A stretch of 64,000 nucleotides of DNA from Thermoproteota archaeon (GTDB lineage Archaea > Korarchaeota > Korarchaeia > Korarchaeales > Korarchaeaceae). The notes below the pieces were generated by a model. The model did no database searches and was not told the origin of the DNA. It saw only the letters and a list, made by a program, of their open reading frames with translations. How positions within the stretch are numbered: position 1 is the stretch's first letter; every line of letters starts with the position of its first letter. This document shows, one piece after another, positions 1-64,000 of this stretch. The DNA is taken from positions 1-64,000 of the forward strand of contig JAOZFN010000007.1 of the NCBI GenBank assembly GCA_027492205.1. The letters are read 5' to 3'. A program made the position numbers and the translations under genes.

Positions 1-81
1 GTGGCCAACCGCATGCGGCGCAAGAAGAGCTTGGAGAGGATCCCGAAGCTGCTGGAGCTCGCCCTCCCCAGGGTGGTGTGA
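1..81 (+). CDS. 3' end of upstream gene (partial)
   Basis: Open frame VANRMRRKKSLERIPKLLELALPRVV* ends 1 nt before the AOR ATG; its tail supplies the GGGTGGTG RBS. Confidence 0.55.
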   Translation: MANRMRRKKSLERIPKLLELALPRVV

Positions 82-82
82 G

Positions 83-2020
83 ATGGAGGAGGTCGGAGGC
101 TACGCGGGCAGGTACCTGGAGGTCGACCTCACCACGGGGAAGCACAGGGTGAGGGATACTCCCAGGGCGTGGATGAGGGACTACGTCGGGGGCACGGGGT
201 TCGCCGCCAGGTACCTCTGGGATCACCTCACTCCCGGGATAGATCCACTCGGCCCGGAGAACGTGATATTCTTCGGCACCGGCCCGGTGACCGGCACGCT
301 TGGGCACGCGACCGGTCGGCTGGTGGTAGCGTCCAAGGCGCCCCTCACCGGCATATGGGGCGAGTCCCACGTCGGCGGACAGCTGGCCCCCGAGATCAAG
401 TACGCCGGCTACGACTTCATCGCCATCACCGGCAGGGCGGAGAAGCCGGTGTATCTGTGGATAGACGACGATCACGTGGAGATCAGGGACGCCAGCCACA
501 TGTGGGGCAAGACCACGAGGGAGACCTTCAAGCTGATCTGGGAGGACGTGGGGGACGACAGCGTCCAGTCGGCGGTGATAGGTCCCGCTGGGGAGAGGCT
601 GGTGAGGTTCGCCAACGTCATGGTGGACTTCTACGACGCCGCAGGCAGGACGGGTATGGGGGCCGTGATGGGCTCCAAGAACCTGAAGGCCGTGGCGGTG
701 AGGGGGAGCAGGGGCATCAAGGTGGCCAACTTCGAGGAGTTCTACGAGGTCATCCAGCGCATATACGCCAAGGCCACCACCGGAGAGTGGAGGGAGATAG
801 CGAACGACACCATCAGGGGATACGGAACGCCCTACCTCATCGACGTCATGTACAGCATCGGCAGGCTCCCCACGAAGAACCACTGGACCGGAGTCTTCCC
901 GGAGGCGGAGAAGATAAACGGCGAGGCGCTTAAGGCCGTCAGGATAAGCCACAAGTCGTGCTTCTCCTGCTTCCTTCAGTGCAAGTACGTCCACCACGTC
1001 GACTCCGGCAGGTTCGCGTGCACGCTCACCGGCGGGCCCGAGTACGAGGCCCTGGTGTCTCTGGGGACCAACGTCATGATCAGCGACCTGGGGGCCATAA
1101 TACACGCGAACAACCTCTGCAACGAGTACGGCATGGACGTGATAACGGCCGGGAAGATCATCTCTTGGCTCATGGAGGTATACGAGAGGGGGCTCGTGAC
1201 GGAGGAGGACATCGGCGGCCTGAGGCCCAGGTGGGGGGACATCGACCTGGTCATCGACCTCCTCCACAAGATGGCCAGGAGGGAGGGTATAGGAGACCTC
1301 CTCGCCGAGGGCGCGCTCAGGGCGGCCAGGAAGATCGGGAAGGGCACTGAGAGGTACGTGATACACGTTAAGGGGCTGGAGGCGTCGGCGCAGGACGGCA
1401 GGAGCCACAAGTCCATAGGCCTCGCCCACGCCGTCAACGTGAGGGGCGCAGACCACCTCAGGGGTCTCTGCACCTACGACGAGCTGCCTTGGGCCGTGAA
1501 GTACGCCTATGAGAGGTTCGGCGAGGAGGAGGCTAAGAGGATGGTGATAGACGACAGGCTGGACCCGACGGGCAAGGGATACCTCACCTGGCTGACCGAG
1601 AACTTCTACTCCATCGTGGACTCGATGATCACCTGCAAGTACGGCGCCATGTGGCCGATGATCTACTACTACGACGACTTCGCCCCATGGCTGAAGGCCC
1701 TGACGGGGATAGAGGAGCTTGGAAGCGAGAGGAGGCTCGCCCGGGCAGGGGAGAGGATCTACATGCTCAGGAGGGCCTTCAACGCCAGGGAGGGGGTGGG
1801 CAAGGAGGCGGACACCCTCAACCCGAGGTTCACGGAGGAGCCCATGCCCGAGGGTCCGGGGAAAGGACAGGTGGTGGAACTGGACGTGATGCTCAGGGAG
1901 TACTACGAGTACCGGGGGCTCGACTGGGAGACCGGCTGGCCGAAGCGAAGCAAGTTGGAACAGCTGGGTCTGACCGACGTGGCTGAGGAGCTGGCCAGCC
2001 TGGGGAGGCTGGGGGAGTAG
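83..2020 (+). CDS. aor: Tungsten-containing aldehyde:ferredoxin oxidoreductase family protein
   Basis: 645 aa; YAGRYLEVDL start, AAGRTGMGAVMGSKNLKAVAV, SCFSCFLQC, GPEYE, CNEYGMD, RGADH motifs. Confidence 0.93.
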   Translation: MEEVGGYAGRYLEVDLTTGKHRVRDTPRAWMRDYVGGTGFAARYLWDHLTPGIDPLGPENVIFFGTGPVTGTLGHATGRLVVASKAPLTGIWGESHVGGQLAPEIKYAGYDFIAITGRAEKPVYLWIDDDHVEIRDASHMWGKTTRETFKLIWEDVGDDSVQSAVIGPAGERLVRFANVMVDFYDAAGRTGMGAVMGSKNLKAVAVRGSRGIKVANFEEFYEVIQRIYAKATTGEWREIANDTIRGYGTPYLIDVMYSIGRLPTKNHWTGVFPEAEKINGEALKAVRISHKSCFSCFLQCKYVHHVDSGRFACTLTGGPEYEALVSLGTNVMISDLGAIIHANNLCNEYGMDVITAGKIISWLMEVYERGLVTEEDIGGLRPRWGDIDLVIDLLHKMARREGIGDLLAEGALRAARKIGKGTERYVIHVKGLEASAQDGRSHKSIGLAHAVNVRGADHLRGLCTYDELPWAVKYAYERFGEEEAKRMVIDDRLDPTGKGYLTWLTENFYSIVDSMITCKYGAMWPMIYYYDDFAPWLKALTGIEELGSERRLARAGERIYMLRRAFNAREGVGKEADTLNPRFTEEPMPEGPGKGQVVELDVMLREYYEYRGLDWETGWPKRSKLEQLGLTDVAEELASLGRLGE

Positions 2021-2024
2021 GCTT

Positions 2025-2050
2025 AACCTTCCCCCTTTGTTCTGTTTGTG
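2025..2050 (+). terminator. Putative pyrimidine/T-rich archaeal terminator
   Basis: CCTTCCCCTTTGTTCTGTTTG directly after the AOR stop. Confidence 0.4.
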
Positions 2051-2949
2051 GGCAGGGGGCTGAGTGGGTTTTTGGAACGCGGGGCCGCCTCACAGGCAGG
2101 CTGAACGGTCAGGATCTCCCGTCTTCGATCGGCCTGAGCCTCGGCTCCACTTCAGCTATTGCCTCGAAGTCCCTGTCACCCGTGACCACCTCCAAGCCCC
2201 GCCTGACGGCGACGCTCGCTCCTCAACTGGGGGAGGCGTTGAAAGTCCTTTAGCGATCTCCCGTATCACGAGGACATTTAGGGATTTAGTGGATGTAGGA
2301 CGCTACATGGAGAGAAAGAGGATGAGCTACTGCTCATGGGGGGTAGCCTGGATGCTAGTATGCCGAGCGCCGTCGCTCCCTCGACTTTACAGCGCTCCCG
2401 CGCAGTGACGCCTGTGACTCCACCTTGCCGCGCAGCAGTAGGGGTTCTCGACATCCCCACACCCGTACTGGTGCTCCCCTTAGCAGCAGAACCGAATCCA
2501 ACGCGCGCGAGACGTTACTCTCCTCAATTTCCCCCTCTCTCCACTGAAGGGGTCACCGGTGAGAATAATGGCGTCGGTAGCTCCATCCTCCCGAATGCAG
2601 CAACAGGAACAGGAGCCGATACCTCTCGCGCACCTTATTGTCTCATCATAGGAATTTTCGTATAAGTCTGCTGTTAATGCACGATGTATATCATTATATC
2701 TGCCAGATCAAGCGATTGATTGCTTTCCGGAGCTTATATGGGTAAACATGGATGGTTCAGTGCTAAGTAAGTTATACCGGTGGTCTCGGGCCTCGCTCCG
2801 ACGATAGCGGTCCCAAGACACCCCCGCGACCGATGACATCTCTTAGAGGCGCCATCTTGGGAGGCGCACTTTGCTGAGCCATGACCTATGGGAGGGTTGG
2901 AGATCCCCTCCGACCAACGTTATTAGGGGTGAAGGGATAGGAGGCATGG

Positions 2950-3267
2950 ATGCTCTCGCTAAGGTTGGGAGGCGTTCTGAAGAAGCTCAGAGAGGAGCTA
3001 TCAAAGATCCCGGGGGCCAGGGCGGTGATCTTGTTCGGCTCCGTTGCAAGGGGCGACTACCGGCCTGACAGCGACGTGGACATACTATTAGTGGTTGAGG
3101 ATGTGGAGCGGGCCAGGCCCATGGCGCGAAGGATCTCCTCGAACCTGTTTTCAGAGACGGGCGTGCCCGTTACGGTGATCGTCGCGTCCGTCGATGACTA
3201 CTCGTCAGGCAGGACCGCCCTCATCAGGAGGGCGAGGAGGGAGGGCAAGGTGCTTTGGAGGGCTTGA
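2950..3267 (+). CDS. Minimal nucleotidyltransferase (MNT) antitoxin
   Basis: ILFGSVARGDYRPDSDVDILLV motif; ~105 aa; overlaps downstream HEPN gene. Confidence 0.9.
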   Translation: MLSLRLGGVLKKLREELSKIPGARAVILFGSVARGDYRPDSDVDILLVVEDVERARPMARRISSNLFSETGVPVTVIVASVDDYSSGRTALIRRARREGKVLWRA

Positions 3268-3668
3268 GGGAGGCTGAGGCCCTGCTCAGGAAGGCCAGGG
3301 CCAAGCTCAGGTCGGCCAAGCTGCTGCTTGAGGCCGGAGAGCTGGAGGACGCCGTGAGTAGGGCCTATTATGCGGCGTTCAGCGCCGCGCGGGCGGTCCT
3401 CCTCCTCGTCGGAGAGGAGCCGACCACGCACTCGGGGGTCGCCTTCAGGCTCTGGTTCAGATTTGTGGAGGGGGGTCTGCTCGAGAGGGAGTACGCAAGG
3501 GTGCTCAACGTCTTGAGAGAGGCAAGAGAGGAGGGAGATTACGCGTCGGCCTTCACGCTGTCAGAGGAGGAGGTTGAGGAACTCATAGAGGACTCGGAGA
3601 GGTTCGTCAGGAGGATGGAAAAACTCTGGAGGGAGATCAAGGGGACCTCAGAGAGATCCCTGCCCTGA
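3255..3668 (+). CDS. HEPN domain protein (MNT-HEPN pair)
   Basis: AVSRAYYAAF, PTTHSGV and REEGDY (Rx4Y) motifs typical of archaeal HEPN partners of MNT. Confidence 0.88.
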   Translation: MEGLREAEALLRKARAKLRSAKLLLEAGELEDAVSRAYYAAFSAARAVLLLVGEEPTTHSGVAFRLWFRFVEGGLLEREYARVLNVLREAREEGDYASAFTLSEEEVEELIEDSERFVRRMEKLWREIKGTSERSLP

Positions 3669-4023
3669 ATCCCCCAAGGATCCTCCACGGTGATCTTAGA
3701 GGTACGCGAGTTCTTCGACCAAGGCCGGGGATTCGGGCCTCCAGGGACCCCCTCGCTGACGCGACGAGGGGCTGGCCGACCATCGGGGCTTTGTGGGGAG
3801 GGTTTCGACCAGGCGGCAACCCTGACCTGGCCCCCCTTGCTGGCGAGTCCATGGGCGGTGAAAGTGAGCCTCGACATTAAGCGGCCCGACCTGCACTATA
3901 ACCTCGCCACCGAGGGCATCACCGGCCTCAGAAGGGCAGCCGCAGGCTCGAAAGCTACACGGCTCAAAATTAGGGTCGGGATGCGGACCCGCCACCTGGG
4001 TTCAGGAGATCCGCCCCCTCACG

Positions 4024-4470
4024 CTAGACCCAAAAAGCCGTCCCTCGGGATCCTGGAGAGAGCGGCCCACGCTTGTAGACGCCCACGGAGGCCTCCGGGT
4101 GGTCGATCCTCCTGAGCCCCCTAGATAGCTCATCCGGCAAGAGATCTCCAACCCACTCCATCCCTAGCGCCTCTAAGACGTCCCTGTACGTGTAGAAGAT
4201 GACCTTGCCCCCGTCCCTGCAGGCCCTGATGATCTTCTCGACCACAGGGGGGATGTCGCCAGGGTGAACGTCGTATGGGTCGAAGAATATGAAGCCGAAG
4301 GAGCTTGGCTCGAGCTCCACGTCAACTATGTTCGAGATGCTGAAGTTATCCGCGAACTGAGGCAGGACGACCTCCCTGGCCTGTCTTATGGACTCCTCGA
4401 TGAAGTCAACCCCGTGGGGCTCCAGCTCGAACTCGGAGTTCTCAACCAGGTGGCGGATCGTGAGTCCGTC
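4024..4470 (-). pseudogene. 5'-truncated class I SAM-dependent methyltransferase-like remnant
   Basis: Frame GLTIRHLVENSEFELEPHGVDFIEESIRQARE...FGFIFFD...ACRDGGKVIF; in-frame TAA just upstream, SAM-binding motif I missing. Confidence 0.55.
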
Positions 4471-4496
4471 TTATCGGGCAGGACAGGCAGGGTTCC

Positions 4497-4860
4497 CTAA
4501 GCCTGGGCTGAGAGACCTTCGCGATAGGGGGTAGGAGTCGGCCTCCCTCCAGGCCTCAGCCAGGCCCCCCTAACCGAGGAGAACCTGGAGTCTAGAACGT
4601 CGCGCAGCAGAGCGTTGCCAGAGGGTCCAGGTCCATTATGTCGGGCCTCTTGCAGGACCCAGGAGTCCACGGGCAGGACCCCAGGCGCGAAGGGAGTGCA
4701 CCAGAAGCTCACCCCACCCAGGAGAGCGTAGAACTCGATCGCCGGTGATGCGGCGCGCACTGCTGGAACGGATTCCAGCTCTCCTGGGGAACCAACGTGG
4801 CCTCCAGCAGCGTCCCGTGCCTGGGTCCTAGAAGAGCTACACTGAGGTGGGGCGGCTGCC
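4497..4860 (-). pseudogene. Degraded archaeal ATPase (AAA/DUF234-like) remnant
   Basis: HLSVALLGPRHGTLL (eroded Walker A) followed in another frame by IEFYALLGG...ALLRDVLD. Confidence 0.4.
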
Positions 4861-4862
4861 TC

Positions 4863-5336
4863 TCAGGAGTCGGTGGATTCGCTGAGGCGCAGGCTCCCGA
4901 CCCTGACGATGTCAAGCTTCAGGTTCAACCCCGAGGCGGCCTCAGCGAGCGCGTCGAAGTGCGCATCCCCGTCGAGCGCCAGGGCGGGGGATCCAGAGTG
5001 GATGGCCGCCGCCGCGCTGGATATGTCCCCCCACGGAACGTTCAGATCGCTCTCGGAAACCTTCGCTCTGAGCCTCCCCATAAGCACCGCATAGCCGACG
5101 TCGTCGACGATGTCGAGCCACCTCGCGACGAGTCTGGCGTACTCTAGGGCGACATCTTCCTCATAGCCGAGTTTGCGAGTCGCGTGAAGCAGCTCCGCTA
5201 GGTTGAAGAGCCCCACGAGCAGCCGGACCCGCCGATTCTCCACGAGGCGGATCAGCCGCCTTACATCCCTCCAGCCAGGCTCCCTGGTCAGCGGCAGCAG
5301 GAGTGGTCCGGTGTCTACCACGAACGTATCCGGCAA
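4863..5336 (-). CDS. vapC: VapC/PIN domain toxin
   Basis: FVVDTGPLL, NLAELLH, PWGDISSAAAA, DGDAHF PIN acidic residues; likely TTG start at 5336. Confidence 0.85.
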   Translation of the reverse strand: MPDTFVVDTGPLLLPLTREPGWRDVRRLIRLVENRRVRLLVGLFNLAELLHATRKLGYEEDVALEYARLVARWLDIVDDVGYAVLMGRLRAKVSESDLNVPWGDISSAAAAIHSGSPALALDGDAHFDALAEAASGLNLKLDIVRVGSLRLSESTDS

Positions 5337-5580
5337 TCTCCTCAATTCTATCCCTCTCACTCTCTTCCCCTAACTCCCTGTCCTCTAAGAAGTCCCTAAC
5401 GGAACCCAGGGGATTCAAGGAGTCCAGGAAGTCGGTCAGGCGCCTGGGTTTCCTCAACACTATCCGGTCTCCCTCGACCTCCAACTCTAGCTCATCCCCC
5501 TCCCTTATGCCGAGCCTCTCCCTGATCCCTTTGGGGATCACCACGGCGAAGCGCTTTCCCACTCTCACGGTCACTCCCAT
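5161..5580 (-). CDS. vapB: AbrB/MazE-type antitoxin (VapB)
   Basis: MGVTVRVGKRFAVVIPKGIRERLGIREGDELELEVEGDRIVLRK swapped-hairpin signature; upstream of PIN gene. Confidence 0.85.
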   Translation of the reverse strand: MGVTVRVGKRFAVVIPKGIRERLGIREGDELELEVEGDRIVLRKPRRLTDFLDSLNPLGSVRDFLEDRELGEESERDRIEEIAGYVRGRHRTTPAAADQGAWLEGCKAADPPRGESAGPAARGALQPSGAASRDSQTRL

Positions 5581-5618
5581 GCTCCTCCTCCGGAGGGGCA
5601 ATCCCCCCTAATAATGGT

Positions 5619-5665
5619 ATCTGATTGTCTGACAGATCGATCCGAAGCTTGCCGACTATAATCGG
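5619..5665 (-). promoter_or_regulatory. vapBC promoter region with inverted repeats (possible autorepression operators)
   Basis: ATCTG..CAGAT and CCGA-CTATAA-TCGG inverted repeats around an AT-rich box. Confidence 0.35.
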
Positions 5666-5704
5666 TTGATATGGATCTCTAACTCGAATGGGCGCGCGAG
5701 CTAT

Positions 5705-6025
5705 TAGCGCGAACCCTCACTATCACTCTGGAGCCTTCTCTCTTTGCAGATGCAATCAGCTCAATCCTCTGGCCGCCTCTCAGGGCATCCTCGATGTCTT
5801 CCCTCGTCACTCCCGTTATTCCCCCCTCTTAACATCCCCGAGAGTGATGTTAGCCCCCACGAGCACACTGGCCAAGATAACCAGTTTTACCCCAGTTTTT
5901 ACCTCGGCATCCCATACCTCAACGTCGGCTGTGGGATCAGGCTCTGCGTATCCAAGCCTCTGAGCCTCGCGAAGCGCATCCTCGTAGCTCATGCCTCCTC
6001 CATCTATATATATGACAAAATGGGA
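5705..6025 (-). pseudogene. hom: Homoserine dehydrogenase C-terminal fragment, frameshifted
   Basis: MSYEDALREAQRLGYAEPDPTADVE...KLVILA...ITLGDVKR then frameshift GITGVTREDIEDALRGGQRIELIA; not in the ORF track. Confidence 0.8.
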
Positions 6026-6047
6026 ATTTCAAGTTAACATTTTCAAG

Positions 6048-6677
6048 TTAACATAATTGCCTCATGGGCACTCCAACACCAAAAACCAACCCTAACTTCA
6101 ACCTGCCCATGGCCTCCTCGCCGTTGTCGTAGATCTCCTCTATCCCGAACAGGTAGGCCGGGGTCCTGCCCCAGTCCCTCCTCGCCCTCGGCCTGTGGAA
6201 GACGTCGTGGACCGCGTTGACGAACTCCCAAACCGGGCCACTTTGGTGGATTTCCACCGAGCGTCTGACCTCGTAAGACGTGACGGGCGGCGTGAAGAAG
6301 AGTATCGTCGCCTTGGGGTTGACCCTGACGTTCTCACAGGTGTGCCCCTTGGCGATCTCGAGGGTCGTGAGCCTGCTGAAGTCTACCAGGTCCTCCAGGT
6401 AGATCTCTTCGAGCAGGAATCTGGCCGCCCGCCTGACATCGTAAGGTCTCTTCAGCTCCTCCCTGAGCTTGTCCAGAGTGCCCTGGAGGTACCCAGGCTT
6501 GTGGATGAACCCAATGCCCTTGATGGAGCCGTTGGGGCCGGCCAGCCCGCACGTGATGATCGCGGGATTGTGCCTGGTGAACCCTATCAGCGCAGACTGG
6601 CCCAGCCCACCCTCGAGCATGGATCTCAGGGCGGCCACCCTCTCCCTGAACGCGTACTCTATGAAGATCCTCGGCAT
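6048..6677 (-). CDS. Pyridoxamine 5'-phosphate oxidase-like FMN-binding protein
   Basis: HNPAIITCGLAGPNGSIKGIGF, HTCENVRVNPKATILFFTPP, VNAVHDVFH split-barrel-like motifs. Confidence 0.6.
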   Translation of the reverse strand: MPRIFIEYAFRERVAALRSMLEGGLGQSALIGFTRHNPAIITCGLAGPNGSIKGIGFIHKPGYLQGTLDKLREELKRPYDVRRAARFLLEEIYLEDLVDFSRLTTLEIAKGHTCENVRVNPKATILFFTPPVTSYEVRRSVEIHQSGPVWEFVNAVHDVFHRPRARRDWGRTPAYLFGIEEIYDNGEEAMGRLKLGLVFGVGVPMRQLC

Positions 6678-6739
6678 CTCGGGCGTCTGAGACCCCGGAG
6701 GGTTCAGCCGTCGAGGCTTTTTCAGCTCAGCGGCGCTGC

Positions 6740-7075
6740 TCAGTACTCCAGCCTGGTCTTCTCCTCGAGATCCAGCTCTATTCCTCCAACCGCCTTGGCC
6801 GCGAGGTTGTACAGGATGGCCCCTATGGCTCCGCCGATGCCAGCGACGATCCCGTAGATGATCCCGAGCAGTATCCCGCCCACCAGGCCACCCAAGGGCA
6901 GCAGGCCCGTAGGGTATCCGCTCGGTCGAACCCCGGGGGCGGTGGGCGCCATCGAGAGGATCGGGACCAGGAGGAGTCCCAGGATGATCCCGAGAATCAC
7001 GCCCAGGATCAGGTAGATCTTGAAGACGGAGGCGACCCCAACCCTCTTAACCTCGACCTTTGTCACTCGCGTCAC
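6740..7075 (-). CDS. Small two-TM membrane protein (DUF3566-like)
   Basis: VKRVGVASVFKI + TM, second TM, LYNLAAKAVGGIELDLE C-terminus. Confidence 0.65.
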   Translation of the reverse strand: MTRVTKVEVKRVGVASVFKIYLILGVILGIILGLLLVPILSMAPTAPGVRPSGYPTGLLPLGGLVGGILLGIIYGIVAGIGGAIGAILYNLAAKAVGGIELDLEEKTRLEY

Positions 7076-7199
7076 CTGACGATGTGACTCCCTGGTTCCA
7101 TTTATCTCTTTTCTGTGAAGTGGGGTTGCCGCAGAAAAATTAATTCTGTTTACTCACCAGAGGGGGCGCGCCCGTTATACACAAGCGACCCCCGCAGCC

Positions 7200-7829
7200 G
7201 TGATGCGTGCAGCCGCCCAAGAGCTGATCAGGCTCGCGCGGGAGATAGACCTGATGAGGATGGAGGTCGGGGAGGAGTTTGAATCGGGCTTCTGGGAGTT
7301 CGAGGTCCTGGATCGCAGGATAGGTAAGGGAGAAGCCTGTTTAATCTTCGCCCTAAGGCCGTCCTACGCGGGGGAGGGTAGGTTCTGGATCCTCTCAGAT
7401 GGATCCGTGTCTAGGGCGGTCGTCGAGGGGGAGGAGGTGTTGTCTCCCAAGAGGGCGGCCTCCCTCCTGGAGAACTACCTGGGGCCGTTCGTCGCCTATC
7501 ACGACGTGACTACCAAGGAATACTACAGGAAGAGGGAGGGGCTCGACCGGTCGGCCGGTCGCGTGAGGAGGCTCGGCAAGAAGAAGTTCAAGTTCGGAGA
7601 CTTCAAGCTCAAGGCGGAGGGCTACAGGTACTTCCCGGCCTCCAGCATATCTGCGCCCCACCCAATCAGGCAGATAGAATTCTGGGTCTCCAGGGTGGGG
7701 GATGAGGAGATCCTGCTCAAATACAGGGCCGAAATGTGGGTGAAGCCTCGGCTCTTCTGGATCGAGGTTCGGGACCTGACCCTCAGGCGGGCGACACCCG
7801 CCCGCTCGGCCGACCGCCGACCCGTGTGA
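7200..7829 (+). CDS. Hypothetical protein
   Basis: 209 aa ORF with host codon usage downstream of a GTTATA box. Confidence 0.6.
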   Translation: MMRAAAQELIRLAREIDLMRMEVGEEFESGFWEFEVLDRRIGKGEACLIFALRPSYAGEGRFWILSDGSVSRAVVEGEEVLSPKRAASLLENYLGPFVAYHDVTTKEYYRKREGLDRSAGRVRRLGKKKFKFGDFKLKAEGYRYFPASSISAPHPIRQIEFWVSRVGDEEILLKYRAEMWVKPRLFWIEVRDLTLRRATPARSADRRPV

Positions 7830-7855
7830 AGCGATCCAAAAAGGTGAGGGGAGGT

Positions 7856-9310
7856 TCAGGGCCCAAAGGCCTCTGCTATGGGCTGAGCAAGGCCAAGGCC
7901 GAGCACCACGCTGAGGATCGCGGTCAGAACCACCACTGCGACCTCCGGATCAGAGGCCCTCTCGGCCGGCGCCTCCCCTCCGCCCTCCTTGAAGAACATG
8001 TACCGGATAACCTGGGCGTAGTAGCCGACGGATATCCCGCTGTTGAGGATGGCTATCAAGGTCAACCACGGGGCCGTGTCAACGACCGACAGGAACAGGT
8101 AGGTGAACTTGCTCCAGAATCCCAAGAGCGGCGGCATCCCCATGAGGCTCAGGAGCAGCACGGCGATCCCCAGGGACAGGGCTGGCATCCTCCTTCCTAT
8201 GCCCCTCATATCCTCCAGCGTCGTGCCGAGGCCTCTCCGTATCAGGTAGGCGAGCCCTACGAAGACTCCGACCTTCGCGAGGACGTAGGTCGTGAGGTGG
8301 AGGACCACCCCCTGAAGTCCGGTGACCCTGCTGAGGGGATCTGCCACGGCCGCGAAGCCCACGAGCAGGTAGCCCGCGTGAGCTATGCTGCTGTAGGCCA
8401 TCATCCTCTGCACGTTCTTCTGCACGAGGGCGACCATGTTCCCGTAAGTCATCGTCAGCACGGCCAGCAGGCCCAGCACGTGAAGCCAGTTCTGGGGTCC
8501 CGTCGAGGCCACCAGCGGTAGCACCATCCTCAGGATGCCAGCTATTGCAGCCATCTTGACGACGCCAGCTATGTAGGAGACGAGCAGCGGGTGAACGCCC
8601 CCGTAGACATCGGGCAGCCACGCGTGGAACGGGAATATCCCCAGCTTGAAGCCGAAGGAGGCGACGAGCACTATCAAGGTCACGAGTATCAGGCTCATCT
8701 GAAACCCGGAGATCCTGATGGACTCCGGCAGGAAACTCGTGCCCGTGAGGCCCACGAGGACCGCGATGCCCAGGACCATCAGCGAGGAGGAGGCGGCGCC
8801 CATCAGTCCGTACTTGGCCGCGCCCTCCAGAGACCTCGGGTCGTCCTTCTTCAGGCCCACCACGACGTAGGAGGCCACCGCCACGAGGGTCCAGGCGGAC
8901 AGCAGGGTCGCCATGTCTGAGACGAACAGCATCGCCAGCACTCCCGCCAGCGTGAGCAGAATGAGCGAGTAGAAGCTCGGGGCAGTGGACCAGCCCTTGA
9001 CTTCAGGGATGGAGGCCACGGCGACCAGGAGGGTTCCGAGAGAGACCAGCACCCCTAGGTAAGCGGAGTACCTGTCGAATAGCAGGGTATCCTCGAAGGC
9101 GAAGACCCTCTGGCCTAAAGAGGACAGCTCCAATGCCAAGGTAAGGGTGAGGATAAGCGCCGCCACTAGGACTGCAACGCCTAGGTATCCGAGGAAGCCG
9201 TACCCGCCGGACCTCTCTTCTCTCATTCCCCTATCGACGAGCGGTATCAGGAGCCCGGGAGTGACCAGGAGGAACATTAGGGCTTCGAAGATCTCGATTG
9301 GACCCAGCAT
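7856..9310 (-). CDS. nuoN: Complex I-like subunit N
   Basis: EGAAKY, GFKLGIFPFHAWLPDVYGG, RMMAYSSIAHAGY. Confidence 0.92.
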   Translation of the reverse strand: MLGPIEIFEALMFLLVTPGLLIPLVDRGMREERSGGYGFLGYLGVAVLVAALILTLTLALELSSLGQRVFAFEDTLLFDRYSAYLGVLVSLGTLLVAVASIPEVKGWSTAPSFYSLILLTLAGVLAMLFVSDMATLLSAWTLVAVASYVVVGLKKDDPRSLEGAAKYGLMGAASSSLMVLGIAVLVGLTGTSFLPESIRISGFQMSLILVTLIVLVASFGFKLGIFPFHAWLPDVYGGVHPLLVSYIAGVVKMAAIAGILRMVLPLVASTGPQNWLHVLGLLAVLTMTYGNMVALVQKNVQRMMAYSSIAHAGYLLVGFAAVADPLSRVTGLQGVVLHLTTYVLAKVGVFVGLAYLIRRGLGTTLEDMRGIGRRMPALSLGIAVLLLSLMGMPPLLGFWSKFTYLFLSVVDTAPWLTLIAILNSGISVGYYAQVIRYMFFKEGGGEAPAERASDPEVAVVVLTAILSVVLGLGLAQPIAEAFGP

Positions 9311-9313
9311 GCC

Positions 9314-11437
9314 TCACACCACCCACACCAGGAACGCCAGGATCAGCGCGGCCAGCCCCGCGAAGAACATCAGCAGGTAGTGGTTGATCAGACCGGTCTG
9401 AGACCTTCTCAACGTGCGGCCAACTCCTAACACGGCTGAAACGAGCCTCTCGTGATATCCGCGGTCTACAACCCCCTTCTCAAACCTCCACCCGATCGCG
9501 CTGGCCTCCCAGGTGGACTGAGGTAGTAGCCTGTGGTAGAACCCGTCGATGACGAGGCTGTCGAACCACCTGAAGCCGTTTCTGGACAGCCAGGCGAATC
9601 CGCCGACTATCACCCTGTAGTAGATGCTGTTGATGTACCACCTGTCGTAGAGGAAGTCCTGAATGGCCGAGAGCGGTTCAGACTGCCTTATCGCCACGAG
9701 CAGCCTCCTTCCTGAGGAGGTTTGGTAGGCGAACCACCCGATCCCTATCCCTCCGAAGACCAGCGGCAGGCTGACGCCCAGGAGGAACGGGTTCAGGTGG
9801 ACTTCCACGTGCGGGGCCTCTTCCAGGGCGAGCACGTTGCTTGCCACCTTGCTGAGGATCTCCGGGCCAACCGCGGGCCACGTCAGGCCCAGCAGGAGGG
9901 TCGCGACTGCCAGGAGGAAGTAGGGGGCGAGCATCAGCGGGTGCGCCTCGTGGAGCCTGTGCTCGGCCTCGAGGTGCCTCACGTTCTCTGACCCCTCGTA
10001 GAAGAACGTCCTGAGCACGAGCCTGGTCGAGTAGAAGGCCGTCAGGCCAGCGGTGACGACGCCCAGCGCGAAGGCCAGGCCCACCCCAGACTCGTACGCC
10101 GCCTCTACCACGGAGTCCTTGCTCCAGAATCCCATCAGCGGGGGGACTCCCGCAAGGCTGAGCGCGGTCACAAGCATGGCCGCGAAGGTGTACCTCATGT
10201 GCCCGGCGAGGCCGCCCATGTCGTCCACGTACTTGGAGTGGACGGCGTGGATTATCGCGCCAGCGCCCAGGAACAGGGCCGCCTTGAATATCGCGTGGCT
10301 CATGAAGTGGGAGAAGCCAGCCAGTATCCCATTGGCCAGCTCCTCCATCAGGCCCGCGCTGCCCAGGGCCATGAACATGTAGCCGAGCTGCGAGGCGGTG
10401 GAGAAGGCCAGAATGAGCTTCAGCTCCCTGGCCACGAGGGCCTGGGTCGCCATGAAGAAGGCCGTGAAGGCCCCTATCAGCGTGATGAAGGTGAAGTAGG
10501 CGTGTATCGCCTCCGCGCCGGCCGGCAGGGTGTGCATCAGCTGATGCTCCGCCAGCTTGAATATCGGCGCGAACCTGAGCAGGAAGTACACTCCCGCCTT
10601 GACCATGGTGGCGGCGTGGATCAGAGCGCTGACTGAAGTGGGACCGGTCATGGCCGTCACGAGCCACTCGTGGAACGGGAATTGGGCGCTCTTGGCCATC
10701 GCCCCCAAGGAGAAGGCGAGGAGGAACGGCAGTAGAAGGCCCCTGGCGGCGAGCCAGGCGGCCCAGGTTCCGGAGGAGTGGGCTATCTCGGGGATGCTGA
10801 AGGTACCCGTGAGGGAGTAGAGCACACCTATCCCGAGCAGGAATCCGACGTCTCCGAGCCTGGTGAAGGTGAGGGCCCTCAGGCCGCTGTGGCTGGGCGG
10901 GAACCACATCGGGACGCCCAGAGCCGTCCGGCCGGGGTCGCCGACCCACCTCCCCTGCTCGTCAGTGTACCAGTGGCCTATCAAGGCGTAGGATGCGAGA
11001 CCCGTCCCCTCCCAGCCGAGGAACATGATCAGCAGGTTGTCCGCCATGACGAGGAGGAGCATGCTTCCGACGAAGAAGTCGAAGAAGAACCAGTACCTGG
11101 TCCTGCCCGGGTCGTGGGCCATGTACTCGAGGCTGTAGACTCCTATGAGGAAGCAGAGCCACGCTATTATGAGGGCCATCGCCCCGGAGAGGGTGTCGAC
11201 GTACACTCCAAGGCTCACGCCCATGCCGGGTACCCAGTCGACCGACCAGGTGACCAGACCGCCGTGCCCCGAGAACACCTCCCTTGCGAGGAGCGTGGCG
11301 GAGATGGCCGAGAGGCCAAGCGTGGAAGCTGCGATGTAGTCCCTAACCCTCCCCAGCTTCGAGAGGGCCAGCGACAGCAGAGCGCCTAGGTACGGCAGTG
11401 CCCAAGCGACGACGGCCGTCGTCTGCGCGAACTCCAT
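9314..11437 (-). CDS. nuoL: Complex I-like subunit L
   Basis: GWEGTGLASYALIGHW, AKSAQFPFHEWL, GPTSVSALIHAATMV, HAIFKAALFL, QTGLINHY. Confidence 0.93.
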   Translation of the reverse strand: MEFAQTTAVVAWALPYLGALLSLALSKLGRVRDYIAASTLGLSAISATLLAREVFSGHGGLVTWSVDWVPGMGVSLGVYVDTLSGAMALIIAWLCFLIGVYSLEYMAHDPGRTRYWFFFDFFVGSMLLLVMADNLLIMFLGWEGTGLASYALIGHWYTDEQGRWVGDPGRTALGVPMWFPPSHSGLRALTFTRLGDVGFLLGIGVLYSLTGTFSIPEIAHSSGTWAAWLAARGLLLPFLLAFSLGAMAKSAQFPFHEWLVTAMTGPTSVSALIHAATMVKAGVYFLLRFAPIFKLAEHQLMHTLPAGAEAIHAYFTFITLIGAFTAFFMATQALVARELKLILAFSTASQLGYMFMALGSAGLMEELANGILAGFSHFMSHAIFKAALFLGAGAIIHAVHSKYVDDMGGLAGHMRYTFAAMLVTALSLAGVPPLMGFWSKDSVVEAAYESGVGLAFALGVVTAGLTAFYSTRLVLRTFFYEGSENVRHLEAEHRLHEAHPLMLAPYFLLAVATLLLGLTWPAVGPEILSKVASNVLALEEAPHVEVHLNPFLLGVSLPLVFGGIGIGWFAYQTSSGRRLLVAIRQSEPLSAIQDFLYDRWYINSIYYRVIVGGFAWLSRNGFRWFDSLVIDGFYHRLLPQSTWEASAIGWRFEKGVVDRGYHERLVSAVLGVGRTLRRSQTGLINHYLLMFFAGLAALILAFLVWVV

Positions 11438-11451
11438 TCTGCGAGCTCACC

Positions 11452-12990
11452 TCACCCGAGGAGGATCCTCAGTGACGCCAACAGCGGGTCGATGAGGAGT
11501 CTGGGCCAGATGAAGAGGGCGATGCCGACGGCGGCTATCACCATCATCGGTCCCAGCAGGCCCATCCCCGCCTCCTTCGCCTTCTCGGCGGCCTCTGACG
11601 GCTGTCCGAAGAATATCCTCTTCATGGTCAGGAACGCGTAGGCGGTTGAGAGCCCGATCCCTATGAGGAGCGCGGCCAGGAGGGCCACGAAGTACAGGGT
11701 CGACCTGCCGGTGGTGGTGCTCGAGATTCCCATTACTATCAGGATCTCGCTCCACAGGCCGAGCGACGGCGGAATTCCCGTGATGTGCATGAACCCTATC
11801 AGGGCCAGCGAGGCCGTGATGGGCATCTTGGGGGCGAGGCCACCCATCTTGCTGATGCTCCTGAGACCGTGGAGCTGCGCTATGAGGACGCCCGCGGTGG
11901 CGAACAGGAGAGCCTTTCCGACGGCGTGCGCGGCGTAGTGCACCATGGCGCCGGCGACTCCGGCAGCGGTTAGCGTGGAGACGCCGGCCAGCAGGTATCC
12001 CATCTGGGAGACGCTGGAGTACGCCAGCAGCCTCTTGAAGTCGTCCTGCGCCAGGGCCATCAGGCCGCCGTAGATTATGGTGAACAGGGCCAGCGGAAGC
12101 GTGTAGGGCGTCAGACTAGCGAACTCAAACGGGAAGAGCACGTACACTATCCTCACGAGCGCGTAGGCGGCTATCCCGATCAGGTTGGGCGAGAGCAGGG
12201 CGGACACGGGAGTCGGCGCCTCGGCGTGGGCGTAGGGCAGCCAGATGTGAACGCCGAATATGGCCAGCTTCACGAAGAGCCCTATGCAGAGCGCCACGAC
12301 GGTGAGCATCCTGAGGCTCGTCGGCACGAGCTGGCCGAGGCCCATCATTGGAGTCAGAGCGGCGGGGTCGTAGTAGTCGAAGGTCCCAGCGTGGAGGCCG
12401 ACTATCAGCGCCCCGACCAGAAAGACTAGGGCACCGACGTGCGTCCAGATCAGGTAGAGCAGGGCTATCTTCTCCCTGTTTCCGTACCCATAGAACGCTA
12501 TCAGGAGGAAGCTCGGCAGGAGGGAGACCTCCAAGAACAGATAGAACTCCACGAGGTTTGTAGAGAGCACGGTGCCCATCATCGCGGCCGCGAACATGAC
12601 GAACAGCATGTAGTAGACTCCCCAGCCGGGCGGAGTCTCCCCCTCGGCCTCGAACTCCTCGAACCTGTGCTGCATGTACCTCCATGAGTACACGGAGATC
12701 AGCGTGGTGACGAGGCCTATGGATATGGCCAGGGGAGCGCTGAGGGAGTCGAGCAGCATGCTGAAAGAGCCTATCGAGTCGGCCTGGAAGAACACCGGGT
12801 CGGCAATTGGCTCGTCAACGCCCGCCGCCAACGCGAGGTGCGCGGTGAGTGCCGCGGGAATGGCCAGCAGCATCGTCGCGAGCGCGGCTATCCCCTTTCC
12901 ACCCAGCGCGTCCTCGAGGAGGGGCAGGATCAGAGATCCCAGAATCGGGATCAGGACGGCATAGAACATGTACGGTTGTTCCAGAACCAC
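11452..12990 (-). CDS. nuoM: Complex I-like subunit M
   Basis: FYLFLEVSLLP, HIWLPYAHAEAPTPVS, KRLLAYSSVSQMGY. Confidence 0.92.
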   Translation of the reverse strand: MVLEQPYMFYAVLIPILGSLILPLLEDALGGKGIAALATMLLAIPAALTAHLALAAGVDEPIADPVFFQADSIGSFSMLLDSLSAPLAISIGLVTTLISVYSWRYMQHRFEEFEAEGETPPGWGVYYMLFVMFAAAMMGTVLSTNLVEFYLFLEVSLLPSFLLIAFYGYGNREKIALLYLIWTHVGALVFLVGALIVGLHAGTFDYYDPAALTPMMGLGQLVPTSLRMLTVVALCIGLFVKLAIFGVHIWLPYAHAEAPTPVSALLSPNLIGIAAYALVRIVYVLFPFEFASLTPYTLPLALFTIIYGGLMALAQDDFKRLLAYSSVSQMGYLLAGVSTLTAAGVAGAMVHYAAHAVGKALLFATAGVLIAQLHGLRSISKMGGLAPKMPITASLALIGFMHITGIPPSLGLWSEILIVMGISSTTTGRSTLYFVALLAALLIGIGLSTAYAFLTMKRIFFGQPSEAAEKAKEAGMGLLGPMMVIAAVGIALFIWPRLLIDPLLASLRILLG

Positions 12991-12996
12991 CTAAAC

Positions 12997-13305
12997 TCAC
13001 CCCCTAGACTCGGTCAGCTCGAAAACGTCCAGGCTCCTCTTGACGCGGAACATGAGGATCGCTATGGAGACAACAACTCCGACCTCCGCAGCGGCGAGAG
13101 ATATTGCAAGGAGGGCCAACACTACTCCGGTGGGTTTAGACGCCGCTGAAGTGGAGGAGAAGCTTAAGAGTGCGAGAAGGGCTCCGTTAAACACGAGTTC
13201 AACTGAGATAAGCATTCTAATCAGGTTTCTTTTCGCTACAAGGCCGTACAGGCCGATTGCGGCTAAGACGAACGACACAGAGAGATACCAATAGACCGTC
13301 GGCAT
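12997..13305 (-). CDS. nuoK: Complex I-like subunit K
   Basis: RNLIRMLISVEL, AAAEVGV. Confidence 0.92.
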   Translation of the reverse strand: MPTVYWYLSVSFVLAAIGLYGLVAKRNLIRMLISVELVFNGALLALLSFSSTSAASKPTGVVLALLAISLAAAEVGVVVSIAILMFRVKRSLDVFELTESRG

Positions 13306-13308
13306 ACC

Positions 13309-13797
13309 TCACACCTCCCTCCTAGCCAGAGTTATCGCCTCGATGAGGGTCGTGGCCATAGAGAGAATCGATAGCAGGAGAGCAAACCAGTACTTGTCGA
13401 CGACCAGCCTCGTGAGTTCCTCCATCTCGACTGCCTGCGTCTGCGGGAAGATGCCTGAGAAGCTGTGGAACGTTACCAAGAGTGCGGCCGCAATCAGCGC
13501 TATCGTGACCGCAGCGAATTCCTTAAGCGGTACCGGCGGCTCTGGTACATCTTTGAACATGACTACCGAGAAGAGGATAAATGTCACGGCAGAGCCGACG
13601 TAGACGGTTAGCTGAAACACAGCTACGAGCGGATATCCGAGGAGAGCAAAGAAGACCGCATTCGCGGTGCCTAAGACATCCAAGAAGAAGGCTGCGTACA
13701 CAAGAGACCTGTGGCTGACCACCAGGATGGCCGAGGCGACGGCCAGCGCGGACGTCGCGAAGAACACGAGAGAGGTCAGGTCAATCGGCAGGCTCAT
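13309..13797 (-). CDS. nuoJ: Complex I-like subunit J
   Basis: VAVFQLTVYVGS; position between I and K. Confidence 0.88.
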   Translation of the reverse strand: MSLPIDLTSLVFFATSALAVASAILVVSHRSLVYAAFFLDVLGTANAVFFALLGYPLVAVFQLTVYVGSAVTFILFSVVMFKDVPEPPVPLKEFAAVTIALIAAALLVTFHSFSGIFPQTQAVEMEELTRLVVDKYWFALLLSILSMATTLIEAITLARREV

Positions 13798-14308
13798 AGG
13801 CTATCCCCCTCCTCTCGTCCATCGTGGGCCTGAGCCGCCTGGGCGGCGTATCGAACTCCGGCTTTGGCGGGCCCGCAGCGAACTCCCCCGGCGGGTAGAT
13901 CATGGAGTTGAAGTCCTCGTAGGCGACGTCGTGGGTTTCCACGTGCTCGAGCGCCCCGGTGGGACACACGTCGACGCAGAACCCGCAGAAGATGCACCTG
14001 GTATAGTTTATCCCGGGGTACCTCTTCGGCTTGACCTCCTCCGCCGGCGCCTCCTCGCCCGGCTCCGCCGCGCGCTCAACGTACATCTTCATGGCGTTCG
14101 CAGGGCACACGGTCGCGCAGAGTCCGCAGCTTATGCAGATGTCCTTCTTGTATTCGATGAATCCCCTGTATCCCTCAGGAAGCTCTATGACCTCCTCCGG
14201 ATATCTGACGGTCGCCCTCGGCGTGATGAGGTACTTGGCGCCGGTGAGTATGGCGTCCAGATGTCCCTTGAGCCTGAATACCGGTGAACTCCACCTCCTG
14301 TCGGTCAT
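13781..14308 (-). CDS. nuoI: Complex I-like subunit I (2x[4Fe-4S])
   Basis: TVRYPE, CISCGLCATVCP, CIFCGFCVDVCP; ATG at 14308 overlaps nuoH stop. Confidence 0.93.
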   Translation of the reverse strand: MTDRRWSSPVFRLKGHLDAILTGAKYLITPRATVRYPEEVIELPEGYRGFIEYKKDICISCGLCATVCPANAMKMYVERAAEPGEEAPAEEVKPKRYPGINYTRCIFCGFCVDVCPTGALEHVETHDVAYEDFNSMIYPPGEFAAGPPKPEFDTPPRRLRPTMDERRGIAYEPAD

Positions 14309-15330
14309 ATCGACCACCCCGAGAGGACCAAGAGCGAGAGGAACACCGAGAGGATGGACGCCGGGAAGAGGTAGTGCCACGCCAGCCTCAGGGCCTGATC
14401 GATCCTGTAGCGTGGGTAGACGGCTCTCATGAAGACGGAGAGGCACATTATCACCAGCGCCTTGAGGAACAGCACCGCGCCCGGCAGGATGAGCCAGCTC
14501 CCCGGGAACTCGAGGGGCGGCAGCGGCTCCCACCCGCCGAGGAAGAGTATCGCGAAGAGGAGGCTCAGCACGTAGAGCTTGACGTATGAGGCGCCCATCG
14601 TAAGGCCGTACAGTATCCCGCTGTACTCGGTGAACGGACCCATGACGATCTCGCTTTCAGCCTCCACTATCTCGAAGGGGAACCTGGAGGTCGAGAGCAG
14701 CATCAGCACGAAGAACGTCACCGCGGCCAGCGGGTTCAGCGCGATCCCCCAGAGCCACTCTGACTGCAGCTCGACCATCCTGACGAGGTCCATGGTCCCG
14801 TACAGGACGGCCATGGCCAGGGCTGAGACGAACATGGGTATCTCGTCGGCGGTGATCAGGAAGCCCTCTCTCAGGCCGCCTATCAGGCCGAACTTGTTGT
14901 TGCTTCCCCACCCTATCACCAGGTTGAACGCCGGCGCTAGGGTGTTGAGCCCCAAGACCACGAGGAGGGATATCTCGCTCCTGAACGCGTAGAAGTCGTA
15001 GCTTATCGGTATGGCGATGGCAGCTATGTAAGAGGAGGCGAACAGGAGGATGGGGCCGAAGATGAATGCCAGCCTGTCGGCCTGATCTGGAACGATGGGC
15101 TCGGCGAACAGGTACCTCAGGAGGTCGGCCACCAGCTGAATGGCCCCTCCAAGCCGCTTCAGCACGTACAGCGGCCCGTACCTGAGCTGAACCTTGGCGG
15201 CAAGCTTCCTCTCGAACCATATGATGAAGAGAAGCACGGCGAACGCTGAGATGAGTCCGGGGTAGATCAGGGGAACGAACAGCCAGGGAGAGAGCAGGAG
15301 GTCCAGAATCCACTCCAGCAGGCCCATCAT
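14305..15330 (-). CDS. nuoH: Complex I-like subunit H
   Basis: ERKLAAKVQLRYGP, RFPFEIVEAESEIVMGPFTEYSG, PRYRIDQ. Confidence 0.93.
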   Translation of the reverse strand: MMGLLEWILDLLLSPWLFVPLIYPGLISAFAVLLFIIWFERKLAAKVQLRYGPLYVLKRLGGAIQLVADLLRYLFAEPIVPDQADRLAFIFGPILLFASSYIAAIAIPISYDFYAFRSEISLLVVLGLNTLAPAFNLVIGWGSNNKFGLIGGLREGFLITADEIPMFVSALAMAVLYGTMDLVRMVELQSEWLWGIALNPLAAVTFFVLMLLSTSRFPFEIVEAESEIVMGPFTEYSGILYGLTMGASYVKLYVLSLLFAILFLGGWEPLPPLEFPGSWLILPGAVLFLKALVIMCLSVFMRAVYPRYRIDQALRLAWHYLFPASILSVFLSLLVLSGWSI

Positions 15331-16496
15331 CGATCAGCCTCCGGCGGGAAGTAATCCAGACTCCCGTAGATGGCGGGAATGTCGGCCACCCTGCAGTTCC
15401 TGATGAGGTGCTCGAACAGGACGACGTTCCTTATGGAGGGAGACACGACCCTGAACCTGTACGGCTTCGGAGACCCGTCGCTCACGATGTAGTAGACGGC
15501 CTCCCCCCTCGCGGCCTCCACCCTGGCGACTGCCTCGCCCTTTGGGGGTCTCAGGGATATAAGGGCCGCGGGGAGCTTTATCCTGCGGTGCTGGGCCATC
15601 CATTCCTTCCACTTCGGCGGTATCATCTTCAGGTATCTCTCCTCCAGGATCGGCCCGTCGGGCATCTTCTTCAGGATCTGCCTGATCATGTTGATGCTCT
15701 CCCTGATCTCCCCGACCCTGACCATCATCCTGGCGAGCGAGTCCCCCTCCTCGCGGGTGACCACGTTGAAGTCCAGCTCGGGGTACGCGCAGTAGGGATC
15801 GACCTTCCTAACGTCGTACGGGACGCCCGACGCCCTCAGGTTCGGGCCAACTATCCCCAGCCTGATGGCGTCCTCCCTCCTCAGGACCCCGACCCCCTCC
15901 AGCCTGGCCCTGGTGACGGGGTTGTCGAAGAAGATCTTGTGGTAGTCCGGGATCCTCCTCTCGAGGTAGCGAAGGGCCTTATCCATCTCATCCTCGAAGC
16001 CCGGCGGCAGGTCTCTCCTGACGCCCCCGGGTATCATGTAGGAGTACGTGAGCCTGGCCCCGGTGAGCCTCTGGGCCAGCTCGATCATGATTTCCCTGTC
16101 CCAGAAGGCCCACATGAAGGCGGTGGAGGAGCCCAGCATTATCCCGTGGATTCCGAGCCCGTAGAAGTGGCTGTGGATCCTCGTCATCTCCGCCAGGAGC
16201 GTCCTCAGCCACTGGGCCCTGGGCGGGGCCTCGATCCCCAGGAGCCTCTCGAGGGCGAGGACGTATCCCAGGTTGTGGTTGGCCGTGTCCGCCAGGGGAG
16301 GCCTCTCGATCAGGGGGATGATCTGTATGTAGTTCTTCGTCTCGGCCAGCTTCTCCACCGTCCTGTGGACGTACCCTATGTCCGGCCTGAGGCTCACCAC
16401 CACGTCCCCGTCGACCTTCGCCACGAGCCTCATGTGGCCGGACGCCGGGTGCTGGGGCCCTATCAGGAGTTCCAGAACGTGTTCCTCCTCGCTCAT
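15327..16496 (-). CDS. nuoD: Complex I-like subunit D
   Basis: GPQHPASGHMRL, IGYVHRTVEKLAE, GPNLRASGVPYDVRK, C-terminal SLDYFPPEADR; no NiFe CxxC motifs. Confidence 0.92.
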   Translation of the reverse strand: MSEEEHVLELLIGPQHPASGHMRLVAKVDGDVVVSLRPDIGYVHRTVEKLAETKNYIQIIPLIERPPLADTANHNLGYVLALERLLGIEAPPRAQWLRTLLAEMTRIHSHFYGLGIHGIMLGSSTAFMWAFWDREIMIELAQRLTGARLTYSYMIPGGVRRDLPPGFEDEMDKALRYLERRIPDYHKIFFDNPVTRARLEGVGVLRREDAIRLGIVGPNLRASGVPYDVRKVDPYCAYPELDFNVVTREEGDSLARMMVRVGEIRESINMIRQILKKMPDGPILEERYLKMIPPKWKEWMAQHRRIKLPAALISLRPPKGEAVARVEAARGEAVYYIVSDGSPKPYRFRVVSPSIRNVVLFEHLIRNCRVADIPAIYGSLDYFPPEADR

Positions 16497-17020
16497 GCGT
16501 TGATCCCCTCCACCTTCACCTTGAAGTCCTTCCTGAGCGGCGGGACGCCCTCGTAGCTCTCGGGCAGGAGCAGGCTCCTCGGGTCGGGGTGCCCCGAGAA
16601 GTGAATGCCGAGCATCTCCCTCTGCTCCATCTCGTGGTACTTCACGCTGGGCCACACGTCATACAGGGAGGGCGTCTCCGGATTGTCCCGCGGGAGGGTG
16701 GTCCTTAGGGCGACGATCCACTTTGACAGCCTCGGATCGAGGTAGGATGACACGTGGTAGACGAGCTCAATCTCGCCCGAGTCCGGGCGGTCTATGCCCG
16801 TGACCGCCTTGACGTGATCGAAGCCCGCGGCCTTCAGCCTCTCCGCGGCCTCCTTGAGGCGGTCAGGAGGGACCTTGACCGACACCGCGCCCCTCGCAGA
16901 GGATATCTCGGGTGACAGCCCCTCCAGCACCTCGCCGAGGAGGGTCTCTATCTCCCCGGGGGGCGCGGCCTCGGCCTTCCCCTGAACCTGAGACTCAGAC
17001 TTTGAGGCCAATGGCCTCAC
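16493..17020 (-). CDS. nuoC: Complex I-like subunit C
   Basis: AVTGID, EMEQREMLGIHFSGHPD, PPLRKDF. Confidence 0.9.
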   Translation of the reverse strand: MRPLASKSESQVQGKAEAAPPGEIETLLGEVLEGLSPEISSARGAVSVKVPPDRLKEAAERLKAAGFDHVKAVTGIDRPDSGEIELVYHVSSYLDPRLSKWIVALRTTLPRDNPETPSLYDVWPSVKYHEMEQREMLGIHFSGHPDPRSLLLPESYEGVPPLRKDFKVKVEGINA

Positions 17021-17495
17021 CCCTCCTGATCCTCTTCTGGAGCTTGATCACCGCCCTCGCCACTGCCTCCGGCCTCGGGGGGCATCCGGGGATGAACACC
17101 TCGACCGGGAGGATGTCCTTCGGCCGGACTATGTTGTAGCTGTTCCAGAAGATTCCGCCGTCGATCGCACAAGCCCCCATGGCGATGACGAACTTGGGTT
17201 CCGGCATCTGCTCGTAGACCCAGATGGCCGCGTCGGCCATCTTCTTGGTGAGGGTTCCCTCGATCAGCATGAGGTTGCACTGCCTGGGGGCCACGAAGGG
17301 CAGGAATCCGAACCGCTCCGCGTCGAACCTGGGCGCAGAGGCGGCGGCGAACTCGGCCCCGCAGCATGCGGTGGTGAAGTGGACGGGCCACAGAGAGAAT
17401 GCGATCCCCCAGTCCCGAAGTGAGCGGATGGGCGTCCTCTCCACGAGCCACCTGGCCGCCTTCCTGGCGGTCCTCTCGAGGTCTCCCAACCACAT
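16995..17495 (-). CDS. nuoB: Complex I-like subunit B
   Basis: TTACCGAEF, QMPEPKFVIAMGACA, IPGCPPRPEA. Confidence 0.93.
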   Translation of the reverse strand: MWLGDLERTARKAARWLVERTPIRSLRDWGIAFSLWPVHFTTACCGAEFAAASAPRFDAERFGFLPFVAPRQCNLMLIEGTLTKKMADAAIWVYEQMPEPKFVIAMGACAIDGGIFWNSYNIVRPKDILPVEVFIPGCPPRPEAVARAVIKLQKRIRRGEAIGLKV

Positions 17496-17503
17496 GGACC
17501 CGC

Positions 17504-17890
17504 TTATTCCACAGACCATAGCTCAATCCTCCCGGCAAGCCTCAGACCGAATATCAGGGGCGGGATTAGCATCAGGACTATGGCGCCCAAGATTCCGGCC
17601 ACAGCCACGGTGCGGGTGTGGGCCGCCAGGGCCACCAAGAAGCCGTAGATGGCCACCGGCTCCACCGTCAGGAAGACTATGAGGTACGGGTAGTACTGCA
17701 TGGTGAATATGCCCCTTGCCCTTCCCTTGGGCGGGTTTCCGCACTCGTATCTCAGCCTCTTCTTGGGGAGTTCCCTCGTGGGAGCCAGCAGCTTTCCGAG
17801 GATGTACCCGATGACACCTATACCTACCCCAACAAGGAGAGCCACTATGAACGTCAAGATGGCGCTTGAGCCAATCGGTATCGGAGGCAT
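17504..17890 (-). CDS. nuoA: Complex I-like subunit A
   Basis: RYECGNPP, MQYYPYLIVFLTVE; first gene of operon. Confidence 0.9.
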   Translation of the reverse strand: MPPIPIGSSAILTFIVALLVGVGIGVIGYILGKLLAPTRELPKKRLRYECGNPPKGRARGIFTMQYYPYLIVFLTVEPVAIYGFLVALAAHTRTVAVAGILGAIVLMLIPPLIFGLRLAGRIELWSVE

Positions 17891-17917
17891 GGCCTGCCCC
17901 GGCTCCCGCCGTGGGTC

Positions 17918-17936
17918 AACTATAAAACATTTTAAC
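17918..17936 (-). promoter_or_regulatory. TATA box of nuo operon
   Basis: Minus strand TTAAAATGTTTTATAG ~30 nt upstream of nuoA ATG. Confidence 0.55.
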
Positions 17937-18130
17937 AGGAGCATCGAAAGGCTTGCCTGCAGTCCTGTTTTCTAGATGTGAGTAGAGAGATGTGGAGTTT
18001 CGGCGATTGACCTGGATTTAACCTCTGCTGGTTAAAATGTGCTCAGGAGAAATCCCAATAGATGCCAAACAGCGCCTTTAGAAGCTACCAGCTGATACGG
18101 GATCCAAAAAGGAGGGTTGAGTGGGCGCGA

Positions 18131-18961
18131 TCACAGCTCTGTGACCTTGAGCAGGGCCCACCCTCCGCCCGGATACTCCGTCTTGGCGTAGACCACTACC
18201 CAGAGGCCCCCTCCGAGGTCCCCCACATCGACCGTCACCTTTGAGACCCTGCTGTAGTCTTGGTTGCCGGGAAGCGGAACCGCCACGAACCTCCAGATGT
18301 GCATGCTCCTACCGCCCACGCTCTTGGTGCCCAGATCGCTCCAGGAGACCTGCCACCCTGCCCGCTCGGCAGACACCACCTCCGCAGCTATCCCCTCAGT
18401 GGACAGAACGGGGAACAGGGCGGAGCTGAGCAACGCGGTGCCAGCCTGCTCCGCGAGCGGTCCCGTGATGACGGTTCCGTCGGGCATCTGCAGCTGAACG
18501 ATCCTGCAGGCGGCTGTGTCGATCCAGAAGTACCCCGTCTGCTCCTCAACGTCGCTGCCTCGGCCCGTTATCCCGATCTTTGGGGCCTGAACGCCCCCCA
18601 CGTTCTCCCGACCCTCAACCGAGTATGAGACCTCCAGCCAGGTTCCGTTGGAGTCCTCGTACCTCCAGCCCCTCCGCTGGACCACCTCCACGAGGTCGCA
18701 CAGCGTATCCTCGCGGGCCAGTCTGACGTCCGGCCGATGGGCTTCCGGTGGTTGCGTGGTCTCCGGCGGGTTCGTGGTCGGGGCAGCCGTGGTCTCAGGC
18801 GGTTGAGAGGTGGATGGCGGGACCGTGGTGTGCTGTGTGGTTGTTGGCGCCGGAGTGGTTTCCTTGGGGGCCGATCCGTGCTCACCGGTGGGAACCAGCA
18901 GCGCTGCCGCCGCGGCGACGATTACCACCGCAGCGACCACGGCGAGATAAGTCTTTTCCAA
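18131..18961 (-). CDS. Exported/membrane-anchored protein with Pro/Thr-rich linker
   Basis: TTG start after AGGAGGTG RBS; N-terminal hydrophobic helix, PETT repeats, beta-rich C-domain. Confidence 0.7.
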   Translation of the reverse strand: MEKTYLAVVAAVVIVAAAAALLVPTGEHGSAPKETTPAPTTTQHTTVPPSTSQPPETTAAPTTNPPETTQPPEAHRPDVRLAREDTLCDLVEVVQRRGWRYEDSNGTWLEVSYSVEGRENVGGVQAPKIGITGRGSDVEEQTGYFWIDTAACRIVQLQMPDGTVITGPLAEQAGTALLSSALFPVLSTEGIAAEVVSAERAGWQVSWSDLGTKSVGGRSMHIWRFVAVPLPGNQDYSRVSKVTVDVGDLGGGLWVVVYAKTEYPGGGWALLKVTEL

Positions 18962-19076
18962 GAACTTGCACCTCCTAAGGCCAGTGCACCGTCCCGCCGG
19001 GGGGGCGGGATAAAAGGAGCCGGGTTCGAATTCCGAACCCAAGAAAGCTGTGGGGGCGGCCCGCCCACCCAGTCGC

Positions 19077-19973
19077 TCAGCCGCCCCTCCTCAGGTGCCT
19101 CGATATGGCCCTCAGGATGTACATCATCTGGCGCAGTGTCTGCCTGGCTCCCTCCTCGTCTCCAGCCTGAACCTGGCTCTTGAACTGCGAGAGAAGCTCC
19201 TGCAGACGCACCCGCACCTGGGCTACTCGCGCGGCAGCGTCCGTCCTGTTGGCCTGGATGAGCCTCTGCTCGACCTCCTCGAGCTTCGATATGGTCCTCT
19301 CAACCAACTCCACGATCTTATCGGCTCTCTCGGTCACGTTCACGTCACCGGTCTGCCTGACAATTTCCCTGATCTTCTCGACGACCCTGACGAGTATCTT
19401 GTGGGCCCCGGCCAGCTTCTGGGCGGCCGCGACCGGGTGGCCCTCCTCCAGCAGGGACTGAGCCTCGCCCAGGAGGGAGGAGGCGGTTGCCAGCGCGCCC
19501 CTGAGATCTGTCACGTCCACCCCGAACTTCTCCAACCTGCTGACCGCGATCGACAGCCTTCGAAGCAGCCTCCTGTTCCTCTCTATTCCGGCGGCCACCC
19601 TCCTGGCTATGGGAACGCTGGGAGCCTCGCCCACCCCCCTGAGGGCCTCCATTATGGTGTTGAAGGCGTCCCTCACCCTCTCCCCCGCCAGACCGAGGTT
19701 GCCGGACTGGTAGGCCTCGCGCGCCTCCTGGATTAGTGAGTCGGCCTCCTGAACCGCCGACTCTACGGCCTGGGCCTCCTCGACCCTTCCCTCCTCGCGG
19801 AGCTCCTCCGCGCGGTTGAGGGCGTAGGACCTGAGTCTGGAGTACTCCTTCAGTATCTTTGGGATCACCCTGCCAGATGCGGAGGGGTCGGCCGAGGCGA
19901 GGGTCATGAAGGTCCCGCCGGCCGCGAGCACCACTAGGGCGAGCGCCATGGCGGCCTTCGTGGTCACGATCAT
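19077..19973 (-). CDS. Secreted alpha-helical/coiled-coil hypothetical protein
   Basis: Signal-peptide-like MIVTTKAAMALALVVLAAGG then repetitive helical bundles. Confidence 0.7.
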   Translation of the reverse strand: MIVTTKAAMALALVVLAAGGTFMTLASADPSASGRVIPKILKEYSRLRSYALNRAEELREEGRVEEAQAVESAVQEADSLIQEAREAYQSGNLGLAGERVRDAFNTIMEALRGVGEAPSVPIARRVAAGIERNRRLLRRLSIAVSRLEKFGVDVTDLRGALATASSLLGEAQSLLEEGHPVAAAQKLAGAHKILVRVVEKIREIVRQTGDVNVTERADKIVELVERTISKLEEVEQRLIQANRTDAAARVAQVRVRLQELLSQFKSQVQAGDEEGARQTLRQMMYILRAISRHLRRGG

Positions 19974-20026
19974 CACACCACCACCCGGCTCACTGGGCCG
20001 ACGGTGAGGACATAACGAACTCGCCT

Positions 20027-20053
20027 GAAACGGGTTGGAACGGCGCGGAACGG
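20027..20053. repeat. Triple direct repeat G(A/G)AACGG with 10-bp period
   Basis: GAAACGG 20027, GGAACGG 20037, GGAACGG 20047 upstream of the 19973 gene. Confidence 0.6.
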
Positions 20054-20064
20054 GTAGGGAAGGA

Positions 20065-21318
20065 TCACAGCTTCCAGCTCTCAATGTATCTCCTCTGTTC
20101 CTCGGTCAACTCATCTATCCGAATGCCCATTGACTCCAGCTTGATCCTGGCAACTCTCTCGTCAATCTCCCTCGGCAGGAGGTGCACGCCGGGGTTCAGA
20201 TCTCTCCCCCTCCTGGCGAGGTACTCGACCGCGAGGGCCTGGAGTGAGAAGCTCATGTCCATTATCTCCGCCGGGTGCCCGTCCGCGCACACCAGGTTGA
20301 CGAGCCTCCCCTCCCCCAGAAGGTAGAGCCTCCTGCCGTCTGACATCTCGTACTCCGTCACGCACGGCCTGACCCGCCTCTTCCGAGCCGCGGCGGACTC
20401 CAGGTCCTCGACCGACACCTCCACGTTGAAGTGCCCAGCGTTCGCCAGGATTGCGCCGTCCTTCATGACCCTGAAGTGCTCCGCCGTGATCACGTCCACG
20501 TCCCCCGTGGCCGTCACGAAGATGTCGCCCACCCTGGCGGCCTCGGACATGGGCATGACCTCGAACCCGTCCATGGCGGCCTCCAAGGCCCTTATCGGAT
20601 CCACCTCCGTGACAATCACCCTGGCGCCGAGGCCGCGGGCCCTCATCGCGATTCCCCTGCCCACCCATCCGTAGCCGGCCACGACCACGCTCTTGCCCGC
20701 TATCAGGAGGTTGGTGGCCCTCATGATGCCGTCCCAGGTCGACTGCCCCGTCCCGTACCTGTTGTCGAAGAGGTACTTGCAGAGGGCGTCGTTCACAGCC
20801 ACGACCGGGATCCTGAGCGCCCCCTCCCTCTCCATCGCCCTGAGCCTGATCACCCCTGTGGTGGTCTCTTCGGTGGCGCCCACCACCCCGTCGAGGAGCT
20901 CGGTCCTGTGAGAGTGCAGACGGGCTATCATGTCGGCTCCGTCGTCTATCACCAGGTCGGGCCGCACGTCGAGGGCCCTGTCTATGTTCTCGAAGTACTC
21001 CTCATCCGTCTCACCCCTCCAGGCGAACACCCTCACCCCCTCCTCGGCCAGGGCGGCGGCGACGTCGTCCTGGGTCGTGAGCGGGTTGCTCGCGGCCAGG
21101 CTCACCTCGGCGCCCGCCTGCTGCAGGGTTAAGGCCAGAAAGGCCGTCTTCATCTCCACGTGGAGGCACGCGGCCACCTTCAGGCCCTCGAGCGGCCTCT
21201 CCTCCCTGAACCTCTCGCCGATCCTGCGCAGGACGGGCATGAACCTGGAGACCCAATTGATCTTCTCCGCGCCCGAGGGGGCGAGAGAGATGTCCCGGAC
21301 CCTATAGCCGGTGTCCAT
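20065..21318 (-). CDS. ahcY: Adenosylhomocysteinase
   Basis: [57 protein letters not shown]. Confidence 0.97.
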
Positions 21319-21483
21319 CGGTATTCGCTTCGCGGCGGATCGATTACTACTTTTCCGCGCGGGGCCGAGAACCCTTTATCACGTTCGTCGTCCACGCGGA
21401 CCCGGGTGGTTTCGGCGGACGGGCCGAAGTCCGAGGAGAGGGACCTGGGCAGGAAGCCAGTGAAGAGGGCGAGCGAGGTTGCG

Positions 21484-21666
21484 ATGGACGAGTACGCCAG
21501 GATAAGGGATCAGGTGGACTACGCGGTCAGGCCCTTCATCAAGATAAGGGTCTACATGCCGGAGGGGATCTCCGAGGATGAGTTTAAGTCCTTGGAGGGC
21601 GACGAGGAGTTCGAGAAGAGGGTCGAGAGGCTCGCCCTCGAGTATCTCCTGTCCAGGAGGAAGTAG
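21484..21666 (+). CDS. Small hypothetical protein
   Basis: 60 aa with GAGGT RBS, 3 nt before the permease gene. Confidence 0.6.
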   Translation: MDEYARIRDQVDYAVRPFIKIRVYMPEGISEDEFKSLEGDEEFEKRVERLALEYLLSRRK

Positions 21667-21669
21667 GAC

Positions 21670-22962
21670 ATGCTGGAGGCCTCCCAGGGGCAGACAGTGA
21701 TGATGTTGGTCTTCGCCTTCACCGTGGCCGCACTCGTGACGGAGAAGTACCACCGCGTGGTGTCGGCCCTCCTGGGCGCCTCCCTGGCTGTCTACTTCGG
21801 GGGTTTCGTCTACCACATCTTCAGCCCAGAGGAGGCCGTCTCGACCTTCATCGACGGGCCGACGATGAGGCTCATCCTGGGCGTCCTCTTGCTCATGGAG
21901 GGCCTCGCCAGGTCCGGCCTGTTCCAGTTCATCGGGCTCTGGATTGTCAGGCTGGTCAGGGGGAACGTTAGGCTCCTCTTCACCGCCTTCATGTTCATGT
22001 CGACGGGACTGACCCTCGTGATCCCGAACCTGCCGGCCATGCTGATCATCGGGGCGATCACCGCCTCGGTGGCCAGGCGGGCTCCCATCAGGCTGAGGAA
22101 GTGGATCCTCTACGAGGCGGTGGCCTGCAACGCGGGCTCCATCGGCCTGATGATCAGCTCGATCCCCAACCTCATAGTGGCGGCGGAGTTCGGCTTCACG
22201 TTCGCGGACTTCGTCTCCATCACGGCTCCACTCGCCCTCCTGCTCGCCGCCGTGACCACGGCCGTCGGACTTCGGACCGGCGGCCTCGCGCGAGGCGAGG
22301 GATGTCGAATAGAGGTTGACGTCGATCCCTGGAAGGCGGTCAAGGGAGTCTGGTCGCTTGCCCGATCCGGAGCCATATTCGTAGCCTTCGTGGCCCTCCT
22401 CGCCCTCTCCGACAGGACGGGCGTGCCGATGGACATAGTCGCGCTGATGGGCGGCGTGGCCATGCTGTGGCTGGGCGCGGCCGAGCCGGAGGACATCCTC
22501 AGGTCGCTGGACTGGGGGACCTTCTTCTTCCTGGCCGGCTTCTACGTGCTCGTTGGGGCAGAGGAGAGGGCTGGAGTCCTCGACCTCCTGGCCAAGCAGG
22601 TGGCCCCGATCTACGGCCTTCCCTGGCCGCTGAGCTCCTCCATCACGCTCTGGATCGCCGGGCTGGCCAGCGGGATCGTGGACAACATCCCGATAACCCT
22701 GACCCTCATTCCCATCGTCGAGAAGGCCGCGGCCGCGGGAGGCTCGGCCCCCAACCTGATGGCCTGGGCGCTGGCCATAGGGGCGAACCTCGGCGGGAGC
22801 CTCACCTACTTCGCCTCCCCGCCTTCCCTCATTGCTGTGAGCATCCTTGAGCGGGAGGAGCCCGGGTTCACTCCGTGGGAGTTCGTCAAGGTCGGGGCCC
22901 CCATGACGCTCCTCCACCTGGCCGTTGCGGATGCCTACATGCTGCTGAGGCTGGGGCTGTGA
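21670..22962 (+). CDS. ArsB/NhaD/SLC13-family ion permease
   Basis: Multi-TM; NAGSIGLMISSIPN and GIVDNIP...GANLGG motifs. Confidence 0.85.
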   Translation: MLEASQGQTVMMLVFAFTVAALVTEKYHRVVSALLGASLAVYFGGFVYHIFSPEEAVSTFIDGPTMRLILGVLLLMEGLARSGLFQFIGLWIVRLVRGNVRLLFTAFMFMSTGLTLVIPNLPAMLIIGAITASVARRAPIRLRKWILYEAVACNAGSIGLMISSIPNLIVAAEFGFTFADFVSITAPLALLLAAVTTAVGLRTGGLARGEGCRIEVDVDPWKAVKGVWSLARSGAIFVAFVALLALSDRTGVPMDIVALMGGVAMLWLGAAEPEDILRSLDWGTFFFLAGFYVLVGAEERAGVLDLLAKQVAPIYGLPWPLSSSITLWIAGLASGIVDNIPITLTLIPIVEKAAAAGGSAPNLMAWALAIGANLGGSLTYFASPPSLIAVSILEREEPGFTPWEFVKVGAPMTLLHLAVADAYMLLRLGL

Positions 22963-22977
22963 GGTCAACGCCTCTCC

Positions 22978-23601
22978 TCAGCCCTCCCGACTGGCCCCTC
23001 CCTCTGGTCGCGCAGAATCCCCTTCCTCCTGCTCTAAGAGGCCCCGGGCCAGGAACTCGGTGAGACCGTCCAGGAGAACCTCAAACTTCTCCTTGAAAAG
23101 TCTGTAGACACTCTTTGCGAGGTCGTAGAACAGGAGGACTCCGACCGCGAGGAACGCGAGCGAGGGCACGAGCCTCGCCGCCCCGGGGGGGATGGAGCTC
23201 ACTAGCGGGGACACGGCGTACCAGGCGAGGGCTAGCCCCATCAGGTAGATCACGTCCTGCCCGACCCTCCTGATTCCACGTACCTCCGCAAGCCCGAGCA
23301 GCTTGGACAGCCTCTTGGCAGAGACGTCGAGCAGCCAGAGGAGTTCTGATAGCATGCTGTAGCCGAAGTAGACGACCGCGGCCAGCCGGAGCACGCCCAC
23401 GACCTCGAACCCGCTTATCGTTATGCCGAAGAGGTCTATCGACGCTCCGTCCAAGACCCTGCCGAGGATGAACAGGAGGCCCAGGGCGATCGCGAGTTCA
23501 ATTAAGCTCGTCAGGAGACGGCTAAGCCTAGTTCTGAGTTCCTCGACCGAGACCCTCGATCGCTGGGGGCGGGCGGCGGATTCGGGGCTCGACAATCTCA
23601 A
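22978..23601 (-). CDS. Hypothetical membrane protein (~4 TM)
   Basis: Hydrophobic segments; overlaps MFS stop; start uncertain. Confidence 0.6.
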   Translation of the reverse strand: MRLSSPESAARPQRSRVSVEELRTRLSRLLTSLIELAIALGLLFILGRVLDGASIDLFGITISGFEVVGVLRLAAVVYFGYSMLSELLWLLDVSAKRLSKLLGLAEVRGIRRVGQDVIYLMGLALAWYAVSPLVSSIPPGAARLVPSLAFLAVGVLLFYDLAKSVYRLFKEKFEVLLDGLTEFLARGLLEQEEGDSARPEGGASREG

Positions 23602-24851
23602 TCGAGCCCGTCGCCTGCGGGCGCCCTATAAACTTCCGGGGCGCGAGCCGCGCCTCCCCCACTCGACAGGCCCCTCAAACCGAGCAGGATGGCGACCGCC
23701 ACGGCGTCGATGACCGGGGCGATTGCGCCCCCGAGAAATGCCGCCCGGTACCCCAGGGTCCACGCGAGGGCTCCGGCCACAATTGGGCCGGAGGCGTGGC
23801 CCACGTCCTTAATGGACTCCAGAGCCCCAAGACCTGACCCGACCGCCGATCGTGGGGCTATCTCCGATATCAGGGGGGATGTCGCCGACGTGGCCGAAGC
23901 GGTGCCCACCCCGTGGGCGACGAGGCAGAGCCCGATAGTCAGAGGGTCCCTCGCCAGGGCCAGGGCGGCCGACCCCGCGGCGGAAACCGCCAGGCCGGCC
24001 AAGATGAACCTGACCCTGCCGAGCCTGTCTGAGAGCGCCCCCGTCGCAGGCTTGACCAGCGCTACGGTGAGCACCTCCAAGCCCATCAGGGCCCCGGTGA
24101 CCCACCTCTCCATTCCCACCAGGTCGGCGTACAGCGGGAGGAAGGCCTCAACTCCGCCGAGGCTGAAGTAGGACGCCGCCTCCGCCGAGCTGACAAGGAG
24201 AACCCTGTGGTCGCGGAGGACGGAGGAGATCCCCCTCAGCGCGTCTCGGGGACTCATCCCCCTGTCCTCAGGGCCGGATCCCACGTCCAGCCTTAGAGCC
24301 AGCGCCAGGCTGATGGAACCCATGACCCCACACACCAGGTAGGCCAGGCGAAATGGGCCGAGCAGCTGCACCGAGACCAGCGCGCCGGAGGCGGCCGGGG
24401 CGACCAGCCTTCCCACCATCGTGGCCGAGGAGAATGTCCCCATAGTCTTCCCCCTGCTCTCCGGGGGGAACATGTCGGCAATGGCCGCCATGGACACCGG
24501 CGTGAACACGGCCGTGGCGACCCCGTGGTAGACCCTCAGGAGGCCCAGCTGCCAGGGCGTCCTCACCAGGAGGTAGAGGAAGGGGGCGGAGGCGAAAATG
24601 AAGGCGGACGTGAGGAGGAGCTTCCTCCTCCCGTAGACGTCCGACAGGGCGCCGGCCGAGACGTTCACGACAACACCCGTGACGGTGCTGGCGGACGCTA
24701 TGAGCCCTATCTCAAACTCGGTGGCCCCCAGATACCCTGCAAACCAGGAGAGGAGCGGTGACTTGGAAGCTGTGGAGCTGAAGATGGCGAACGCCCCCAT
24801 CAGGCACAGAAGTGCGAATTCCGTCGATCTAATCCTCCCCCCGGAGGGCAA
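23598..24851 (-). CDS. MFS transporter
   Basis: GALSDVYGRR and GALSDRLGR motif A repeats. Confidence 0.9.
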   Translation of the reverse strand: MPSGGRIRSTEFALLCLMGAFAIFSSTASKSPLLSWFAGYLGATEFEIGLIASASTVTGVVVNVSAGALSDVYGRRKLLLTSAFIFASAPFLYLLVRTPWQLGLLRVYHGVATAVFTPVSMAAIADMFPPESRGKTMGTFSSATMVGRLVAPAASGALVSVQLLGPFRLAYLVCGVMGSISLALALRLDVGSGPEDRGMSPRDALRGISSVLRDHRVLLVSSAEAASYFSLGGVEAFLPLYADLVGMERWVTGALMGLEVLTVALVKPATGALSDRLGRVRFILAGLAVSAAGSAALALARDPLTIGLCLVAHGVGTASATSATSPLISEIAPRSAVGSGLGALESIKDVGHASGPIVAGALAWTLGYRAAFLGGAIAPVIDAVAVAILLGLRGLSSGGGAARAPEVYRAPAGDGLD

Positions 24852-24914
24852 GCCGACCCTGCCCCTTGGCTCGCCCCCCCTTTTTTACGGTATCGACAGA
24901 CTTTTCCGGGGTGG

Positions 24915-25436
24915 TTGCGGCTGAGGTGGGTGACCCGGGCGCGGGTTCACGTGGACAGGGTCGCCTGTCCCTGGCTCATCAAACGGTTCATCGACCCGGA
25001 GGCGGAGTTCAAGTTCGTCCCGTGGCCGGGAACCGAGCTCAAGCCTGAAGATGGAGTCCCATTCGACATACCGGGAGTGGAGCTTGGGCACCACAACGGC
25101 AAGTGCAGCTTCGAGGCGATCATCGAGAAGTACGGGCTGGACGACCCAGCCCTCCTCGAGCTGGCCAAGATAGTGCACGCCGCGGACATCAAGAAGGACA
25201 GGCACCTGGCCCCGGAGGCCGCCGGGCTGGAGGCCATCGCGAGGGGCGCCATGTTCCTGGTGGAGGACGACTATGAGGCGCTCGAGAGGCAATTCTTCCT
25301 CTACGACGCCCTCTACGTCTACTGCCAGCTCAAGCTCCTGGAGGAGGAGTACAAGGGCGTGTTGGAGGGCATGGGGAAGGAGGAGAGGTTCCAGTTCCTC
25401 AAGTCGAAGATCAGGCTCCCGTGGAGGGGGGAGTAG
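24915..25436 (+). CDS. chrB: ChrB-domain (chromate resistance) protein
   Basis: WVTRARVHVDRVACPWLIKRFIDPEAEF, CSFEAII, APEAAGL. Confidence 0.85.
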   Translation: MRLRWVTRARVHVDRVACPWLIKRFIDPEAEFKFVPWPGTELKPEDGVPFDIPGVELGHHNGKCSFEAIIEKYGLDDPALLELAKIVHAADIKKDRHLAPEAAGLEAIARGAMFLVEDDYEALERQFFLYDALYVYCQLKLLEEEYKGVLEGMGKEERFQFLKSKIRLPWRGE

Positions 25437-25474
25437 GAGGAGAGCCTAGCTGACCGGGCTCCCCTGGGCGGCGG

Positions 25475-26752
25475 TCAGATCACCCTCTTGACCAGGTTCT
25501 TGACCTTCAGTCCCTCAAGCACAGACTGCAGTATCCTCGGCGGGTAGTCTCCCAGCCCAACGATCGCAGCCTTTGATCTGGGCCAGACCACATCGGACTC
25601 CAGGGCTATCTCGTAGTGGATGGAGCATGTCTCGGGAACTCCCCTGGCCTCGACCGAGTCGCCGGGGAACAGGACCCTCCCGACGGAGACCTCCTTGTCG
25701 CCGAACGTGACCTTCTCCACCTTGATTGGCCTCCTCCACGAGTTCTTGATCTCTAGGACACCGTTGCTCCCCCTGGAGAGCTCGAAGTGCCTCTCTCCGG
25801 CGACGTCCAGCCTCTCCCCGAAGAACCGCGCGACCGGGACGACCCTCCGAACCTCCGTCCCGGAGACCTCCGCCGTGAGCTGGAGCCTGTAGTCCACATC
25901 CAGGACGTAGATGTACCTGTCGGAGTACTCCCCCAGCACACCTTGGTAATACTTCCTCTCCCCGTCGACGTCGTCGACCCTGACTGTGACGAGCCTGCCT
26001 ATGCTGTTCTCGAGCAGCGGATCGTAGGATTGACCCACGGCCGCTCCGAGGGCCTTCGCCTGGGCCTCCTCGACGGCCTTCCTCAGATCGGCGGGCAGGC
26101 TGGACATCAGCATGCCGGTGGACGAGGACAGCGCCGCCGCGACCTTGTCCTTCACGTAGCTGAGAGAGTTGTAGATCCTCCTCTTCGCGCTCTTCAGGAG
26201 CGGCTTGCTGTAGAGGTCTGAGAGCTCCTTCCACCTCCTGAGCTTCTCTTCTTTAGTCATCTCGTCCACGAAGCTGATTATCATCCAGAGGTCGCCTAGC
26301 TCGTTGGAGTACACCTTCCGGGACACCCGGCTTGGCGGGGCCCAAGAGTCGATCTTCACATCCTCTATCGTGACCTTCGGGTCGATCATGCCCCTGTCCT
26401 TCAGGTACTGGAGGAGGATCTCAGCCTTCTCCAGGAACCTCTCGTTCCCGGTCTCGTGGTAGTTCTCGACGAGGAACGCCACAAGCGACAGCGGGTTCTC
26501 TATTCCTGAGTCGGTGTAGAAGACCTCAAAGCCGCCCTTGCTCCTCGGCGGTGTCTCCAGCCTACCGTAGTGCGCCTCCCTCCCGAGGAAGACGAAGACC
26601 CTCCTCCCCCTCACGAGCTTCAGGACCCTGTCGATTGAGAACATGTCTACGATGGAGAAGAGGATGGAAGCGACGATCCCCAGCGCCATGAGGTAGATCA
26701 GGGGCATTATGGACTGTAGGGCCTGGTTGACCGAGGTGAGGTTCCCCTGCAT
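25475..26752 (-). CDS. Conserved-looking hypothetical protein with N-terminal TM
   Basis: 425 aa, host codon usage, YDPLLENSIG and GVLGEYS segments, own TATA box ~26790. Confidence 0.7.
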   Translation of the reverse strand: MQGNLTSVNQALQSIMPLIYLMALGIVASILFSIVDMFSIDRVLKLVRGRRVFVFLGREAHYGRLETPPRSKGGFEVFYTDSGIENPLSLVAFLVENYHETGNERFLEKAEILLQYLKDRGMIDPKVTIEDVKIDSWAPPSRVSRKVYSNELGDLWMIISFVDEMTKEEKLRRWKELSDLYSKPLLKSAKRRIYNSLSYVKDKVAAALSSSTGMLMSSLPADLRKAVEEAQAKALGAAVGQSYDPLLENSIGRLVTVRVDDVDGERKYYQGVLGEYSDRYIYVLDVDYRLQLTAEVSGTEVRRVVPVARFFGERLDVAGERHFELSRGSNGVLEIKNSWRRPIKVEKVTFGDKEVSVGRVLFPGDSVEARGVPETCSIHYEIALESDVVWPRSKAAIVGLGDYPPRILQSVLEGLKVKNLVKRVI

Positions 26753-26869
26753 TTCGTGTCACCCTCCCCCGCCCGCCCAGCCGCATCAATTAACTTAAGT
26801 CGACGTCAACCACGAGGTCGGGTGTGGTGGGGGGACGCCTGCCGTGAATCACAGTTCGCGGTCGACCGT

Positions 26870-27535
26870 TCAGCAGTCTTCCTGAGACGCGAGGGGGTCG
26901 AGGACCCTCTGAACGTCCTCCCAGACTTGGTGGATCTCCTTGCACCCGTCGATCTCCACCAGGAGGCCCCTTTCTCCGTAGTATTTTATGAGGGGCTCGG
27001 TCTGCTCGTGATACACCCTCAACCGCTCCCTGATGACCTCTTCCCGGTCATCGTCCCTCTGAATCAGCCTTCCCCCGCACCGATCGCAGACTCCGGGCCT
27101 CTTCGGTGGGTTGTAGTCTAGGTGATAGATGGCCCCGCAACTCTCGCACACCCTCCTCCTCGAGAGCCTGCGCACGACGGCCTCCTCAGAGACTCTGAGG
27201 TAGAGCACCGCGTTGAGCTCCTTGCCCGCGCTCTCAAGCATCCTATCGAGCGCCTCGGCCTGGGCGACCGTTCTGGGGAACCCGTCCAGGATGAACCCCC
27301 TCTCGCAGTCGGGCCTGCAGATCCGATCTCGGACCATCTCGACGACCAGCTCGTCGGGTACGAGTTCCCCCGATTCGACGTACTTTCTTATTCGGTTGGC
27401 GAGGCCATCGCTCCTCTTGAGGATCTCCCTGAACATGTCTCCGGTGGACACGTGCGGTATCCCATACTTAGACGAGATCAGGGCGGATTGAGTCCCCTTA
27501 CCCGCGCCCGGAGGCCCCATGATGACGAGCCTCAA
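26870..27535 (-). CDS. adk: Adenylate kinase (bacterial-type, Zn-lid)
   Basis: GPPGAGKGTQ, STGDMFR, GFILDGFPRT, CESC..CDRC lid, QRDDD. Confidence 0.95.
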   Translation of the reverse strand: MRLVIMGPPGAGKGTQSALISSKYGIPHVSTGDMFREILKRSDGLANRIRKYVESGELVPDELVVEMVRDRICRPDCERGFILDGFPRTVAQAEALDRMLESAGKELNAVLYLRVSEEAVVRRLSRRRVCESCGAIYHLDYNPPKRPGVCDRCGGRLIQRDDDREEVIRERLRVYHEQTEPLIKYYGERGLLVEIDGCKEIHQVWEDVQRVLDPLASQEDC

Positions 27536-27541
27536 GGGGGA

Positions 27542-28216
27542 TCACCCTATCGAGGCGGCGACGAGTCTGCCGAGGGGAGTAAGCTCGACGGCCGTCCTCC
27601 GTCCGATGCGGGTCACCTTCACGAAGCCCATGGCCTCCAGCCCCGGCGTCCTCTCGGACCCCCTTATGTGGTAGCTTAAGAGGGCTCGACTCATCGCGGT
27701 CTTCCTCGAGAGGTTGTCGAGCCCCTCCACCCTCCCACCCTCCGACCACAGGGCCGCGAGTATGCCCAGCTTCTCCTCACTCAGCCCGACCCTGAGCCCG
27801 TTGGGCGGCGTGGGCAGGCAGATGATCTTTCCGTCGACGACGTCGAAGCAGGGGAGACCGTGGGCCATTGCCGCCAGGAGGCCGGCCACGGCCTGGCTCT
27901 TGTCGGCCGCGCCGACGTTGACCTCGATGGAGGTGTATTCCCCACAAAGCTGGTTCATGACCTCCCTTATTATTGCGGCCATCTCTTCCGGACTCTTGGA
28001 GTCCTGGTAAGGGACTAGCTTTATCGGGAGGCCCAGTAGGGAGCTGAGGACATCTGATTGTGCTGTTACGGCATCCATCTCCTCTCTCCTGAATATCAGA
28101 ACCAGTCCGTGGACCTGGCGCTCTCTCAGCGCGGCCGTTAGAGCTTCTGTGAAACTGCCTGAAACCAGTGCAAGCTGGCAGACCCTCTCCTCCCCCAAAG
28201 GAATCCCTGTAGGCAC
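27542..28216 (-). CDS. CARF-like Rossmann domain + winged HTH regulator (Csa3/DUF6293-like)
   Basis: N-terminal alpha/beta domain with IEVNVGAADK, LP linker, C-terminal SRALLSYHIRG...GLEAMGFV...VELTPLG wHTH. Confidence 0.7.
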   Translation of the reverse strand: MPTGIPLGEERVCQLALVSGSFTEALTAALRERQVHGLVLIFRREEMDAVTAQSDVLSSLLGLPIKLVPYQDSKSPEEMAAIIREVMNQLCGEYTSIEVNVGAADKSQAVAGLLAAMAHGLPCFDVVDGKIICLPTPPNGLRVGLSEEKLGILAALWSEGGRVEGLDNLSRKTAMSRALLSYHIRGSERTPGLEAMGFVKVTRIGRRTAVELTPLGRLVAASIG

Positions 28217-28328
28217 GCTAAGACAATTTATAAGCTCTCCGCACGACAGTCAAGCACAATCCTGCAGGGGCCTCGCGTTCGGGAAGGGGTAAATAGACGG
28301 GTACCCTACACTCACCCGGTGCTGAGAC

Positions 28329-28769
28329 TTGGGTGAGATCGAGGCTAGAGGCGAATTGGTCTTCAAGGAGCTAGCACCCCTGGAGTCCCTCTTGAAGAAG
28401 CTCCAGGGAGGCGACTCGGCGTCGCAGTGGCTCGAGGCCCTCAAGATGGAGGGGGTCGCGGGGCGGCTGGGACTTCAATCTGTGACGCTGGAGGAGGCGC
28501 GGGTGGATGAGTCGGGCATGATTCACGTCAAGTTCGCTGGCAGGGAGGACTGGCCGGCTCCGGCAGCGCCAGCGGACGTGAACCCGGTGGACTGGATTCG
28601 CTCTCTGACCGTGTCGGGCGTGTGGGAATCGGAGATATCGAAGTCAATCGACAGCTGGGGAGATCCGGCGACGCTTTCCTTCTACGACGAGGGCTACATC
28701 GAGAAGAGGAGGAAAGAGCTGCTGAACTGGTGGATGGATGCCCTTGGAGACGTGATGGGAGGCCTCTGA
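28329..28769 (+). CDS. Hypothetical protein
   Basis: 146 aa, coupled to downstream protease gene. Confidence 0.6.
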   Translation: MGEIEARGELVFKELAPLESLLKKLQGGDSASQWLEALKMEGVAGRLGLQSVTLEEARVDESGMIHVKFAGREDWPAPAAPADVNPVDWIRSLTVSGVWESEISKSIDSWGDPATLSFYDEGYIEKRRKELLNWWMDALGDVMGGL

Positions 28770-28770
28770 G

Positions 28771-30714
28771 TTGTTAGAGAGGGGGGCTCGGCTATCAGGG
28801 TCCCTCCTTCTAGCCATGCTCGTCGTCTCCCTCCCCCCCATCTCTGGCGTCGGTGACGCGTGGGCCCAGTCGGCTGGCGGTGGAGAGGCGACGCTCATCG
28901 TGCCCGCCGTCAGCACGAGCGGGGAGGGGGTCCTGGGAAGGCTCACCATCAGGGTTGAAGGGGGCTCTGGCCGGGTGTACTTTTCGGCCGACCCGCTCAC
29001 CCAACTTGACACTCAGTCTGCCGCCAGGACCGCAGCGCTGGTGGCTTGCTCGCTCCTGGGCGTCGACCCTTCAAAGTACGACTTCTACGTCAGCATGGAG
29101 TCCGACAGCATGGTCGTCGGGGGGCCCAGCGCCGGGGCCGCCATGGCGGTCGGGATGGTGGCGGCCCTCGCGAACCTGAGCCTGAGGTCGGACGTGATCG
29201 TCACCGGCATGGTCAACCCCGACGGCACGATTGGTCCGGTGGGGGGCATTCCTGACAAGCTCCGAGCCGCGGCCGCCGGCGGGGCCCGCCTCTTCCTGAT
29301 CCCAGCTGGCCAGGAGGTGGTTATCGAGAGCAAGGTCGTGGAGGAGAGAGGTCCATTTTGGGTCACCAGAAGGCTCGTCAGTGAGCGGGTGAACGTAACG
29401 CAGCTCGGCCGGGAACTCGGGGTGGAGGTCAGGGAGGTTATGACCGTCAGGGAGGCGCTCGAGATCTTCACAGGGTGGAGGATAGAGAGGGAAGCCGCCG
29501 GGGACGTATCGCTGCCCGAGAACGTGAGGTCTGAGATCGCCTCGTGGATAGACTCCTACATGGAGTCCTACAGGTCCGCAAGTGCGGAGGCAAAGTCGCT
29601 GCTCGCCGGGATTCCGAGCCGATCCCTGGGTGAGTACGTCTCACAGGCCCTCTCGTTAGCGGACAGAGAGGCCAGGGGGTCTGAAGATCTCCTCGCTGAG
29701 GGAAGGGTTTACTCGGCCGTGAGCTCAGCCTTCAGGGCGGCCATAGAGGCTGACAGGGCGAGACTAGTCGCCCGAATGGCTACTGCCGATTCGCCGGAAG
29801 AAGAGCTGCTCTCCTACGCCTCTGAGGCGAACGGGTCGCTGTCGTCGGCCGAGGCCGCGCTGTCGTCCCTCGAGCCAAACTCGCTGACCGAGCTGGAGGT
29901 CTTGGTAGGGGCGTGGGAGAGGCTCTACGACGCCAAGCAAGCTATGGCCCAGGCAGAGTCGTCGTACAAGGAGGGGAACTTGATATCTGCGGCAGAGTGG
30001 CTTTGCTACGCAAACTGGAGGGCTAAGACGGCTGAGAACTGGGCGTCCCTCAGGGTCTCCGGAGGGCCGCCCCCATCCCGGGCTGGCGTCTACAGGGTCG
30101 CCTCCACGATGGTGTACGAGGCTGATAGCGTCGTTGGGTACGCAGCCACCCTGCTGGAGGAGATCGGCGCGCAGAGCGGATTCCTAGACAGGGCCCTGTC
30201 TAGCCTGAGCATGGCGAAGATGGCCGAAGATGACGGCCGGGCGTATGCCGCACTCGGCCTGGCCGCCGAAGCCATCTCTTACGCCACGCTTAGCATTCAC
30301 GGCGCATTCGCCACGGCGGACCCGGGCTCCCTCGCAGGGGCGGTTTCGGAGGAGTCAAGGTGGCTCATATCGAGAGTGATGAAGACGGGCGCAGTCCCGG
30401 TGCTGGCCTTGAGCTACCTCGAGCACGCGGAGGTATCCGAGTCTCAGGGAGACCTCACTACGGCTCTCCTGTTCTACGAACTCGCCGCCACCTACGCCAA
30501 CCTCGACTCTCTGATGGCCGAGCTCAAACCCCCCCTCGAGGGCCCGCCGCTGGTCTCTCCGGCTCCAACCGAGGCTCCGCCCTCTCAGGGGCCGACAAAG
30601 AGGCCACAGCCGGCGGAATTTGACAGGGCGGGCCTGGTGGCCATGGGGCTGCTCGGATTTTTCGCCGGGGCGGCGGTGACCCTGGCGATCACCAGGTCCA
30701 GGAGAGGGCTCTGA
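28771..30714 (+). CDS. Membrane-anchored Lon-like (S16) serine protease without ATPase domain
   Basis: Signal peptide, GGPSAG (Ser), TGMVNPDGTIGPVGGIPDK (Lys), C-terminal TM. Confidence 0.88.
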   Translation: MLERGARLSGSLLLAMLVVSLPPISGVGDAWAQSAGGGEATLIVPAVSTSGEGVLGRLTIRVEGGSGRVYFSADPLTQLDTQSAARTAALVACSLLGVDPSKYDFYVSMESDSMVVGGPSAGAAMAVGMVAALANLSLRSDVIVTGMVNPDGTIGPVGGIPDKLRAAAAGGARLFLIPAGQEVVIESKVVEERGPFWVTRRLVSERVNVTQLGRELGVEVREVMTVREALEIFTGWRIEREAAGDVSLPENVRSEIASWIDSYMESYRSASAEAKSLLAGIPSRSLGEYVSQALSLADREARGSEDLLAEGRVYSAVSSAFRAAIEADRARLVARMATADSPEEELLSYASEANGSLSSAEAALSSLEPNSLTELEVLVGAWERLYDAKQAMAQAESSYKEGNLISAAEWLCYANWRAKTAENWASLRVSGGPPPSRAGVYRVASTMVYEADSVVGYAATLLEEIGAQSGFLDRALSSLSMAKMAEDDGRAYAALGLAAEAISYATLSIHGAFATADPGSLAGAVSEESRWLISRVMKTGAVPVLALSYLEHAEVSESQGDLTTALLFYELAATYANLDSLMAELKPPLEGPPLVSPAPTEAPPSQGPTKRPQPAEFDRAGLVAMGLLGFFAGAAVTLAITRSRRGL

Positions 30715-30744
30715 CGCTCCGAACCGGCCCTCCCCGTAGGGGGC

Positions 30745-31380
30745 TCAGTACCACAACCGGGCCCCCCTCTCGGGCCTTCCCAAGAAGGCCCAGCCCATGG
30801 CCGCCCCGACCGCGAGCCCCAGCACGTGGGCTATCACGTCAACCCCCTGAAGGAAACCCCCTCCAACGGCTAGCACGGCCACGATGATTGTGCTGGATGA
30901 GACTCTCCCGAATCTGACCCACTCGAGAATGATGGCAACGCCAAACAGGCCCAGTATCCCACCCGAGGCCCCGACGGACACGGCCCAGGGGGTGAGGATC
31001 GCGGACCCGAGGCCCCCCACCAGGGCCGCCGCGAAGAAAGTCGCCAGCATGCGGGCGGGGCCCAACACCTGCTCCGTCAGCGTTCCCAGGACGTAGAGCG
31101 CGTACGAGTTGAAAGCCAAGTGGAGGAGGCCGGCGTGGAGGAAAATGGACGTTACGAGGGTGTACGCCCTTCCCGACAAAATGGCGTCAAGGGAGGACCC
31201 CCAGGCGTACAGGATGGCCCTCGACGGGACGAGAAATCCCCCGAGAGAGGCCGCATAGCCCGCCATGACGGCAGCCAGAAGGGCAGAGGTGGCCTTGGGA
31301 ACCCTAGAGTGCCTCTGAAGAATGAGAAAGGTGAGCAAGCCAATCAGGGAGAAGATTAACGGTCTCAAGAGGACGGGCAA
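30745..31380 (-). CDS. Rhomboid intramembrane serine protease
   Basis: TSIFLHAGLLHLAFN, VGASG, AHVLG. Confidence 0.9.
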   Translation of the reverse strand: MPVLLRPLIFSLIGLLTFLILQRHSRVPKATSALLAAVMAGYAASLGGFLVPSRAILYAWGSSLDAILSGRAYTLVTSIFLHAGLLHLAFNSYALYVLGTLTEQVLGPARMLATFFAAALVGGLGSAILTPWAVSVGASGGILGLFGVAIILEWVRFGRVSSSTIIVAVLAVGGGFLQGVDVIAHVLGLAVGAAMGWAFLGRPERGARLWY

Positions 31381-31387
31381 GACTCAA

Positions 31388-32551
31388 TCACCACCCCACG
31401 AGTTCGGTTATCAGCCTGGCGACCGCCGAAGCGGCGGCTGTGGGAGATATCGCGACCAGGCTGGCCGCCACCGCCGGGCTCAAAAGCTTGGCTGCCGCCC
31501 CTCCCTGCAGGTCGACGTGAAAGCTCTCTCTGAGGATCTCCTCTCTGCCCTTCAAGAGCTGGAACAACTTTTCGATTCCCCTCGGACTCAGTCGCTCTAG
31601 ATAGGAGCGGGCAGAGAGGGAGAGGGCCACTTCTCTCTTGAACTTCCCCCACCAGCGTCTCTGGTAGGCCATCACGGACCCGCGGCCATCCAGCTCGTCT
31701 AGAATGGCTTCAGCGGCCATTCTGGCAGCAGAGACCCCCCAGTAAATCCCGCCCCGGCTCAGCGGCTTGACCTGGCCGGCCGCGTCCCCGACCAGGACGA
31801 CCCAAGAGTCGCCAAACCTGACCACGAGTCTCCTGAGCGGCCTTCTCGGGATGAGCCCTCCCCTGACCTCTCCTCGGGGACACCTCGCGTGCGATTTGGC
31901 CCAGTCCACCACGGGATCTCCCAGGCGACCGAGGGCCCCGGCCATGAGGCCGCCCGGCCCGGGGTGTATCCACGAGAACCTGGACCCTCCCCTCAGGCGA
32001 ACCTCGTATCCGTCCATGTCCCCGTCAGAGCACCTGACGTTGACTCCCAGCTCGATCCCCGGATTGCTGAGCCCCAGGATGCCCCTTACCGTGGAGTTCG
32101 CTCCATCGGCGGAGATCAGGTAGTCGAAGCGAACTTCTAACCTCGCACCACCCCTCTTGGCGACGGCAAGTCCCGGAGACAACCCAATCAACTTCGAGCC
32201 GGTCAGCAGGACAGCCCCCGCATCCTCGGCCCTCCGAGCCAGATCCCGGTTCAGCGCCTCCCTGTCCACCACCCTGGCGAGGCCCCGGCCCTCCACTTCC
32301 AGCCGTGAGCCCAGGGGCGAGATGAATCGCGCCCACTCTATGCGGCCCACGACCCAGTCCTGACGCCTGATGGGGAGGACCTCCCATGCTAGCGGGCCTA
32401 GAATGCCCGAGCACGCCGTCTTAAGGCCCGGTAGAGACTTGGCCTCCAGAGTGATCACGTCAACGCCTGCCTCCGCCAACACGCCCGCGGCGGAGGAGCC
32501 CGCCGGGCCCGCCCCCACGATCAGGACGCTAGTCCTCAGCCTGCTCGACAA
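31388..32551 (-). CDS. Geranylgeranyl reductase-family flavoprotein
   Basis: IVGAGPAGS, ACSG, ADGANS, VGDAAGQVKPLSRGGI. Confidence 0.85.
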   Translation of the reverse strand: MSSRLRTSVLIVGAGPAGSSAAGVLAEAGVDVITLEAKSLPGLKTACSGILGPLAWEVLPIRRQDWVVGRIEWARFISPLGSRLEVEGRGLARVVDREALNRDLARRAEDAGAVLLTGSKLIGLSPGLAVAKRGGARLEVRFDYLISADGANSTVRGILGLSNPGIELGVNVRCSDGDMDGYEVRLRGGSRFSWIHPGPGGLMAGALGRLGDPVVDWAKSHARCPRGEVRGGLIPRRPLRRLVVRFGDSWVVLVGDAAGQVKPLSRGGIYWGVSAARMAAEAILDELDGRGSVMAYQRRWWGKFKREVALSLSARSYLERLSPRGIEKLFQLLKGREEILRESFHVDLQGGAAAKLLSPAVAASLVAISPTAAASAVARLITELVGW

Positions 32552-32780
32552 TTCTCCGCAGCGCCTCCTCGGAGATGGGCCCCTGGTGGACGAGCTTACC
32601 GTCGATCAGGAGGGCGGGAAGGAGCTTCACTCCCGCCCGCAGGGCCATCCTCTGACCCTCCATCGTCCTCACCGAGACCTCCTCGTACTCCAGCCCCCTC
32701 TCCAGGCAGAATCTGCTGACGAACCTGGCGGCCTCGAGCGAGGAGTCGCACAGCGGGGAGACCAGGAGGGTTACCTTCAA
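32529..32780 (-). CDS. Small thioredoxin/glutaredoxin-like protein (CxxS)
   Basis: VTLLVSPLCDSS...GVKLLPALLIDGK. Confidence 0.7.
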   Translation of the reverse strand: MKVTLLVSPLCDSSLEAARFVSRFCLERGLEYEEVSVRTMEGQRMALRAGVKLLPALLIDGKLVHQGPISEEALRRIVEQAED

Positions 32781-32809
32781 AACGGGTCACCGGCCCCCTT
32801 GGGGTAACG

Positions 32810-33478
32810 CTACTGGCTCCAAGGTGCCCTGACGAACTTGTACCTTATCGGGCGACCCTCTATTCTCTTCACATATCCCTGGGCCTCCAGCCTCTTCAGG
32901 TAATCCCTCGCAGTCGGGTCCGCAACGCCCAAGAAGCTGGCCACCTCCACGCTGGTCTTTGGACCCTGAACCTCCAGGAACCTCAGAGCCCTCAGCCCCT
33001 TGTCCCTCTTCGTCAATTCGTTTATCAGCTTCTGCACGATCTCAGACTCGACCTCGGCGCCCACCCTCTTTCTGGCCTCGAGTTCGGAGGCCATCTCGAT
33101 GAGTTCCTCCATCCTGCTGACCAGCTCCTCCACGACCTCCCCGCCGGTCCACCTGAACATGCCCTCGACCAGCTCGGGTATCAGCTTCACGAGGTCCGTG
33201 AGCATCGTGCTGTAGGTGTCGTCAAACACGGCCGCAAGGTCCTCACCGCGCTCATCTCCGCAGCCGTCCAGCGTCAGCCTCAGCCCGTTCAGAAAGATCT
33301 CCCTATAGTGCTCCTTCTTGAGGTTCATGTGTTCGATGACCTTCCTCGAGAGGACCCCACTCAGCTCAGAGGCAAACTCCTTCCTCAGCCTGTCTAGGTC
33401 GCCTAGGTACCTCTGCCTAAACTCCCTTTCAACCTCTTCCTTGATCTCCCTGAAGGAGTCCTCTCCCGGGCGTTCCAT
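32810..33478 (-). CDS. Coiled-coil protein with C-terminal winged HTH
   Basis: KTSVEVASFLGVADPTARDYLKRLEAQGYV. Confidence 0.7.
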   Translation of the reverse strand: MERPGEDSFREIKEEVEREFRQRYLGDLDRLRKEFASELSGVLSRKVIEHMNLKKEHYREIFLNGLRLTLDGCGDERGEDLAAVFDDTYSTMLTDLVKLIPELVEGMFRWTGGEVVEELVSRMEELIEMASELEARKRVGAEVESEIVQKLINELTKRDKGLRALRFLEVQGPKTSVEVASFLGVADPTARDYLKRLEAQGYVKRIEGRPIRYKFVRAPWSQ

Positions 33479-33547
33479 ACCCTATCCTCCTCTCTTTTTG
33501 GCGTGAATAGGCCGGAAGGGCCCAAAATACCCAGGCGGGTCCGATTA

Positions 33548-34441
33548 CTATAAACTTGGGTTGCCGCCGCCACGCCGCTTCGGTCTAACCTCAACGTCGA
33601 TCCTGAACTTCCACTTCCGGGGGGAGTAGCTGCCGACCCTCCTCCACCCCAGAACCCTCGCCTTCAGGCCAATCCGACTCGCGGCCCCCTCGATAAGCGC
33701 GGCGGCCCTCTCCGGAGCGTCCTCCCCGCCCCAGTAGTAGAAGTGGATCACCCCTCCCTCGGGTCGGAGGCACCTTAGGGCCAGGTCGAGGAACATGTAC
33801 GCCCCCTTGGGGAGCGGCATGACCACCCTGTCAAACTCCCCAAACATGGAGGGACAAACCTCTCTGACGTCCCCGAGAATCGCTCGAACTTTCCCCTCCA
33901 GCCTGTTGAGCCTGATGTTCTCCTCGAAGTACCTGACGGCGTCCGGGTTTATCTCGACGCCCACCACCTCCCTGACCCTCGGCTGGGCCCTCGCTATGGC
34001 CACCGCGTAGGGGCCCACGCCCGCGAACATGACCAGCACCCGCTCGCCGGGCCTCACCATCGAGGCGACCTCCATCCTGTCGGTGGCCTCTCTTGGAGAG
34101 AAATACACCCTCCTGGGGTCCAGCCTGAGCCGGTACCCGTGCTCCTTGTGGATCACCTCTGTGTTCTCATCCCCCCAGACCAGCTCGTACTGCCTCAGCC
34201 TTTCCTCTCCCTCCCTGGGTCCTCGCTTAATCAGAACCGACTTGACGTGCCTGTGTCTCGAGGAGACTTCCCTCGCGGCCCCGGCCGGGTCCATCCCCTC
34301 GGGGACCTCGATAATCGCGACGGCCCCAGTCTCTCTAGAACCAATCAGGTCATAGGCTATTCGCTCCAAACCCCTTCTCTCTCCACGCTTCGTGCCGGCG
34401 TCGGGCGTGGAGGGCCCCCCGACAGAGTCCACCCGCCCCAC
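33548..34441 (-). CDS. trm5: Trm5/Met-10-family tRNA methyltransferase (aTrm5a/Taw21-22-like)
   Basis: HKEHGYRL, VYFSPR, MFAGVGPYA, EINP, VVMPLPK; true start may be TTG ~34369. Confidence 0.8.
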   Translation of the reverse strand: MGRVDSVGGPSTPDAGTKRGERRGLERIAYDLIGSRETGAVAIIEVPEGMDPAGAAREVSSRHRHVKSVLIKRGPREGEERLRQYELVWGDENTEVIHKEHGYRLRLDPRRVYFSPREATDRMEVASMVRPGERVLVMFAGVGPYAVAIARAQPRVREVVGVEINPDAVRYFEENIRLNRLEGKVRAILGDVREVCPSMFGEFDRVVMPLPKGAYMFLDLALRCLRPEGGVIHFYYWGGEDAPERAAALIEGAASRIGLKARVLGWRRVGSYSPRKWKFRIDVEVRPKRRGGGNPSL

Positions 34442-34452
34442 TCCCCATGGAC

Positions 34453-35235
34453 CTACCTCAGGCCGTATACCTCCATGGCGTTCGTGGTCGTTACTTCAGC
34501 GAGCTCTGCTGGCTTCATACCCTTCAGCTTGGCCAGGAACTTCGCCGACTTAACCAGGTTTGCCGGCTCGTTTCTCCCCCTGGAGTCTGGGCTCAGAACC
34601 GGAGAGTCGCTCTCTAGGACCATGTACTCAATGGGCGTAGCCTCGGCTACCCTCTGCACGTTGGCGCTCCTTGTTACGTTGGTGGCTATGCTCACATACC
34701 ACCCCCTCTCTACCGCCGTTCTCACGTCCCTCTGAGATCCACCGAAGGCGTGGAGTACAACCCTCGTGGCGCCCTCGTCCTCTAGGACCCTCAAGACCGG
34801 CCTCTGGGCCCACAGGCTGTGCACGACGATGGGCTTGTCTATCTCCTCCGCGAGCCTGATGAACCTCCTGAACACCTCCTCTTGCCTCTTCCTGACGGAC
34901 TCCTGCTTGGCTATCCTGTAGTCCATCCCCACCTCTCCCACCGCAACGATGTCCTTCTCGTTCTCCAGGATGAGCCTCTCAACGGCTTTAATCTCGGTCT
35001 CGTCGTCCACGTCCCTGGGGTCGAGGCCCAGAGAGATGTGGACGACGTTGGTTGGGAGGAAGAGCCTAAGGGCCTTCTCCGCATCCGAGCTGTCCAGCGA
35101 GGACGAGACCATTCCGATCACGCCGGCCTTGACGGCCCTGTCGATGACCTCCCACCTGTCGTCGTCGAAGGAGGGGTCCTCCAAGTGGCAGTGCGCGTCG
35201 AACAGCCTCAGCGACGGCATCTCGATTTCGCGCAC
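34453..35235 (-). CDS. tatD: TatD-family hydrolase
   Basis: DAHCHL, VGEVGMDY, VVHS, LHAF, ESDSP, RNEP. Confidence 0.92.
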   Translation of the reverse strand: MREIEMPSLRLFDAHCHLEDPSFDDDRWEVIDRAVKAGVIGMVSSSLDSSDAEKALRLFLPTNVVHISLGLDPRDVDDETEIKAVERLILENEKDIVAVGEVGMDYRIAKQESVRKRQEEVFRRFIRLAEEIDKPIVVHSLWAQRPVLRVLEDEGATRVVLHAFGGSQRDVRTAVERGWYVSIATNVTRSANVQRVAEATPIEYMVLESDSPVLSPDSRGRNEPANLVKSAKFLAKLKGMKPAELAEVTTTNAMEVYGLR

Positions 35236-35287
35236 GCGAGGGGTAAATATGTTGCTACCACTCCATCGTCAAGCGGACGGCTTAAAC

Positions 35288-36337
35288 TCAGCGAGGTCGG
35301 AGGCCCCGGGTCGGGAGAGGGACGACCTCCGACCCCCTACGGATCACCAGGTGCGTCACCTTAGACTCGTGGCAGTCCACGACGGCAAGTCCCGAGTCGC
35401 CTGGCCAGCCCACCAGCGACAACTTCCTCCATCCTCCGGGGGCGCCGGAGGTCCAGAGCGCAACTGGATCCTCTAACTCATCTAATGAGGCCTCTCTCAG
35501 GATGCGGGTCTTGCCGCCGTGGGCCTCGACCATGAAGGCCCCGCCCCCGGAGACGAGCCAGATTTCCCACCCGGGCGGAGTGGCTACGGCGGCGGAAATG
35601 CCGGAGGGGAATGCCTTCGACGCGTCGTGAACGAAATCCGGCAGTCTGGCCAGCCTGTGCTTCACGAGCTTCACCGCGTGGGATATCGGGGCGAGGAGGG
35701 CCCCGCTCATCCTGGGCATCTTGAGCGCCACCACCTGGCCGCCATCGCCGATCAGAACCGCCGACCTCCCAACCTCAAGCGCCAGGTGACCGTCGCTGCC
35801 GCCCGTCCAGGGGAGGCCGAGCTCGGCGGCCAGCCTCTGAGCTCGCCTATTAGACTCCATCGGGGATCTAGAGTTGGACGCCTCCAGGGCGTGTATCCTG
35901 TGGGATATCTCCCTAACCGTGGCCGCGCTCATGGCGTTCTTCCTAGTCCAGTCCCCCGGGTGCGGGACGGTGATGAGACCTCCGTGCTCCACGATCTCGT
36001 CGGCGGTTTCGAGGGGATCCATGTTCTGCCTCACCCAGTCCGAGAGGTTGAGCCCGATGATTTCCCCCCTCGAAGTCTTGATCTCCTCCCCGGGGATCAC
36101 CGCTAGTCCGAACCTCTCGGCAGCCCTCCGCACGTCTCCGTAGCCAAGGGTCTCTCCGTGGTCGGTCACGGCCAGGCCCGCGAGGCCCCTCCTCTTGGCC
36201 CACTTCACGATGGACGCGGGTCTTGAGGGAGAGTCCCTCGACCACCTCGTGTGCACGTGGAGGTCGTACCACCCAGGGGGGACCTTGAGGCCCAGCCTCA
36301 TCGACCCGGGCGCCTCGATCAAGGGCAGGGTTACCAC
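35288..36337 (-). CDS. PHP-domain phosphoesterase with C-terminal extension
   Basis: DLHVHT, AVTDH, IPGEEI, VPHP, GGSDGH. Confidence 0.85.
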   Translation of the reverse strand: MVTLPLIEAPGSMRLGLKVPPGWYDLHVHTRWSRDSPSRPASIVKWAKRRGLAGLAVTDHGETLGYGDVRRAAERFGLAVIPGEEIKTSRGEIIGLNLSDWVRQNMDPLETADEIVEHGGLITVPHPGDWTRKNAMSAATVREISHRIHALEASNSRSPMESNRRAQRLAAELGLPWTGGSDGHLALEVGRSAVLIGDGGQVVALKMPRMSGALLAPISHAVKLVKHRLARLPDFVHDASKAFPSGISAAVATPPGWEIWLVSGGGAFMVEAHGGKTRILREASLDELEDPVALWTSGAPGGWRKLSLVGWPGDSGLAVVDCHESKVTHLVIRRGSEVVPLPTRGLRPR

Positions 36338-36645
36338 CCCACTCCGACCCGGTCAGAAGCCCCCAACCCTTCATCCAGCTCCTCGAGGTCCTCCAGGTCG
36401 ACATCCTCCAGCTCGAGGTCATCCTCAAGCTCCAGTCCCCCTACCTCGGCCTCAAGTTCCGGGAGCTCAAGCTCTTCCTCTTCAAACTCGAGTTCCTCCT
36501 CTCGGAGTTCAATCAGCCGAACAGAGCCCCCTTCAATAACGACAAAGAGCCGCGCTCCGCAGTCAGGGCACTCCACCTCGCCCTGAAAGTCGGGGGACCC
36601 AACCGGGATCCCGGCCCCGCAGATGGGACACTCGACCTCACGCAT
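36331..36645 (-). CDS. LysW-like zinc-ribbon protein with long acidic tail
   Basis: VECPICG...VECPDCGARL then E/D/L-rich tail; ends DRVGVGW, not EDWGE. Confidence 0.65.
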   Translation of the reverse strand: MREVECPICGAGIPVGSPDFQGEVECPDCGARLFVVIEGGSVRLIELREEELEFEEEELELPELEAEVGGLELEDDLELEDVDLEDLEELDEGLGASDRVGVGW

Positions 36646-36676
36646 TTCCGGACCCGCGTCCGATGGTGGTATAAAA

Positions 36677-37618
36677 TTAACCCCCCGACTCGCCGCCGAC
36701 CAGCCTGCTCGGGACCCTGCCCCCCAGCTTCTCTACCAGCCTGCAGAACGAGCACACCTCCGTTCTGCTCGGGTAGCCGCACCTTGAGCACTCTCTGAAT
36801 CCCTCCATCTTCTCCCCCAGCAGGCCAGCCATTCTCGCCAGCTCCCTCATCGAGTCGACGAAGTTCACGATGCTGGTGGGCCAGAGCGAGCGGAGATCGT
36901 TGAGGAGGGGCTTTACGAGAGCCTGCTTGTCCTGGCCCTCGTGTGGGCACTTAGTGGAGCACCTCGGGGCTCCGGTGATCCTCACGTACGTCTCGGCGTC
37001 GGCGTCGCTGAGCCAGAAGAGGGGCCTCACCCTCCCGACCAGCTTGAGCTCGGGGATGGGCGGCGTGACCGAGTCGAGGGATCGAAGGTAGGCAAGGTTG
37101 TGGGTGATCATGTTGTTGAGGGCGAAGTAGGCCATGTCGTCCAGGTTGTGTCCCGTCGCGACGTAGTCGTAGCCCGCCTCGTGGGCCACCCTGTTAAGGA
37201 CGTACCTCGTAACCGTCCCGCAGACCACGCAGGCGAATGAGGGGTCGTCCGGCACCCTGATGGCGAGGTCGTCCCTCAGCGAGACGAGGTGCCTGCTGGC
37301 CCCGACTTCCGAGACCGCCCTCTCGAACACCTCGACGCACGCCTCGTTGCCCGGCACGCCCACATCTATCATTAGGGCCCCTATCTCCAGGGAGAACTCG
37401 TCGGCCATCTCCGCAAGCGCGTAGAGGGCTGCCACAGAGTCCTTCCCGCCGGAGACACCGACGAGCACCCTCTTGCCCTTGCCCACCCTCCTGAGGACCC
37501 TCCTCACCCTCTTCCTGAAGTACCTCAGGAAGTGCTCGGTGCAGACCCTACCGCCGAGGTTCGGGACGAAGTGCTCCCCGGGTCTCTCGCAGTACAAGCA
37601 GCGCTCGGTCGCCATCAT
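36677..37618 (-). CDS. TtuA/NcsA/TtcA-family PP-loop tRNA thiolase-like protein
   Basis: N-terminal CxxC..CxxH, SGGKDS, CVVCG, ATGHNLDD, C-terminal CSRCG..CSFC. Confidence 0.85.
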   Translation of the reverse strand: MMATERCLYCERPGEHFVPNLGGRVCTEHFLRYFRKRVRRVLRRVGKGKRVLVGVSGGKDSVAALYALAEMADEFSLEIGALMIDVGVPGNEACVEVFERAVSEVGASRHLVSLRDDLAIRVPDDPSFACVVCGTVTRYVLNRVAHEAGYDYVATGHNLDDMAYFALNNMITHNLAYLRSLDSVTPPIPELKLVGRVRPLFWLSDADAETYVRITGAPRCSTKCPHEGQDKQALVKPLLNDLRSLWPTSIVNFVDSMRELARMAGLLGEKMEGFRECSRCGYPSRTEVCSFCRLVEKLGGRVPSRLVGGESGG

Positions 37619-37666
37619 GGGCGGCCGCTGCCACCTCTAATTAACTGAGGTCGTCCCGCTCGGCGA

Positions 37667-38581
37667 CTAAGCCAGCCTCAGGAGCTTTGCGATCAGCGTC
37701 TTTAGGGCCCCTACGATAATGACCCGGGCCACCTTCCCGCTGGGGGCTATCCAATCCTCGGAACTGGCATCTTCGTCCATCTCAACGTTTAGCCCCTTGA
37801 ACAGCACGACGGGTATGCCCTCGTCGGCCTGCCCCATGAGCAGGGCCGCCGCGGCCGCGAGCTCGTCGGCCACGGAGTCGTCTCCCCCGAACTTTGGCCT
37901 TCCAAAGTAGTCCCTGGCCCCAAACCTCCTGCGGATCGGAAAGACGTTGGCGACCCCCACCGCCACGTCGATGGAGCCGATCTTCATGGGCTGGAACTCC
38001 GTGTCGGAGATCACGATCCCCACCCTGGCGCCCGTGAGTTCCCTTATGCGGTCGGCTATCTCTCGGGCCTCCTCATCCGGATCTGGCGGCAGCAGGCAGA
38101 CGTGGCCCTCGGGGCAGTTGGAGTAGTCCATCCCAGCGTCGATGAGGGTCAGCCCCCTGGCTCTCATGAGCAGGACGTCCCCGGCAGACTCCACCATCTT
38201 CCTGGCTTCTTCGGGGTCAACCGCGAACCTCTCCGGGAAGCCCGTCCCCCTGGCGGCCTTGGAGAAGGGCATGATGAACGCGAGGCTTCCCCTCTCCCTG
38301 ATCAGCTCGACCTCCCAGGGCTCTCGGCCTGTCAGCCACGCCAACAGCTTGCTCCTGATACTCGGCTTGACCTCCCCCGGCATCGCGACGTATCCCTTGG
38401 CGCGAGAGATCACCTTGCTCGCCACCACGAGCACATCTCCGTCCTCGAGTCTCTCTCCAACCTCACCTGCGGCCTGGACGATGAGCTCGGCCAGGTCATC
38501 TCCCTGCAAAACCCGAGGGAGTCTGAGCCCGATCATCCTGACATCCGCGGGGTGGGGATCCTCCTTGGAGGGAGATCTCAT
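37667..38581 (-). CDS. CofE-like (F420-0:gamma-glutamyl ligase family) protein, copy 1
   Basis: GLRLPRVLQGDDL, DGDVLVVASKVISRA, DAGMDYSN, LPPDPD, ISDT, VADELAAAAALLMGQ. Confidence 0.85.
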   Translation of the reverse strand: MRSPSKEDPHPADVRMIGLRLPRVLQGDDLAELIVQAAGEVGERLEDGDVLVVASKVISRAKGYVAMPGEVKPSIRSKLLAWLTGREPWEVELIRERGSLAFIMPFSKAARGTGFPERFAVDPEEARKMVESAGDVLLMRARGLTLIDAGMDYSNCPEGHVCLLPPDPDEEAREIADRIRELTGARVGIVISDTEFQPMKIGSIDVAVGVANVFPIRRRFGARDYFGRPKFGGDDSVADELAAAAALLMGQADEGIPVVLFKGLNVEMDEDASSEDWIAPSGKVARVIIVGALKTLIAKLLRLA

Positions 38582-38741
38582 TAGGCGACGCGCTCTCGGC
38601 TCGGAATTTAATCTGACCGCGGCGTTTTTCCGGACAGGAGGGGTGAACGTAACAGCGGCCGGGTTCGAAAGCCTAACCGACCTATCACTTTTATGGGGGG
38701 GCCTCGGGTGCCCGCAAAAGAAACCGTAGACGGGTGTTTAG

Positions 38742-40163
38742 GTGTTGAACGAGGAGGGTAGGGGCCTGCGGCTCTCAGTTCAGGAGGCCCTCGCTGCCAT
38801 CTGGATAGCCCTGGGGGCCATCGTCGTCGCCGCCACATCTCGCCAGTGGAGCTTCCGCCCCCTCACCCAGGCGGAGTTCCTCCTGAGGTTCATCGGCCTC
38901 CTAGGGGCAATGGCCTTCACTTCGCTCCTCTACACGGCCTGGAAGTCGAAGGTCGAGGCGCTACTGTCGGGGCACTGGAGGGGGGTCCTGGCGGGCCTGA
39001 GCGTGATGGTGATGTTCGGCTGGCTCGACGTGATAGAGACGGTCTTCGAGGTCCCGCCCATCTTGCACTTCTACAAGCTCGGGTGCACGGTGCTGGCAAC
39101 GTTCGTGGCTGGCTGGAGCCTCACGAGCTACCTGACCGACCTAACGAGTGGGCTCACAGCCAAGAGGGCGATCCCGCGGGTGGACCCCCTGCTGGTGCTC
39201 GTCGGCTGGCTCGCACTCTTGACCGCAGTGGTTATCGCCCAGAGGCCGTGGGAGTGGCCGACGATGCCCGAACCCAAGCTGGGGGAGGTCCCGTTCGACA
39301 TAATCAACCTGGCGTTTGACGCCGTCCTGGGCACGAGGCTCCTGCTGGAGTCGAGGAGGTCCGGCTATCCGGCCAGGTGGCTCCTGAGGTGCGGCTCCGC
39401 CGCCCTGTACCTGGGGGCCGCCGCCAGCGTCTTCACCACGCTGGACGACACGCTGATCATCCCCCGCATCGTGAGAATCGTCGGGGTGAGCGGGAGCGCC
39501 GCCGTGGCCCTGGGATTTGCGCTGGCCCTGGTCGCCTACTACCTGTACGGCACGACGGCCCTCAGGCCCACGCTCCCCGGAGTTGCCGGGCACTTAGGCC
39601 TGCCGGAGGTGGGGCCAATCAGGTCCAGGCGACCGGACGAGTGGAGCCGCCTGGGGACGTTCTCCGGGAGGGTCATCCTGTTCGAGGTCTCCACGATGAG
39701 GGGCTACGCCGATGCGCTCGAGGACCTGGCCTCCCACCTGAAGTCTAAGGGATACAGGATCGTGCTGATAGGGAGGAGGTCGTCCCCCGCGGCCCCCAAG
39801 ATTGCCAAGCACGCCTCTCTCACCCTCTACGTCTCCGCCGGCAGGATGGGACCGCCCAAGCAGGTCGGGGTGGGGGAATTCGAGATAGGGGCGGATCCGG
39901 CCGTAATCCTGGGGATGATATCCAGGGCCAGGGAGGAGGGCGACAGGCTGGCAGCGATCGTCGAGGACACCACCGGTCTGCTGGTTCTCCTGGGCGGAGA
40001 AAGCACATACCGGCTCCTCAGGGCGATGATCGACCAGCTGGCCGCTCACGATTCCGTGGTGGTGATGGTCCTGCCGCCGGAGGCCCACGACCCGAAGCTT
40101 GTCAACCTGCTGAGGAGCCTCGCCACGAACATAATCGACCTGACCGAGGGGGTGGAGGCGTGA
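38742..40163 (+). CDS. ~8-TM membrane protein with C-terminal inactive KaiC/DUF835-like domain, copy 1
   Basis: Eight hydrophobic segments then RecA-like alpha/beta domain (AAIVED, AHDPKLVNLLRSLA) lacking Walker A. Confidence 0.7.
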   Translation: MLNEEGRGLRLSVQEALAAIWIALGAIVVAATSRQWSFRPLTQAEFLLRFIGLLGAMAFTSLLYTAWKSKVEALLSGHWRGVLAGLSVMVMFGWLDVIETVFEVPPILHFYKLGCTVLATFVAGWSLTSYLTDLTSGLTAKRAIPRVDPLLVLVGWLALLTAVVIAQRPWEWPTMPEPKLGEVPFDIINLAFDAVLGTRLLLESRRSGYPARWLLRCGSAALYLGAAASVFTTLDDTLIIPRIVRIVGVSGSAAVALGFALALVAYYLYGTTALRPTLPGVAGHLGLPEVGPIRSRRPDEWSRLGTFSGRVILFEVSTMRGYADALEDLASHLKSKGYRIVLIGRRSSPAAPKIAKHASLTLYVSAGRMGPPKQVGVGEFEIGADPAVILGMISRAREEGDRLAAIVEDTTGLLVLLGGESTYRLLRAMIDQLAAHDSVVVMVLPPEAHDPKLVNLLRSLATNIIDLTEGVEA

Positions 40164-40439
40164 TCGCCCCGGGGGCGAAGGCCTCTATCCAGTCCGGCTC
40201 GCCTGGCCATTCGATCGTTGGGTAGGCCCTAAGCGTGACCTCAGCGTAGTTTTAGGGACTTTCCTCACGCTGACTCTATCGGCGGCCTTCCTGGCGATGA
40301 TGGTCGTCTGAGAAGTCTTCAACCCGGCTGAGAGCCTCAGGGTTGCCGAGATGCTTGCTGGAGACCTCGCTCCGGGGCTCGTTGCCCTTAGGTCGGCGTG
40401 CCTGTCGCATCTAATCGCCCGGAGAATGGCCCAAGCGAG

Positions 40440-40480
40440 AAGATAAGAAAGAAGAGAGCCCGAAAACGGGCAGAAAAGCG
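40440..40480 (-). terminator. tRNA terminator
   Basis: CTTTTCT GCCCG-TTTT-CGGGC hairpin plus T-rich run after CCA. Confidence 0.55.
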
Positions 40481-40619
40481 TGGTGGGGCCGGTGGGATTT
40501 GAACCCACGTCCTACGGGTCTCCCCCTCAGTGCTCCACCGACTGGAGCCCGCCGCCCTGACCTGTCCAGGGCGACCTCGGCCTTATCATCGGGAGGCCAC
40601 CTGGCTGGGCCACGGCCCC
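40481..40619 (-). tRNA. tRNA-Trp(CCA) with two introns (40564-40602 in the D-loop; 40520-40541 at 37/38), encoded CCA
   Basis: GGGGCCG/CGGCCCC acceptor, GCCC/GGGC D stem, GCGGG-CTCCAG|A-CCCGT anticodon arm, GTGGG-TTCAAAT-CCCAC T arm; 78 nt after removing both introns. Confidence 0.9.
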
Positions 40620-40644
40620 ACCGCACGCCCTCTGGGGCCAGACA

Positions 40645-40660
40645 GTATATAACGGTTGCG
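40645..40660 (-). promoter_or_regulatory. tRNA-Trp promoter
   Basis: CGCAACCGTTATATA ~27 nt upstream of G1. Confidence 0.65.
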
Positions 40661-40776
40661 AGGACCTCCCAGATCTAGCCGGAGGTCGAGGGTCCTCTCC
40701 GCCGGACGCTCCGCGGGTGGGCTCTCCCGCCCCACTCCAGGCGGGCCGGTCGAGCTGAGCTTGCGTCGGCGGTCGC

Positions 40777-42234
40777 TCACGCGACGCGGACCTTCTCCGC
40801 CCTTGCCCTCGCGACCAGGAGGCAACCCGGGTCGGGCGCCTGTGGGTCTCCCAGGTAGCCGTACGCCCTCGCCCTGCACCCCCCGCAGACGTACCTGAAC
40901 GGGCAGGTCCCGCAGGGCTCCCTCAGGGAGTCCTTGTCCCTGAGCCTCCACAGGAACTCGTCGGTGCGCCACCACTCCTCGAATCCGTCGCCCAGCTCGA
41001 GCACGTTGGCCAGGGTCTTTGGGAAGAACACGCACGGCCTCACGTCCCCGTTGGGCGAGAGCCCGATGTAGAACCTGCCGGCCCCGCAGCCGCCTATGAA
41101 GTCGGCCAGGCTCCTGAGCCTCCCGCCCAGCTCGGCGTCGTAGAAGTGGGTCGGCAGCACCAGCTTGCCACGCCCGCCCTCTCTCGCCTCCGCCTGCAGG
41201 GACACCCTGGCGAACTGGGGGGCCGTTGTCAGCACCTTCGGGCTTCCTCCTTCCCTCAGCTTATCCCAGAGCCACCTGAGCAGCTCCTCCCTCTCCTCTG
41301 GCGAGAGGTCGAACCGGTCGATGAACACGCCCCTGCCGGTGGGCACAAAGTTGTACACCATGAACCACTGGGCCCCGAGCTCCCGCACGAGATCCACGAT
41401 CCGGGGAATCTCTCGGTAGTTAAGCTTCGTCGCCGTGGTCGCCACGTTGACGAAGAAGCCCCTCTTGACCGCGACCTTTATCCCCCTCACGGTCTTCTCC
41501 CAGGCGCCGGGGACGCCCCTGAACCCGTCGTGGGTCTCCGGCGAGGCCCCATCGAGGCTTATCTGGAGAAACCTCACACCTGAGTCCCAGAGCCTGTCAG
41601 CCGTCTCCTCGTCTATGAGCGTGCCGTTCGTCGCCATGGCCACGTAGAATCCCTTCTGATGGGCGTACCTGCTCAGCTCGTATATGTCGGGCCTCACCAG
41701 GGGCTCTCCCCCGGACCAGGCTATCGCCACGACCCCGGCCCTGTGCAGGATGTCGATGACCCTCTTCGCCTCCTGAGTGGTCAGCTCGTCCTCCAGAGGA
41801 ACGCCCGCGTTGGCGTAGCAGTGCCTGCACCGGAGGTTGCAGGCGTACGTGACGTCCCAGACCACCAGGAAGGGGGCCCCGGGCACGAAGGGCCTGCGCA
41901 CGCCGAAGGCCTCCAGCCCCCTCATGACGCTGACGAGCGCCCTCCTCCAGTGCTCTTCGCCCATCCTGCTCTTCAGCTCCGAGAAGTCGGCCCCGAACGC
42001 CTTGGCGCCCATTCTGAGCACGAGCTCGGTCAGCCTGGCGGCCGTCCGGCAGGACATCGGCAGGCGCTCCCGGCCTCTGACCCCCGCGATGAACTCCAGG
42101 GCCACCTCAAGTCTGCTCTTTCCCGTCCCACGGCACTCCCTCAGGAGCCTCCTAAGCAGCATCCTCGATGCCGGGCTCTCGATTATTCTCTTGAAGGACC
42201 CTACGGATCCGGCCAGGTCACTCAAGCCGCTCAC
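40777..42234 (-). CDS. Radical SAM/SPASM protein with N-terminal extension
   Basis: CNLRCRHC, WSGGEP, GCGAGR...PC, CGTCPFRYVCGGCRARA. Confidence 0.9.
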   Translation of the reverse strand: MSGLSDLAGSVGSFKRIIESPASRMLLRRLLRECRGTGKSRLEVALEFIAGVRGRERLPMSCRTAARLTELVLRMGAKAFGADFSELKSRMGEEHWRRALVSVMRGLEAFGVRRPFVPGAPFLVVWDVTYACNLRCRHCYANAGVPLEDELTTQEAKRVIDILHRAGVVAIAWSGGEPLVRPDIYELSRYAHQKGFYVAMATNGTLIDEETADRLWDSGVRFLQISLDGASPETHDGFRGVPGAWEKTVRGIKVAVKRGFFVNVATTATKLNYREIPRIVDLVRELGAQWFMVYNFVPTGRGVFIDRFDLSPEEREELLRWLWDKLREGGSPKVLTTAPQFARVSLQAEAREGGRGKLVLPTHFYDAELGGRLRSLADFIGGCGAGRFYIGLSPNGDVRPCVFFPKTLANVLELGDGFEEWWRTDEFLWRLRDKDSLREPCGTCPFRYVCGGCRARAYGYLGDPQAPDPGCLLVARARAEKVRVA

Positions 42235-42547
42235 CTCCCTCGAGCAGGCGCTCCAGCTCCCGGATCCTCTCCCTCAGGTGATCCGCGGCCGCCTGGATCA
42301 TCTCCGAGGGGGGCGGCAGGAAGTAGGCGTAGGACAGCCTCCCTCCCCTCTCCACCGGTCTCCGCCTGATCAGCCTCCTGGACAGGAGGCTGTGGAGCCA
42401 GTCGTGGGCGGCCCTCCGCGAGATGCTGAGCGCCCTGGCCACCTCGGATATGGTGAGCTCGCCCTCCTTTGCCAGGAGGTGGAGGATCTCCGCGGCCCTG
42501 GGCCTCAGTCCGAGGGTGCGAACTACCGTGTCGATTATTCCTTCCAT
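42218..42547 (-). CDS. TrmB-like winged HTH regulator
   Basis: LGLRPRAAEIL, LTISEVARALSISRR, GRLSYAY; overlaps the rSAM gene start. Confidence 0.8.
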   Translation of the reverse strand: MEGIIDTVVRTLGLRPRAAEILHLLAKEGELTISEVARALSISRRAAHDWLHSLLSRRLIRRRPVERGGRLSYAYFLPPPSEMIQAAADHLRERIRELERLLEGGERLE

Positions 42548-42807
42548 CGTGTGAAGAAAAATTCTTCATGTTATATAAAAGAATGACCTTCGCAGTGGGA
42601 ACTCCCCCCCATGATGGCGGACCTGGCCTCACACACCAGTCCTCCCCCGCGATCTCGGGCCGCCCGATCGCCAAGAAGGGGTCTACGCAGTTCCTGCGCT
42701 CTAAGAAGCCTCCTCTGGCCGCTTCCCGGAAAGACGTGGCGGTAGACGCCGGAGGCGAGTTCTGGAGGCCCCTCGATCCTCAAGACGGCCCGCCTGACCG
42801 CCGAGGA

Positions 42808-43056
42808 TCACCCCTCCTCCCAGACCTCCTCTAGGTACTTCAGCGGGGCTCCGGCCCCCTTCCTCCTCCTCCAGGCCCTGACGGCGGCCGCCAGGGCGGC
42901 GGCGGTCAGGGTAGCGTAGATGATCGCCGAGGCCCTCGACCCCCGAAGAGCGCTGACGGCGGCCCCGACGGATCCGAGGACGCAGGCCAGCGTTGCCAGG
43001 GTGAGCGCCAGCCCGTACCGCCTGTAGCTCTCCCTCAGCCTCTCCAGGGCCCCCAG
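42808..43056 (-). CDS. Small two-TM membrane protein (CTG start; not in ORF track)
   Basis: LGALERLRESYRRYGLALTLATLACVLG...AIIYATLTAAALAAAVRAWRRRK...EEG*; 4 nt after the udp stop. Confidence 0.6.
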   Translation of the reverse strand: MGALERLRESYRRYGLALTLATLACVLGSVGAAVSALRGSRASAIIYATLTAAALAAAVRAWRRRKGAGAPLKYLEEVWEEG

Positions 43057-43060
43057 GACC

Positions 43061-43825
43061 CTACCCTCCCCTCTCCCTCTCGAGGATGACGGCGGCCTCC
43101 AGTGCTGTCTTGATTGCCCTGTCTATGGCCTCGGCCCGCCTGGGGTCGTCCTGATCGACCAGACCACCCTCGCCCGTGCTGAGATTCGCAACGACGCCGT
43201 TGACTGTGCCCGCCTCCAGCCCGCGCAGGTGACTCACGACGAATATGGCGGAACTCTCCATGTCTAGGCTGATCACCCCTAGCTCTCTGAGCCCCTCTAG
43301 GTACTCGGGCGTCTCGGCGTAGAATGCGTCGTCCGAGCTGATAATGCCAATGTGGTGTTTGTATCCAAGCGACTCCGCCGCCCTCCTGAGGGCCAGGAGC
43401 ACCCTGAGGCTGGGAACAGCCGGGAATCCCTCGGGCACGTAGAAGTACGACGTCCCCTCGTTCCTCACGGCCCCGTTGGGTATGATCAGGTCGGCTATTC
43501 TCACGTGAGGCTGGAGCGCCGCGGAGGTGCCTACGCGGATGAACACCTCGGCCCCCACGTTCGCGAGTTCCTCCACGGCTATCGAGGCGGAGGGGCACCC
43601 TATCCCCGTGGAGGTGGCGGAGATCCTGACCCCCCTGTAGGTCCCCGTGACGGTCAGGAACTCCCTGTTGTGGGCCACTTCCTCGGCCTCGTCCATGTGC
43701 TCGGCTATCCTCCTGACCCTGCCCGGATCCCCGGGTAGGAGGACGTACCGGGCCACGTCGCCCGGCCTAACCTTGAGATGGTACTGCAGCCTCCCCTTGG
43801 AGACCTCCCTCTTGTCAACGGCCAA
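43061..43825 (-). CDS. udp: Uridine/nucleoside phosphorylase
   Basis: QYHLKV, LLPGDPGRV, NREF, TGIGCPS, IRVGT, DMESSA; TTG start at 43825. Confidence 0.9.
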   Translation of the reverse strand: MAVDKREVSKGRLQYHLKVRPGDVARYVLLPGDPGRVRRIAEHMDEAEEVAHNREFLTVTGTYRGVRISATSTGIGCPSASIAVEELANVGAEVFIRVGTSAALQPHVRIADLIIPNGAVRNEGTSYFYVPEGFPAVPSLRVLLALRRAAESLGYKHHIGIISSDDAFYAETPEYLEGLRELGVISLDMESSAIFVVSHLRGLEAGTVNGVVANLSTGEGGLVDQDDPRRAEAIDRAIKTALEAAVILERERGG

Positions 43826-43884
43826 CCCAGGATCACCGAGGGCGGGAACCACCGGCAAGTTATAACGGCGGGAGTGGTTTCCCT

Positions 43885-44268
43885 TCAGAGAGTCTCCCAC
43901 CTCGCCATCTCCGTGGCGGGGTACATGAACGCCCTGACGACCCCGTAGGCCTCGAGCGCGTCCTTCGCCCGGGACCTCAGGGTCGTCGGACTCGCCCTCA
44001 CCGACCCCGGAATCAGGTGGGCGACGTCGCCCATCTCGGGACCCGTGAACTCTGCCTCTACATCCAGCGGTCCGGTTGGGGGCCTGACCATCACGCGCCC
44101 CTCCGCGATCCTCCTCACCGCCCGGAACGCGTCCTCCATCTCTCTCAGAACTACACGCCGGGGCGGCCTGCCCAGTATCAGGACGTTGTATCCGAGAGGC
44201 AGGCCGCCGAGGGTGTAATCGATGGGTTCGATCCCGGTCCTCAGTCTGTCGGTTGGGATGGCCGTCAA
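43885..44268 (-). pseudogene. Deletion chimera: KaiC-like ATPase N-terminus fused to M55 (DppA) aminopeptidase C-terminus
   Basis: RLRTGIEPIDYTLGGLPLGYNVLILGRP breaks at the Walker A position, then VEAEF..GDVAHLIPG..TLR...DALEAY. Confidence 0.6.
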
Positions 44269-44711
44269 TCTGGACCACCCGCCGGGAGCCTCTCCAGGCG
44301 GCGTGAACGGGCGAGGTAAAAAATCAACTGCGAACTGCAGCCAATTCAATGCCCTCCACATCATGAGACGAGTTTCTTTACATCTGCACGGTTACCCTAC
44401 CCAAAGGGATAAGCGCAACTCAAAGGAGGGAGCACCGTCCGTCCCCCCAGGGGGCTGGCGAGGCCCCCTCCCAACCGGCTGGGGAGATTCGGCCAAGTGG
44501 GGCGCCTCTGGGGTACAACCACCCTCAAATAAGGGTCAATCGCGTTGGCCATCGGGCGGAGAGCGGGGTCGAGTTCGTTGAGTGGACGGGGGTCGGCAAG
44601 CCGACCGTCGGCCACGGCACGGGGCCCCGCGAGTCGGCTTCGTCATCCCCAGCCTACCAGCGCACCCACCCACCTATATTATATTCCAGTCGCGGGGCCG
44701 CCTGACCCGCC

Positions 44712-44951
44712 ATGCCGGTGGAGGCCTACACGGCGGTGAAAGTCAAGCCCCCGAAAGCTCCCAAGTTCAAGGAGGTCTTCCCCACCCTCAACAACGTGGT
44801 CGAGGTCCTCTACGTCACCGGACCATTCGACTTCCTCCTGAGGATAGTCGCCGACAACACCTTCGAACTCTCGAAGGTGCTTGAGGACATCAGGTCCGAC
44901 GAGGATGTAGTGGAGACCGTGACATTCATAGTCCTGGAGAGGCTGAAGTGA
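44712..44951 (+). CDS. Stand-alone Lrp/AsnC ligand-binding domain
   Basis: VTGPFDFLL...IRSDEDVVETVTFIV. Confidence 0.85.
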   Translation: MPVEAYTAVKVKPPKAPKFKEVFPTLNNVVEVLYVTGPFDFLLRIVADNTFELSKVLEDIRSDEDVVETVTFIVLERLK

Positions 44952-45460
44952 AGGAAATCAGGCTGTTCGTAGTCAGGCTCGAGCACGACGACCCGAGGAA
45001 GGCCACAGGGATCAGGCTGATTAGGCGGGGCCTTGCCGTGAGGACTCACAGACCCCCTCGGGGGGCCGTAATCTTGGACCCAACCTCTCACGTTTACCTG
45101 AGCCCTGCAGACCGCGAATCGGCGGAATCCAGGGGTCTCGTGGCGGTCGACGCCTCCTGGCGCAGGATCGACGAGGTTAGGTGGCCCCGAGGGAGGAGGA
45201 GGGTGCTCCCGCTACTCGTTGCGGCCAATCCGATAAACTACGGCAGGCCCTTCAGGCTCTCAACCGCAGAGGCCCTCGCCGCGGCTCTGTTCATCTTGGG
45301 CCGCAGAGATCAGGCCGAGAGGGTGCTCGCAGAGTTCAAGTGGGGCCCCGAGTTCATCAGGATCAACGAAGACTGGCTCGAGGCGTACTCGGAGGCTGAA
45401 GGTCCAGAGGAGGTCGGAAAACTCAGCGAGAGGTTTTACGGTGAGCTGGCGGGGGGGTGA
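44948..45460 (+). CDS. tsr3: rRNA aminocarboxypropyltransferase Tsr3
   Basis: DDPRKAT, LSPAD, DASW, LPLLVAANPINYG, LSTAEA, FKWG. Confidence 0.92.
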   Translation: MKEIRLFVVRLEHDDPRKATGIRLIRRGLAVRTHRPPRGAVILDPTSHVYLSPADRESAESRGLVAVDASWRRIDEVRWPRGRRRVLPLLVAANPINYGRPFRLSTAEALAAALFILGRRDQAERVLAEFKWGPEFIRINEDWLEAYSEAEGPEEVGKLSERFYGELAGG

Positions 45461-45463
45461 TCC

Positions 45464-45895
45464 TTGGGCGCCTACGAGCCAGATTGGATTCGCCGCCTGC
45501 GGTCTTCCCTCGGTGACAGCGCCACAGTCACGGTCGTGGGCCGGAGGGTGCTCATTCAGGTGAGGTACGACCCGGCACTCGACCTCAGGCTTAGGCTGAG
45601 GCGGGCCCTTTCCCGCCTGAACTCCCCTCCACGCGGCCGGCCCACGGGCCTGGACAGGAGGACCTCTAGAGACCTGGAGAACCAGCTCAGGGGGTTGATA
45701 AAGCGGGCCAGGGACGTCGCTGTAGCTTGGAACGTCTCCCTCCCGCTGCACCCGTCCGACGGGACGGTGGAGAGGACGCTCTCCCGGATACTGGAGGACA
45801 TAGAGAGGGCGACTAGAGAGGCTGAGTACCTCCAATCGGTCGCTAGAAAGGTTCTCGCATACGTGAACGAATTTCTCAGAGTCTCTGGCAGGTGA
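45464..45895 (+). CDS. Hypothetical protein
   Basis: 143 aa directly after tsr3. Confidence 0.55.
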   Translation: MGAYEPDWIRRLRSSLGDSATVTVVGRRVLIQVRYDPALDLRLRLRRALSRLNSPPRGRPTGLDRRTSRDLENQLRGLIKRARDVAVAWNVSLPLHPSDGTVERTLSRILEDIERATREAEYLQSVARKVLAYVNEFLRVSGR

Positions 45896-45951
45896 GCAGC
45901 GGGTCGAGTTGGGGTTATATCGGTCGCCCGCCGCGGGGGATCGGTAGGTGC

Positions 45952-46221
45952 ATGGGACAATACAGGGGGGATAATCCCGTTCTGAACGGTCTGCTCGGCT
46001 ATCTCTCAAAGCTGGGGAGCATAGAGAGTGTGGCCGAGTCAGACGCCTACCTCCCCGACGGAACGAGGACGATATCTTACGAGGTGCTCGTAAGGTCTAA
46101 CGGCCCGATAGACCTGGTGGAGCTTGAGAGCTCGATAAGCGAGATGGGGTTCGTCGCCACCACGTCCCAGAAGCCGCGCTCCAGGGTGATCAGAATATGC
46201 CTTTGGCAGGTGGAGCCCTGA
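45952..46221 (+). CDS. Hypothetical protein
   Basis: ATG after AGGTG RBS. Confidence 0.55.
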   Translation: MGQYRGDNPVLNGLLGYLSKLGSIESVAESDAYLPDGTRTISYEVLVRSNGPIDLVELESSISEMGFVATTSQKPRSRVIRICLWQVEP

Positions 46222-46247
46222 TCCCCGGCGGGGGGGTTCGCTCTCGA

Positions 46248-46982
46248 ATGAGGGTAATATTCGACGGCCTCACGACCATCCTGCAGGACTCCGGCAACCT
46301 CCCAACCTGCTACCTGGCGGCACTTCGGAGCCTCGGCTTGGACTTACGTGAGGCTAAGCGGATGGCCAAGGATCTAACGCTCCTCGAGTCCCTCCGGCGA
46401 TCTTCCGGTCGCGTGAATCGCGTGGAGCTGCTCAGGGAGTACCTCTCGGAGAGGGGCGTTCGACCAACGCTGGGCGACATCCAGAGGGCGGTGAACGCCT
46501 TCAACGAGGTCTGGATCTCCACCGTCACGCCAGTTCCCGGATCTAAGAGCCTATTGGAGTATCTGAAGGGCATAGGCGCCTCCATCGGGGTTCTATTCAT
46601 AGGCGTCGAGTCGGGAGAGACGGCGCCGACCGAGGTGCTGAGATCCGCTGGCCTATCTGGGCTGGTGGACGTTTCCCTGTACTCGGGCCCGGAGGGTTGG
46701 TTGGAGTCGCTGAAGAGGCTCCTCTCCGAACTGCAGGGAGATCCACCCGACATCTTTGTCACCGGGGTGGCCGAGAGAGCCCTCGCGAGTTCACAGCTCG
46801 ACCTCAGGCCGATCTTCCTTGGGCACAGGGAGTCCGTTAGGAGAGTCTCACGCGCCTCCGGGTTCGGAGAGCTCCTCGGGATGCTGCGCGACCTGTCGCG
46901 AGGAACCGTACTGGGGGGAGGAGACCTCCCTAATCAGCCCGGCCAGCGGGATCGCGGCCGCGAGCGCGAGCGCGCACGATAG
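46248..46982 (+). CDS. Divergent HAD-superfamily-like protein
   Basis: MRVIFD start, PVPGSKSLLEYLK..GASIGV; catalytic DxD motif degenerate. Confidence 0.5.
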   Translation: MRVIFDGLTTILQDSGNLPTCYLAALRSLGLDLREAKRMAKDLTLLESLRRSSGRVNRVELLREYLSERGVRPTLGDIQRAVNAFNEVWISTVTPVPGSKSLLEYLKGIGASIGVLFIGVESGETAPTEVLRSAGLSGLVDVSLYSGPEGWLESLKRLLSELQGDPPDIFVTGVAERALASSQLDLRPIFLGHRESVRRVSRASGFGELLGMLRDLSRGTVLGGGDLPNQPGQRDRGRERERAR

Positions 46983-48092
46983 GCCAAAGGCTGCCCTGGC
47001 CCCCCACGCGTCGTAGACGAATCCGAAGGCGAGGTTACCCGGCATGGTTGCGATCCCCTTCGTGGCGTGGAACGCGCCGTACGCGGTTCCCCTGAGGTCC
47101 TCCGGCACCAGCGAGGGGAGCGCGGCCCTCTCGAGGGTGTCCACGAGTGCCATGTAGGTCCCGAATGCAACCACGGCCGCCGGGCCGGTCCACCTGCTCT
47201 CCGTGGAGGCCACGACGGCGGTGAGGGCCAGGCTCAGGTAACCCAGAAGCAGCGCCCTGAGGTTTCCGACCCTGTCTCCGAGCGCCCCGACGGGTATGGC
47301 CGCAGAGCTGTACACGAGGTTTGCTGCCACGTACAGGGCTATCGCGCTTTTCACGCTCCAACCGAGCTCCACCAGCCTCGTGAGGAGGAAGGCGTAGCTG
47401 AACTGTCCCGCACTGAAGATGGCCACCGAGGCCAAGTAGAGCTTGAACTGGGGTGTCAGCGCGCCCCTCGCGGGAGGGGCACCCGCCCTCCTCCCCGGCC
47501 TCACCTCGACCACGAGGGCGGCGAGCACGAGCACCCCCAGCAGGCCGGGGACGGCCGACGCGGCGAAGGTGCCCCTGTAGCCCACCCTGGGTATGAGCGC
47601 CATGGCGAGGAGCGGGCCCACCACGGCTCCGGCCGTGTCCATGGCCCTGTGGAGGCCGAACGCCCTCCCCCTGAACTCCTCACCGACGCTGTCGGCTATC
47701 AGGGCGTCCCTGGGCGAGGTCCTCACGCCCTTCCCCACCCTGTCTCCCACTCTGACGGCTAGGGCGTGCCACCAGCTGGTGGCGAGCGCAAGCATGGGCT
47801 TTAGAACGGCGGAAATCGCGTATCCAAGCACGGCCAACGGCTTCCTTCGTCCCATTACGTCGCTGAGCCTCCCGGATACTGCCTTCAGGAGGCTCGCCGT
47901 CAGCTCTGCCGAGCCCTCTATGGCCCCCAGGGCGGTCATCCCCCCTCCCAGCTCCTGAGTGAGGAAGAACGGGAGTCCGGCAAGCACCATCTCCGTGCTC
48001 ACGTCGGTCAGGAGGCTGGTGAGCCCCATGGCCAGGACGTTTCTCTTTCCGACGGTCTCGCTGTCGCCCACGTGGTCGCACGTGTGGGCCAA
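46848..48092 (-). CDS. MFS transporter
   Basis: TSLLTDVSTEM, GRLSDVMGRRK, DRVGKGVRTSPRDALIA. Confidence 0.9.
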   Translation of the reverse strand: MAHTCDHVGDSETVGKRNVLAMGLTSLLTDVSTEMVLAGLPFFLTQELGGGMTALGAIEGSAELTASLLKAVSGRLSDVMGRRKPLAVLGYAISAVLKPMLALATSWWHALAVRVGDRVGKGVRTSPRDALIADSVGEEFRGRAFGLHRAMDTAGAVVGPLLAMALIPRVGYRGTFAASAVPGLLGVLVLAALVVEVRPGRRAGAPPARGALTPQFKLYLASVAIFSAGQFSYAFLLTRLVELGWSVKSAIALYVAANLVYSSAAIPVGALGDRVGNLRALLLGYLSLALTAVVASTESRWTGPAAVVAFGTYMALVDTLERAALPSLVPEDLRGTAYGAFHATKGIATMPGNLAFGFVYDAWGARAAFGLSCALALAAAIPLAGLIREVSSPQYGSSRQVAQHPEELSEPGGA

Positions 48093-48163
48093 TCGAATTA
48101 AGCGCTCCCCTCCCGACGTCGGCTAAGGTTAATTTCCGCCCCTCTCACTGCCCCAACCGATCG

Positions 48164-48985
48164 ATGTTGCTGCGAGAGAGGCTCCGCCCCTACGTTGAGA
48201 GGGCCGACAGGGCTCTGTCCAGGCTTCTGTCCGAACACGCGTCCTCTCCATTCGCACATCCCCTAATGGAATTCGTTTCGGGCGGTAAGAGGGTCAGACC
48301 GGTCCTCCTATACCTGAGCCACGAGGCGTGCGGGGGCGGAGCCGAGCCCGACCCTGACCCCGCCGCAGCGGCCGTAGAACTCATTCACACCGCGTCCCTG
48401 ATCCACGACGATCTGATAGACGGGGACCGAGTCCGAAGGGGGAGGCTGGCCTTTCACGTGAGGTTCGGCACGGACCTCGCCGTACTTATCTCCGACTTCG
48501 TACTGTCCCTCGTGCTGGATGTGGCCGCCGGCTATGCAGATCCAAGGATCGCCCGGGCCCTGGCGCGGACTACGAGGGTCATGAGCGAGGGCGAGGCAGA
48601 GGAGGCGAGGATCAGGGCGAGGGGAGAGCAGATATCCTTCAAGACCTACCTCCGAATACTTGAGAGGAAGACCGCCTCCCTGTTCAGCGCATCCGCCGAG
48701 CTCGGGGCGATCATCGCCAGGGCAGAGGACAGGGTGGTGAGCGGGATGGCCGAGTTTGGCAGGCTGGTCGGCATGGCGTACCAGCTGAGGGACGACCTGC
48801 TCGACTTCGGAAAGCCCGGCGAGATAAGCGCGCTCGTCGAGGCGAAGCCCGTCGGCCCGATAGGCGCGGCCTCGGAGGACTTCGCCAGCAGGGCAGTCGG
48901 CCTTCTGGAGTCTCTGGTTTTGCCGTCTGAAGCTAGGGACCTGCTGCGAGAGCTGGCCCTCTACGCGACGAGGTGGGAGGGGTGA
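48164..48985 (+). CDS. trans-Polyprenyl diphosphate synthase
   Basis: GGKRVRP, HTASLIHDDLID (FARM), KTASLF, YQLRDDLLD (SARM). Confidence 0.92.
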   Translation: MLLRERLRPYVERADRALSRLLSEHASSPFAHPLMEFVSGGKRVRPVLLYLSHEACGGGAEPDPDPAAAAVELIHTASLIHDDLIDGDRVRRGRLAFHVRFGTDLAVLISDFVLSLVLDVAAGYADPRIARALARTTRVMSEGEAEEARIRARGEQISFKTYLRILERKTASLFSASAELGAIIARAEDRVVSGMAEFGRLVGMAYQLRDDLLDFGKPGEISALVEAKPVGPIGAASEDFASRAVGLLESLVLPSEARDLLRELALYATRWEG

Positions 48986-49707
48986 GCGGCGGCCTCCCGA
49001 GCGACCGCTGGATCAGGGTGGAGGCCGCGCTGAGTGAGCTCGGCGGGGCGTATGAGAGGGCCAACGCCGCCATGTCTCTCGGGCTGGCCGGTAGGCTGAG
49101 ATCGAGGCTCGTGGCCGACCTCCAGCCCAGGCCGGGAGAGGTGGCGCTGGACGCCGGCTGCGGTCCGGGTCAATCCTCAGAGCTGCTCGCGATGGCCATC
49201 TCGCCGGGCGGAACCCTGATACTCATGGACCCACTCGCCGAGATGCTGGTCGCGGCCCGGGAGAGGGCCTCCCGCGCGGGGAGGTGCCTCGGGGTGCTCA
49301 CCGTCAGGGCGAAGTTCGAAGACATCCCGCTGGCGGACGAGTCCGTGGATCTGGCCCTGGCCTCATACTCTCTCCGCGACGCCGTGGACAGGGGGGAGGC
49401 GCTGAGGGAGCTGAGGCGAGTCTTGAAGGTGGGCGGAAGGCTGGGGGTCCTGGACCTCACCAGGCCCGACGGGGGGGCGGTTGACGCCCTGGCCCGGGCC
49501 TACGTCAGGTGGGTGGCCCCGGCCTTGGCGGGTCTGGCGACCCTGAGGCTCGACGTCTCCCCGTGGAGGGAGATCTATCCCACTTACGAGGCGATGTGGA
49601 CCTCGTCGGAGCTCGTCAGGGAGGTAAGGAGGATCTTTGAGGTGAGGAAGGCGTTCAGGTCCGCGCTGGGCGTCTTCACAGGTGTGGTGGCCGAGAGGTT
49701 GAGGTGA
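48973..49707 (+). CDS. UbiE/MenG-family methyltransferase
   Basis: YERANAAMSLG, LDAGCGPG, SYSLRD, LRELRRVLKVGG. Confidence 0.8.
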   Translation: MGGVSGGLPSDRWIRVEAALSELGGAYERANAAMSLGLAGRLRSRLVADLQPRPGEVALDAGCGPGQSSELLAMAISPGGTLILMDPLAEMLVAARERASRAGRCLGVLTVRAKFEDIPLADESVDLALASYSLRDAVDRGEALRELRRVLKVGGRLGVLDLTRPDGGAVDALARAYVRWVAPALAGLATLRLDVSPWREIYPTYEAMWTSSELVREVRRIFEVRKAFRSALGVFTGVVAERLR

Positions 49708-49741
49708 AATTTTTTCCTTTTAGGGAGGGCAACAACCTGAG

Positions 49742-51469
49742 ATGCCCAAATACGATCTCGCCCTGTTTCACGCCCCCAGCGTCTATGACTTCAGGAACAG
49801 ACCGATGTTCAAGTGCCTGACGAGCGAGGTGGTGCCTTCTTTTCAGGTATTCGACATGTACCCCTACGGGTTCCTCACCCTCTCCACCTGGCTCTCCCGC
49901 CGCGGGAGGGGGGTCGGCATCTTCAACCTCGCCTCGAAGATGATCATCGACCCTGACTACGACCCGATGAGGACGATTCGATCCGTAGACTCCCTCGTCT
50001 ACGGCGTGGATCTCCACTGGCTCGTCCATGCCCAGGGGTCCCTAGAGGTCGCCAGGCTGATCAAGCGGGAGCACCCCGACTCGCTCGTGCTGCTCGGGGG
50101 GATCTCGGCGACGTACTTCTGGAGGGAGATCTTGGAGGGGCACCCGTACGTCGACGCGGTCGCGCTCGGGGATACGACGGAGGAGACGGTCGAAGAGATA
50201 GTGGAGAGGGTTGATCGCGGGAGGGGGCTGGACGGAATCCCCGGGGTTGCCTGGAGGGACGCCGACGGGAGGATCAGGATCCAGCCCCCTCGAGACCCTC
50301 CCGAGTCCCTGGACCCCTACGAGGTTGACCACGGTATCCTTGTGAAGATGACGCTCAAGGAGAGGGACCTGGCACTCGTGGCGCCCTGCGCCTCCTTCAT
50401 CAGCACCCCCATAGCCGCCGTCCTGACCGTCAAGGGCTGCACGTACAACTGCGTCACCTGCGGCGGCTCCAGGAGCGCCCAGGAGAGGATCTTCGGAAGG
50501 AGGGGGGTTGCCCTCAAGAGCCCGGAGGCCATAGCGAGGGAGGCCGAGTCTGTCTCTTCCATGTCAAAGATGACGATATTCTTCATCGGGGACCTGAGGC
50601 TGGGCAGGGGGGAGGAAGGGGCCTTGGAGGTGGTGGAGACTCTCAAGAGGGCCGATCTGGACAACCCGCTGATGTTCGAGTTCTTCTATCCCGCCGGCAG
50701 GAGACTCTTAGGGTCGCTGAGATCCCTTGGAGACGAGGTTTACATACAGATCTCACCCGAAAGTCAGGATGAGTCCGTGAGGCGGGCCTTCGGGAGGATC
50801 TACGGCAACGAGGAGCTGGAGAAGATGGTGAGGGTCTCGGGGGAGTTAGGCTTCAGGAGGCTCGACCTGTATTTCATGACGGGGCTCCCGCGGCAGACCC
50901 CCGAGGTAGCGGCCGGGGTCGCCGACTACGTGGACAGGCTCATCGAGCTGCACGGAGAGGGGCGGATGGACGCCTTCACGGCCCCCCTCGCCCCCTTCGT
51001 CGACCCCGGGAGCCCGGCCTTCGAGCATCCGGAGACCTACGGGTATGAGATACTGTTCAGGAACCTCGAGTCCCACCGCAGGGCCCTCGAGGAGCCTCAC
51101 TGGGGCTTCACCCTCAACTACAGGACGGTGTGGATGAACCGACCGGACATAGTCGAGGCCAGCCTGAGCGCCTCCCTCAACCTGGCGAGGGTCAAGAGGG
51201 ACAGGGGAATGATAGGAGAGGACCTCTACGAGATCATCAGCGAGAGGGTGGCGCTGGACAGAGAGATATTCTCCAGGCTTCAGAGGGGCCCGCTCACGCC
51301 GGAGGAGGAGTCCGAGTTCCTGGAGAGAGCCAGAGAGCTGGTCACGAACAAGGAGGTGGCCATAAACAGGGAACTCTACCCGTCCACACCGCTCAGCGAG
51401 TCCCTGAGGCTCCCGCCCCCCCTGAACCTCCTCGTCTCCAGGGTGATAGGGCGGATCAAGCCGGCTTGA
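49742..51469 (+). CDS. B12-binding radical SAM protein (Ta0216/TIGR04190-like)
   Basis: HAPSVYDFR, FDMYPYGF, DLHWLVH, KGCTYNCVTCGGS, APFVDPGS. Confidence 0.85.
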   Translation: MPKYDLALFHAPSVYDFRNRPMFKCLTSEVVPSFQVFDMYPYGFLTLSTWLSRRGRGVGIFNLASKMIIDPDYDPMRTIRSVDSLVYGVDLHWLVHAQGSLEVARLIKREHPDSLVLLGGISATYFWREILEGHPYVDAVALGDTTEETVEEIVERVDRGRGLDGIPGVAWRDADGRIRIQPPRDPPESLDPYEVDHGILVKMTLKERDLALVAPCASFISTPIAAVLTVKGCTYNCVTCGGSRSAQERIFGRRGVALKSPEAIAREAESVSSMSKMTIFFIGDLRLGRGEEGALEVVETLKRADLDNPLMFEFFYPAGRRLLGSLRSLGDEVYIQISPESQDESVRRAFGRIYGNEELEKMVRVSGELGFRRLDLYFMTGLPRQTPEVAAGVADYVDRLIELHGEGRMDAFTAPLAPFVDPGSPAFEHPETYGYEILFRNLESHRRALEEPHWGFTLNYRTVWMNRPDIVEASLSASLNLARVKRDRGMIGEDLYEIISERVALDREIFSRLQRGPLTPEEESEFLERARELVTNKEVAINRELYPSTPLSESLRLPPPLNLLVSRVIGRIKPA

Positions 51470-51474
51470 TTGGT

Positions 51475-52704
51475 TCAAGTTCGCACGGGAATGGTGGTGG
51501 TCCCCTCCGGCATCACCACGACCTTGGGATTTGAGAGCCCCCTCAGGGCCGCGTCGACCCCCTCCTGGAGGGAGGAGACCGGCTCCATCTTGTAGAGCCC
51601 CCTCACCTCTGCGGGATCCATAGAGGTCAGGAACAGGATCCTGTTCCTCTCCACGGCTCTAAGGTGATAGTAGGCCTTGTGACCCCCCAACTCGAACGTC
51701 CGCTTGAGGGCAGCCTCGACCTCGTCTGAGGAGGAGTACTTCCTCATGTACTCGACAAACTTCCTATTCCCCGCCCCGTCCCTGCACTCCGCGACGAACA
51801 CCACCGCCCCCCCTGGCTTTACGACCCTGAGGGCCATGTGAAGAGCCTTGTAGGCCTGGTAAAGGTCTACGTCGTGCGGGTATCCGTTGGCAGCAACGAT
51901 CACCACATCCGCTGGCTCCCCCTCGTACCTCACCTTGTACATGCGATCCACGACCCTCGCGCCGGCCCTGAGCACGTCCCTGTGGTGCCCGCCGTGCGCA
52001 GAGACTATCTCGTGCTCGGCGTTCTGCACCACGTTGAGCGTGAACTCTGCCCCGGCCATGTCAGCGGCCTCCTCCATGTCCTCGCTGACTGGGTTCCCGT
52101 CGAGGACGCCCACCTCGGCTCCCGGGAGGAACATCATCTTGTGGTTGGCCTGTATGGTCTCGTAGGAACTCACTCCCGGGAGTACGCTCTTCCTACCGCC
52201 GCCGTACCCGGCGAAGTAATGAGGTTCGACGTCGCCCAGGAGAATGCGGTAGTCCGCGGTCTGGTAGAGCTCGTCCACCGCGACGGGGGTGCCCCTGCCG
52301 GTCTCCCCGAGGTAGACGTGGGCCCCCCTGCAGTCGTGGCTGACCGCCTCGACGGTTCCGTGGTGCTTTCCCAGGATCTCCTTCGCCTCATCCGGGGAAA
52401 CGGGCCTGTGGGTGCCGGTTGCGAAGATCACCTTTATCCGGCCCCTGGGGACCCTCAGCCTCCCCAGCACGTGGTCCAGCATGACCTCGGTCGGGCAGGG
52501 CCTAGTGTGGTCGTCGACCACTATCACGACCCTGCCGGAGGGCTCCTCCTCCAGGCCCGGGCTCGCGGACTCCAGCGCCTCGGAGACGATCTCCCCTGCC
52601 TGGGCGTCAGGTTTGAGGGGCCTGGGGCGCAGCACGGTCACGTCCGCGGTCTCTGGTATCTCGGCGGAGACGAAGCCCCGCCCGTAGGGGAGTTCTATCC
52701 TCAT
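51475..52704 (-). CDS. LarA-family nickel-dependent racemase/epimerase
   Basis: ELPYG, DHTRP, ATGTHR, PHYFAGYGGGRKS, GYPHDVDLYQ, GGHKA; ATG at 52704. Confidence 0.88.
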   Translation of the reverse strand: MRIELPYGRGFVSAEIPETADVTVLRPRPLKPDAQAGEIVSEALESASPGLEEEPSGRVVIVVDDHTRPCPTEVMLDHVLGRLRVPRGRIKVIFATGTHRPVSPDEAKEILGKHHGTVEAVSHDCRGAHVYLGETGRGTPVAVDELYQTADYRILLGDVEPHYFAGYGGGRKSVLPGVSSYETIQANHKMMFLPGAEVGVLDGNPVSEDMEEAADMAGAEFTLNVVQNAEHEIVSAHGGHHRDVLRAGARVVDRMYKVRYEGEPADVVIVAANGYPHDVDLYQAYKALHMALRVVKPGGAVVFVAECRDGAGNRKFVEYMRKYSSSDEVEAALKRTFELGGHKAYYHLRAVERNRILFLTSMDPAEVRGLYKMEPVSSLQEGVDAALRGLSNPKVVVMPEGTTTIPVRT

Positions 52705-52768
52705 CGCGTTCCGCGTGTCGGTCGGTGGATAAAACGTTTTGACGGACCGAGGTCCGCCTCGGCTGAAG

Positions 52769-54094
52769 ATGACCAGGCTGAACGTGGACCTCCTGGTGCT
52801 GGCCTCCGCAGTGATCCCCGTCGACCCGCCAGGGCTCGTGATCCGAGATGGGTACGTGGCCGTCGAGGGAGGTAGGATTGTCTCAATCGGCAGGAGGTCA
52901 TCCATGCCGCCCGTCTCCGCAGGGGAGGTCGTCGAGGGGAGGGGCATGGTCGCCCTACCCGGCCTGGTAAACGCCCACACTCACGTGGCCATGACCCTGC
53001 TGAGGGGGCTCGCCTCCGACAGGCCGCTGGACGAGTGGCTCAGGGAGATATGGAGGGTAGAGGCCAAGATGGGTCCAGAGGAGGTGCTAGACGGCGCGAG
53101 GCTGGGGATATTGGAGATGCTCCTCTCAGGAACAACCACCTTCTCAGACATGTACTTCCACGAGGACTCGGTGGCCAGGGCCGCTCTGGAGTCCGGGGTG
53201 AGGGCAGTCCTTTCCTACGGGATGATAGACGCCCCGGGCTGGGAGAGGGATCCGGACAGGACCGTTAAGGAGCTCAGGGAGGCCGAGAGGTTCATAGAGG
53301 ATTGGCACATGGCTGGCGCCGGCAGAATAAGGGCGGCAGTGGGTCCGCACGCCCCGTACACGTGCTCTGAGGAGCTCCTACGCGCCTCCGCCGAGCTCGC
53401 CAGGTCCAGGGGTCTGAGGCTCCACATACACCTCTCCGAGACCAGGAGGGAGGTTGAGGAGCTCAGGGAGATAGCTGGGGAGGGGCCCCCCTCCTACCTG
53501 GACTCCCTCGGGGTGCTGGGACCCAACGTCCTGGCGGCTCACGGGGTCTGGCTCGACCGGGAGGAGATCTCACTCTTGGCCTCCAAGGGGGCGAGCGTGG
53601 TCCACTGCCCGGCCAGCAACCTGAAGCTGGCGTCCGGCATCGCCCCGGTGGCCGACATGCTCAGGGAGGGGGTGAACGTCGCCCTGGGGACCGACGGCCC
53701 GGCCAGTAACGACTCCCTCGACATGTTCAGAGAGATGCGCCTTGCGGCCCTCCTCCAGAGGGGGAGTAGGCTCGACCCGAGGGCGCTGACCTCCTGGGAC
53801 GTGCTCAGGATGGCGACCGTGAACGGGGCGAGGGCGCTGGGACTCGCCGATGAGATCGGAACGCTGGAGGCCGGCAAGCGGGCCGACCTAATCTTGGTGG
53901 ACCTCAGGAAGCCCCACCTCTCCACTCACAGGGACCCGGTACCGGCGCTGGTCTTCTCTGCCACCGGCGACGACGTGGACACGGTGATAATCGAGGGGAG
54001 GGTGATTGTCAGGGCCAGACGGGTAATGACGATGGACGCGGAGGAGGTGGTGGAGCGGGCCTCCCGGGCCGCGACGAGGCTCGCATCCGGCTGA
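52769..54094 (+). CDS. mtaD: 5-methylthioadenosine/S-adenosylhomocysteine deaminase-like amidohydrolase
   Basis: PGLVNAHTH, DMYFH, GPHAPYTCS, HIHLSET, NLKLASG, GTDGPASND. Confidence 0.85.
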   Translation: MTRLNVDLLVLASAVIPVDPPGLVIRDGYVAVEGGRIVSIGRRSSMPPVSAGEVVEGRGMVALPGLVNAHTHVAMTLLRGLASDRPLDEWLREIWRVEAKMGPEEVLDGARLGILEMLLSGTTTFSDMYFHEDSVARAALESGVRAVLSYGMIDAPGWERDPDRTVKELREAERFIEDWHMAGAGRIRAAVGPHAPYTCSEELLRASAELARSRGLRLHIHLSETRREVEELREIAGEGPPSYLDSLGVLGPNVLAAHGVWLDREEISLLASKGASVVHCPASNLKLASGIAPVADMLREGVNVALGTDGPASNDSLDMFREMRLAALLQRGSRLDPRALTSWDVLRMATVNGARALGLADEIGTLEAGKRADLILVDLRKPHLSTHRDPVPALVFSATGDDVDTVIIEGRVIVRARRVMTMDAEEVVERASRAATRLASG

Positions 54095-54130
54095 GGACCA
54101 TTTCAACCTTGACCTAGATCCCAGAAAACC

Positions 54131-55549
54131 TCAGGCCAACTTCTTGATCTCGGGTGGGTATCGCGTGGCGTTAATGACCCAAGTGGCGAGGCCCCTTATC
54201 AGGTTCATCTCCCGATCGCCGTGGGCGCCTCGGTTCACTACGAGCACTACCACGGCCCTCTCCGGGATTAGCATGTCTATGAGGGCCCTGATCAGGCGGT
54301 AGGCCCCGTCCAACCCGATGAGAGTGGTCATATCGCTGACGTTCTCCACCACGAGCGACATCCTCTTCTCGGGCGTGATCAACCTGCTCACGATCCCCAG
54401 GATCACGGATGGGCTCAGGCCCACCTCCAGCTCGCCCGGAGACAGCTCCTTAGGCGCGGCCATCCTGCCGGGGCTGACCCGGATAGTCAGGTCAGACTCC
54501 GACGCCACCTCCCTCAGAGGGGTACCCCGCCTAGCGATCACCACGATCTTCATGTCGAGCTCCCTAAGCCACGACACTAGGCTGGCTATCATCTCCGAGG
54601 GAGATGTCAGAGGCTCGAACTCCATCAGAATAACCTCGCCCTCTCCTCCGACGTCCAGGCCAAACTCCCTCCAGTCAATCTCCGGTCCACCCTCCCCCTC
54701 CGTGTGGGGGGGCTCCCTATATGGCGTGGTTCCCAGCAGATAATAGCCGAACCCGGATATGGCCACCCCAAGAGCGATGGCTCCCGTGAGAGTGTAACCG
54801 AAAACGTTCATCGTCTTTGGGGTGAGGAACAGGTCCTCGAACATCACGTAGAGTTCCGCCACCGCGCCAAGTGCCATCGAGGTCATGGAGGCCTCGACTA
54901 GCCACCTGCCAGCCCCTGTGACCGTCCCCAGGGCTTTGGTGAGCCTCCACAGGTTCGCGGCGAGCACGCCCGCGATCGCTATGTCCAAGGTGAGGTCCAG
55001 ATACCTCGGCCGTGGGAGCGGCCCGATGTACCGAAGCGACCACGCGGTGACTGAGATCAGCACAGCTAGCCACGCTGCGAAGATCCAGGTCGGTCGAACC
55101 CTGGGGACCCCCCTCTTGGCGGTCACTAGGGAGGCCAGCCTGGCCATTATCGACGTGAGTGACCAGGAGCATATCCCCACCGAGATTAGGATCGTGAGGA
55201 GTTCCATCACGTGCACGTACTCAGGGAGGACGAAGGCCGAGTCGACGAGTTCGATGAGCAGGAAGTATACCAGGAGTGCCTGCCCCCAGGTGAAGTACTT
55301 CCAGTCCCTCCAGAGAAGGGCCTCCAGCCTCTGCAGCACGATGAAATACAGGATGATGAGGGCCATACCAGCCGCCAGGAGCCCCACGGCCCTGCCGAGG
55401 AAGCTCAGCGGGTCGACATTCTTCGGCACCCAGTCCCCCGTGCTCTCCAGCAGCACGATCGTGGCCAAGATCACCCAGACAAGCGACGCAATCTCTGGTA
55501 TGTTTGTGCTGGAAGCGGAAAGGGCGTGAGACCTCGGGGACATTTTCAA
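54131..55549 (-). CDS. ~8-TM membrane protein with C-terminal inactive KaiC/DUF835-like domain, copy 2
   Basis: Paralog of 38742..40163: shared WSLTS, TAKRxxPRV, YYLxGTT, GRMxxPK, VILG, YRLxRAxID motifs. Confidence 0.7.
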   Translation of the reverse strand: MKMSPRSHALSASSTNIPEIASLVWVILATIVLLESTGDWVPKNVDPLSFLGRAVGLLAAGMALIILYFIVLQRLEALLWRDWKYFTWGQALLVYFLLIELVDSAFVLPEYVHVMELLTILISVGICSWSLTSIMARLASLVTAKRGVPRVRPTWIFAAWLAVLISVTAWSLRYIGPLPRPRYLDLTLDIAIAGVLAANLWRLTKALGTVTGAGRWLVEASMTSMALGAVAELYVMFEDLFLTPKTMNVFGYTLTGAIALGVAISGFGYYLLGTTPYREPPHTEGEGGPEIDWREFGLDVGGEGEVILMEFEPLTSPSEMIASLVSWLRELDMKIVVIARRGTPLREVASESDLTIRVSPGRMAAPKELSPGELEVGLSPSVILGIVSRLITPEKRMSLVVENVSDMTTLIGLDGAYRLIRALIDMLIPERAVVVLVVNRGAHGDREMNLIRGLATWVINATRYPPEIKKLA

Positions 55550-55676
55550 CCTCCTCCCGCGCTCCCCTTCGACCCGTCAGGTCCATTCATAGTGAGAACC
55601 GAACACCACGAGCGCTTGTATGTAGAAGGCAAACCGGCTAATAGTCTTGGCGTCTAATCAGGGGGGAGGATATTTC

Positions 55677-56573
55677 ATGTCTAATCCGGGTGGGAGGATT
55701 GAGTTAATTGGGTTGAGGCTCCCGGAACTCAGGCAGGGAGACGATCTCCCGAGTGTGATCCTCTCCGCGATCGATTCCATGGGAATCGAGCTCAGTGACG
55801 GCGACGTGTTGGTGGTAGCCAGCAAGGTGGTCTCCAAGGCGAAGGGCCACTCAGTGCGGATCTCTGATGTGAAGCCTTCCCTCAAGTCCAGGATCTTGGC
55901 CAGGATAGCGGGCAGGCCGGCCTGGCTCGTGGAGCTCGTCAGGAGCGTCGGGAGGATCGTGCTGATACTTCCCTTCTCGGAGGCAAGCAGGGGGACCGGC
56001 TTCCCGGAGGAGTTCTCCCCGGACCCGGAGGCGGCGAGGGCTATGGTCGAGGAGGAGGGGGGGACGATACTGGCCGAGGTGGCCGGAGTCGTGATCACGG
56101 ACGCAGGGATCGACTGGTCCAACTGCCCGGAGGGTGTGGCCGCGCTCCCTCCCCCCGACCCAGACGCCGAGGCCCGGGAGATAGCGGAGCGCATCAGGGA
56201 GCGGACGGGGGCCAGGGTCGGGGTGGTGATCTCGGACACGGACTTCGCGCCGTTCAGGATGGGCTCCGTGGACTGGGCCGTGGGCGTCTCCGGAATCGAT
56301 CCCGTGAGGAGGTCTTTCGGGGAGCCAGACCTCTATGGGAAGCCCAAGTTCGGGGGCGTGGACCTCGTGGCCGACGAGCTCGCGGCAGCGGCCGCCCTCC
56401 TCATGGGGCAGGGGTCCGAGGGAATCCCTGCGGTGCTCGTCAGGGGGGCGCCGGTGACGCTGAGCGACGACGCCAGGTACTCCACGGTTACGGCCCCGGT
56501 CTCCAACATGGGCAGGGCGTTCCTCAAGGGACTCCTGAAGACGGCCCTCGCCAAGATTCTAAGGCTCGTCTGA
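55677..56573 (+). CDS. CofE-like (F420-0:gamma-glutamyl ligase family) protein, copy 2
   Basis: GLRLPELRQGDDL, DGDVLVVASKVVSKA, DAGIDWSN, LPPPDPD, ISDT, VADELAAAAALLMGQ. Confidence 0.85.
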   Translation: MSNPGGRIELIGLRLPELRQGDDLPSVILSAIDSMGIELSDGDVLVVASKVVSKAKGHSVRISDVKPSLKSRILARIAGRPAWLVELVRSVGRIVLILPFSEASRGTGFPEEFSPDPEAARAMVEEEGGTILAEVAGVVITDAGIDWSNCPEGVAALPPPDPDAEAREIAERIRERTGARVGVVISDTDFAPFRMGSVDWAVGVSGIDPVRRSFGEPDLYGKPKFGGVDLVADELAAAAALLMGQGSEGIPAVLVRGAPVTLSDDARYSTVTAPVSNMGRAFLKGLLKTALAKILRLV

Positions 56574-56615
56574 ACACTGAGAGGCCTTAATAGCCCCCCG
56601 ATTAGATCGACGGGT

Positions 56616-57356
56616 GTGCCGGTCCTCGACTTCCTGCCGGCGGAGGGGGACGAGCCCATAATAGACCCATACGAGCTGAGGGTTGACTGGCTGGGGGGAG
56701 GTTCGGCCGTCATCGCCCTGACCCCCAGGATCTTTAGGCTCGCCGCCGAGACCCTCGGGGCGACCCCGGAAGGGTGCCGGGCGGCCGGGTGCTTGGAGAG
56801 GTTCCACTTCGAGGGCATCCCATTTCTGCTGGCCTACTTCGGGGCGCCGGCGGCCGCAATGCTGCTGGAGGTCCTGGCGGCAAGTGGGGCGAAGAGGATC
56901 TTGGTCCTGGGAGAGGCGGGCTCCATATCACCCGATGTTGGGATTGGGGACGTGGTGCTGCCGGAGTGGGCCATCAGGGAGGAGGGAACGAGCTATCACT
57001 ACCTGCCGCCTGAGAGGGTCCCCCTCGCCGACCCAGAGATGATCGAGGCCCTGGAATCCTCGCTCGGAGGGTCGGGCGTAAGGGTGCTGAGGGGCGGGGT
57101 CTGGACCACCGACGCGCCGTTTCGCGAGACCGTCGGAAAGGTTCGAAGGTACTCTCTGCTCGGGGCCCTGGCGGTTGAGATGGAGTGCTCTGCCCTGATG
57201 GCGGTGGCGGAGTTCAGGGGGGTCAGGCTGGCGGCCGGGCTAGCGATTACCGACGAGCTGTTCGAGGGGGTCTGGAGGGCGCGGTTCTCATCGCGCAAGG
57301 TAGACAGGTCTCGGAGGGCGCTCGCGAAGGCCGCGGTCGAAGTGCTCTCGCCTTAA
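56616..57356 (+). CDS. Nucleoside phosphorylase (PNP/UDP family)
   Basis: GAPAAA, GEAGSI, IREEGTSYHY, WTTDAPFRET, AVEME. Confidence 0.88.
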   Translation: MPVLDFLPAEGDEPIIDPYELRVDWLGGGSAVIALTPRIFRLAAETLGATPEGCRAAGCLERFHFEGIPFLLAYFGAPAAAMLLEVLAASGAKRILVLGEAGSISPDVGIGDVVLPEWAIREEGTSYHYLPPERVPLADPEMIEALESSLGGSGVRVLRGGVWTTDAPFRETVGKVRRYSLLGALAVEMECSALMAVAEFRGVRLAAGLAITDELFEGVWRARFSSRKVDRSRRALAKAAVEVLSP

Positions 57357-57411
57357 CATCCGGCCTCGTTCGACGCTGCTCAAAGGGCGGGTCGGGAAGC
57401 GGCGTGGTAGT

Positions 57412-57939
57412 TCAGCCTCCCACCGACGCGAGCCTCTTGAGCCAGTCATTCAGCCTGACCCTGTATGTGCCCCCCACCCTCTCCCTGACCACAACCCCCC
57501 TCTCCTCCAGAGAGTCCAGCCTCCTTGACGCAGTCACTCTGCTCATCCCGAGTTCCGCCCACACCTCCCGCTGGAGCGCCTCACCTCCCTTCCTAATGAG
57601 GAACCTGACTATCTCCCTGTCCCTGGGGTCAAGCATCCTCAACACTTCCTCCGCACTCGGGCTCCGAGTCGGCCCCCCGAATTCAGGGCCGGCGGAGTTA
57701 CCCCCCCTCCCAGCTAGGAGAAGGGCCAAAGAGAATCCGGCCGCGGCCGACGCGGCAGATATGAGGAGAGTCTCCCTGAGGCTGTACATTAGTGGGCTAG
57801 TCACCACGAGCCTGTCGCCACCGGGCATCAAGATCACGAGGGTCTCCCTCTTTACGAGCAGATTCGTGAGAGCCAGCATAGAGGCGAATAGGACGGCCAG
57901 AGTCAGGCCTTTCCGGGCACTAGGCTTCAACCTACCCAC
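57412..57939 (-). CDS. Membrane-anchored winged-HTH regulator
   Basis: Two TM helices then GGEALQREV..LGMSRVTASRRLDSLEERGVV. Confidence 0.8.
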   Translation of the reverse strand: MGRLKPSARKGLTLAVLFASMLALTNLLVKRETLVILMPGGDRLVVTSPLMYSLRETLLISAASAAAGFSLALLLAGRGGNSAGPEFGGPTRSPSAEEVLRMLDPRDREIVRFLIRKGGEALQREVWAELGMSRVTASRRLDSLEERGVVVRERVGGTYRVRLNDWLKRLASVGG

Positions 57940-59287
57940 CTGATCCAGCAGTCTTCGAGAGGGCTGAGTCCATCGCCTCAGCCAGCGCTAGGAGTTCCGC
58001 ATCGTAAGGCAGGGCGGTCTCCACTGCTCGGTCGACCCGCAACGAGCAGATCCCCCGAGCTGGCGCCTGGGGGCTGAGGTTGAACTCTTCGGAGTACAGG
58101 CTCACGACGACGTTACCCCTCCTGAACACCAGTTCGACGCTCGCCCCGGTCGTCACCACCTCTCCCGTCTCCGGGTCCTTAAAGGTGCTTCTGGGGTCAC
58201 GCAGGATCACGGCCTCACTGCCTAGACCCCTCAGCTCCTCTACGTACTCAGACCCGCGTTGGTGGAGGGAGAGCATCCACCTGGAGGCTCGCCCTTCGTC
58301 GGAGAGTATCCACATCGACGCGAAGACCACGCGAGGCCTGCCCTCCGCCATGGAGATCAGGGTCGCCCTCCACGCCCACGCTGGCCTCGGGTCACCCGTG
58401 AGGCCGACTTGGACATCCCAAAGCATCCCCTCCGACGTCCAACACATCCCCCAACCCAACAGGGCTGCCTGCCTCAGGAACCCGCAACGAGCTGCCTTGC
58501 CCCCCTCTATCCCGATGGGCTCGGGTCTGAAGACGGATCTGGGGTCCTCGCCTGGCGCAACCTCCACGGGCCTAGTCGCCCTGGCCGTGAGGTTGGTGAG
58601 CAGATCTATCACTACAACCACAAGTGTGTAGTTGCCGGGTTGGAGGTCGGGCACCAGGAACCAGCCCCACCTTCGCCAGCTCCACGTTGTGAAGTCGTAC
58701 CCGGGAGAGTAATCCACCCAGGAGCCCTCAAACAAGGGAGGGCGGGCGTCCAACCTCCAGACCTCCCTCCCGTCGCCGTCCGTGAGTCTTAGGGTGTAGC
58801 CGATCTGCCCGACGATCACATCTACACCTCTCCCCAGGGCCCCGACTTCCCCACCGTCCATCAGCTCGTCCTCGGTACGGGGGTGGAGGCGTACGTGAAA
58901 CCTCGCCACCTCGATATCGCGGTCCCCTGGATAGCAGGTCTCAAATCCTCCCCCCGACATTTTGACTACAGCCCTCGAATCCAAGCCGAGGGACTCCCCG
59001 ATCTCTGAGTTGTTCAGCTTTCCCCACAGCTTTACGGAGACGTACGCTGGCCATCCCGTCTTGAACACTTGCGAGAGGGCCAAGTCCTCGATCCTCAGAT
59101 CCACCAGCGCCCCAACGGTGCGGCCGTCGGGCAGCCTGCCGCACAATTTCCCAGCCAAATACCCCTGCACAGGAGCCGTGGGTGGCCCGACGAGCCTCAG
59201 ATCGCCTTGAGACAGAAGGTAGCCCAAAGTCATCGCTAGCAGCATCGCCCCAGCGGCGGCCCTCCAGGGCTCTAGCGCGGCCATCAA
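57932..59287 (-). CDS. Exported hypothetical protein
   Basis: N-terminal hydrophobic helix; PGNYTLVVVVIDL Ig-like strand; overlaps the TM-HTH gene start. Confidence 0.6.
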   Translation of the reverse strand: MMAALEPWRAAAGAMLLAMTLGYLLSQGDLRLVGPPTAPVQGYLAGKLCGRLPDGRTVGALVDLRIEDLALSQVFKTGWPAYVSVKLWGKLNNSEIGESLGLDSRAVVKMSGGGFETCYPGDRDIEVARFHVRLHPRTEDELMDGGEVGALGRGVDVIVGQIGYTLRLTDGDGREVWRLDARPPLFEGSWVDYSPGYDFTTWSWRRWGWFLVPDLQPGNYTLVVVVIDLLTNLTARATRPVEVAPGEDPRSVFRPEPIGIEGGKAARCGFLRQAALLGWGMCWTSEGMLWDVQVGLTGDPRPAWAWRATLISMAEGRPRVVFASMWILSDEGRASRWMLSLHQRGSEYVEELRGLGSEAVILRDPRSTFKDPETGEVVTTGASVELVFRRGNVVVSLYSEEFNLSPQAPARGICSLRVDRAVETALPYDAELLALAEAMDSALSKTAGSGG

Positions 59288-59488
59288 GCCGACGAAATGG
59301 CGAAACGACCTTTATACCTCGCTTCACCCTAGCGAAACCGAGGTTTCTTTGGCCTCACCATGCCGAGAGGTCCGAGGACGACGATGACGAGGGACGCGAA
59401 CCAAGCGAGCCTTTTCGAGCGGGTCGTGGGGGCGGTCTATCTGCCTGGTGAAACGTTTTTTGCGGGCGGAAGACCCGCCCGATCAAGG

Positions 59489-59788
59489 ATGCCCGAGTTC
59501 CCCGAAGAAGTGTTGACCGTCTCCAAAAAGGGTAGGGTGGAGGTGAGAGCCCTAGTCAGGAGGGGTAAGTTTGCCCTGATTGAGTATCTGGACCCGGAGA
59601 CCATGGAGAGGACGGAGGACAAGTACAAGCTCGTGCTCATCGGAGACGACGGGGTGGTGGAAGAGTACTTCATTCTCCCCCTGAAGCAAGCCAACAGGCG
59701 CCTAATGGTTATTCCAAGGGAGAAAAAGGGGGATAAGCTCATGGTGTGGAACCGCGAGGCCCAGAGGGCCGAGCCAATGTTCCCATGA
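59489..59788 (+). CDS. Hypothetical protein
   Basis: ~99 aa beta-rich ORF with host codon usage; start inferred. Confidence 0.6.
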   Translation: MPEFPEEVLTVSKKGRVEVRALVRRGKFALIEYLDPETMERTEDKYKLVLIGDDGVVEEYFILPLKQANRRLMVIPREKKGDKLMVWNREAQRAEPMFP

Positions 59789-59876
59789 GATCTTTGGACA
59801 TTGAGGGCAGTCTCTACGCGATTAGTGTGAATGTTTTAAACAAATTGGCGGCGCGCCCATCCCCGGGGGTCTTGGG

Positions 59877-60695
59877 CTGAAGAGGAAGGCTATAGAGATC
59901 TCCACGCTCTCAGTAGTCACCGCCCGACCTGAAGACGCTATTCTGAAGGCAGCCAAGGTGATGACGAGGGGGTGGTTCCGGCGCCTGCCGGTGCTGGAGG
60001 AGGGCCGAGTGATCGGGCTCGTGACGGCCAGAGACGTGTTGAAGGCCATCTCGGAGGCCATCAGACCGGACGCAGGTCGCTCCTGCGTAATAGAGGCCCT
60101 TAGAAAACCCCTAAGGAGCGTCCTCCACGCCCCTCCCGCCGTCGTCGACCCCTATGCCCCGATAAAGGATGTGCTGGAGACCGTGCTGTCGACCGACGCG
60201 GGAGCCGCGCTGGTGGTTGACGAGAGTGGAAGGCTGCTAGGCATAGTTACCGAGAGGGACCTCCTCAACGCCCTAAAAGACTCTGTAGAGGTCCGGGAGA
60301 GCGTCGAAGAGATCATGACCCGGGATGTGAGAACCCTGAAGCCCGGCGACCCGGTTTACATGGCCGTCAGGGGCATGGTCGAGGGCGGGTTCAGGAGGTA
60401 CCCCGTGGTGGACGAGGGCGGCAAACTCCTCGGCATAGTGACGGCGCGGGATCTCGTGGCCCTGGCTTCGGGGTGCGAGGAGGATGTCTCGGCCGCCGAC
60501 TCCTTCTTTGGTCCTGTGGAGAGGGTCATGACCAAGAATCCTCTGACCGTGAGCCCCCAGTTCGGGGTGATGGCCGCCGTCAGGAGGACCACCGAGGCCG
60601 GGGTAGGCGCGCTACCGGTGGTGACGGCGGGGCGGCTCGTCGGCATAGTGACTGAGATGGACCTCCTGAGGGCGATAGCCAAGCACCTCGAGTAG
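59877..60695 (+). CDS. Four-CBS-domain protein
   Basis: Repeated LPV..G.LxGIVT.RD motifs; first CBS domain extends upstream of the GTG to a CTG at 59877. Confidence 0.85.
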   Translation: MKRKAIEISTLSVVTARPEDAILKAAKVMTRGWFRRLPVLEEGRVIGLVTARDVLKAISEAIRPDAGRSCVIEALRKPLRSVLHAPPAVVDPYAPIKDVLETVLSTDAGAALVVDESGRLLGIVTERDLLNALKDSVEVRESVEEIMTRDVRTLKPGDPVYMAVRGMVEGGFRRYPVVDEGGKLLGIVTARDLVALASGCEEDVSAADSFFGPVERVMTKNPLTVSPQFGVMAAVRRTTEAGVGALPVVTAGRLVGIVTEMDLLRAIAKHLE

Positions 60696-60720
60696 CCTCG
60701 CGCCCCAGCGCGTGGGTCGG

Positions 60721-61878
60721 CTACCCCACCACCGCCGTTTCACCCTCGAACGCGCCTTTCTCAAATCTATCAGGCGAGAACGGCTCCAATGGGAGGTCAA
60801 GGGGTTCCCCTGCTATGAGCTGGGCCACCAGGTGGGCTGTGGCCGGGCCCATCATGAATCCGTGCCCGCTGAAGCCGTTGACCTGTATGAAGCCCTCAAC
60901 GCCCCTCACGGGACCCGTGATCTGACGCGCGTCCGGGGTGACGTCGTACAGACCCGCCCACTGTCTGACGACCCTCACCCCCCTCAGCGGCGGGATGTAC
61001 TTGGCCAGGAGTCTCGCCATGGTGATCAGGAACCTAGGGCTGGACTCGAAGTTGTATCCCGGCTTCTCGTTGGGGTCTCCCCAGCCACCGATTATCCCGC
61101 CCCGGGAGGACTGTCTGAAGTAGACGTTGTCGTGGAAGGAGATCACCATGGGCCTCAGGAAGGGCTTGACTGGTTCGGTGACCAGTATCTCGTGCCTGTA
61201 GGGCCTGTTGGGCAGGCTGACCCCAGCCGTCTCGGCGACCAGCCTTGACCAGGCTCCGGCCGCGTTGACGACCCACTCCGCCCTGACTACTCCCCTGGAG
61301 GTCTTGACGCCCCTAGCCTGGCCGTCCTCCACGATTACCCTCTCCACCTCCGTGAAGGTGAATATCTCGGCCCCCAGCCTCTCGGCGGCCCTCGCATAGC
61401 CGAACGTGACCTTGAAGGGATCCGCGTACCCGTCTGTCGGATTCCAGGCCGCCCCAAGGGCCCCTATACCCTCGACGTCCAGCTCGGGCACTATCTCCCG
61501 AATTTCCCCGGGCTCCAGCCACCTGACGGGGAGGCCGAGTGACCTCTGCATCCTCATGTTCCTCTCGAAGTCCTCGACCTCCCGCTCGGTCTTCGCCAGG
61601 ATCAAGTACCCGCCCTGCCTATATCCGGTCTCAACGCCCAGCTCCTGGTTGAGGTTCTTGTAGATCTCGACGCTCTTCATCGCCAGTCTGACGTGATCCT
61701 CGGTGGACCACTGCTGCCTTATCCCGCCCGGACAGCGGCCCGTCGCCCCCGAGGTTATGTAGGAGCGGTCGAAGACCGCAACGCTCAGTCCCCTGCTGGC
61801 GAGGTAGTAGGCGGTCGCGCAGCCGATTATCCCCGCCCCAATCACGGCGACGTCGTAACTCTCCCTCGGCCGCCTCAC
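60721..61878 (-). CDS. pdhB: L-proline dehydrogenase beta-like FAD subunit
   Basis: VIGAGIIG, SGATGRCPGGIRQQ, RQWAGLYDVTPD, GFSGHGFM. Confidence 0.85.
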   Translation of the reverse strand: MRRPRESYDVAVIGAGIIGCATAYYLASRGLSVAVFDRSYITSGATGRCPGGIRQQWSTEDHVRLAMKSVEIYKNLNQELGVETGYRQGGYLILAKTEREVEDFERNMRMQRSLGLPVRWLEPGEIREIVPELDVEGIGALGAAWNPTDGYADPFKVTFGYARAAERLGAEIFTFTEVERVIVEDGQARGVKTSRGVVRAEWVVNAAGAWSRLVAETAGVSLPNRPYRHEILVTEPVKPFLRPMVISFHDNVYFRQSSRGGIIGGWGDPNEKPGYNFESSPRFLITMARLLAKYIPPLRGVRVVRQWAGLYDVTPDARQITGPVRGVEGFIQVNGFSGHGFMMGPATAHLVAQLIAGEPLDLPLEPFSPDRFEKGAFEGETAVVG

Positions 61879-62216
61879 GGATCACCCCCTCCCTCGGGCT
61901 CGCGCCCTCCGGGCTCAAGCAGGGCCAGGTGTCCAATGGGGACGGGCACTATGGGGGGCCTGACCCTCGGGAGCTCTCGCATGACCTCTGAGGCGGGGAC
62001 CCCCAGCTCCCTCGCCAAGACCCCGGCGGCCAGCCTCAGGCAGGTCCTCCCCTGGCACGGCCCCATCCCGATCCTCAGTATTCGCTTCAGCTCGTCGAGC
62101 GTCCTGGCGCCGTGGACCCTGATCGCCTCCAGGACCTCAGCCATCGTAACATCCTCGCACCTGCATATCGTCACCTCGTCCTCGCCCGCCAACCCACCAT
62201 CACCCCCCCGTCCCAT
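61875..62216 (-). CDS. BFD-like [2Fe-2S] subunit (PdhX-like)
   Basis: ICRCEDVT, GMGPCQGRTC, RPP. Confidence 0.85.
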   Translation of the reverse strand: MGRGGDGGLAGEDEVTICRCEDVTMAEVLEAIRVHGARTLDELKRILRIGMGPCQGRTCLRLAAGVLARELGVPASEVMRELPRVRPPIVPVPIGHLALLEPGGREPEGGGDP

Positions 62217-62685
62217 CCTCCGGCGGGAGGATTGCCCGCACGCTGTGGGCCAGCCCCCTGGGTACTCTGATCGTGACCATGGAGGTCCTGTCCTTCGACG
62301 TCACCGCCCTAACCACCTCGGCCGTCGCCACCCTCCTGCCCACCCTGTCCAGAGCCCAGACGACCTCCCCCCTCTTGGGGACAGGGAGGAACTCGTACGG
62401 GACGGACACCTCGGCCCACTCCCCGTCGAGCTTCACCATGAAGATCGCCAGCCCGGGGCAGGCCAGCACGCAGGTCCCGCACCCGATGCACGCGTCCCAG
62501 TCGCACCTCGGCGGAGTCGTGATGGCGGGCTTGATGACCGCCTTGACGGGGCACACCCACCTGCAGGTGTCGCATGGGATCTCCTCGTGGCACTCTATGA
62601 CCGCGACGGCTCTTCCCTCGGCCTTCTCGTCCGGCGGGAGGAGCTCGGCCAGCACATCCTCCGGAATGACGCCGGGCTCGCTCAT
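62200..62685 (-). CDS. [4Fe-4S] ferredoxin subunit (PdhF-like)
   Basis: ECHEEIPCDTCRWVCP, CIGCGTCVLACPGLAI, PYEFLP. Confidence 0.85.
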   Translation of the reverse strand: MSEPGVIPEDVLAELLPPDEKAEGRAVAVIECHEEIPCDTCRWVCPVKAVIKPAITTPPRCDWDACIGCGTCVLACPGLAIFMVKLDGEWAEVSVPYEFLPVPKRGEVVWALDRVGRRVATAEVVRAVTSKDRTSMVTIRVPRGLAHSVRAILPPEDGTGG

Positions 62686-64000
62686 CCGATCACCTCCCTG
62701 GCCCTCTCCCACACCCTCTGCTTGCCTCTCACGACCTTCGCGCTGAACGGGCCGCTCCTGAACGACTCGAGCTGGCGAAGGGCCTCCTTGATCACCCCCT
62801 CGGCCCTGTCCGGCCTCAGTCCCAGCTCGGCGGCGGCGTGCGCGCCCGCCACCCTCCCCTCCAGCATGGCCGTCGTCGCCTCCTCTATCCCTGAGGAGTC
62901 TCCAGCCACGTACATACCCTCCACGGAGGTTCTGAGGTAAGGGTCGTGTATCGGGACGGGCCCTCCCAGCTCCGGCACGTAGTCCCACGCGGCCCCAGCC
63001 TGCCGGGGTATCTCCGTGGAGGGCGTGAGTCCCACCGCCAGCACGATCATGTCCACGTCGAAACTCTCCTCGGTGCCCTCGATGGGCCTGAAATTCTCGT
63101 CCACCCGGACTATCTCCGCCCCCTCCACCCTCTCCCTCCCGACCGCCCTCCTGAGGGTATGCCTCAGGAGAATGGGGACCCCCATCCTCCTGACCTTGGC
63201 GGCGTGCACCGCGTAGCCCCCGATCTTCGGCATTATCTCCACGATCGCCTTGACGTCAACCCCAGCCTGGAGGAGCTGGTAGGCCAGTATGAGTCCCACG
63301 TTTCCGGCGCCCACGATCAGGGCGCTCTCCCCGGGCACCACCCCGAAGACGTGCATGAGCGTCTGCAGCCCGCCGGCCCCCATCACCCCCGGCAGGTCGT
63401 TGTTCGGGAAGGGGATCATGTTCTCCATGGCCCCGGTGGAGACCACCACTGCGTCCGCCCTGATCCTCCAGGGCCCCTCGGGAGTGCTCACCACGACGTC
63501 GTGCGATCTACCCGAGTAATCGGCGATGACGGTCGCCCGGGTGAGCCATGTGGCGCTTAGCCCGTCTAGCTCCCTGAGGAGGATCCTCGCTATCTCTATT
63601 CCCCTCACGCCGGCGTAGTTCTCCCTCGACCCGAAGAACTTGTGAGTCTGCTTGATCAGCTGCCCGCCGGGCCTCACGTTCTCGTCTGCAATGGCCACCC
63701 TGGCCCCGAGCCTGGACGCCTCTATGGCGGCAGACAGCCCCGCGGGTCCACCGCCTATCACCAGGAGGTCGACGTCCAGCTCGCCAGCCTTGGCCTCGGG
63801 AGGGGGGGCCTCTGGGAGTTCGCCTAGGGGGCGCTGCCTCCAGACCTCCACGCCGTCCCTCACGGGTGTGATGCACGTCCTGACGTTTGGAACGCCATCC
63901 ACGGTCATCAGGCAGGAGGAGCACTTCCCGATTCCGCAGAAGAACCCTCTTGGTCTCCGCCTCTTTGGGCTCCAGCCCAGGGTGAGGACGCCCTCTGCCA
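62682..64000 (-). CDS. pdhA: L-proline dehydrogenase alpha-like subunit (5' partial)
   Basis: RGFFCGIGKCSSCLMTVDG..RTC 2Fe-2S, IGGGPAGL, VGAGNVG, VAGD; runs off the window. Confidence 0.85.
   Translation of the reverse strand, partial: AEGVLTLGWSPKRRRPRGFFCGIGKCSSCLMTVDGVPNVRTCITPVRDGVEVWRQRPLGELPEAPPPEAKAGELDVDLLVIGGGPAGLSAAIEASRLGARVAIADENVRPGGQLIKQTHKFFGSRENYAGVRGIEIARILLRELDGLSATWLTRATVIADYSGRSHDVVVSTPEGPWRIRADAVVVSTGAMENMIPFPNNDLPGVMGAGGLQTLMHVFGVVPGESALIVGAGNVGLILAYQLLQAGVDVKAIVEIMPKIGGYAVHAAKVRRMGVPILLRHTLRRAVGRERVEGAEIVRVDENFRPIEGTEESFDVDMIVLAVGLTPSTEIPRQAGAAWDYVPELGGPVPIHDPYLRTSVEGMYVAGDSSGIEEATTAMLEGRVAGAHAAAELGLRPDRAEGVIKEALRQLESFRSGPFSAKVVRGKQRVWERAREVIG

Follow-up and report, generated by a model that had tools for sequence, protein, structure and literature searches.

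The same two genes, one for a ligase of the CofE family and one for a membrane protein with eight transmembrane (8-TM) helices, lie head-to-head at two places in a 64,000-nucleotide stretch of a contig from an uncultured archaeon (JAOZFN010000007.1, positions 1 to 64,000; referred to here as the window). This raises the question of whether the ligases belong to coenzyme F420 biosynthesis, as their family name implies, and whether the repeated pairing reflects a functional link between the two products. The initial annotation had favored such coupling, for example with a membrane sensor that controls or recruits a ligase acting on a non-F420 substrate, or with a sensor of the ligase product.

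Two divergent gene pairs

The doubled arrangement was confirmed. All four open reading frames are intact, and both pairs are arranged head-to-head (Table 1). Ligases A and B share 57% identity over 290 aa (E = 5e-110), and membrane proteins A and B share 32% over 463 aa (E = 6e-72). Judged by these alignments, the A and B copies are true homologues, well past chance level. The dN/dS values against the closest relative genome were 0.26, 0.21, 0.10, and 0.30, which indicates that purifying selection acts on all four pair genes. The longest reading frame of ligase B opens at TTG 55647, and the ATG used in Table 1 is the start of the initial annotation; membrane protein B has an alternative ATG at 55543. 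AT-rich TATA-like stretches were seen by eye within the pair A spacer, on both of its sides, and a comparison of the pair A and pair B spacers found no common k-mer of 7 or more nucleotides that was conserved in orthologues.

Table 1. Features of the two gene pairs and the adjoining gene (window coordinates)
Feature	Position	Strand	Size	Description
TtuA/NcsA-like PP-loop ATPase	36677-37618	-		Adjoins ligase A; context only, outside the claimed module
Ligase A	37667-38581	-	304 aa	Long-type CofE-family (PF01996) amide ligase
Pair A divergent spacer	38582-38741		160 bp
Membrane protein A	38742-40163	+	473 aa	8 TM helices and cytoplasmic iKaiC-like domain
TM helices of membrane protein A	~38778-39545
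iKaiC-like domain of membrane protein A	~39627-40160
Membrane protein B	54131-55549	-	472 aa	From TTG; paralogue of A, identical architecture
iKaiC-like C-terminal domain of membrane protein B	~54131-54680
Pair B divergent spacer	55550-55676		~130 bp
Ligase B	55677-56573	+	298 aa	From ATG 55677; long-type CofE-family

A separate branch of the CofE family

The assignment of both ligases to the CofE family was borne out by profile and fold comparisons. They matched PF01996 (E = 1.7e-55 and 2.7e-58) and the F420_cofE equivalog TIGR01916 (201.6 and 194.9 bits, above the curated cut-off of 180.65), and they are 38-39% identical to the F420-0:L-glutamate ligase of Archaeoglobus fulgidus (Af-CofE; PDB 2PHN, 2G9I, and 7ULD). 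The AF2 model of ligase A (pLDDT 91.3) has the same fold as Af-CofE chain 2phn_A (VIA; Z 29.3, rmsd 2.3 A over 243 aa). The ligases form a separate branch, here termed long-type, within the CofE family, whose members are GTP-dependent carboxylate-amine (gamma-glutamyl-type) ligases.

Residue conservation was counted over 69 long-type sequences. The catalytic core comprises D152 (68/69), N155 (69/69), D193 (69/69), T194 (66/69), and D224 (69/69), and the window ligases retain the D..SN, DT, and D motifs with which Af-CofE binds GTP and Mn. At Af-CofE positions D109, D150, and T151, which together with E208 are reportedly metal and GTP site residues, the long-type sequences have D, D, and T in 68, 69, and 66 of 69 cases. 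Based on these alignments, the window ligases appear to be catalytically intact as CofE-family members. On the other hand, several features set the branch apart from Af-CofE. A ~30 aa insertion follows the second helix pair, E replaces N152, and the hairpin reads YG[KR]PKFGG instead of YGRELEVT, with P229, K230, G232, and G233 invariant (each 69/69) and F231 present in 64/69. Glutamine (Q251) occupies the place of E208 in 68/69; E208 was reportedly described as a metal ligand in the 2007 paper on the Af-CofE structure, and Gln at this position could alter the chemistry. Ligase A carries both PKFGG and Q251.

The residues of Af-CofE that contact the F420 chromophore are given in section 8 of PMC10861534 as F92, G153-C155, and R234 of the partner chain. 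In the long-type alignment, the F92 column is occupied by I, L, V, T, or M, the G153-C155 columns hold variable hydrophobic residues followed by P, L, or I, and R234 falls inside a non-conserved stretch. By this alignment, the chromophore contacts of Af-CofE are not conserved in the long-type ligases.

The C-terminal helix corresponds to that of Af-CofE but extends ~12 aa further and is both hydrophobic and basic; over the last 32 aa, 66 of the 69 sequences carry a positive net charge (mean +5.0). Its hydrophobic moment is modestly higher than that of the rest of the protein (0.50 compared to 0.40) and exceeds the protein's own maximum in 10/69. In the ligase A model, the helix has a pLDDT of 83-93, and the alignment to Af-CofE reaches residue 292 of 304. 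A role of this helix as a membrane anchor was considered and dropped, since the helix for the most part prolongs the terminal helix already present in CofE.

The initial annotation had named a full F420 pathway in the genome, with both ligases being ordinary F420-0 glutamylases, as one outcome that would speak against its proposal, and no such pathway was detected among the families searched. The genome, which is 96.4% complete, yielded zero matches each to CofD, CofG, CofC, FrhB_C, and luciferase-like families (PF01933, TIGR03550, PF01983, PF04432, and PF00296, respectively). CofG was above the cut-off in none of the 40 genomes of the class, 27 of which had CofE-like matches. Among five other genomes with a long-type ligase, CofG occurred in one (G054), which also holds a separate canonical CofE (275 bits). 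The long-type ligase occurs in genomes without F420 genes, and it is the sole PF01996 member above 100 bits in one Planctomycetota and one Caldisericota genome, both without CofG.

Besides the two window ligases, the genome contains two further CofE-like genes. One of these (C7) is located in a pterin operon, adjoining Pterin_bind and MptE-like genes, so the CofE family serves cofactors other than F420 here; the window ligases fall on a different branch of the tree from this copy. TIGR04132, a CofE-like putative folate gamma-glutamate ligase of intracellular bacteria, with chlamydial FolC2 as a case, provides a precedent for PF01996 enzymes acting on non-F420 cofactors, although the window ligases reached only 60.0 and 69.6 bits against its cut-off of 350. 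Automatic pipelines would name both window ligases CofE because their TIGR01916 scores exceed the cut-off, and this name is likely an over-annotation. Genes labeled "coenzyme F420-0:L-glutamate ligase" by curated models are very probably non-F420 enzymes, both in this genome and in many bacteria and archaea that lack F420, and such mislabeling affects the inference of F420 pathways from metagenomes. The sharply defined set of invariant motifs of the long-type branch makes it a clean target for enzymology.

A membrane-bound KaiC fold that lost its P-loop

The AF2 model of membrane protein A (pLDDT 78.6) consists of eight long helices (residues 13-35, 43-69, 78-101, 106-136, 149-166, 180-205, 211-237, and 242-268) followed by an alpha/beta domain. 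Both fold searches were dominated by this C-terminal domain, and VIA covered residues 295-473. Residues 296-472 matched the RecA-superfamily structure 2ekd_A with a Z of 13.4 and an rmsd of 3.0 over 159 aa, KaiC chains scored Z 11.3-11.5 (both VIA), and the best Foldseek matches were PH0250 (2ekd), RecA, FlaH, and KaiC. The Walker A pattern [AG]xxxxGK[ST] was missing from 13 of 13 family members, whereas a neighboring true KaiC-like ATPase, used as a control, has it. The family profile retrieved proteins with DUF835 (31 of 62), DUF7504 (24), DUF7090 (20), MEDS (9), and KaiC (3); Response_reg and HTH_45 were also among its matches, and membrane protein B matched the iKaiC HMM with an E-value of 7.7e-39. 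DUF835 (PF05763) itself scored 13.0 bits for A and 20.4 bits for B, under the gathering threshold of 33.1, so the relation to DUF835 comes from the profile search and the fold only. These results show that the C-terminal domain is a RecA/KaiC fold whose P-loop was lost, which makes it an iKaiC domain related to DUF835 and MEDS, in agreement with the initial annotation.

The domain shares with other iKaiC domains (DUF835, MEDS [PF14417], DUF7504, and DUF7090) the fold, the lack of a Walker A motif, and the position behind a membrane domain. It differs from them in that the window proteins score under the Pfam cut-offs and in that the 8-TM module is confined to few genomes, with only 8 representatives at E < 1e-30 among 1.84 billion proteins. 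A table of PMC5847659 places DUF835 and MEDS, under the name "iKaiC", among the output domains found in archaeal response regulators. The transmembrane domain had no match among the transporter families of Pfam and NCBIfam. In an Atlas feature search, MASE3, MASE4, and HisKA_7TM scored 0.80-0.83, which is within the range of shuffled sequences, and none reached 0.9.

Seven such membrane iKaiC proteins and nine KaiC-family matches above the cut-off were found in the genome. One paralogue, on contig C1, adjoins a true KaiC ATPase (PF06745, 9e-45) and a V4R protein; the neighbors of the iKaiC membrane paralogues outside the two pairs are KaiC with V4R, a PALP enzyme, and a B3_4 protein. To our knowledge, no partners are known for membrane-anchored iKaiC proteins, which are predicted signaling parts, and a conserved neighbor with defined chemistry therefore offers an experimental starting point. 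A literature search for a link between iKaiC and CofE-family ligases, or for the long-type subfamily, found no report.

One duplication and the reach of the pairing

The two gene trees are congruent in that copies A and B are sisters both in the ligase tree (support 92/94) and in the membrane-protein tree (SH-aLRT 91). Together with synteny, the trees indicate that both pairs arose by one tandem duplication of a two-gene unit on the stem of one, probably korarchaeal, genus. The pair is thus present twice, as initially noted, but it represents one association and not two. The flank order of genome G004 matches the left flank of the window, which fits an ancestral order of cofE-A, 8TM-A, cofE-B, and 8TM-B, and gene order points to a later movement and inversion of pair B as a pair.

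The pairing was found in all five genomes of the genus, where nine of the ten A/B membrane genes touch a long-type ligase gene, as well as in the sister genus. Adjacency was also seen in 5/5 informative metagenome contigs (seven were fetched). The claim that the pairing was kept through the duplication holds for these relatives, but not without exception. Two genomes (G002 and G004) lack ligase A and have a single ligase between both membrane genes, forming a trio, and membrane gene B stands without an adjoining ligase in G003. Because either ligase can be lost, one appears to suffice for both membrane proteins. In G007 of the sister genus, the two genes are arranged tail-to-tail, and no other gene in 14 kb has a homologue in the 64-kb window. 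Whether the G007 membrane partner is an orthologue of A and B is doubtful (AU test, p = 0.010, with long branches).

The neighborhood survey upheld adjacency in the genus and its sister genus and contradicted it at most loci elsewhere. Long-type ligases are scattered in a patchy, transfer-like way across groups ranging from Planctomycetota to Asgard-related and korarchaeal archaea, and 73 of their 79 loci in archaea and bacteria have no iKaiC neighbor. The membrane protein is therefore an accessory and not an obligate partner. Two other genera of the same family contain the ligase and gave no match to the membrane protein, and such occurrence of the ligase by itself indicates that its function is independent of the membrane protein. 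Neighbors outside the lineage varied (methyltransferase, PIN, THUMP-SPOUT, NTP-transferase, radical SAM, Ogg, M48 peptidase, MetRS, FtsZ, RtcA, Cas6, and others), and their survey gave no substrate clue except RibD in Planctomycetota. The adjacent cases are all close kin (one genus and a single genome of a second), and much of the pattern can therefore be put down to inherited synteny.

The reading that we tentatively favor, though with less than even confidence, is that of an autonomous non-F420 ligase joined by a membrane iKaiC protein that serves as a lineage-specific sensor or regulator. The ligase would act on a conserved non-F420 substrate and would not need the membrane protein for this. 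The membrane iKaiC protein would be coupled to the ligase as a sensor or adaptor in the genus and the sister genus, either by shared divergent promoters or by ligase docking onto the iKaiC domain. The expression or activity of the ligase would then track a signal from the membrane or envelope, which may feed into the KaiC-type ATPase network of the cell, and the two units would have diverged after the duplication. A broader proposal, which we consider rather unlikely, is that the long-type ligases are a widespread GTP-dependent amide-ligase family acting on a conserved non-F420 metabolite or macromolecule and wired directly, in one korarchaeal lineage, to membrane iKaiC receptors. If true, the archaeal signaling network proposed for KaiC-type proteins would gain its first concrete enzymatic output (or an input that produces a ligand), and cognate ligase/receptor pairs would have co-diverged after duplication.

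The absence of any functional coupling is a possible, though doubtful, alternative: the two genes would have been chance neighbors in the ancestor of the two genera, duplicated as a tandem segment, with their adjacency preserved by short distances. The single duplication behind both pairs, the restriction of every positive case to close relatives, the dispensability of one or the other ligase together with the lone membrane gene B, the unrelated neighbors of the other iKaiC membrane paralogues, and promoter regions without a common motif are all compatible with this view. However, the adjacency outlived at least three rearrangements (pair B was translocated and inverted, ligase A was lost while the trio stayed together, and all surrounding synteny disappeared in G007), and both genes of both pairs are under purifying selection. 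Furthermore, membrane protein A of the two-pair lineage has strongly diverged from A' of the trio lineage (40-42% identity, compared to 64-67% for the B orthologues), which also argues against mere co-inheritance.

Folates are trapped in the cell by polyglutamylation, and a comparable salvage or retention system is conceivable, in which a cofactor or precursor is taken up through the 8-TM domain, the ligase glutamylates it to trap it, and the iKaiC domain gates transport. CofE-family enzymes attach gamma-glutamyl tails to cofactors, according to PMC10861534 (abstract and section 8), and the missing de novo F420 genes, the CofE-like gene in the pterin operon, and the transfer-like spread of the ligase would agree with such a role. 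Nevertheless, it seems quite improbable, given a transmembrane domain that resembles no Pfam or NCBIfam transporter and whose sole feature-level leads, at chance level, are sensor-type modules. In other proteins, the iKaiC, DUF835, and MEDS domains are associated with signaling architectures such as REC fusions (in the table of PMC5847659), and most long-type ligases have no membrane neighbor. Least probable by far is that both ligases are ordinary F420-0:L-glutamate ligases. Their TIGR01916 scores, identity to Af-CofE, shared fold, and retained core metal and nucleotide motifs are what this would predict, but the replaced hairpin motif, the non-conserved chromophore contacts, the lack of matches to the F420 families searched in the genome and to CofG in 40 genomes of the class, the separate canonical CofE of the CofG-bearing genome, and the solitary long-type ligases of CofG-less bacteria all speak against it.

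The gene that adjoins ligase A encodes a product with PF01171 and a zinc ribbon, which scored 158 bits against NCBIfam TtuA, under the cut-off of 450. Homologues of this TtuA/NcsA-like gene were located near a long-type ligase at six loci in two genera.

Two head-to-head gene pairs and their history

The genome (1.94 Mb in 17 contigs, about 63% G+C, estimated completeness 96.4%), whose contig C9 begins with the 64-kb window, contained two head-to-head pairs (A and B), each consisting of a CofE-like ligase gene and a gene for an eight-helix (8TM) membrane protein with an inactivated KaiC/RecA-like (iKaiC) domain. The four ORFs reported in the initial annotation were present, open, and homologous: ligases A and B shared 57% identity over 290 residues (E 5e-110), and membrane proteins A and B shared 32% over their whole length (E 6e-72). 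The spacers measured 160 bp (pair A) and about 130 bp (pair B). The dN/dS values of the four genes, calculated against the closest relative genome (0.26, 0.21, 0.10, and 0.30), indicated purifying selection. The system was real and had mostly been read correctly, but it proved narrower than it had first seemed, with one duplication, a pairing limited to the genus and its sister genus, and a dispensable partner.

Coordinates of the gene pairs and of other features (C1, C6, C7, contigs of the same genome; C61, contig of G002, another genome of the genus)
Feature	Position	Strand	Remark
Ligase A	window 37667-38581	-	open ORF
Membrane A	window 38742-40163	+	open ORF
Membrane B	window 54131-55549	-	open ORF
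Ligase B	window 55677-56573 (ORF open from 55647)	+	open ORF
TtuA/NcsA-like PP-loop ATPase	window 36677-37618	-	zinc ribbons
tRNA, 136 nt	window 40484-40619	-	just downstream of membrane A; Rfam, 44.8 bits
Polyprenyl synthetase, UbiE/MenG-like methyltransferase, B12-binding radical SAM protein	window 48164-51469	+	in a row
LarA-like racemase	window 51475-52980	-	longest ORF
Amidohydrolase	window 52739-54094	+	longest ORF
Third CofE-like gene	C7:88918-89745 (locus L158, C7 86863-89745)		PF01996; adjoins pterin genes
Fourth CofE-like gene	within locus L159 (C6 55272-56650)		overlaps DUF359 gene
C1 paralogue, 8-TM iKaiC, 469 aa	within locus L153 (C1 34380-37455)		followed by same-strand KaiC-family ATPase and V4R protein
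Split A' membrane gene of G002	C61 2616-3985 (loci L009, L017, L073)		two ORFs

Phylogenetic analysis placed ligases A (own genome G000, and G001 and G003 of the same genus) and B (G000, G001, G002, and G004) in sister clades (92/94), with the single ligase of the sister-genus genome G007 outside both. In the membrane-protein tree, A and B were again sisters (SH-aLRT 91), with A including the A' protein of G004 (A' denotes the A-type membrane gene of species that carry only ligase B). The gene order in G004 and G002 was 8TM-B(-), ligase B(+), 8TM-A'(-), and the TtuA-like, PHP, and further genes that followed were ordered as in the left flank of the window. In the simplest history, tandem duplication of the head-to-head unit produced the order ligase A, 8TM-A, ligase B, 8TM-B. 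The line leading to G002 and G004 subsequently lost ligase A. In the line of G000, G001, and G003, both genes of pair B moved and turned round together, so that the pair now sits 14 kb off in the window, and G003 lost ligase B with its right flank. The trees and synteny point to a single duplication of the pair, after which members were lost.

The long-type CofE branch and the F420 pathway

Both ligases matched PF01996 (E 1.7e-55 for A and 2.7e-58 for B) and passed the TIGR01916 cut-off of 180.65 bits (201.6 and 194.9 bits, respectively). The AlphaFold2 model of ligase A (pLDDT 91.3, 69-sequence alignment) aligned with the F420-0:L-glutamate ligase of Archaeoglobus fulgidus (Af-CofE, PDB 2PHN, 2phn_A) over 243 residues (Z 29.3, rmsd 2.3 Å, 38% identity). 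The 40 genomes of the class yielded 32 CofE-like sequences; in their tree, from which one 176-aa fragment had been excluded, the window ligases fell within a clade of 12 (support 98/99), termed the long type. Its members share an insertion of about 30 residues, and their C-terminal helix is longer.

A signature set of 69 long-type sequences (P0001 and 68 ORFs of 280-360 aa, excluding two ORFs outside this range and one near-identical copy) retained the nucleotide and metal motifs, including D152 (68/69), N155, D193, and D224 (69/69 each), and T194 (66/69). The long type also carried an invariant PKFGG signature (P229, K230, G232, and G233 in all 69, F231 in 64) at the position of a hairpin that reads YGRELEVT in Af-CofE. 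E195 (66/69) and Q251 (68/69) occupied the positions of N152 and E208 in Af-CofE, respectively. According to a 2024 structural study, the F420 chromophore is contacted in Af-CofE by F92, G153-C155, and R234 of the partner chain, and a domain-swapped hairpin wraps the cofactor (PMC10861534). In the alignment, none of these chromophore contacts is conserved in the long type.

Profile searches, each of which was positive in the expected control genomes, yielded no match in the genome to CofD (PF01933), CofG (TIGR03550), CofC (PF01983), FrhB_C (PF04432), or luciferase-like proteins (PF00296). As far as CofC, CofD, and CofG are concerned, the full F420 pathway that would have spoken against the initial annotation was not found. 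CofG exceeded the cut-off in none of the 40 genomes of the class, and CofE-like matches occurred in 27. Among five other genomes bearing the long type, one contained a clear CofG (439 bits) alongside a separate canonical CofE of 275 bits, and in those from Planctomycetota and Caldisericota the long type was the only strong PF01996 member and CofG was missing. We conclude with high confidence that the window ligases are not F420-0 glutamylases, despite the name that automatic annotation would give them; that they are ordinary CofE proteins is hardly credible.

The genome harbored four PF01996 genes in total. The gene on contig C7 overlapped the end of the MptE-like 6-hydroxymethylpterin diphosphokinase gene directly upstream and was faced by a Pterin_bind (DHPS-type) gene; its product is likely a glutamate ligase of the pterin or folate type, and evidence of FolC is lacking in this organism. 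The gene on contig C6 overlapped a member of the DUF359 family, to which the archaeal GTP-dependent dephospho-CoA kinase belongs. On the other strand, a radical SAM gene of the B12-binding kind lay upstream of this CofE-like gene. In this organism, members of PF01996 have evidently been put to several non-F420 uses.

The membrane proteins and the iKaiC domain

The model of membrane protein A (pLDDT 78.6, 13-sequence alignment) predicted eight long helices (residues 13-268), a low-confidence linker, and an alpha/beta domain from about residue 296. The best Foldseek matches of this C-terminal domain were PH0250 (2ekd), RecA, FlaH, and KaiC, and an independent all-against-all structure search returned 2ekd_A (Z 13.4, rmsd 3.0, 159 aa), Elp4/5/6, PH0284, and FlaH (about Z 12.5), and KaiC (Z 11.3-11.5). 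The P-loop has been lost, as the Walker A pattern was absent from all 13 members of the family, while a true KaiC-like ATPase elsewhere in the genome reads GNPGTGKT. The proposed inactive KaiC-like domain on a membrane anchor was thus recovered, but formal DUF835 membership was not, since the Pfam matches (DUF7504, DUF7090, and DUF835) were all sub-threshold. The positive-inside rule would place both the N-terminus and the iKaiC domain in the cytoplasm, and with this topology the conserved W36, P105, P178, and D236 would face outward.

A family profile retrieved 345 proteins at E <= 1e-3 from 1.84 billion representatives, only eight of them at E <= 1e-30, and the TM module was nearly confined to this lineage. 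Among the first 62 aligned proteins, DUF835 (31), DUF7504 (24), DUF7090 (20), MEDS (9), and KaiC (3) domains were found, and a few of the proteins carried REC or HTH. DUF835 and MEDS are classed as "iKaiC" output domains in a census of archaeal two-component systems (PMC5847659).

The C-terminal-domain HMM detected seven ORFs in the genome at E <= 1e-15, five of which were multi-TM proteins of 434-473 aa. The paralogue on contig C1 was followed directly by a bona fide KaiC-family ATPase (PF06745, 9e-45; GNPGTGKT) and a V4R protein, a candidate signalling unit of membrane receptor, KaiC, and small-molecule-binding protein, and two other paralogues preceded a PALP enzyme and a B3_4-domain protein, respectively. 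The genome held nine KaiC-family matches above cut-off. Judged by these neighbourhoods and matches, the iKaiC membrane family resembles a group of membrane adaptors within a KaiC-type network, a role that Makarova et al. reportedly proposed in 2017 for such proteins.

Persistence, limits, and possible meaning of the pairing

In the five genomes of the genus, nine of the ten A/B membrane genes touched a long-type ligase gene. An in-frame TAG interrupted the A' gene of G002 (72% complete), reflecting either a pseudogene or an assembly error. Searches with the A/B alignment found seven metagenome contigs, two of which held C-terminal fragments at contig ends; the five informative ones (one each of pair A and pair B, and three with a trio of two membrane genes and one ligase or a tail-to-tail arrangement) all retained the adjacency. 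Within 14 kb of G007 sequence, only the ligase and an iKaiC membrane gene, arranged tail-to-tail, had homologues in any part of the 64-kb window. This membrane partner grouped with another paralogue, and a clade of A, B, and G007 was rejected (p-AU 0.010), with long branches in play.

The adjacency persisted through rearrangements. When species-representative genomes were scanned using the long-type alignment, 79 loci were found, and an iKaiC-domain ORF lay within the flanks of up to 6 kb (many contigs were shorter) in only six, all from this genus and the sister genus. By title, the archaeal records belonged to Bathyarchaeia, Desulfurococcales, Nitrososphaeria, and Baldr-, Odin-, and Njordarchaeota, and the bacterial ones to Planctomycetota (20 so labelled), Anaerolineae, Caldisericota, Acetothermia, Aminicenantes, Thermotogae, and Halanaerobiaceae. 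In the same family, two other genera carried a long-type ligase but yielded no match to membrane A, and the ligase neighbours, read from the sequences, were unrelated (e.g., an FTR1-like permease and a P-type ATPase). Elsewhere the neighbours were heterogeneous. The sole recurrent one outside the lineage was ribD (RibD_C and deaminase domains), which preceded the long-type gene in 17 of the 20 Planctomycetota-labelled records (L091, L096, L100, L104, L106, L108, L111, L115, L116, L123, L124, L127, L130, L131, L140, L142, and L150), directly upstream within 100 bp in 11, with ligA (NAD-dependent DNA ligase) before it in most. Because these records are kin, the ligA-ribD-ligase order counts as one observation, not 17; it is the only recurrent pointer, and a hint, to a flavin- or pyrimidine-type substrate. 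In 13 Planctomycetota-labelled loci, uvrC lay convergently downstream.

Our tentative reading is that the ligase is autonomous, with a conserved carboxylate or amine other than F420 as its likely substrate and no need of the membrane protein, and that the latter would be a lineage-specific sensor or adaptor by which the ligase, in its expression or its activity, responds to a signal at the membrane. Neutral inherited synteny, by which the genes would have stayed adjacent through descent, is a somewhat less likely explanation of the pairing; for it speaks that the six of 79 loci all come from two related genera, and against it that in the simplest history pair B moved as a pair. A salvage module in which the eight-helix protein would be a transporter and the ligase would trap its substrate is considerably less probable. 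A result of wider reach than the lineage-limited pairing is the long-type, non-F420 branch of the CofE family.

Other genes of the window were also noted. In six loci (L075, L076, L077, L095, L141, and L148), the TtuA/NcsA-like ATPase lay within about 1.7 kb of a long-type ligase; they belong to two genera of the family, and one of these genera lacks the iKaiC membrane partner. The tRNA presumably contains an intron; ARAGORN detected no tRNA anywhere in the window. The row with the polyprenyl synthetase, whose radical SAM member matched TIGR04190 (Ta0216 family; 607 bits, above cut-off), may be an isoprenoid-quinone or lipid methylation cluster, and an MFS transporter lay upstream on the other strand. 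The LarA-like protein scored 397 bits against the malate-racemase model, under the cut-off of 500, and its ORF overlapped that of the amidohydrolase by about 240 bp at the 5' ends; the true starts of both genes are probably internal.

What the first reader, a model, noticed from the sequence alone, without database searches (positions are those of the whole stretch)
40520..40602. Box C/D guide for Cm34 apparently split across two introns of pre-tRNA-Trp
Seen: the 22-nt anticodon intron contains UGGAGC-A-CUGA. UGGAGC is complementary to G31-A36 (GCUCCA), and the fifth nucleotide upstream of box D pairs with C34. This intron has no box C. The loop of the D-loop intron carries CGAUGA (box C-like) followed by CCGA (box D-like). 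Known: many archaeal tRNA-Trp introns encode a complete C/D guide for Cm34 within one long intron. Inference: here the boxes lie in two separate introns, so the RNP would form only on doubly unspliced precursor or from both excised introns, tying splicing order to modification.
Basis: partly seen in the sequence, partly recalled or inferred. Interest (0 to 1): 0.75.

Follow-up and report, generated by a model that had tools for sequence, protein, structure and literature searches.

The report
Two-intron tRNA-Trp with split methylation guide
A tryptophan tRNA gene carries two introns whose conserved short motifs could together form one methylation-guide RNA aimed at the tRNA's own wobble base, an arrangement not described before but so far supported only by sequence comparison.

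Summary

Intron 2 holds UGGAGC-A-CUGA, and the fifth base upstream of CUGA pairs with C34.

33 of 36 genomes of the family keep both introns. Invariant across them are GGAGC-N-NNGA-(G-run) in intron 2 and (C-run)-N-RUGA in the apical loop of intron 1.

The C-run and G-run are complementary in every sequence, in the register a kink-turn needs. Two of the five pairs change on both sides.

Other archaea with one long tRNA-Trp intron carry the same two halves joined by a small hairpin.

No stand-alone guide for C34 was found. The genome encodes fibrillarin, Nop5 and L7Ae.

Against the idea:
- The guide is only 6 bp here.
- The fold would be pseudoknotted.
- There is no second kink-turn.
- The nearest outgroup keeps the antisense element without a D box.

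I give the split guide about 0.4. Earlier notes of this scan describe reduced single-intron guides on other DNA, none split.

The parts
40481..40619 (-). tRNA-Trp(CCA) gene with encoded CCA end (40483-40481). Exons are 40619-40603, 40563-40542 and 40519-40484.
   Evidence: Rfam tRNA 44.8 bits over 40484-40619. Anticodon CCA is at 40545-40543, read. Full-length homologues occur in 33 of 36 family genomes.
40564..40602 (-). Intron 1, 39 nt, in the D loop after position 17. It folds as a hairpin with the motif in its apical loop. Bulge-helix-bulge: central helix C12-G54, C13-G53, A14-U52, G15-C51; bulges C16 C17|A18 and A55 C56|A57.
   Evidence: Fold. The central helix is paired in 100% of cells, with C-G to U-A changed on both sides in 5 of 28 rows. 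Intron-less D loops in L097 and L070 fix the borders.
40591..40595 (-). Pyrimidine run CUCCC (nt 25-29): 5' strand of the intron-1 hairpin and proposed 5' strand of the kink-turn canonical stem.
   Evidence: Pairs with the intron-2 G-run in 100% of cells with letters, with 2 of 5 pairs changed on both sides (table).
40585..40590 (-). G-AUGAU (nt 30-35): box-C-like element in the register conserved in relatives (N-RUGA-Y).
   Evidence: U32, G33 and A34 are invariant and U35 is at least 90% conserved in 28 distinct sequences. R is A or G in all 36 sequences.
40577..40580 (-). It is not conserved and lies partly in the hairpin stem.
   Evidence: Present only in the window's own genus in the alignment. 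Paired in the fold.
40520..40541 (-). Intron 2, 22 nt, at the canonical 37/38 position. Relaxed bulge-helix-bulge: central helix C32 U33 C34 C35 with G95-G98; bulges A36 G37|U and A G|A38.
   Evidence: The helix is paired in 96.4% of cells. The intron-less anticodon arm in L071 and L072 fixes the borders.
40532..40537 (-). Antisense element UGGAGC (nt 83-88), complementary to G31-A36 of the same precursor.
   Evidence: GGAGC is invariant. The helix is 98.8% paired. It extends to 9-10 bp with a compensatory change in genus g2. It competes with the splicing fold.
40527..40530 (-). CUGA (nt 90-93), a box D/D'-like element. One spacer base (A, 40531) lies between it and the antisense element, so N+5 falls on C34 (window 40545).
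   Evidence: GA is invariant; the box is CUGA, AUGA, UUGA, UCGA or UAGA in relatives, always at the same spacing.
40522..40526 (-). G-run GGGGG (nt 94-98): 3' strand of the splicing central helix and proposed 3' strand of the kink-turn canonical stem.
   Evidence: In genus g2 it is GGAGG, which matches CCUCC of intron 1 but not the anticodon loop.
40646..40652 (-). TTATATA, a TATA-box-like element 27-33 nt upstream of the tRNA 5' end. An oligo-T stretch follows the CCA end (about 40470-40478).
   Evidence: Read. Assigning it as a promoter is inference from general archaeal promoter layout and was not tested.

Best explanation
The gene encodes a tRNA-Trp precursor with two protein-spliced introns, and I propose the precursor can adopt two mutually exclusive folds.

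In the splicing fold, each intron forms its own bulge-helix-bulge.

In the proposed methylation fold, four things happen:
1. The anticodon loop (G31-A36) pairs with UGGAGC of intron 2.
2. The G-run after CUGA pairs with the C-run before AUGAU of intron 1.
3. The two boxes form the tandem G-A pairs of a kink-turn. L7Ae binds it and recruits Nop5-fibrillarin.
4. Fibrillarin 2'-O-methylates C34, the base paired to the fifth nucleotide upstream of CUGA.

The stretch from the C-run to the G-run (about 74 nt) then has the topology of a box C/D sRNA, with its internal part replaced by tRNA exon 2 carrying the target. The RNP could form only while both introns are present.

Shown here: gene, intron borders, motifs, their conservation, complementarity, spacing, and competition between the two folds.

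Inferred: kink-turn formation, protein binding, methylation, and any ordering of splicing.
For: 1. Distribution. The two-intron gene is in 33 of 36 family genomes across 4 genera, plus 3 metagenome loci.

2. Conservation. UGA in the intron-1 loop and GGAGC, GA and most of the G-run in intron 2 are invariant among 28 distinct sequences, while flanking intron columns vary. The spacing GGAGC-N-NNGA, which puts N+5 on C34, holds in all 36 sequences.

3. The inter-intron stem (alignment columns 25-29 with 102-106).
- 100% of cells with letters form standard pairs.
- 2 of the 5 pairs change on both sides: C-G to U-A in 4 rows of genus g2 (CCUCC/GGAGG) and in 1 row, L026 (CUCCC/GGGAG).
- For this stem and the guide helix counted together, paired cells fall from 99.3% to 42-58% when the 3' partners are slid by 1-3 columns.
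- In g2 the same A does not fit the splicing helix: 4 rows are unpaired at C34.

4. Kink-turn register. It is exact: canonical stem, then 3 bulge bases (N, R, U), then G-A opposite G-A followed directly by the stem.

5. Single-intron relatives. Six metagenomic tRNA-Trp genes with one long 37/38 intron (L256/L332, L284, L293, L240/L311) read antisense-N-NNGA-[G-rich stem, 3-5 nt loop, C-rich stem]-N-AUGA(U/C/G). These are the same two halves joined by a hairpin (tRNA confirmed for 4 of them).

6. Distribution across outgroups. Those without the D-loop intron (L097, L070) have long 37/38 introns with GAUGA-type boxes. The outgroup without a 37/38 intron (L071/L072) has a D-loop intron without RUGA.

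7. The antisense hairpin is energetically real. Forced, it gives -10.5 to -13.2 kcal/mol against -10.0 to -18.3 for the splicing fold, and it is part of the minimum-energy fold of the isolated arm in 10 of the 15 arms folded.

8. No stand-alone guide for C34 with boxes was found in the own genome. Exact matches to a mature-tRNA antisense plus box occur in 6 of the 36 family genomes, at non-orthologous places that read as open frames on one strand or the other.

9. Fibrillarin, Nop5 and L7Ae-family genes are present.

10. Published context. Cm34 exists in tRNA-Trp of Haloferax, Thermococcus and Sulfolobus (PMC7668247, passages). The Haloferax intron guides it (PMC4090602, PMC7994747, passages).
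Against: 1. Guide length. The guide duplex is 6 bp in this genome and at most 7 bp in genus g3. Guide predictions in Pyrobaculum generally require 9 continuous pairs (PMC6009581, passage).

2. Box C. It lacks its second GA (AUGAUAA).

3. No second (C'/D') kink-turn exists, although archaeal C/D RNPs are built on two.

4. Topology and cost. The proposed stem crosses both the D stem and the anticodon stem (a pseudoknot). It also requires opening the intron-1 hairpin, which is -17.3 kcal/mol here.

5. Weak information in the stem. C-run/G-run complementarity says little: a G-run pairs with any pyrimidine run, and both runs are needed anyway for local helices. Only two double-sided changes exist, and the one in L026 is equally explained by the splicing helix (U33-A). 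Relatives are not independent.

6. The nearest outgroup (L097) keeps a 9-nt antisense element (CUCUGGAGC) but no box at the N+5 register. An anticodon-intron hairpin can therefore be conserved without a guide function.

7. No Rfam C/D family matches any of these introns at E up to 1 or up to 10 in the window.

8. There is no experimental datum for this family.
Confidence: 0.4

Rival explanations
1. Structural switch without methylation. The antisense element is kept because the anticodon-intron hairpin acts as an alternative fold that times or chaperones splicing, or shields the anticodon. The NNGA and RUGA motifs serve local or unknown roles and never meet.
For: The hairpin competes with the splicing fold and is the favoured fold of the isolated arm in most g3 species. 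In g2 it grows to 9-10 bp with a compensatory change, and the intron also holds a decoy copy of the anticodon sequence that can pair with the antisense element. The nearest outgroup L097 has the antisense element but no D box at the right register. In g1 and g3 the GA of the box can pair with the UC that starts the intron.
Against: It does not explain the invariant GA in g2 and in L025/L026, where the intron starts with AG or AC. It does not explain the fixed one-base spacer that keeps N+5 on C34. It does not explain the invariant RUGA in an apical loop whose neighbours vary, nor the matched CCUCC/GGAGG change between introns.
Confidence: 0.3
2. The intron-2 element is a working guide, but its kink-turn partner is not intron 1. 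Either another RNA supplies box C in trans, or Cm34 is guided by an undetected stand-alone sRNA, as sR26 is predicted to do in Pyrobaculum, and the intron element is redundant.
For: Pyrobaculum is predicted to use a separate sRNA for C34 of tRNA-Trp (PMC6009581, passage). My sRNA scans are crude: simple box patterns recovered no convincing sRNA set, and the assembly is 96% complete.
Against: No antisense of 7-8 or more pairs at the N+5 register with a box-C-like element was found outside apparent coding sequence. No conserved locus turned up in 36 family genomes. This reading leaves the conserved RUGA loop of intron 1 unexplained.
Confidence: 0.15
3. Inheritance and splicing constraints only. 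Both introns descend from one ancestor. The G-run and C-run are kept for the bulge-helix-bulge folds, and the short boxes are a relic of an ancestral intron-borne guide that has not yet decayed.
For: All sequences belong to one family, with mean column identity 71%. The G-run is the splicing central helix in g1, g3 and g5, and the C-run is the hairpin stem. Four-letter boxes are short.
Against: Intron columns next to the motifs vary freely across four genera while UGA, GGAGC and GA never change. In g2 the G-run is no longer the splicing helix, yet it is kept and matches intron 1.
Confidence: 0.1

Closest known systems
Box C/D guide inside the single long intron of euryarchaeal pre-tRNA-Trp (Haloferax volcanii; Pyrococcus sR50), which guides Cm34 and Um39
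   Same: Same tRNA and same target (C34). The antisense sits in the 37/38 intron immediately upstream of a D-type box with N+5 on C34. The guide fold and the splicing fold exclude each other. (PMC4090602, PMC7994747, PMC11408192: passages. The primary papers were not held.)
   Different: There, all four boxes and two guides lie in one intron of about 100 nt. Here the intron is 22 nt with one antisense and one box, there is no guide for position 39, and the only box-C-like partner lies in a second intron in the D loop.
Reduced single-intron D'/C' modules in tRNA-Trp introns of other archaea (metagenome loci L256/L332, L284, L293, L240/L311)
   Same: Antisense-N-NNGA followed by a G-rich strand, and a C-rich strand followed by N-AUGA(N). 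These are the same two half-motifs in the same kink-turn register.
   Different: There the two halves are 8-11 nt apart and capped by a small loop in one intron. Here the C-rich half lies about 65 nt upstream in another intron, so the stem would join two introns. The spacing GGAGC-NNN-GA in those loci was imposed by my search pattern; the downstream hairpin and AUGA were not.
65-nt tRNA-Trp intron of Sulfolobus solfataricus
   Same: A crenarchaeal tRNA-Trp intron with 7-bp complementarities to positions 34 and 39 but no consensus C and D boxes. Its authors proposed it as a possible guide (PMC3326292, passage). Cm34 is present in S. acidocaldarius tRNA-Trp (PMC7668247, passage).
   Different: It is a single intron that is stable as a circle. 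No second intron is involved.
Pyrobaculum sR26, a stand-alone C/D sRNA predicted to target C34 of tRNA-Trp
   Same: Same target base in a related group of thermophilic archaea (PMC6009581, passage).
   Different: It is a separate gene with full boxes. Nothing comparable was found here.
Multi-intron pre-tRNAs of hyperthermophilic archaea (bulge-helix-bulge introns at non-canonical positions)
   Same: Two protein-spliced introns, one of them in the D loop. Congeners carry a third in the T loop. Reviews note multiple and non-canonical introns (PMC4090602, PMC11408192: passages).
   Different: In the texts I could search, I found no report of functional cross-talk between two introns through a shared protein-binding motif.

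Membership tests
Archaeal box C/D methylation guide RNA | Box C (RUGAUGA) and box D (CUGA) that can form a kink-turn next to a canonical stem | tested here: inconclusive
   AUGAU(AA) and CUGA are present. Their flanks give a 5-bp stem in the register stem / 3-nt bulge / G-A, and this stem is paired in all sequences. The second GA of box C is missing. Actual kink-turn formation cannot be computed with these tools.
Archaeal box C/D methylation guide RNA | One continuous small RNA with a second internal C'/D' motif | tested here: not met
   The boxes lie in two introns separated by a 22-nt exon. No second box pair is present in either intron.
Archaeal box C/D methylation guide RNA | Antisense guide of about 9 or more pairs, with the target paired to the fifth base upstream of box D/D' | tested here: inconclusive
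   N+5 falls on C34 in all 36 sequences. The duplex is 6 bp here, up to 7 bp in g3 and 9-10 bp in g2. This is below the 9 continuous pairs used for Pyrobaculum predictions (PMC6009581).
Archaeal box C/D methylation guide RNA | L7Ae, Nop5 and fibrillarin encoded by the organism | tested here: met
   PF01269 at 296.5 bits and PF01798 at 233.3 bits as adjacent genes, and PF01248 at 104.8 and 57.5 bits, all in the own genome.
Archaeal box C/D methylation guide RNA | 2'-O-methylation at the predicted target | not testable with these tools
   No modification data exist for this organism. Cm34 is known in tRNA-Trp of other archaea (PMC7668247).
Intron-encoded tRNA-Trp C/D guide (Haloferax / Pyrococcus type) | Complete C, D', C' and D boxes and two guides (positions 34 and 39) within the 37/38 intron | tested here: not met
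   The 22-nt intron is fully accounted for as 4 nt + UGGAGC + A + CUGA + GGGGG + AG. No Rfam C/D family matched.
Archaeal bulge-helix-bulge tRNA introns | 4-bp central helix flanked by 3-nt bulges that hold the splice sites | tested here: met
   Intron 1 has helix 12-15/51-54 with both 3-nt bulges and one pair changed on both sides. Intron 2 has helix 32-35 with the G-run, in a relaxed form with a weak inner helix.
Archaeal bulge-helix-bulge tRNA introns | Removal restores a canonical tRNA | tested here: met
   The exon junctions give D loop AGCC-AGGUCA and anticodon loop CUCCAG-A. These match intron-less homologues in L070/L097 and L071/L072. Rfam's tRNA model spans both insertions.

The most novel reading that the evidence does not exclude
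A kink-turn assembled from two different introns of one pre-tRNA turns the doubly unspliced precursor into its own box C/D RNP. L7Ae binding would hold both splice motifs unfolded until C34 is methylated, so a single protein-RNA contact would act as a checkpoint coupling wobble modification to removal of both introns. The C' half may have reached the D loop by relocation of part of an ancestral single-intron guide.
Probability: 0.35. Interest if true: 0.8.

Novelty: new variant of a known kind. Interest (0 to 1): 0.62.

Why it matters
Intron-borne guides for tRNA-Trp are the textbook case of a tRNA intron with a function, and they are described as complete C/D RNAs in one intron.

A guide whose two protein-binding halves lie in separate introns would be new in three ways:
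- It would be the first case of functional cooperation between two introns of one tRNA precursor.
- It would give a selective reason for keeping a non-canonical D-loop intron.
- It would show that a working C/D particle can be built around a cis target with a single kink-turn.

It also gives a concrete test of how splicing order and modification are coupled in multi-intron pre-tRNAs.

If the motifs prove inert, the locus still shows a conserved anticodon-intron hairpin competing with the splicing fold across a whole family.

Tried and rejected
1. ARAGORN found no tRNA in the window. Rfam did.

2. CGAUGA as box C would need a stem from GGCCU, which does not pair with the G-run. CCGA as box D is found only in the window's own genus.

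3. A kink-turn or K-loop inside intron 1 alone is possible by eye in g1, g2 and part of g5. It is impossible in g3, whose loop has a single GA, so I rejected it as the general explanation.

4. I looked by eye for other partners for the intron-2 GA: the 3' exon, and the GGA at the 3' end of intron 1. No conserved GA with a matching stem was found.

5. Simple box patterns for C/D sRNAs in the own genome gave 0, 0 and then 191 unspecific candidates. They are not usable as a census.

6. Strict tRNA-Trp patterns for outgroups first found nothing; looser ones worked. tRNA-Trp of G007 (genus g4) was not located. Its BLAST hit is a tRNA-Pro next to a tRNA-Met, and its pattern hit is not a tRNA.

9. 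Sequencing runs held only small shares. One metatranscriptome contig of depth 2 covers the whole unspliced gene of a close relative. No joints were seen. This says nothing about expression or splicing order.

10. Rfam at E up to 1 found no C/D family in the single-intron or two-intron loci.

11. Earlier notes of this scan for this genome and for look-alike stretches were empty.

12. The primary papers of Clouet-d'Orval 2001, Bortolin 2003 and Tocchini-Valentini 2009 are not held. What I say about them comes from passages in other papers or is recalled.

Full report
**What is there.**
Rfam's tRNA model matches window 40484-40619 on the minus strand at 44.8 bits, with two large insertions. ARAGORN reports nothing.

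Read on the minus strand, and numbered from 40619 = 1, the RNA is a tRNA-Trp with anticodon CCA (nt 75-77; C34 is window 40545) and an encoded CCA end.
- Intron 1 is nt 18-56 (window 40602-40564, 39 nt), in the D loop after C17.
- Intron 2 is nt 79-100 (window 40541-40520, 22 nt), between G37 and A38.

The borders do not rest on folding alone. Outgroup genes L097 and L070 have an uninterrupted D loop (AGCCUGGUA / AGCCAGGUA). Outgroup genes L071 and L072 have an uninterrupted CUCCAGACCCG. These are the junctions obtained here after removing the two insertions.

**The splicing folds.**
Intron 1 has a clean bulge-helix-bulge.
- The central helix is C12-G54, C13-G53, A14-U52, G15-C51.
- The bulges are C16 C17|A18 and A55 C56|A57.
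- An inner hairpin of 9-11 pairs has an apical loop that holds GAUGAUAA.
- The central helix is paired in all 28 distinct relatives, and C13-G53 is replaced by U-A in 5 of them.

Intron 2 has a relaxed motif. C32 U33 C34 C35 pair with four Gs of the run GGGGG. The bulges are A36 G37|U and A G|A38. The inner helix is weak.

Intron 2 reads UCGG-UGGAGC-A-CUGA-GGGGG-AG.
- UGGAGC is complementary to G31-A36.
- With A as base 1 upstream of CUGA, base 5 pairs with C34.
- The intron holds no box C.
- Intron 1 does contain CGAUGA and CCGA.

All of this is correct.

**Relatives.**
A DNA search found the whole 139-nt precursor, with both introns, in 33 of 36 genomes of the family, the own genome included. 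They fall in four genera, labelled g1, g2, g3 and g5.

The three misses:
- Two are assemblies that are 70-71% complete.
- The third is G007 (genus g4, 91% complete). Its tRNA-Trp I could not locate; its hit is a tRNA-Pro.

Three more two-intron copies came from metagenomes.

In the alignment of 28 distinct sequences, mean column identity is 71%.
- Invariant intron columns outside the splice motifs are U32 G33 A34 in the loop of intron 1, and G84 G85 A86 G87 C88, G92 A93, G94 G95 and G98 in intron 2.
- The conserved intron-1 element is therefore N-RUGA(U/C), here G-AUGAU.
- CCGA occurs only in the window's own genus.
- In intron 2 the box is CUGA, AUGA, UUGA, UCGA or UAGA.
- The single spacer base is kept, so N+5 points at C34 in all 36 sequences.

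**A possible kink-turn between the introns.**
A box C/D kink-turn needs four things in order:
- a canonical stem;
- three bulged bases on the box-C strand;
- tandem G-A pairs;
- box D's G-A followed directly by the other stem strand.

In every sequence, the five bases before N-RUGA in intron 1 (CUCCC, CCCCC, CUCCU or CCUCC) pair with the five bases after NNGA in intron 2 (GGGGG, GGGAG or GGAGG). This is seen. One row there, L039, was mis-extracted by my pattern; read it is CCCCC-G-AUGAU.

Counted on the alignment, the stem is paired in 100% of cells with letters. Two cells are gaps, from two misaligned g5 rows.

Two of the five pairs change on both sides:
- C-G to U-A in the four g2 sequences (CCUCC/GGAGG);
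- C-G to U-A in L026 (CUCCC/GGGAG).

For this stem and the guide helix counted together, sliding the partners by 1-3 columns lowers pairing to 42-58%.

The L026 change is equally explained by the splicing helix (U33-A). The g2 change is not, because there the A faces C34 in the splicing register (4 unpaired rows). Genus g2 instead uses a second GGAG, further downstream, for splicing.

This is two events among related sequences, and a G-run pairs with any pyrimidine run. The covariation is suggestive, not strong.

**Single-intron relatives elsewhere.**
- Three were two-intron copies.
- Six were tRNA-Trp genes of other archaea with one long 37/38 intron: L256/L332, L284, L293 and L240/L311. Rfam confirms the tRNA for four of them.
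- The other five passed only by a loose sequence match and do not read as tRNA-Trp genes.

In the six single-intron genes, the antisense-N-NNGA is followed by a G-rich strand, a 3-5 nt loop, a C-rich strand and then N-AUGA(U/C/G). That is a D'/C' kink-turn capped by a hairpin, with the same three bulged bases as predicted here.

The spacing of antisense and box was imposed by my pattern. The hairpin and the AUGA were not.

The family studied here has the same two halves, but the C-rich half with RUGA sits in the D-loop intron.

The distribution across outgroups fits this picture:
- Outgroups without a D-loop intron (L097, L070) have 54-56-nt anticodon introns with GAUGA-type boxes.
- The outgroup without an anticodon intron (L071/L072) has a D-loop intron without RUGA.

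**Two competing folds.**
The antisense hairpin and the splicing helix use the same anticodon bases. For 15 distinct anticodon arms, I forced each fold in turn (the script stopped on a 16th).
- The splicing fold gave -10.0 to -18.3 kcal/mol.
- The antisense hairpin gave -10.5 to -13.2 kcal/mol.
- The unconstrained minimum of the isolated arm contains the antisense hairpin in 10 of the 15.
- In this window's arm the splicing fold wins, -17.6 against -11.9 kcal/mol.

In g2 the hairpin extends into the first intron bases to 9-10 pairs, with A-U replaced by G-C between L029 and L030. The target there must therefore be the unspliced precursor.

The Haloferax intron-borne guide directs Cm34 and Um39 of its own precursor (passages in PMC4090602, PMC7994747). 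That its guide fold and splicing fold exclude each other I recall from the primary papers, which are not held.

**Rivals tested.**
I looked for a separate guide for C34.
- I scanned the own genome for any NUGA or NNGA box preceded by 7-8 or more consecutive pairs to the mature or unspliced anticodon region at the N+5 register. Hits lay only in GC-rich, ORF-like sequence without credible box C.
- The best hit is antisense to the start of an open reading frame.
- Exact matches to a mature-tRNA antisense plus box occur in 6 of the 36 family genomes, at non-orthologous places that read as open frames on one strand or the other.
- My sRNA detection is crude, so 'not found' is all I can say.

The C/D proteins are encoded.

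Published context:
- Pyrobaculum is predicted to use a stand-alone sRNA, sR26, for the same base (PMC6009581, passage).
- Sulfolobus has Cm34 in tRNA-Trp (PMC7668247, passage).
- The 65-nt Sulfolobus tRNA-Trp intron has 7-bp complementarities without consensus boxes (PMC3326292, passage).

**What speaks against the split guide.**
- The duplex is 6 bp in this genome.
- Box C lacks its second GA.
- There is no second kink-turn.
- The inter-intron stem crosses the D stem and the anticodon stem.
- It requires melting a hairpin of -17.3 kcal/mol.
- The nearest outgroup, L097, keeps a 9-nt antisense element without a box at the right register.
- No Rfam C/D family matches.

A conserved structural switch without methylation therefore remains a serious rival.

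**Novelty and verdict.**
In the held library I found no report of a C/D motif divided between two introns, nor of cross-talk between introns of one pre-tRNA. Subscription papers are largely missing from that library.

Earlier notes of this scan describe reduced or degenerate single-intron guides on other DNA, but none split.

I rate the observation confirmed and the interpretation partly supported. If true, it is a new variant of a known kind. My confidence is 0.4 that the two introns cooperate as a guide for Cm34.

Noticed in passing
L012 (G002) about 1484-1530 and L013 (G003) about 1487-1520, minus strand of the loci: Two species of the window's own genus carry a third intron in the T loop of the same tRNA-Trp gene, after about position 59 (roughly 46 and 29 nt). 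The one in L012 ends with a perfect GUGAUGA inside a stem.
   Followed up: partly
L028-L032 (genus g2), intron 2: The g2 anticodon intron is 34-47 nt. Downstream of the conserved antisense-box-GGAGG part, it holds a segment resembling the anticodon or 3'-exon start (UCCAGAG / GUCCGGAG). This segment can pair with the antisense element and looks like a local duplication. Splicing there uses a second GGAG near the intron end.
   Followed up: partly
L071, L072 (outgroup family f3): tRNA-Trp there has no anticodon intron. It has a D-loop intron and a T-loop intron instead, so intron positions in this one tRNA differ between neighbouring families.
   Followed up: no
L049/L069 (G030) and L050/L070 (G029), outgroup family f4: Their long anticodon introns share CUGG-UGCGAUGAC right after the anticodon, plus further GAUGA-type boxes. 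However, no antisense puts N+5 on C34. L049 also has D-loop and T-loop introns.
   Followed up: partly
window 40481-40619: ARAGORN does not detect this two-intron tRNA gene. In a whole-genome Rfam search it falls just below the 43 listed tRNAs, so automatic annotation may leave the genome without a tRNA-Trp.
   Followed up: partly
own genome C10:7616-7723 (outside the window): A tRNA-Ser(CGA) gene has an insertion in the D loop at about the same place as intron 1 of tRNA-Trp, without a RUGA motif. Among the 44 tRNA genes seen, tRNA-Trp is the only one with two introns.
   Followed up: no
window 40646-40652 and 40470-40478, minus strand: A TTATATA element lies 27-33 nt upstream of the tRNA 5' end, and an oligo-T stretch follows the CCA end. 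These look like an archaeal promoter and terminator.
   Followed up: no
L031 (G007), about 1280-1400: A tRNA-Met(CAU) gene with a roughly 40-nt anticodon intron containing CUGAUGGGAG lies next to a tRNA-Pro gene. I did not examine it for guide features.
   Followed up: no
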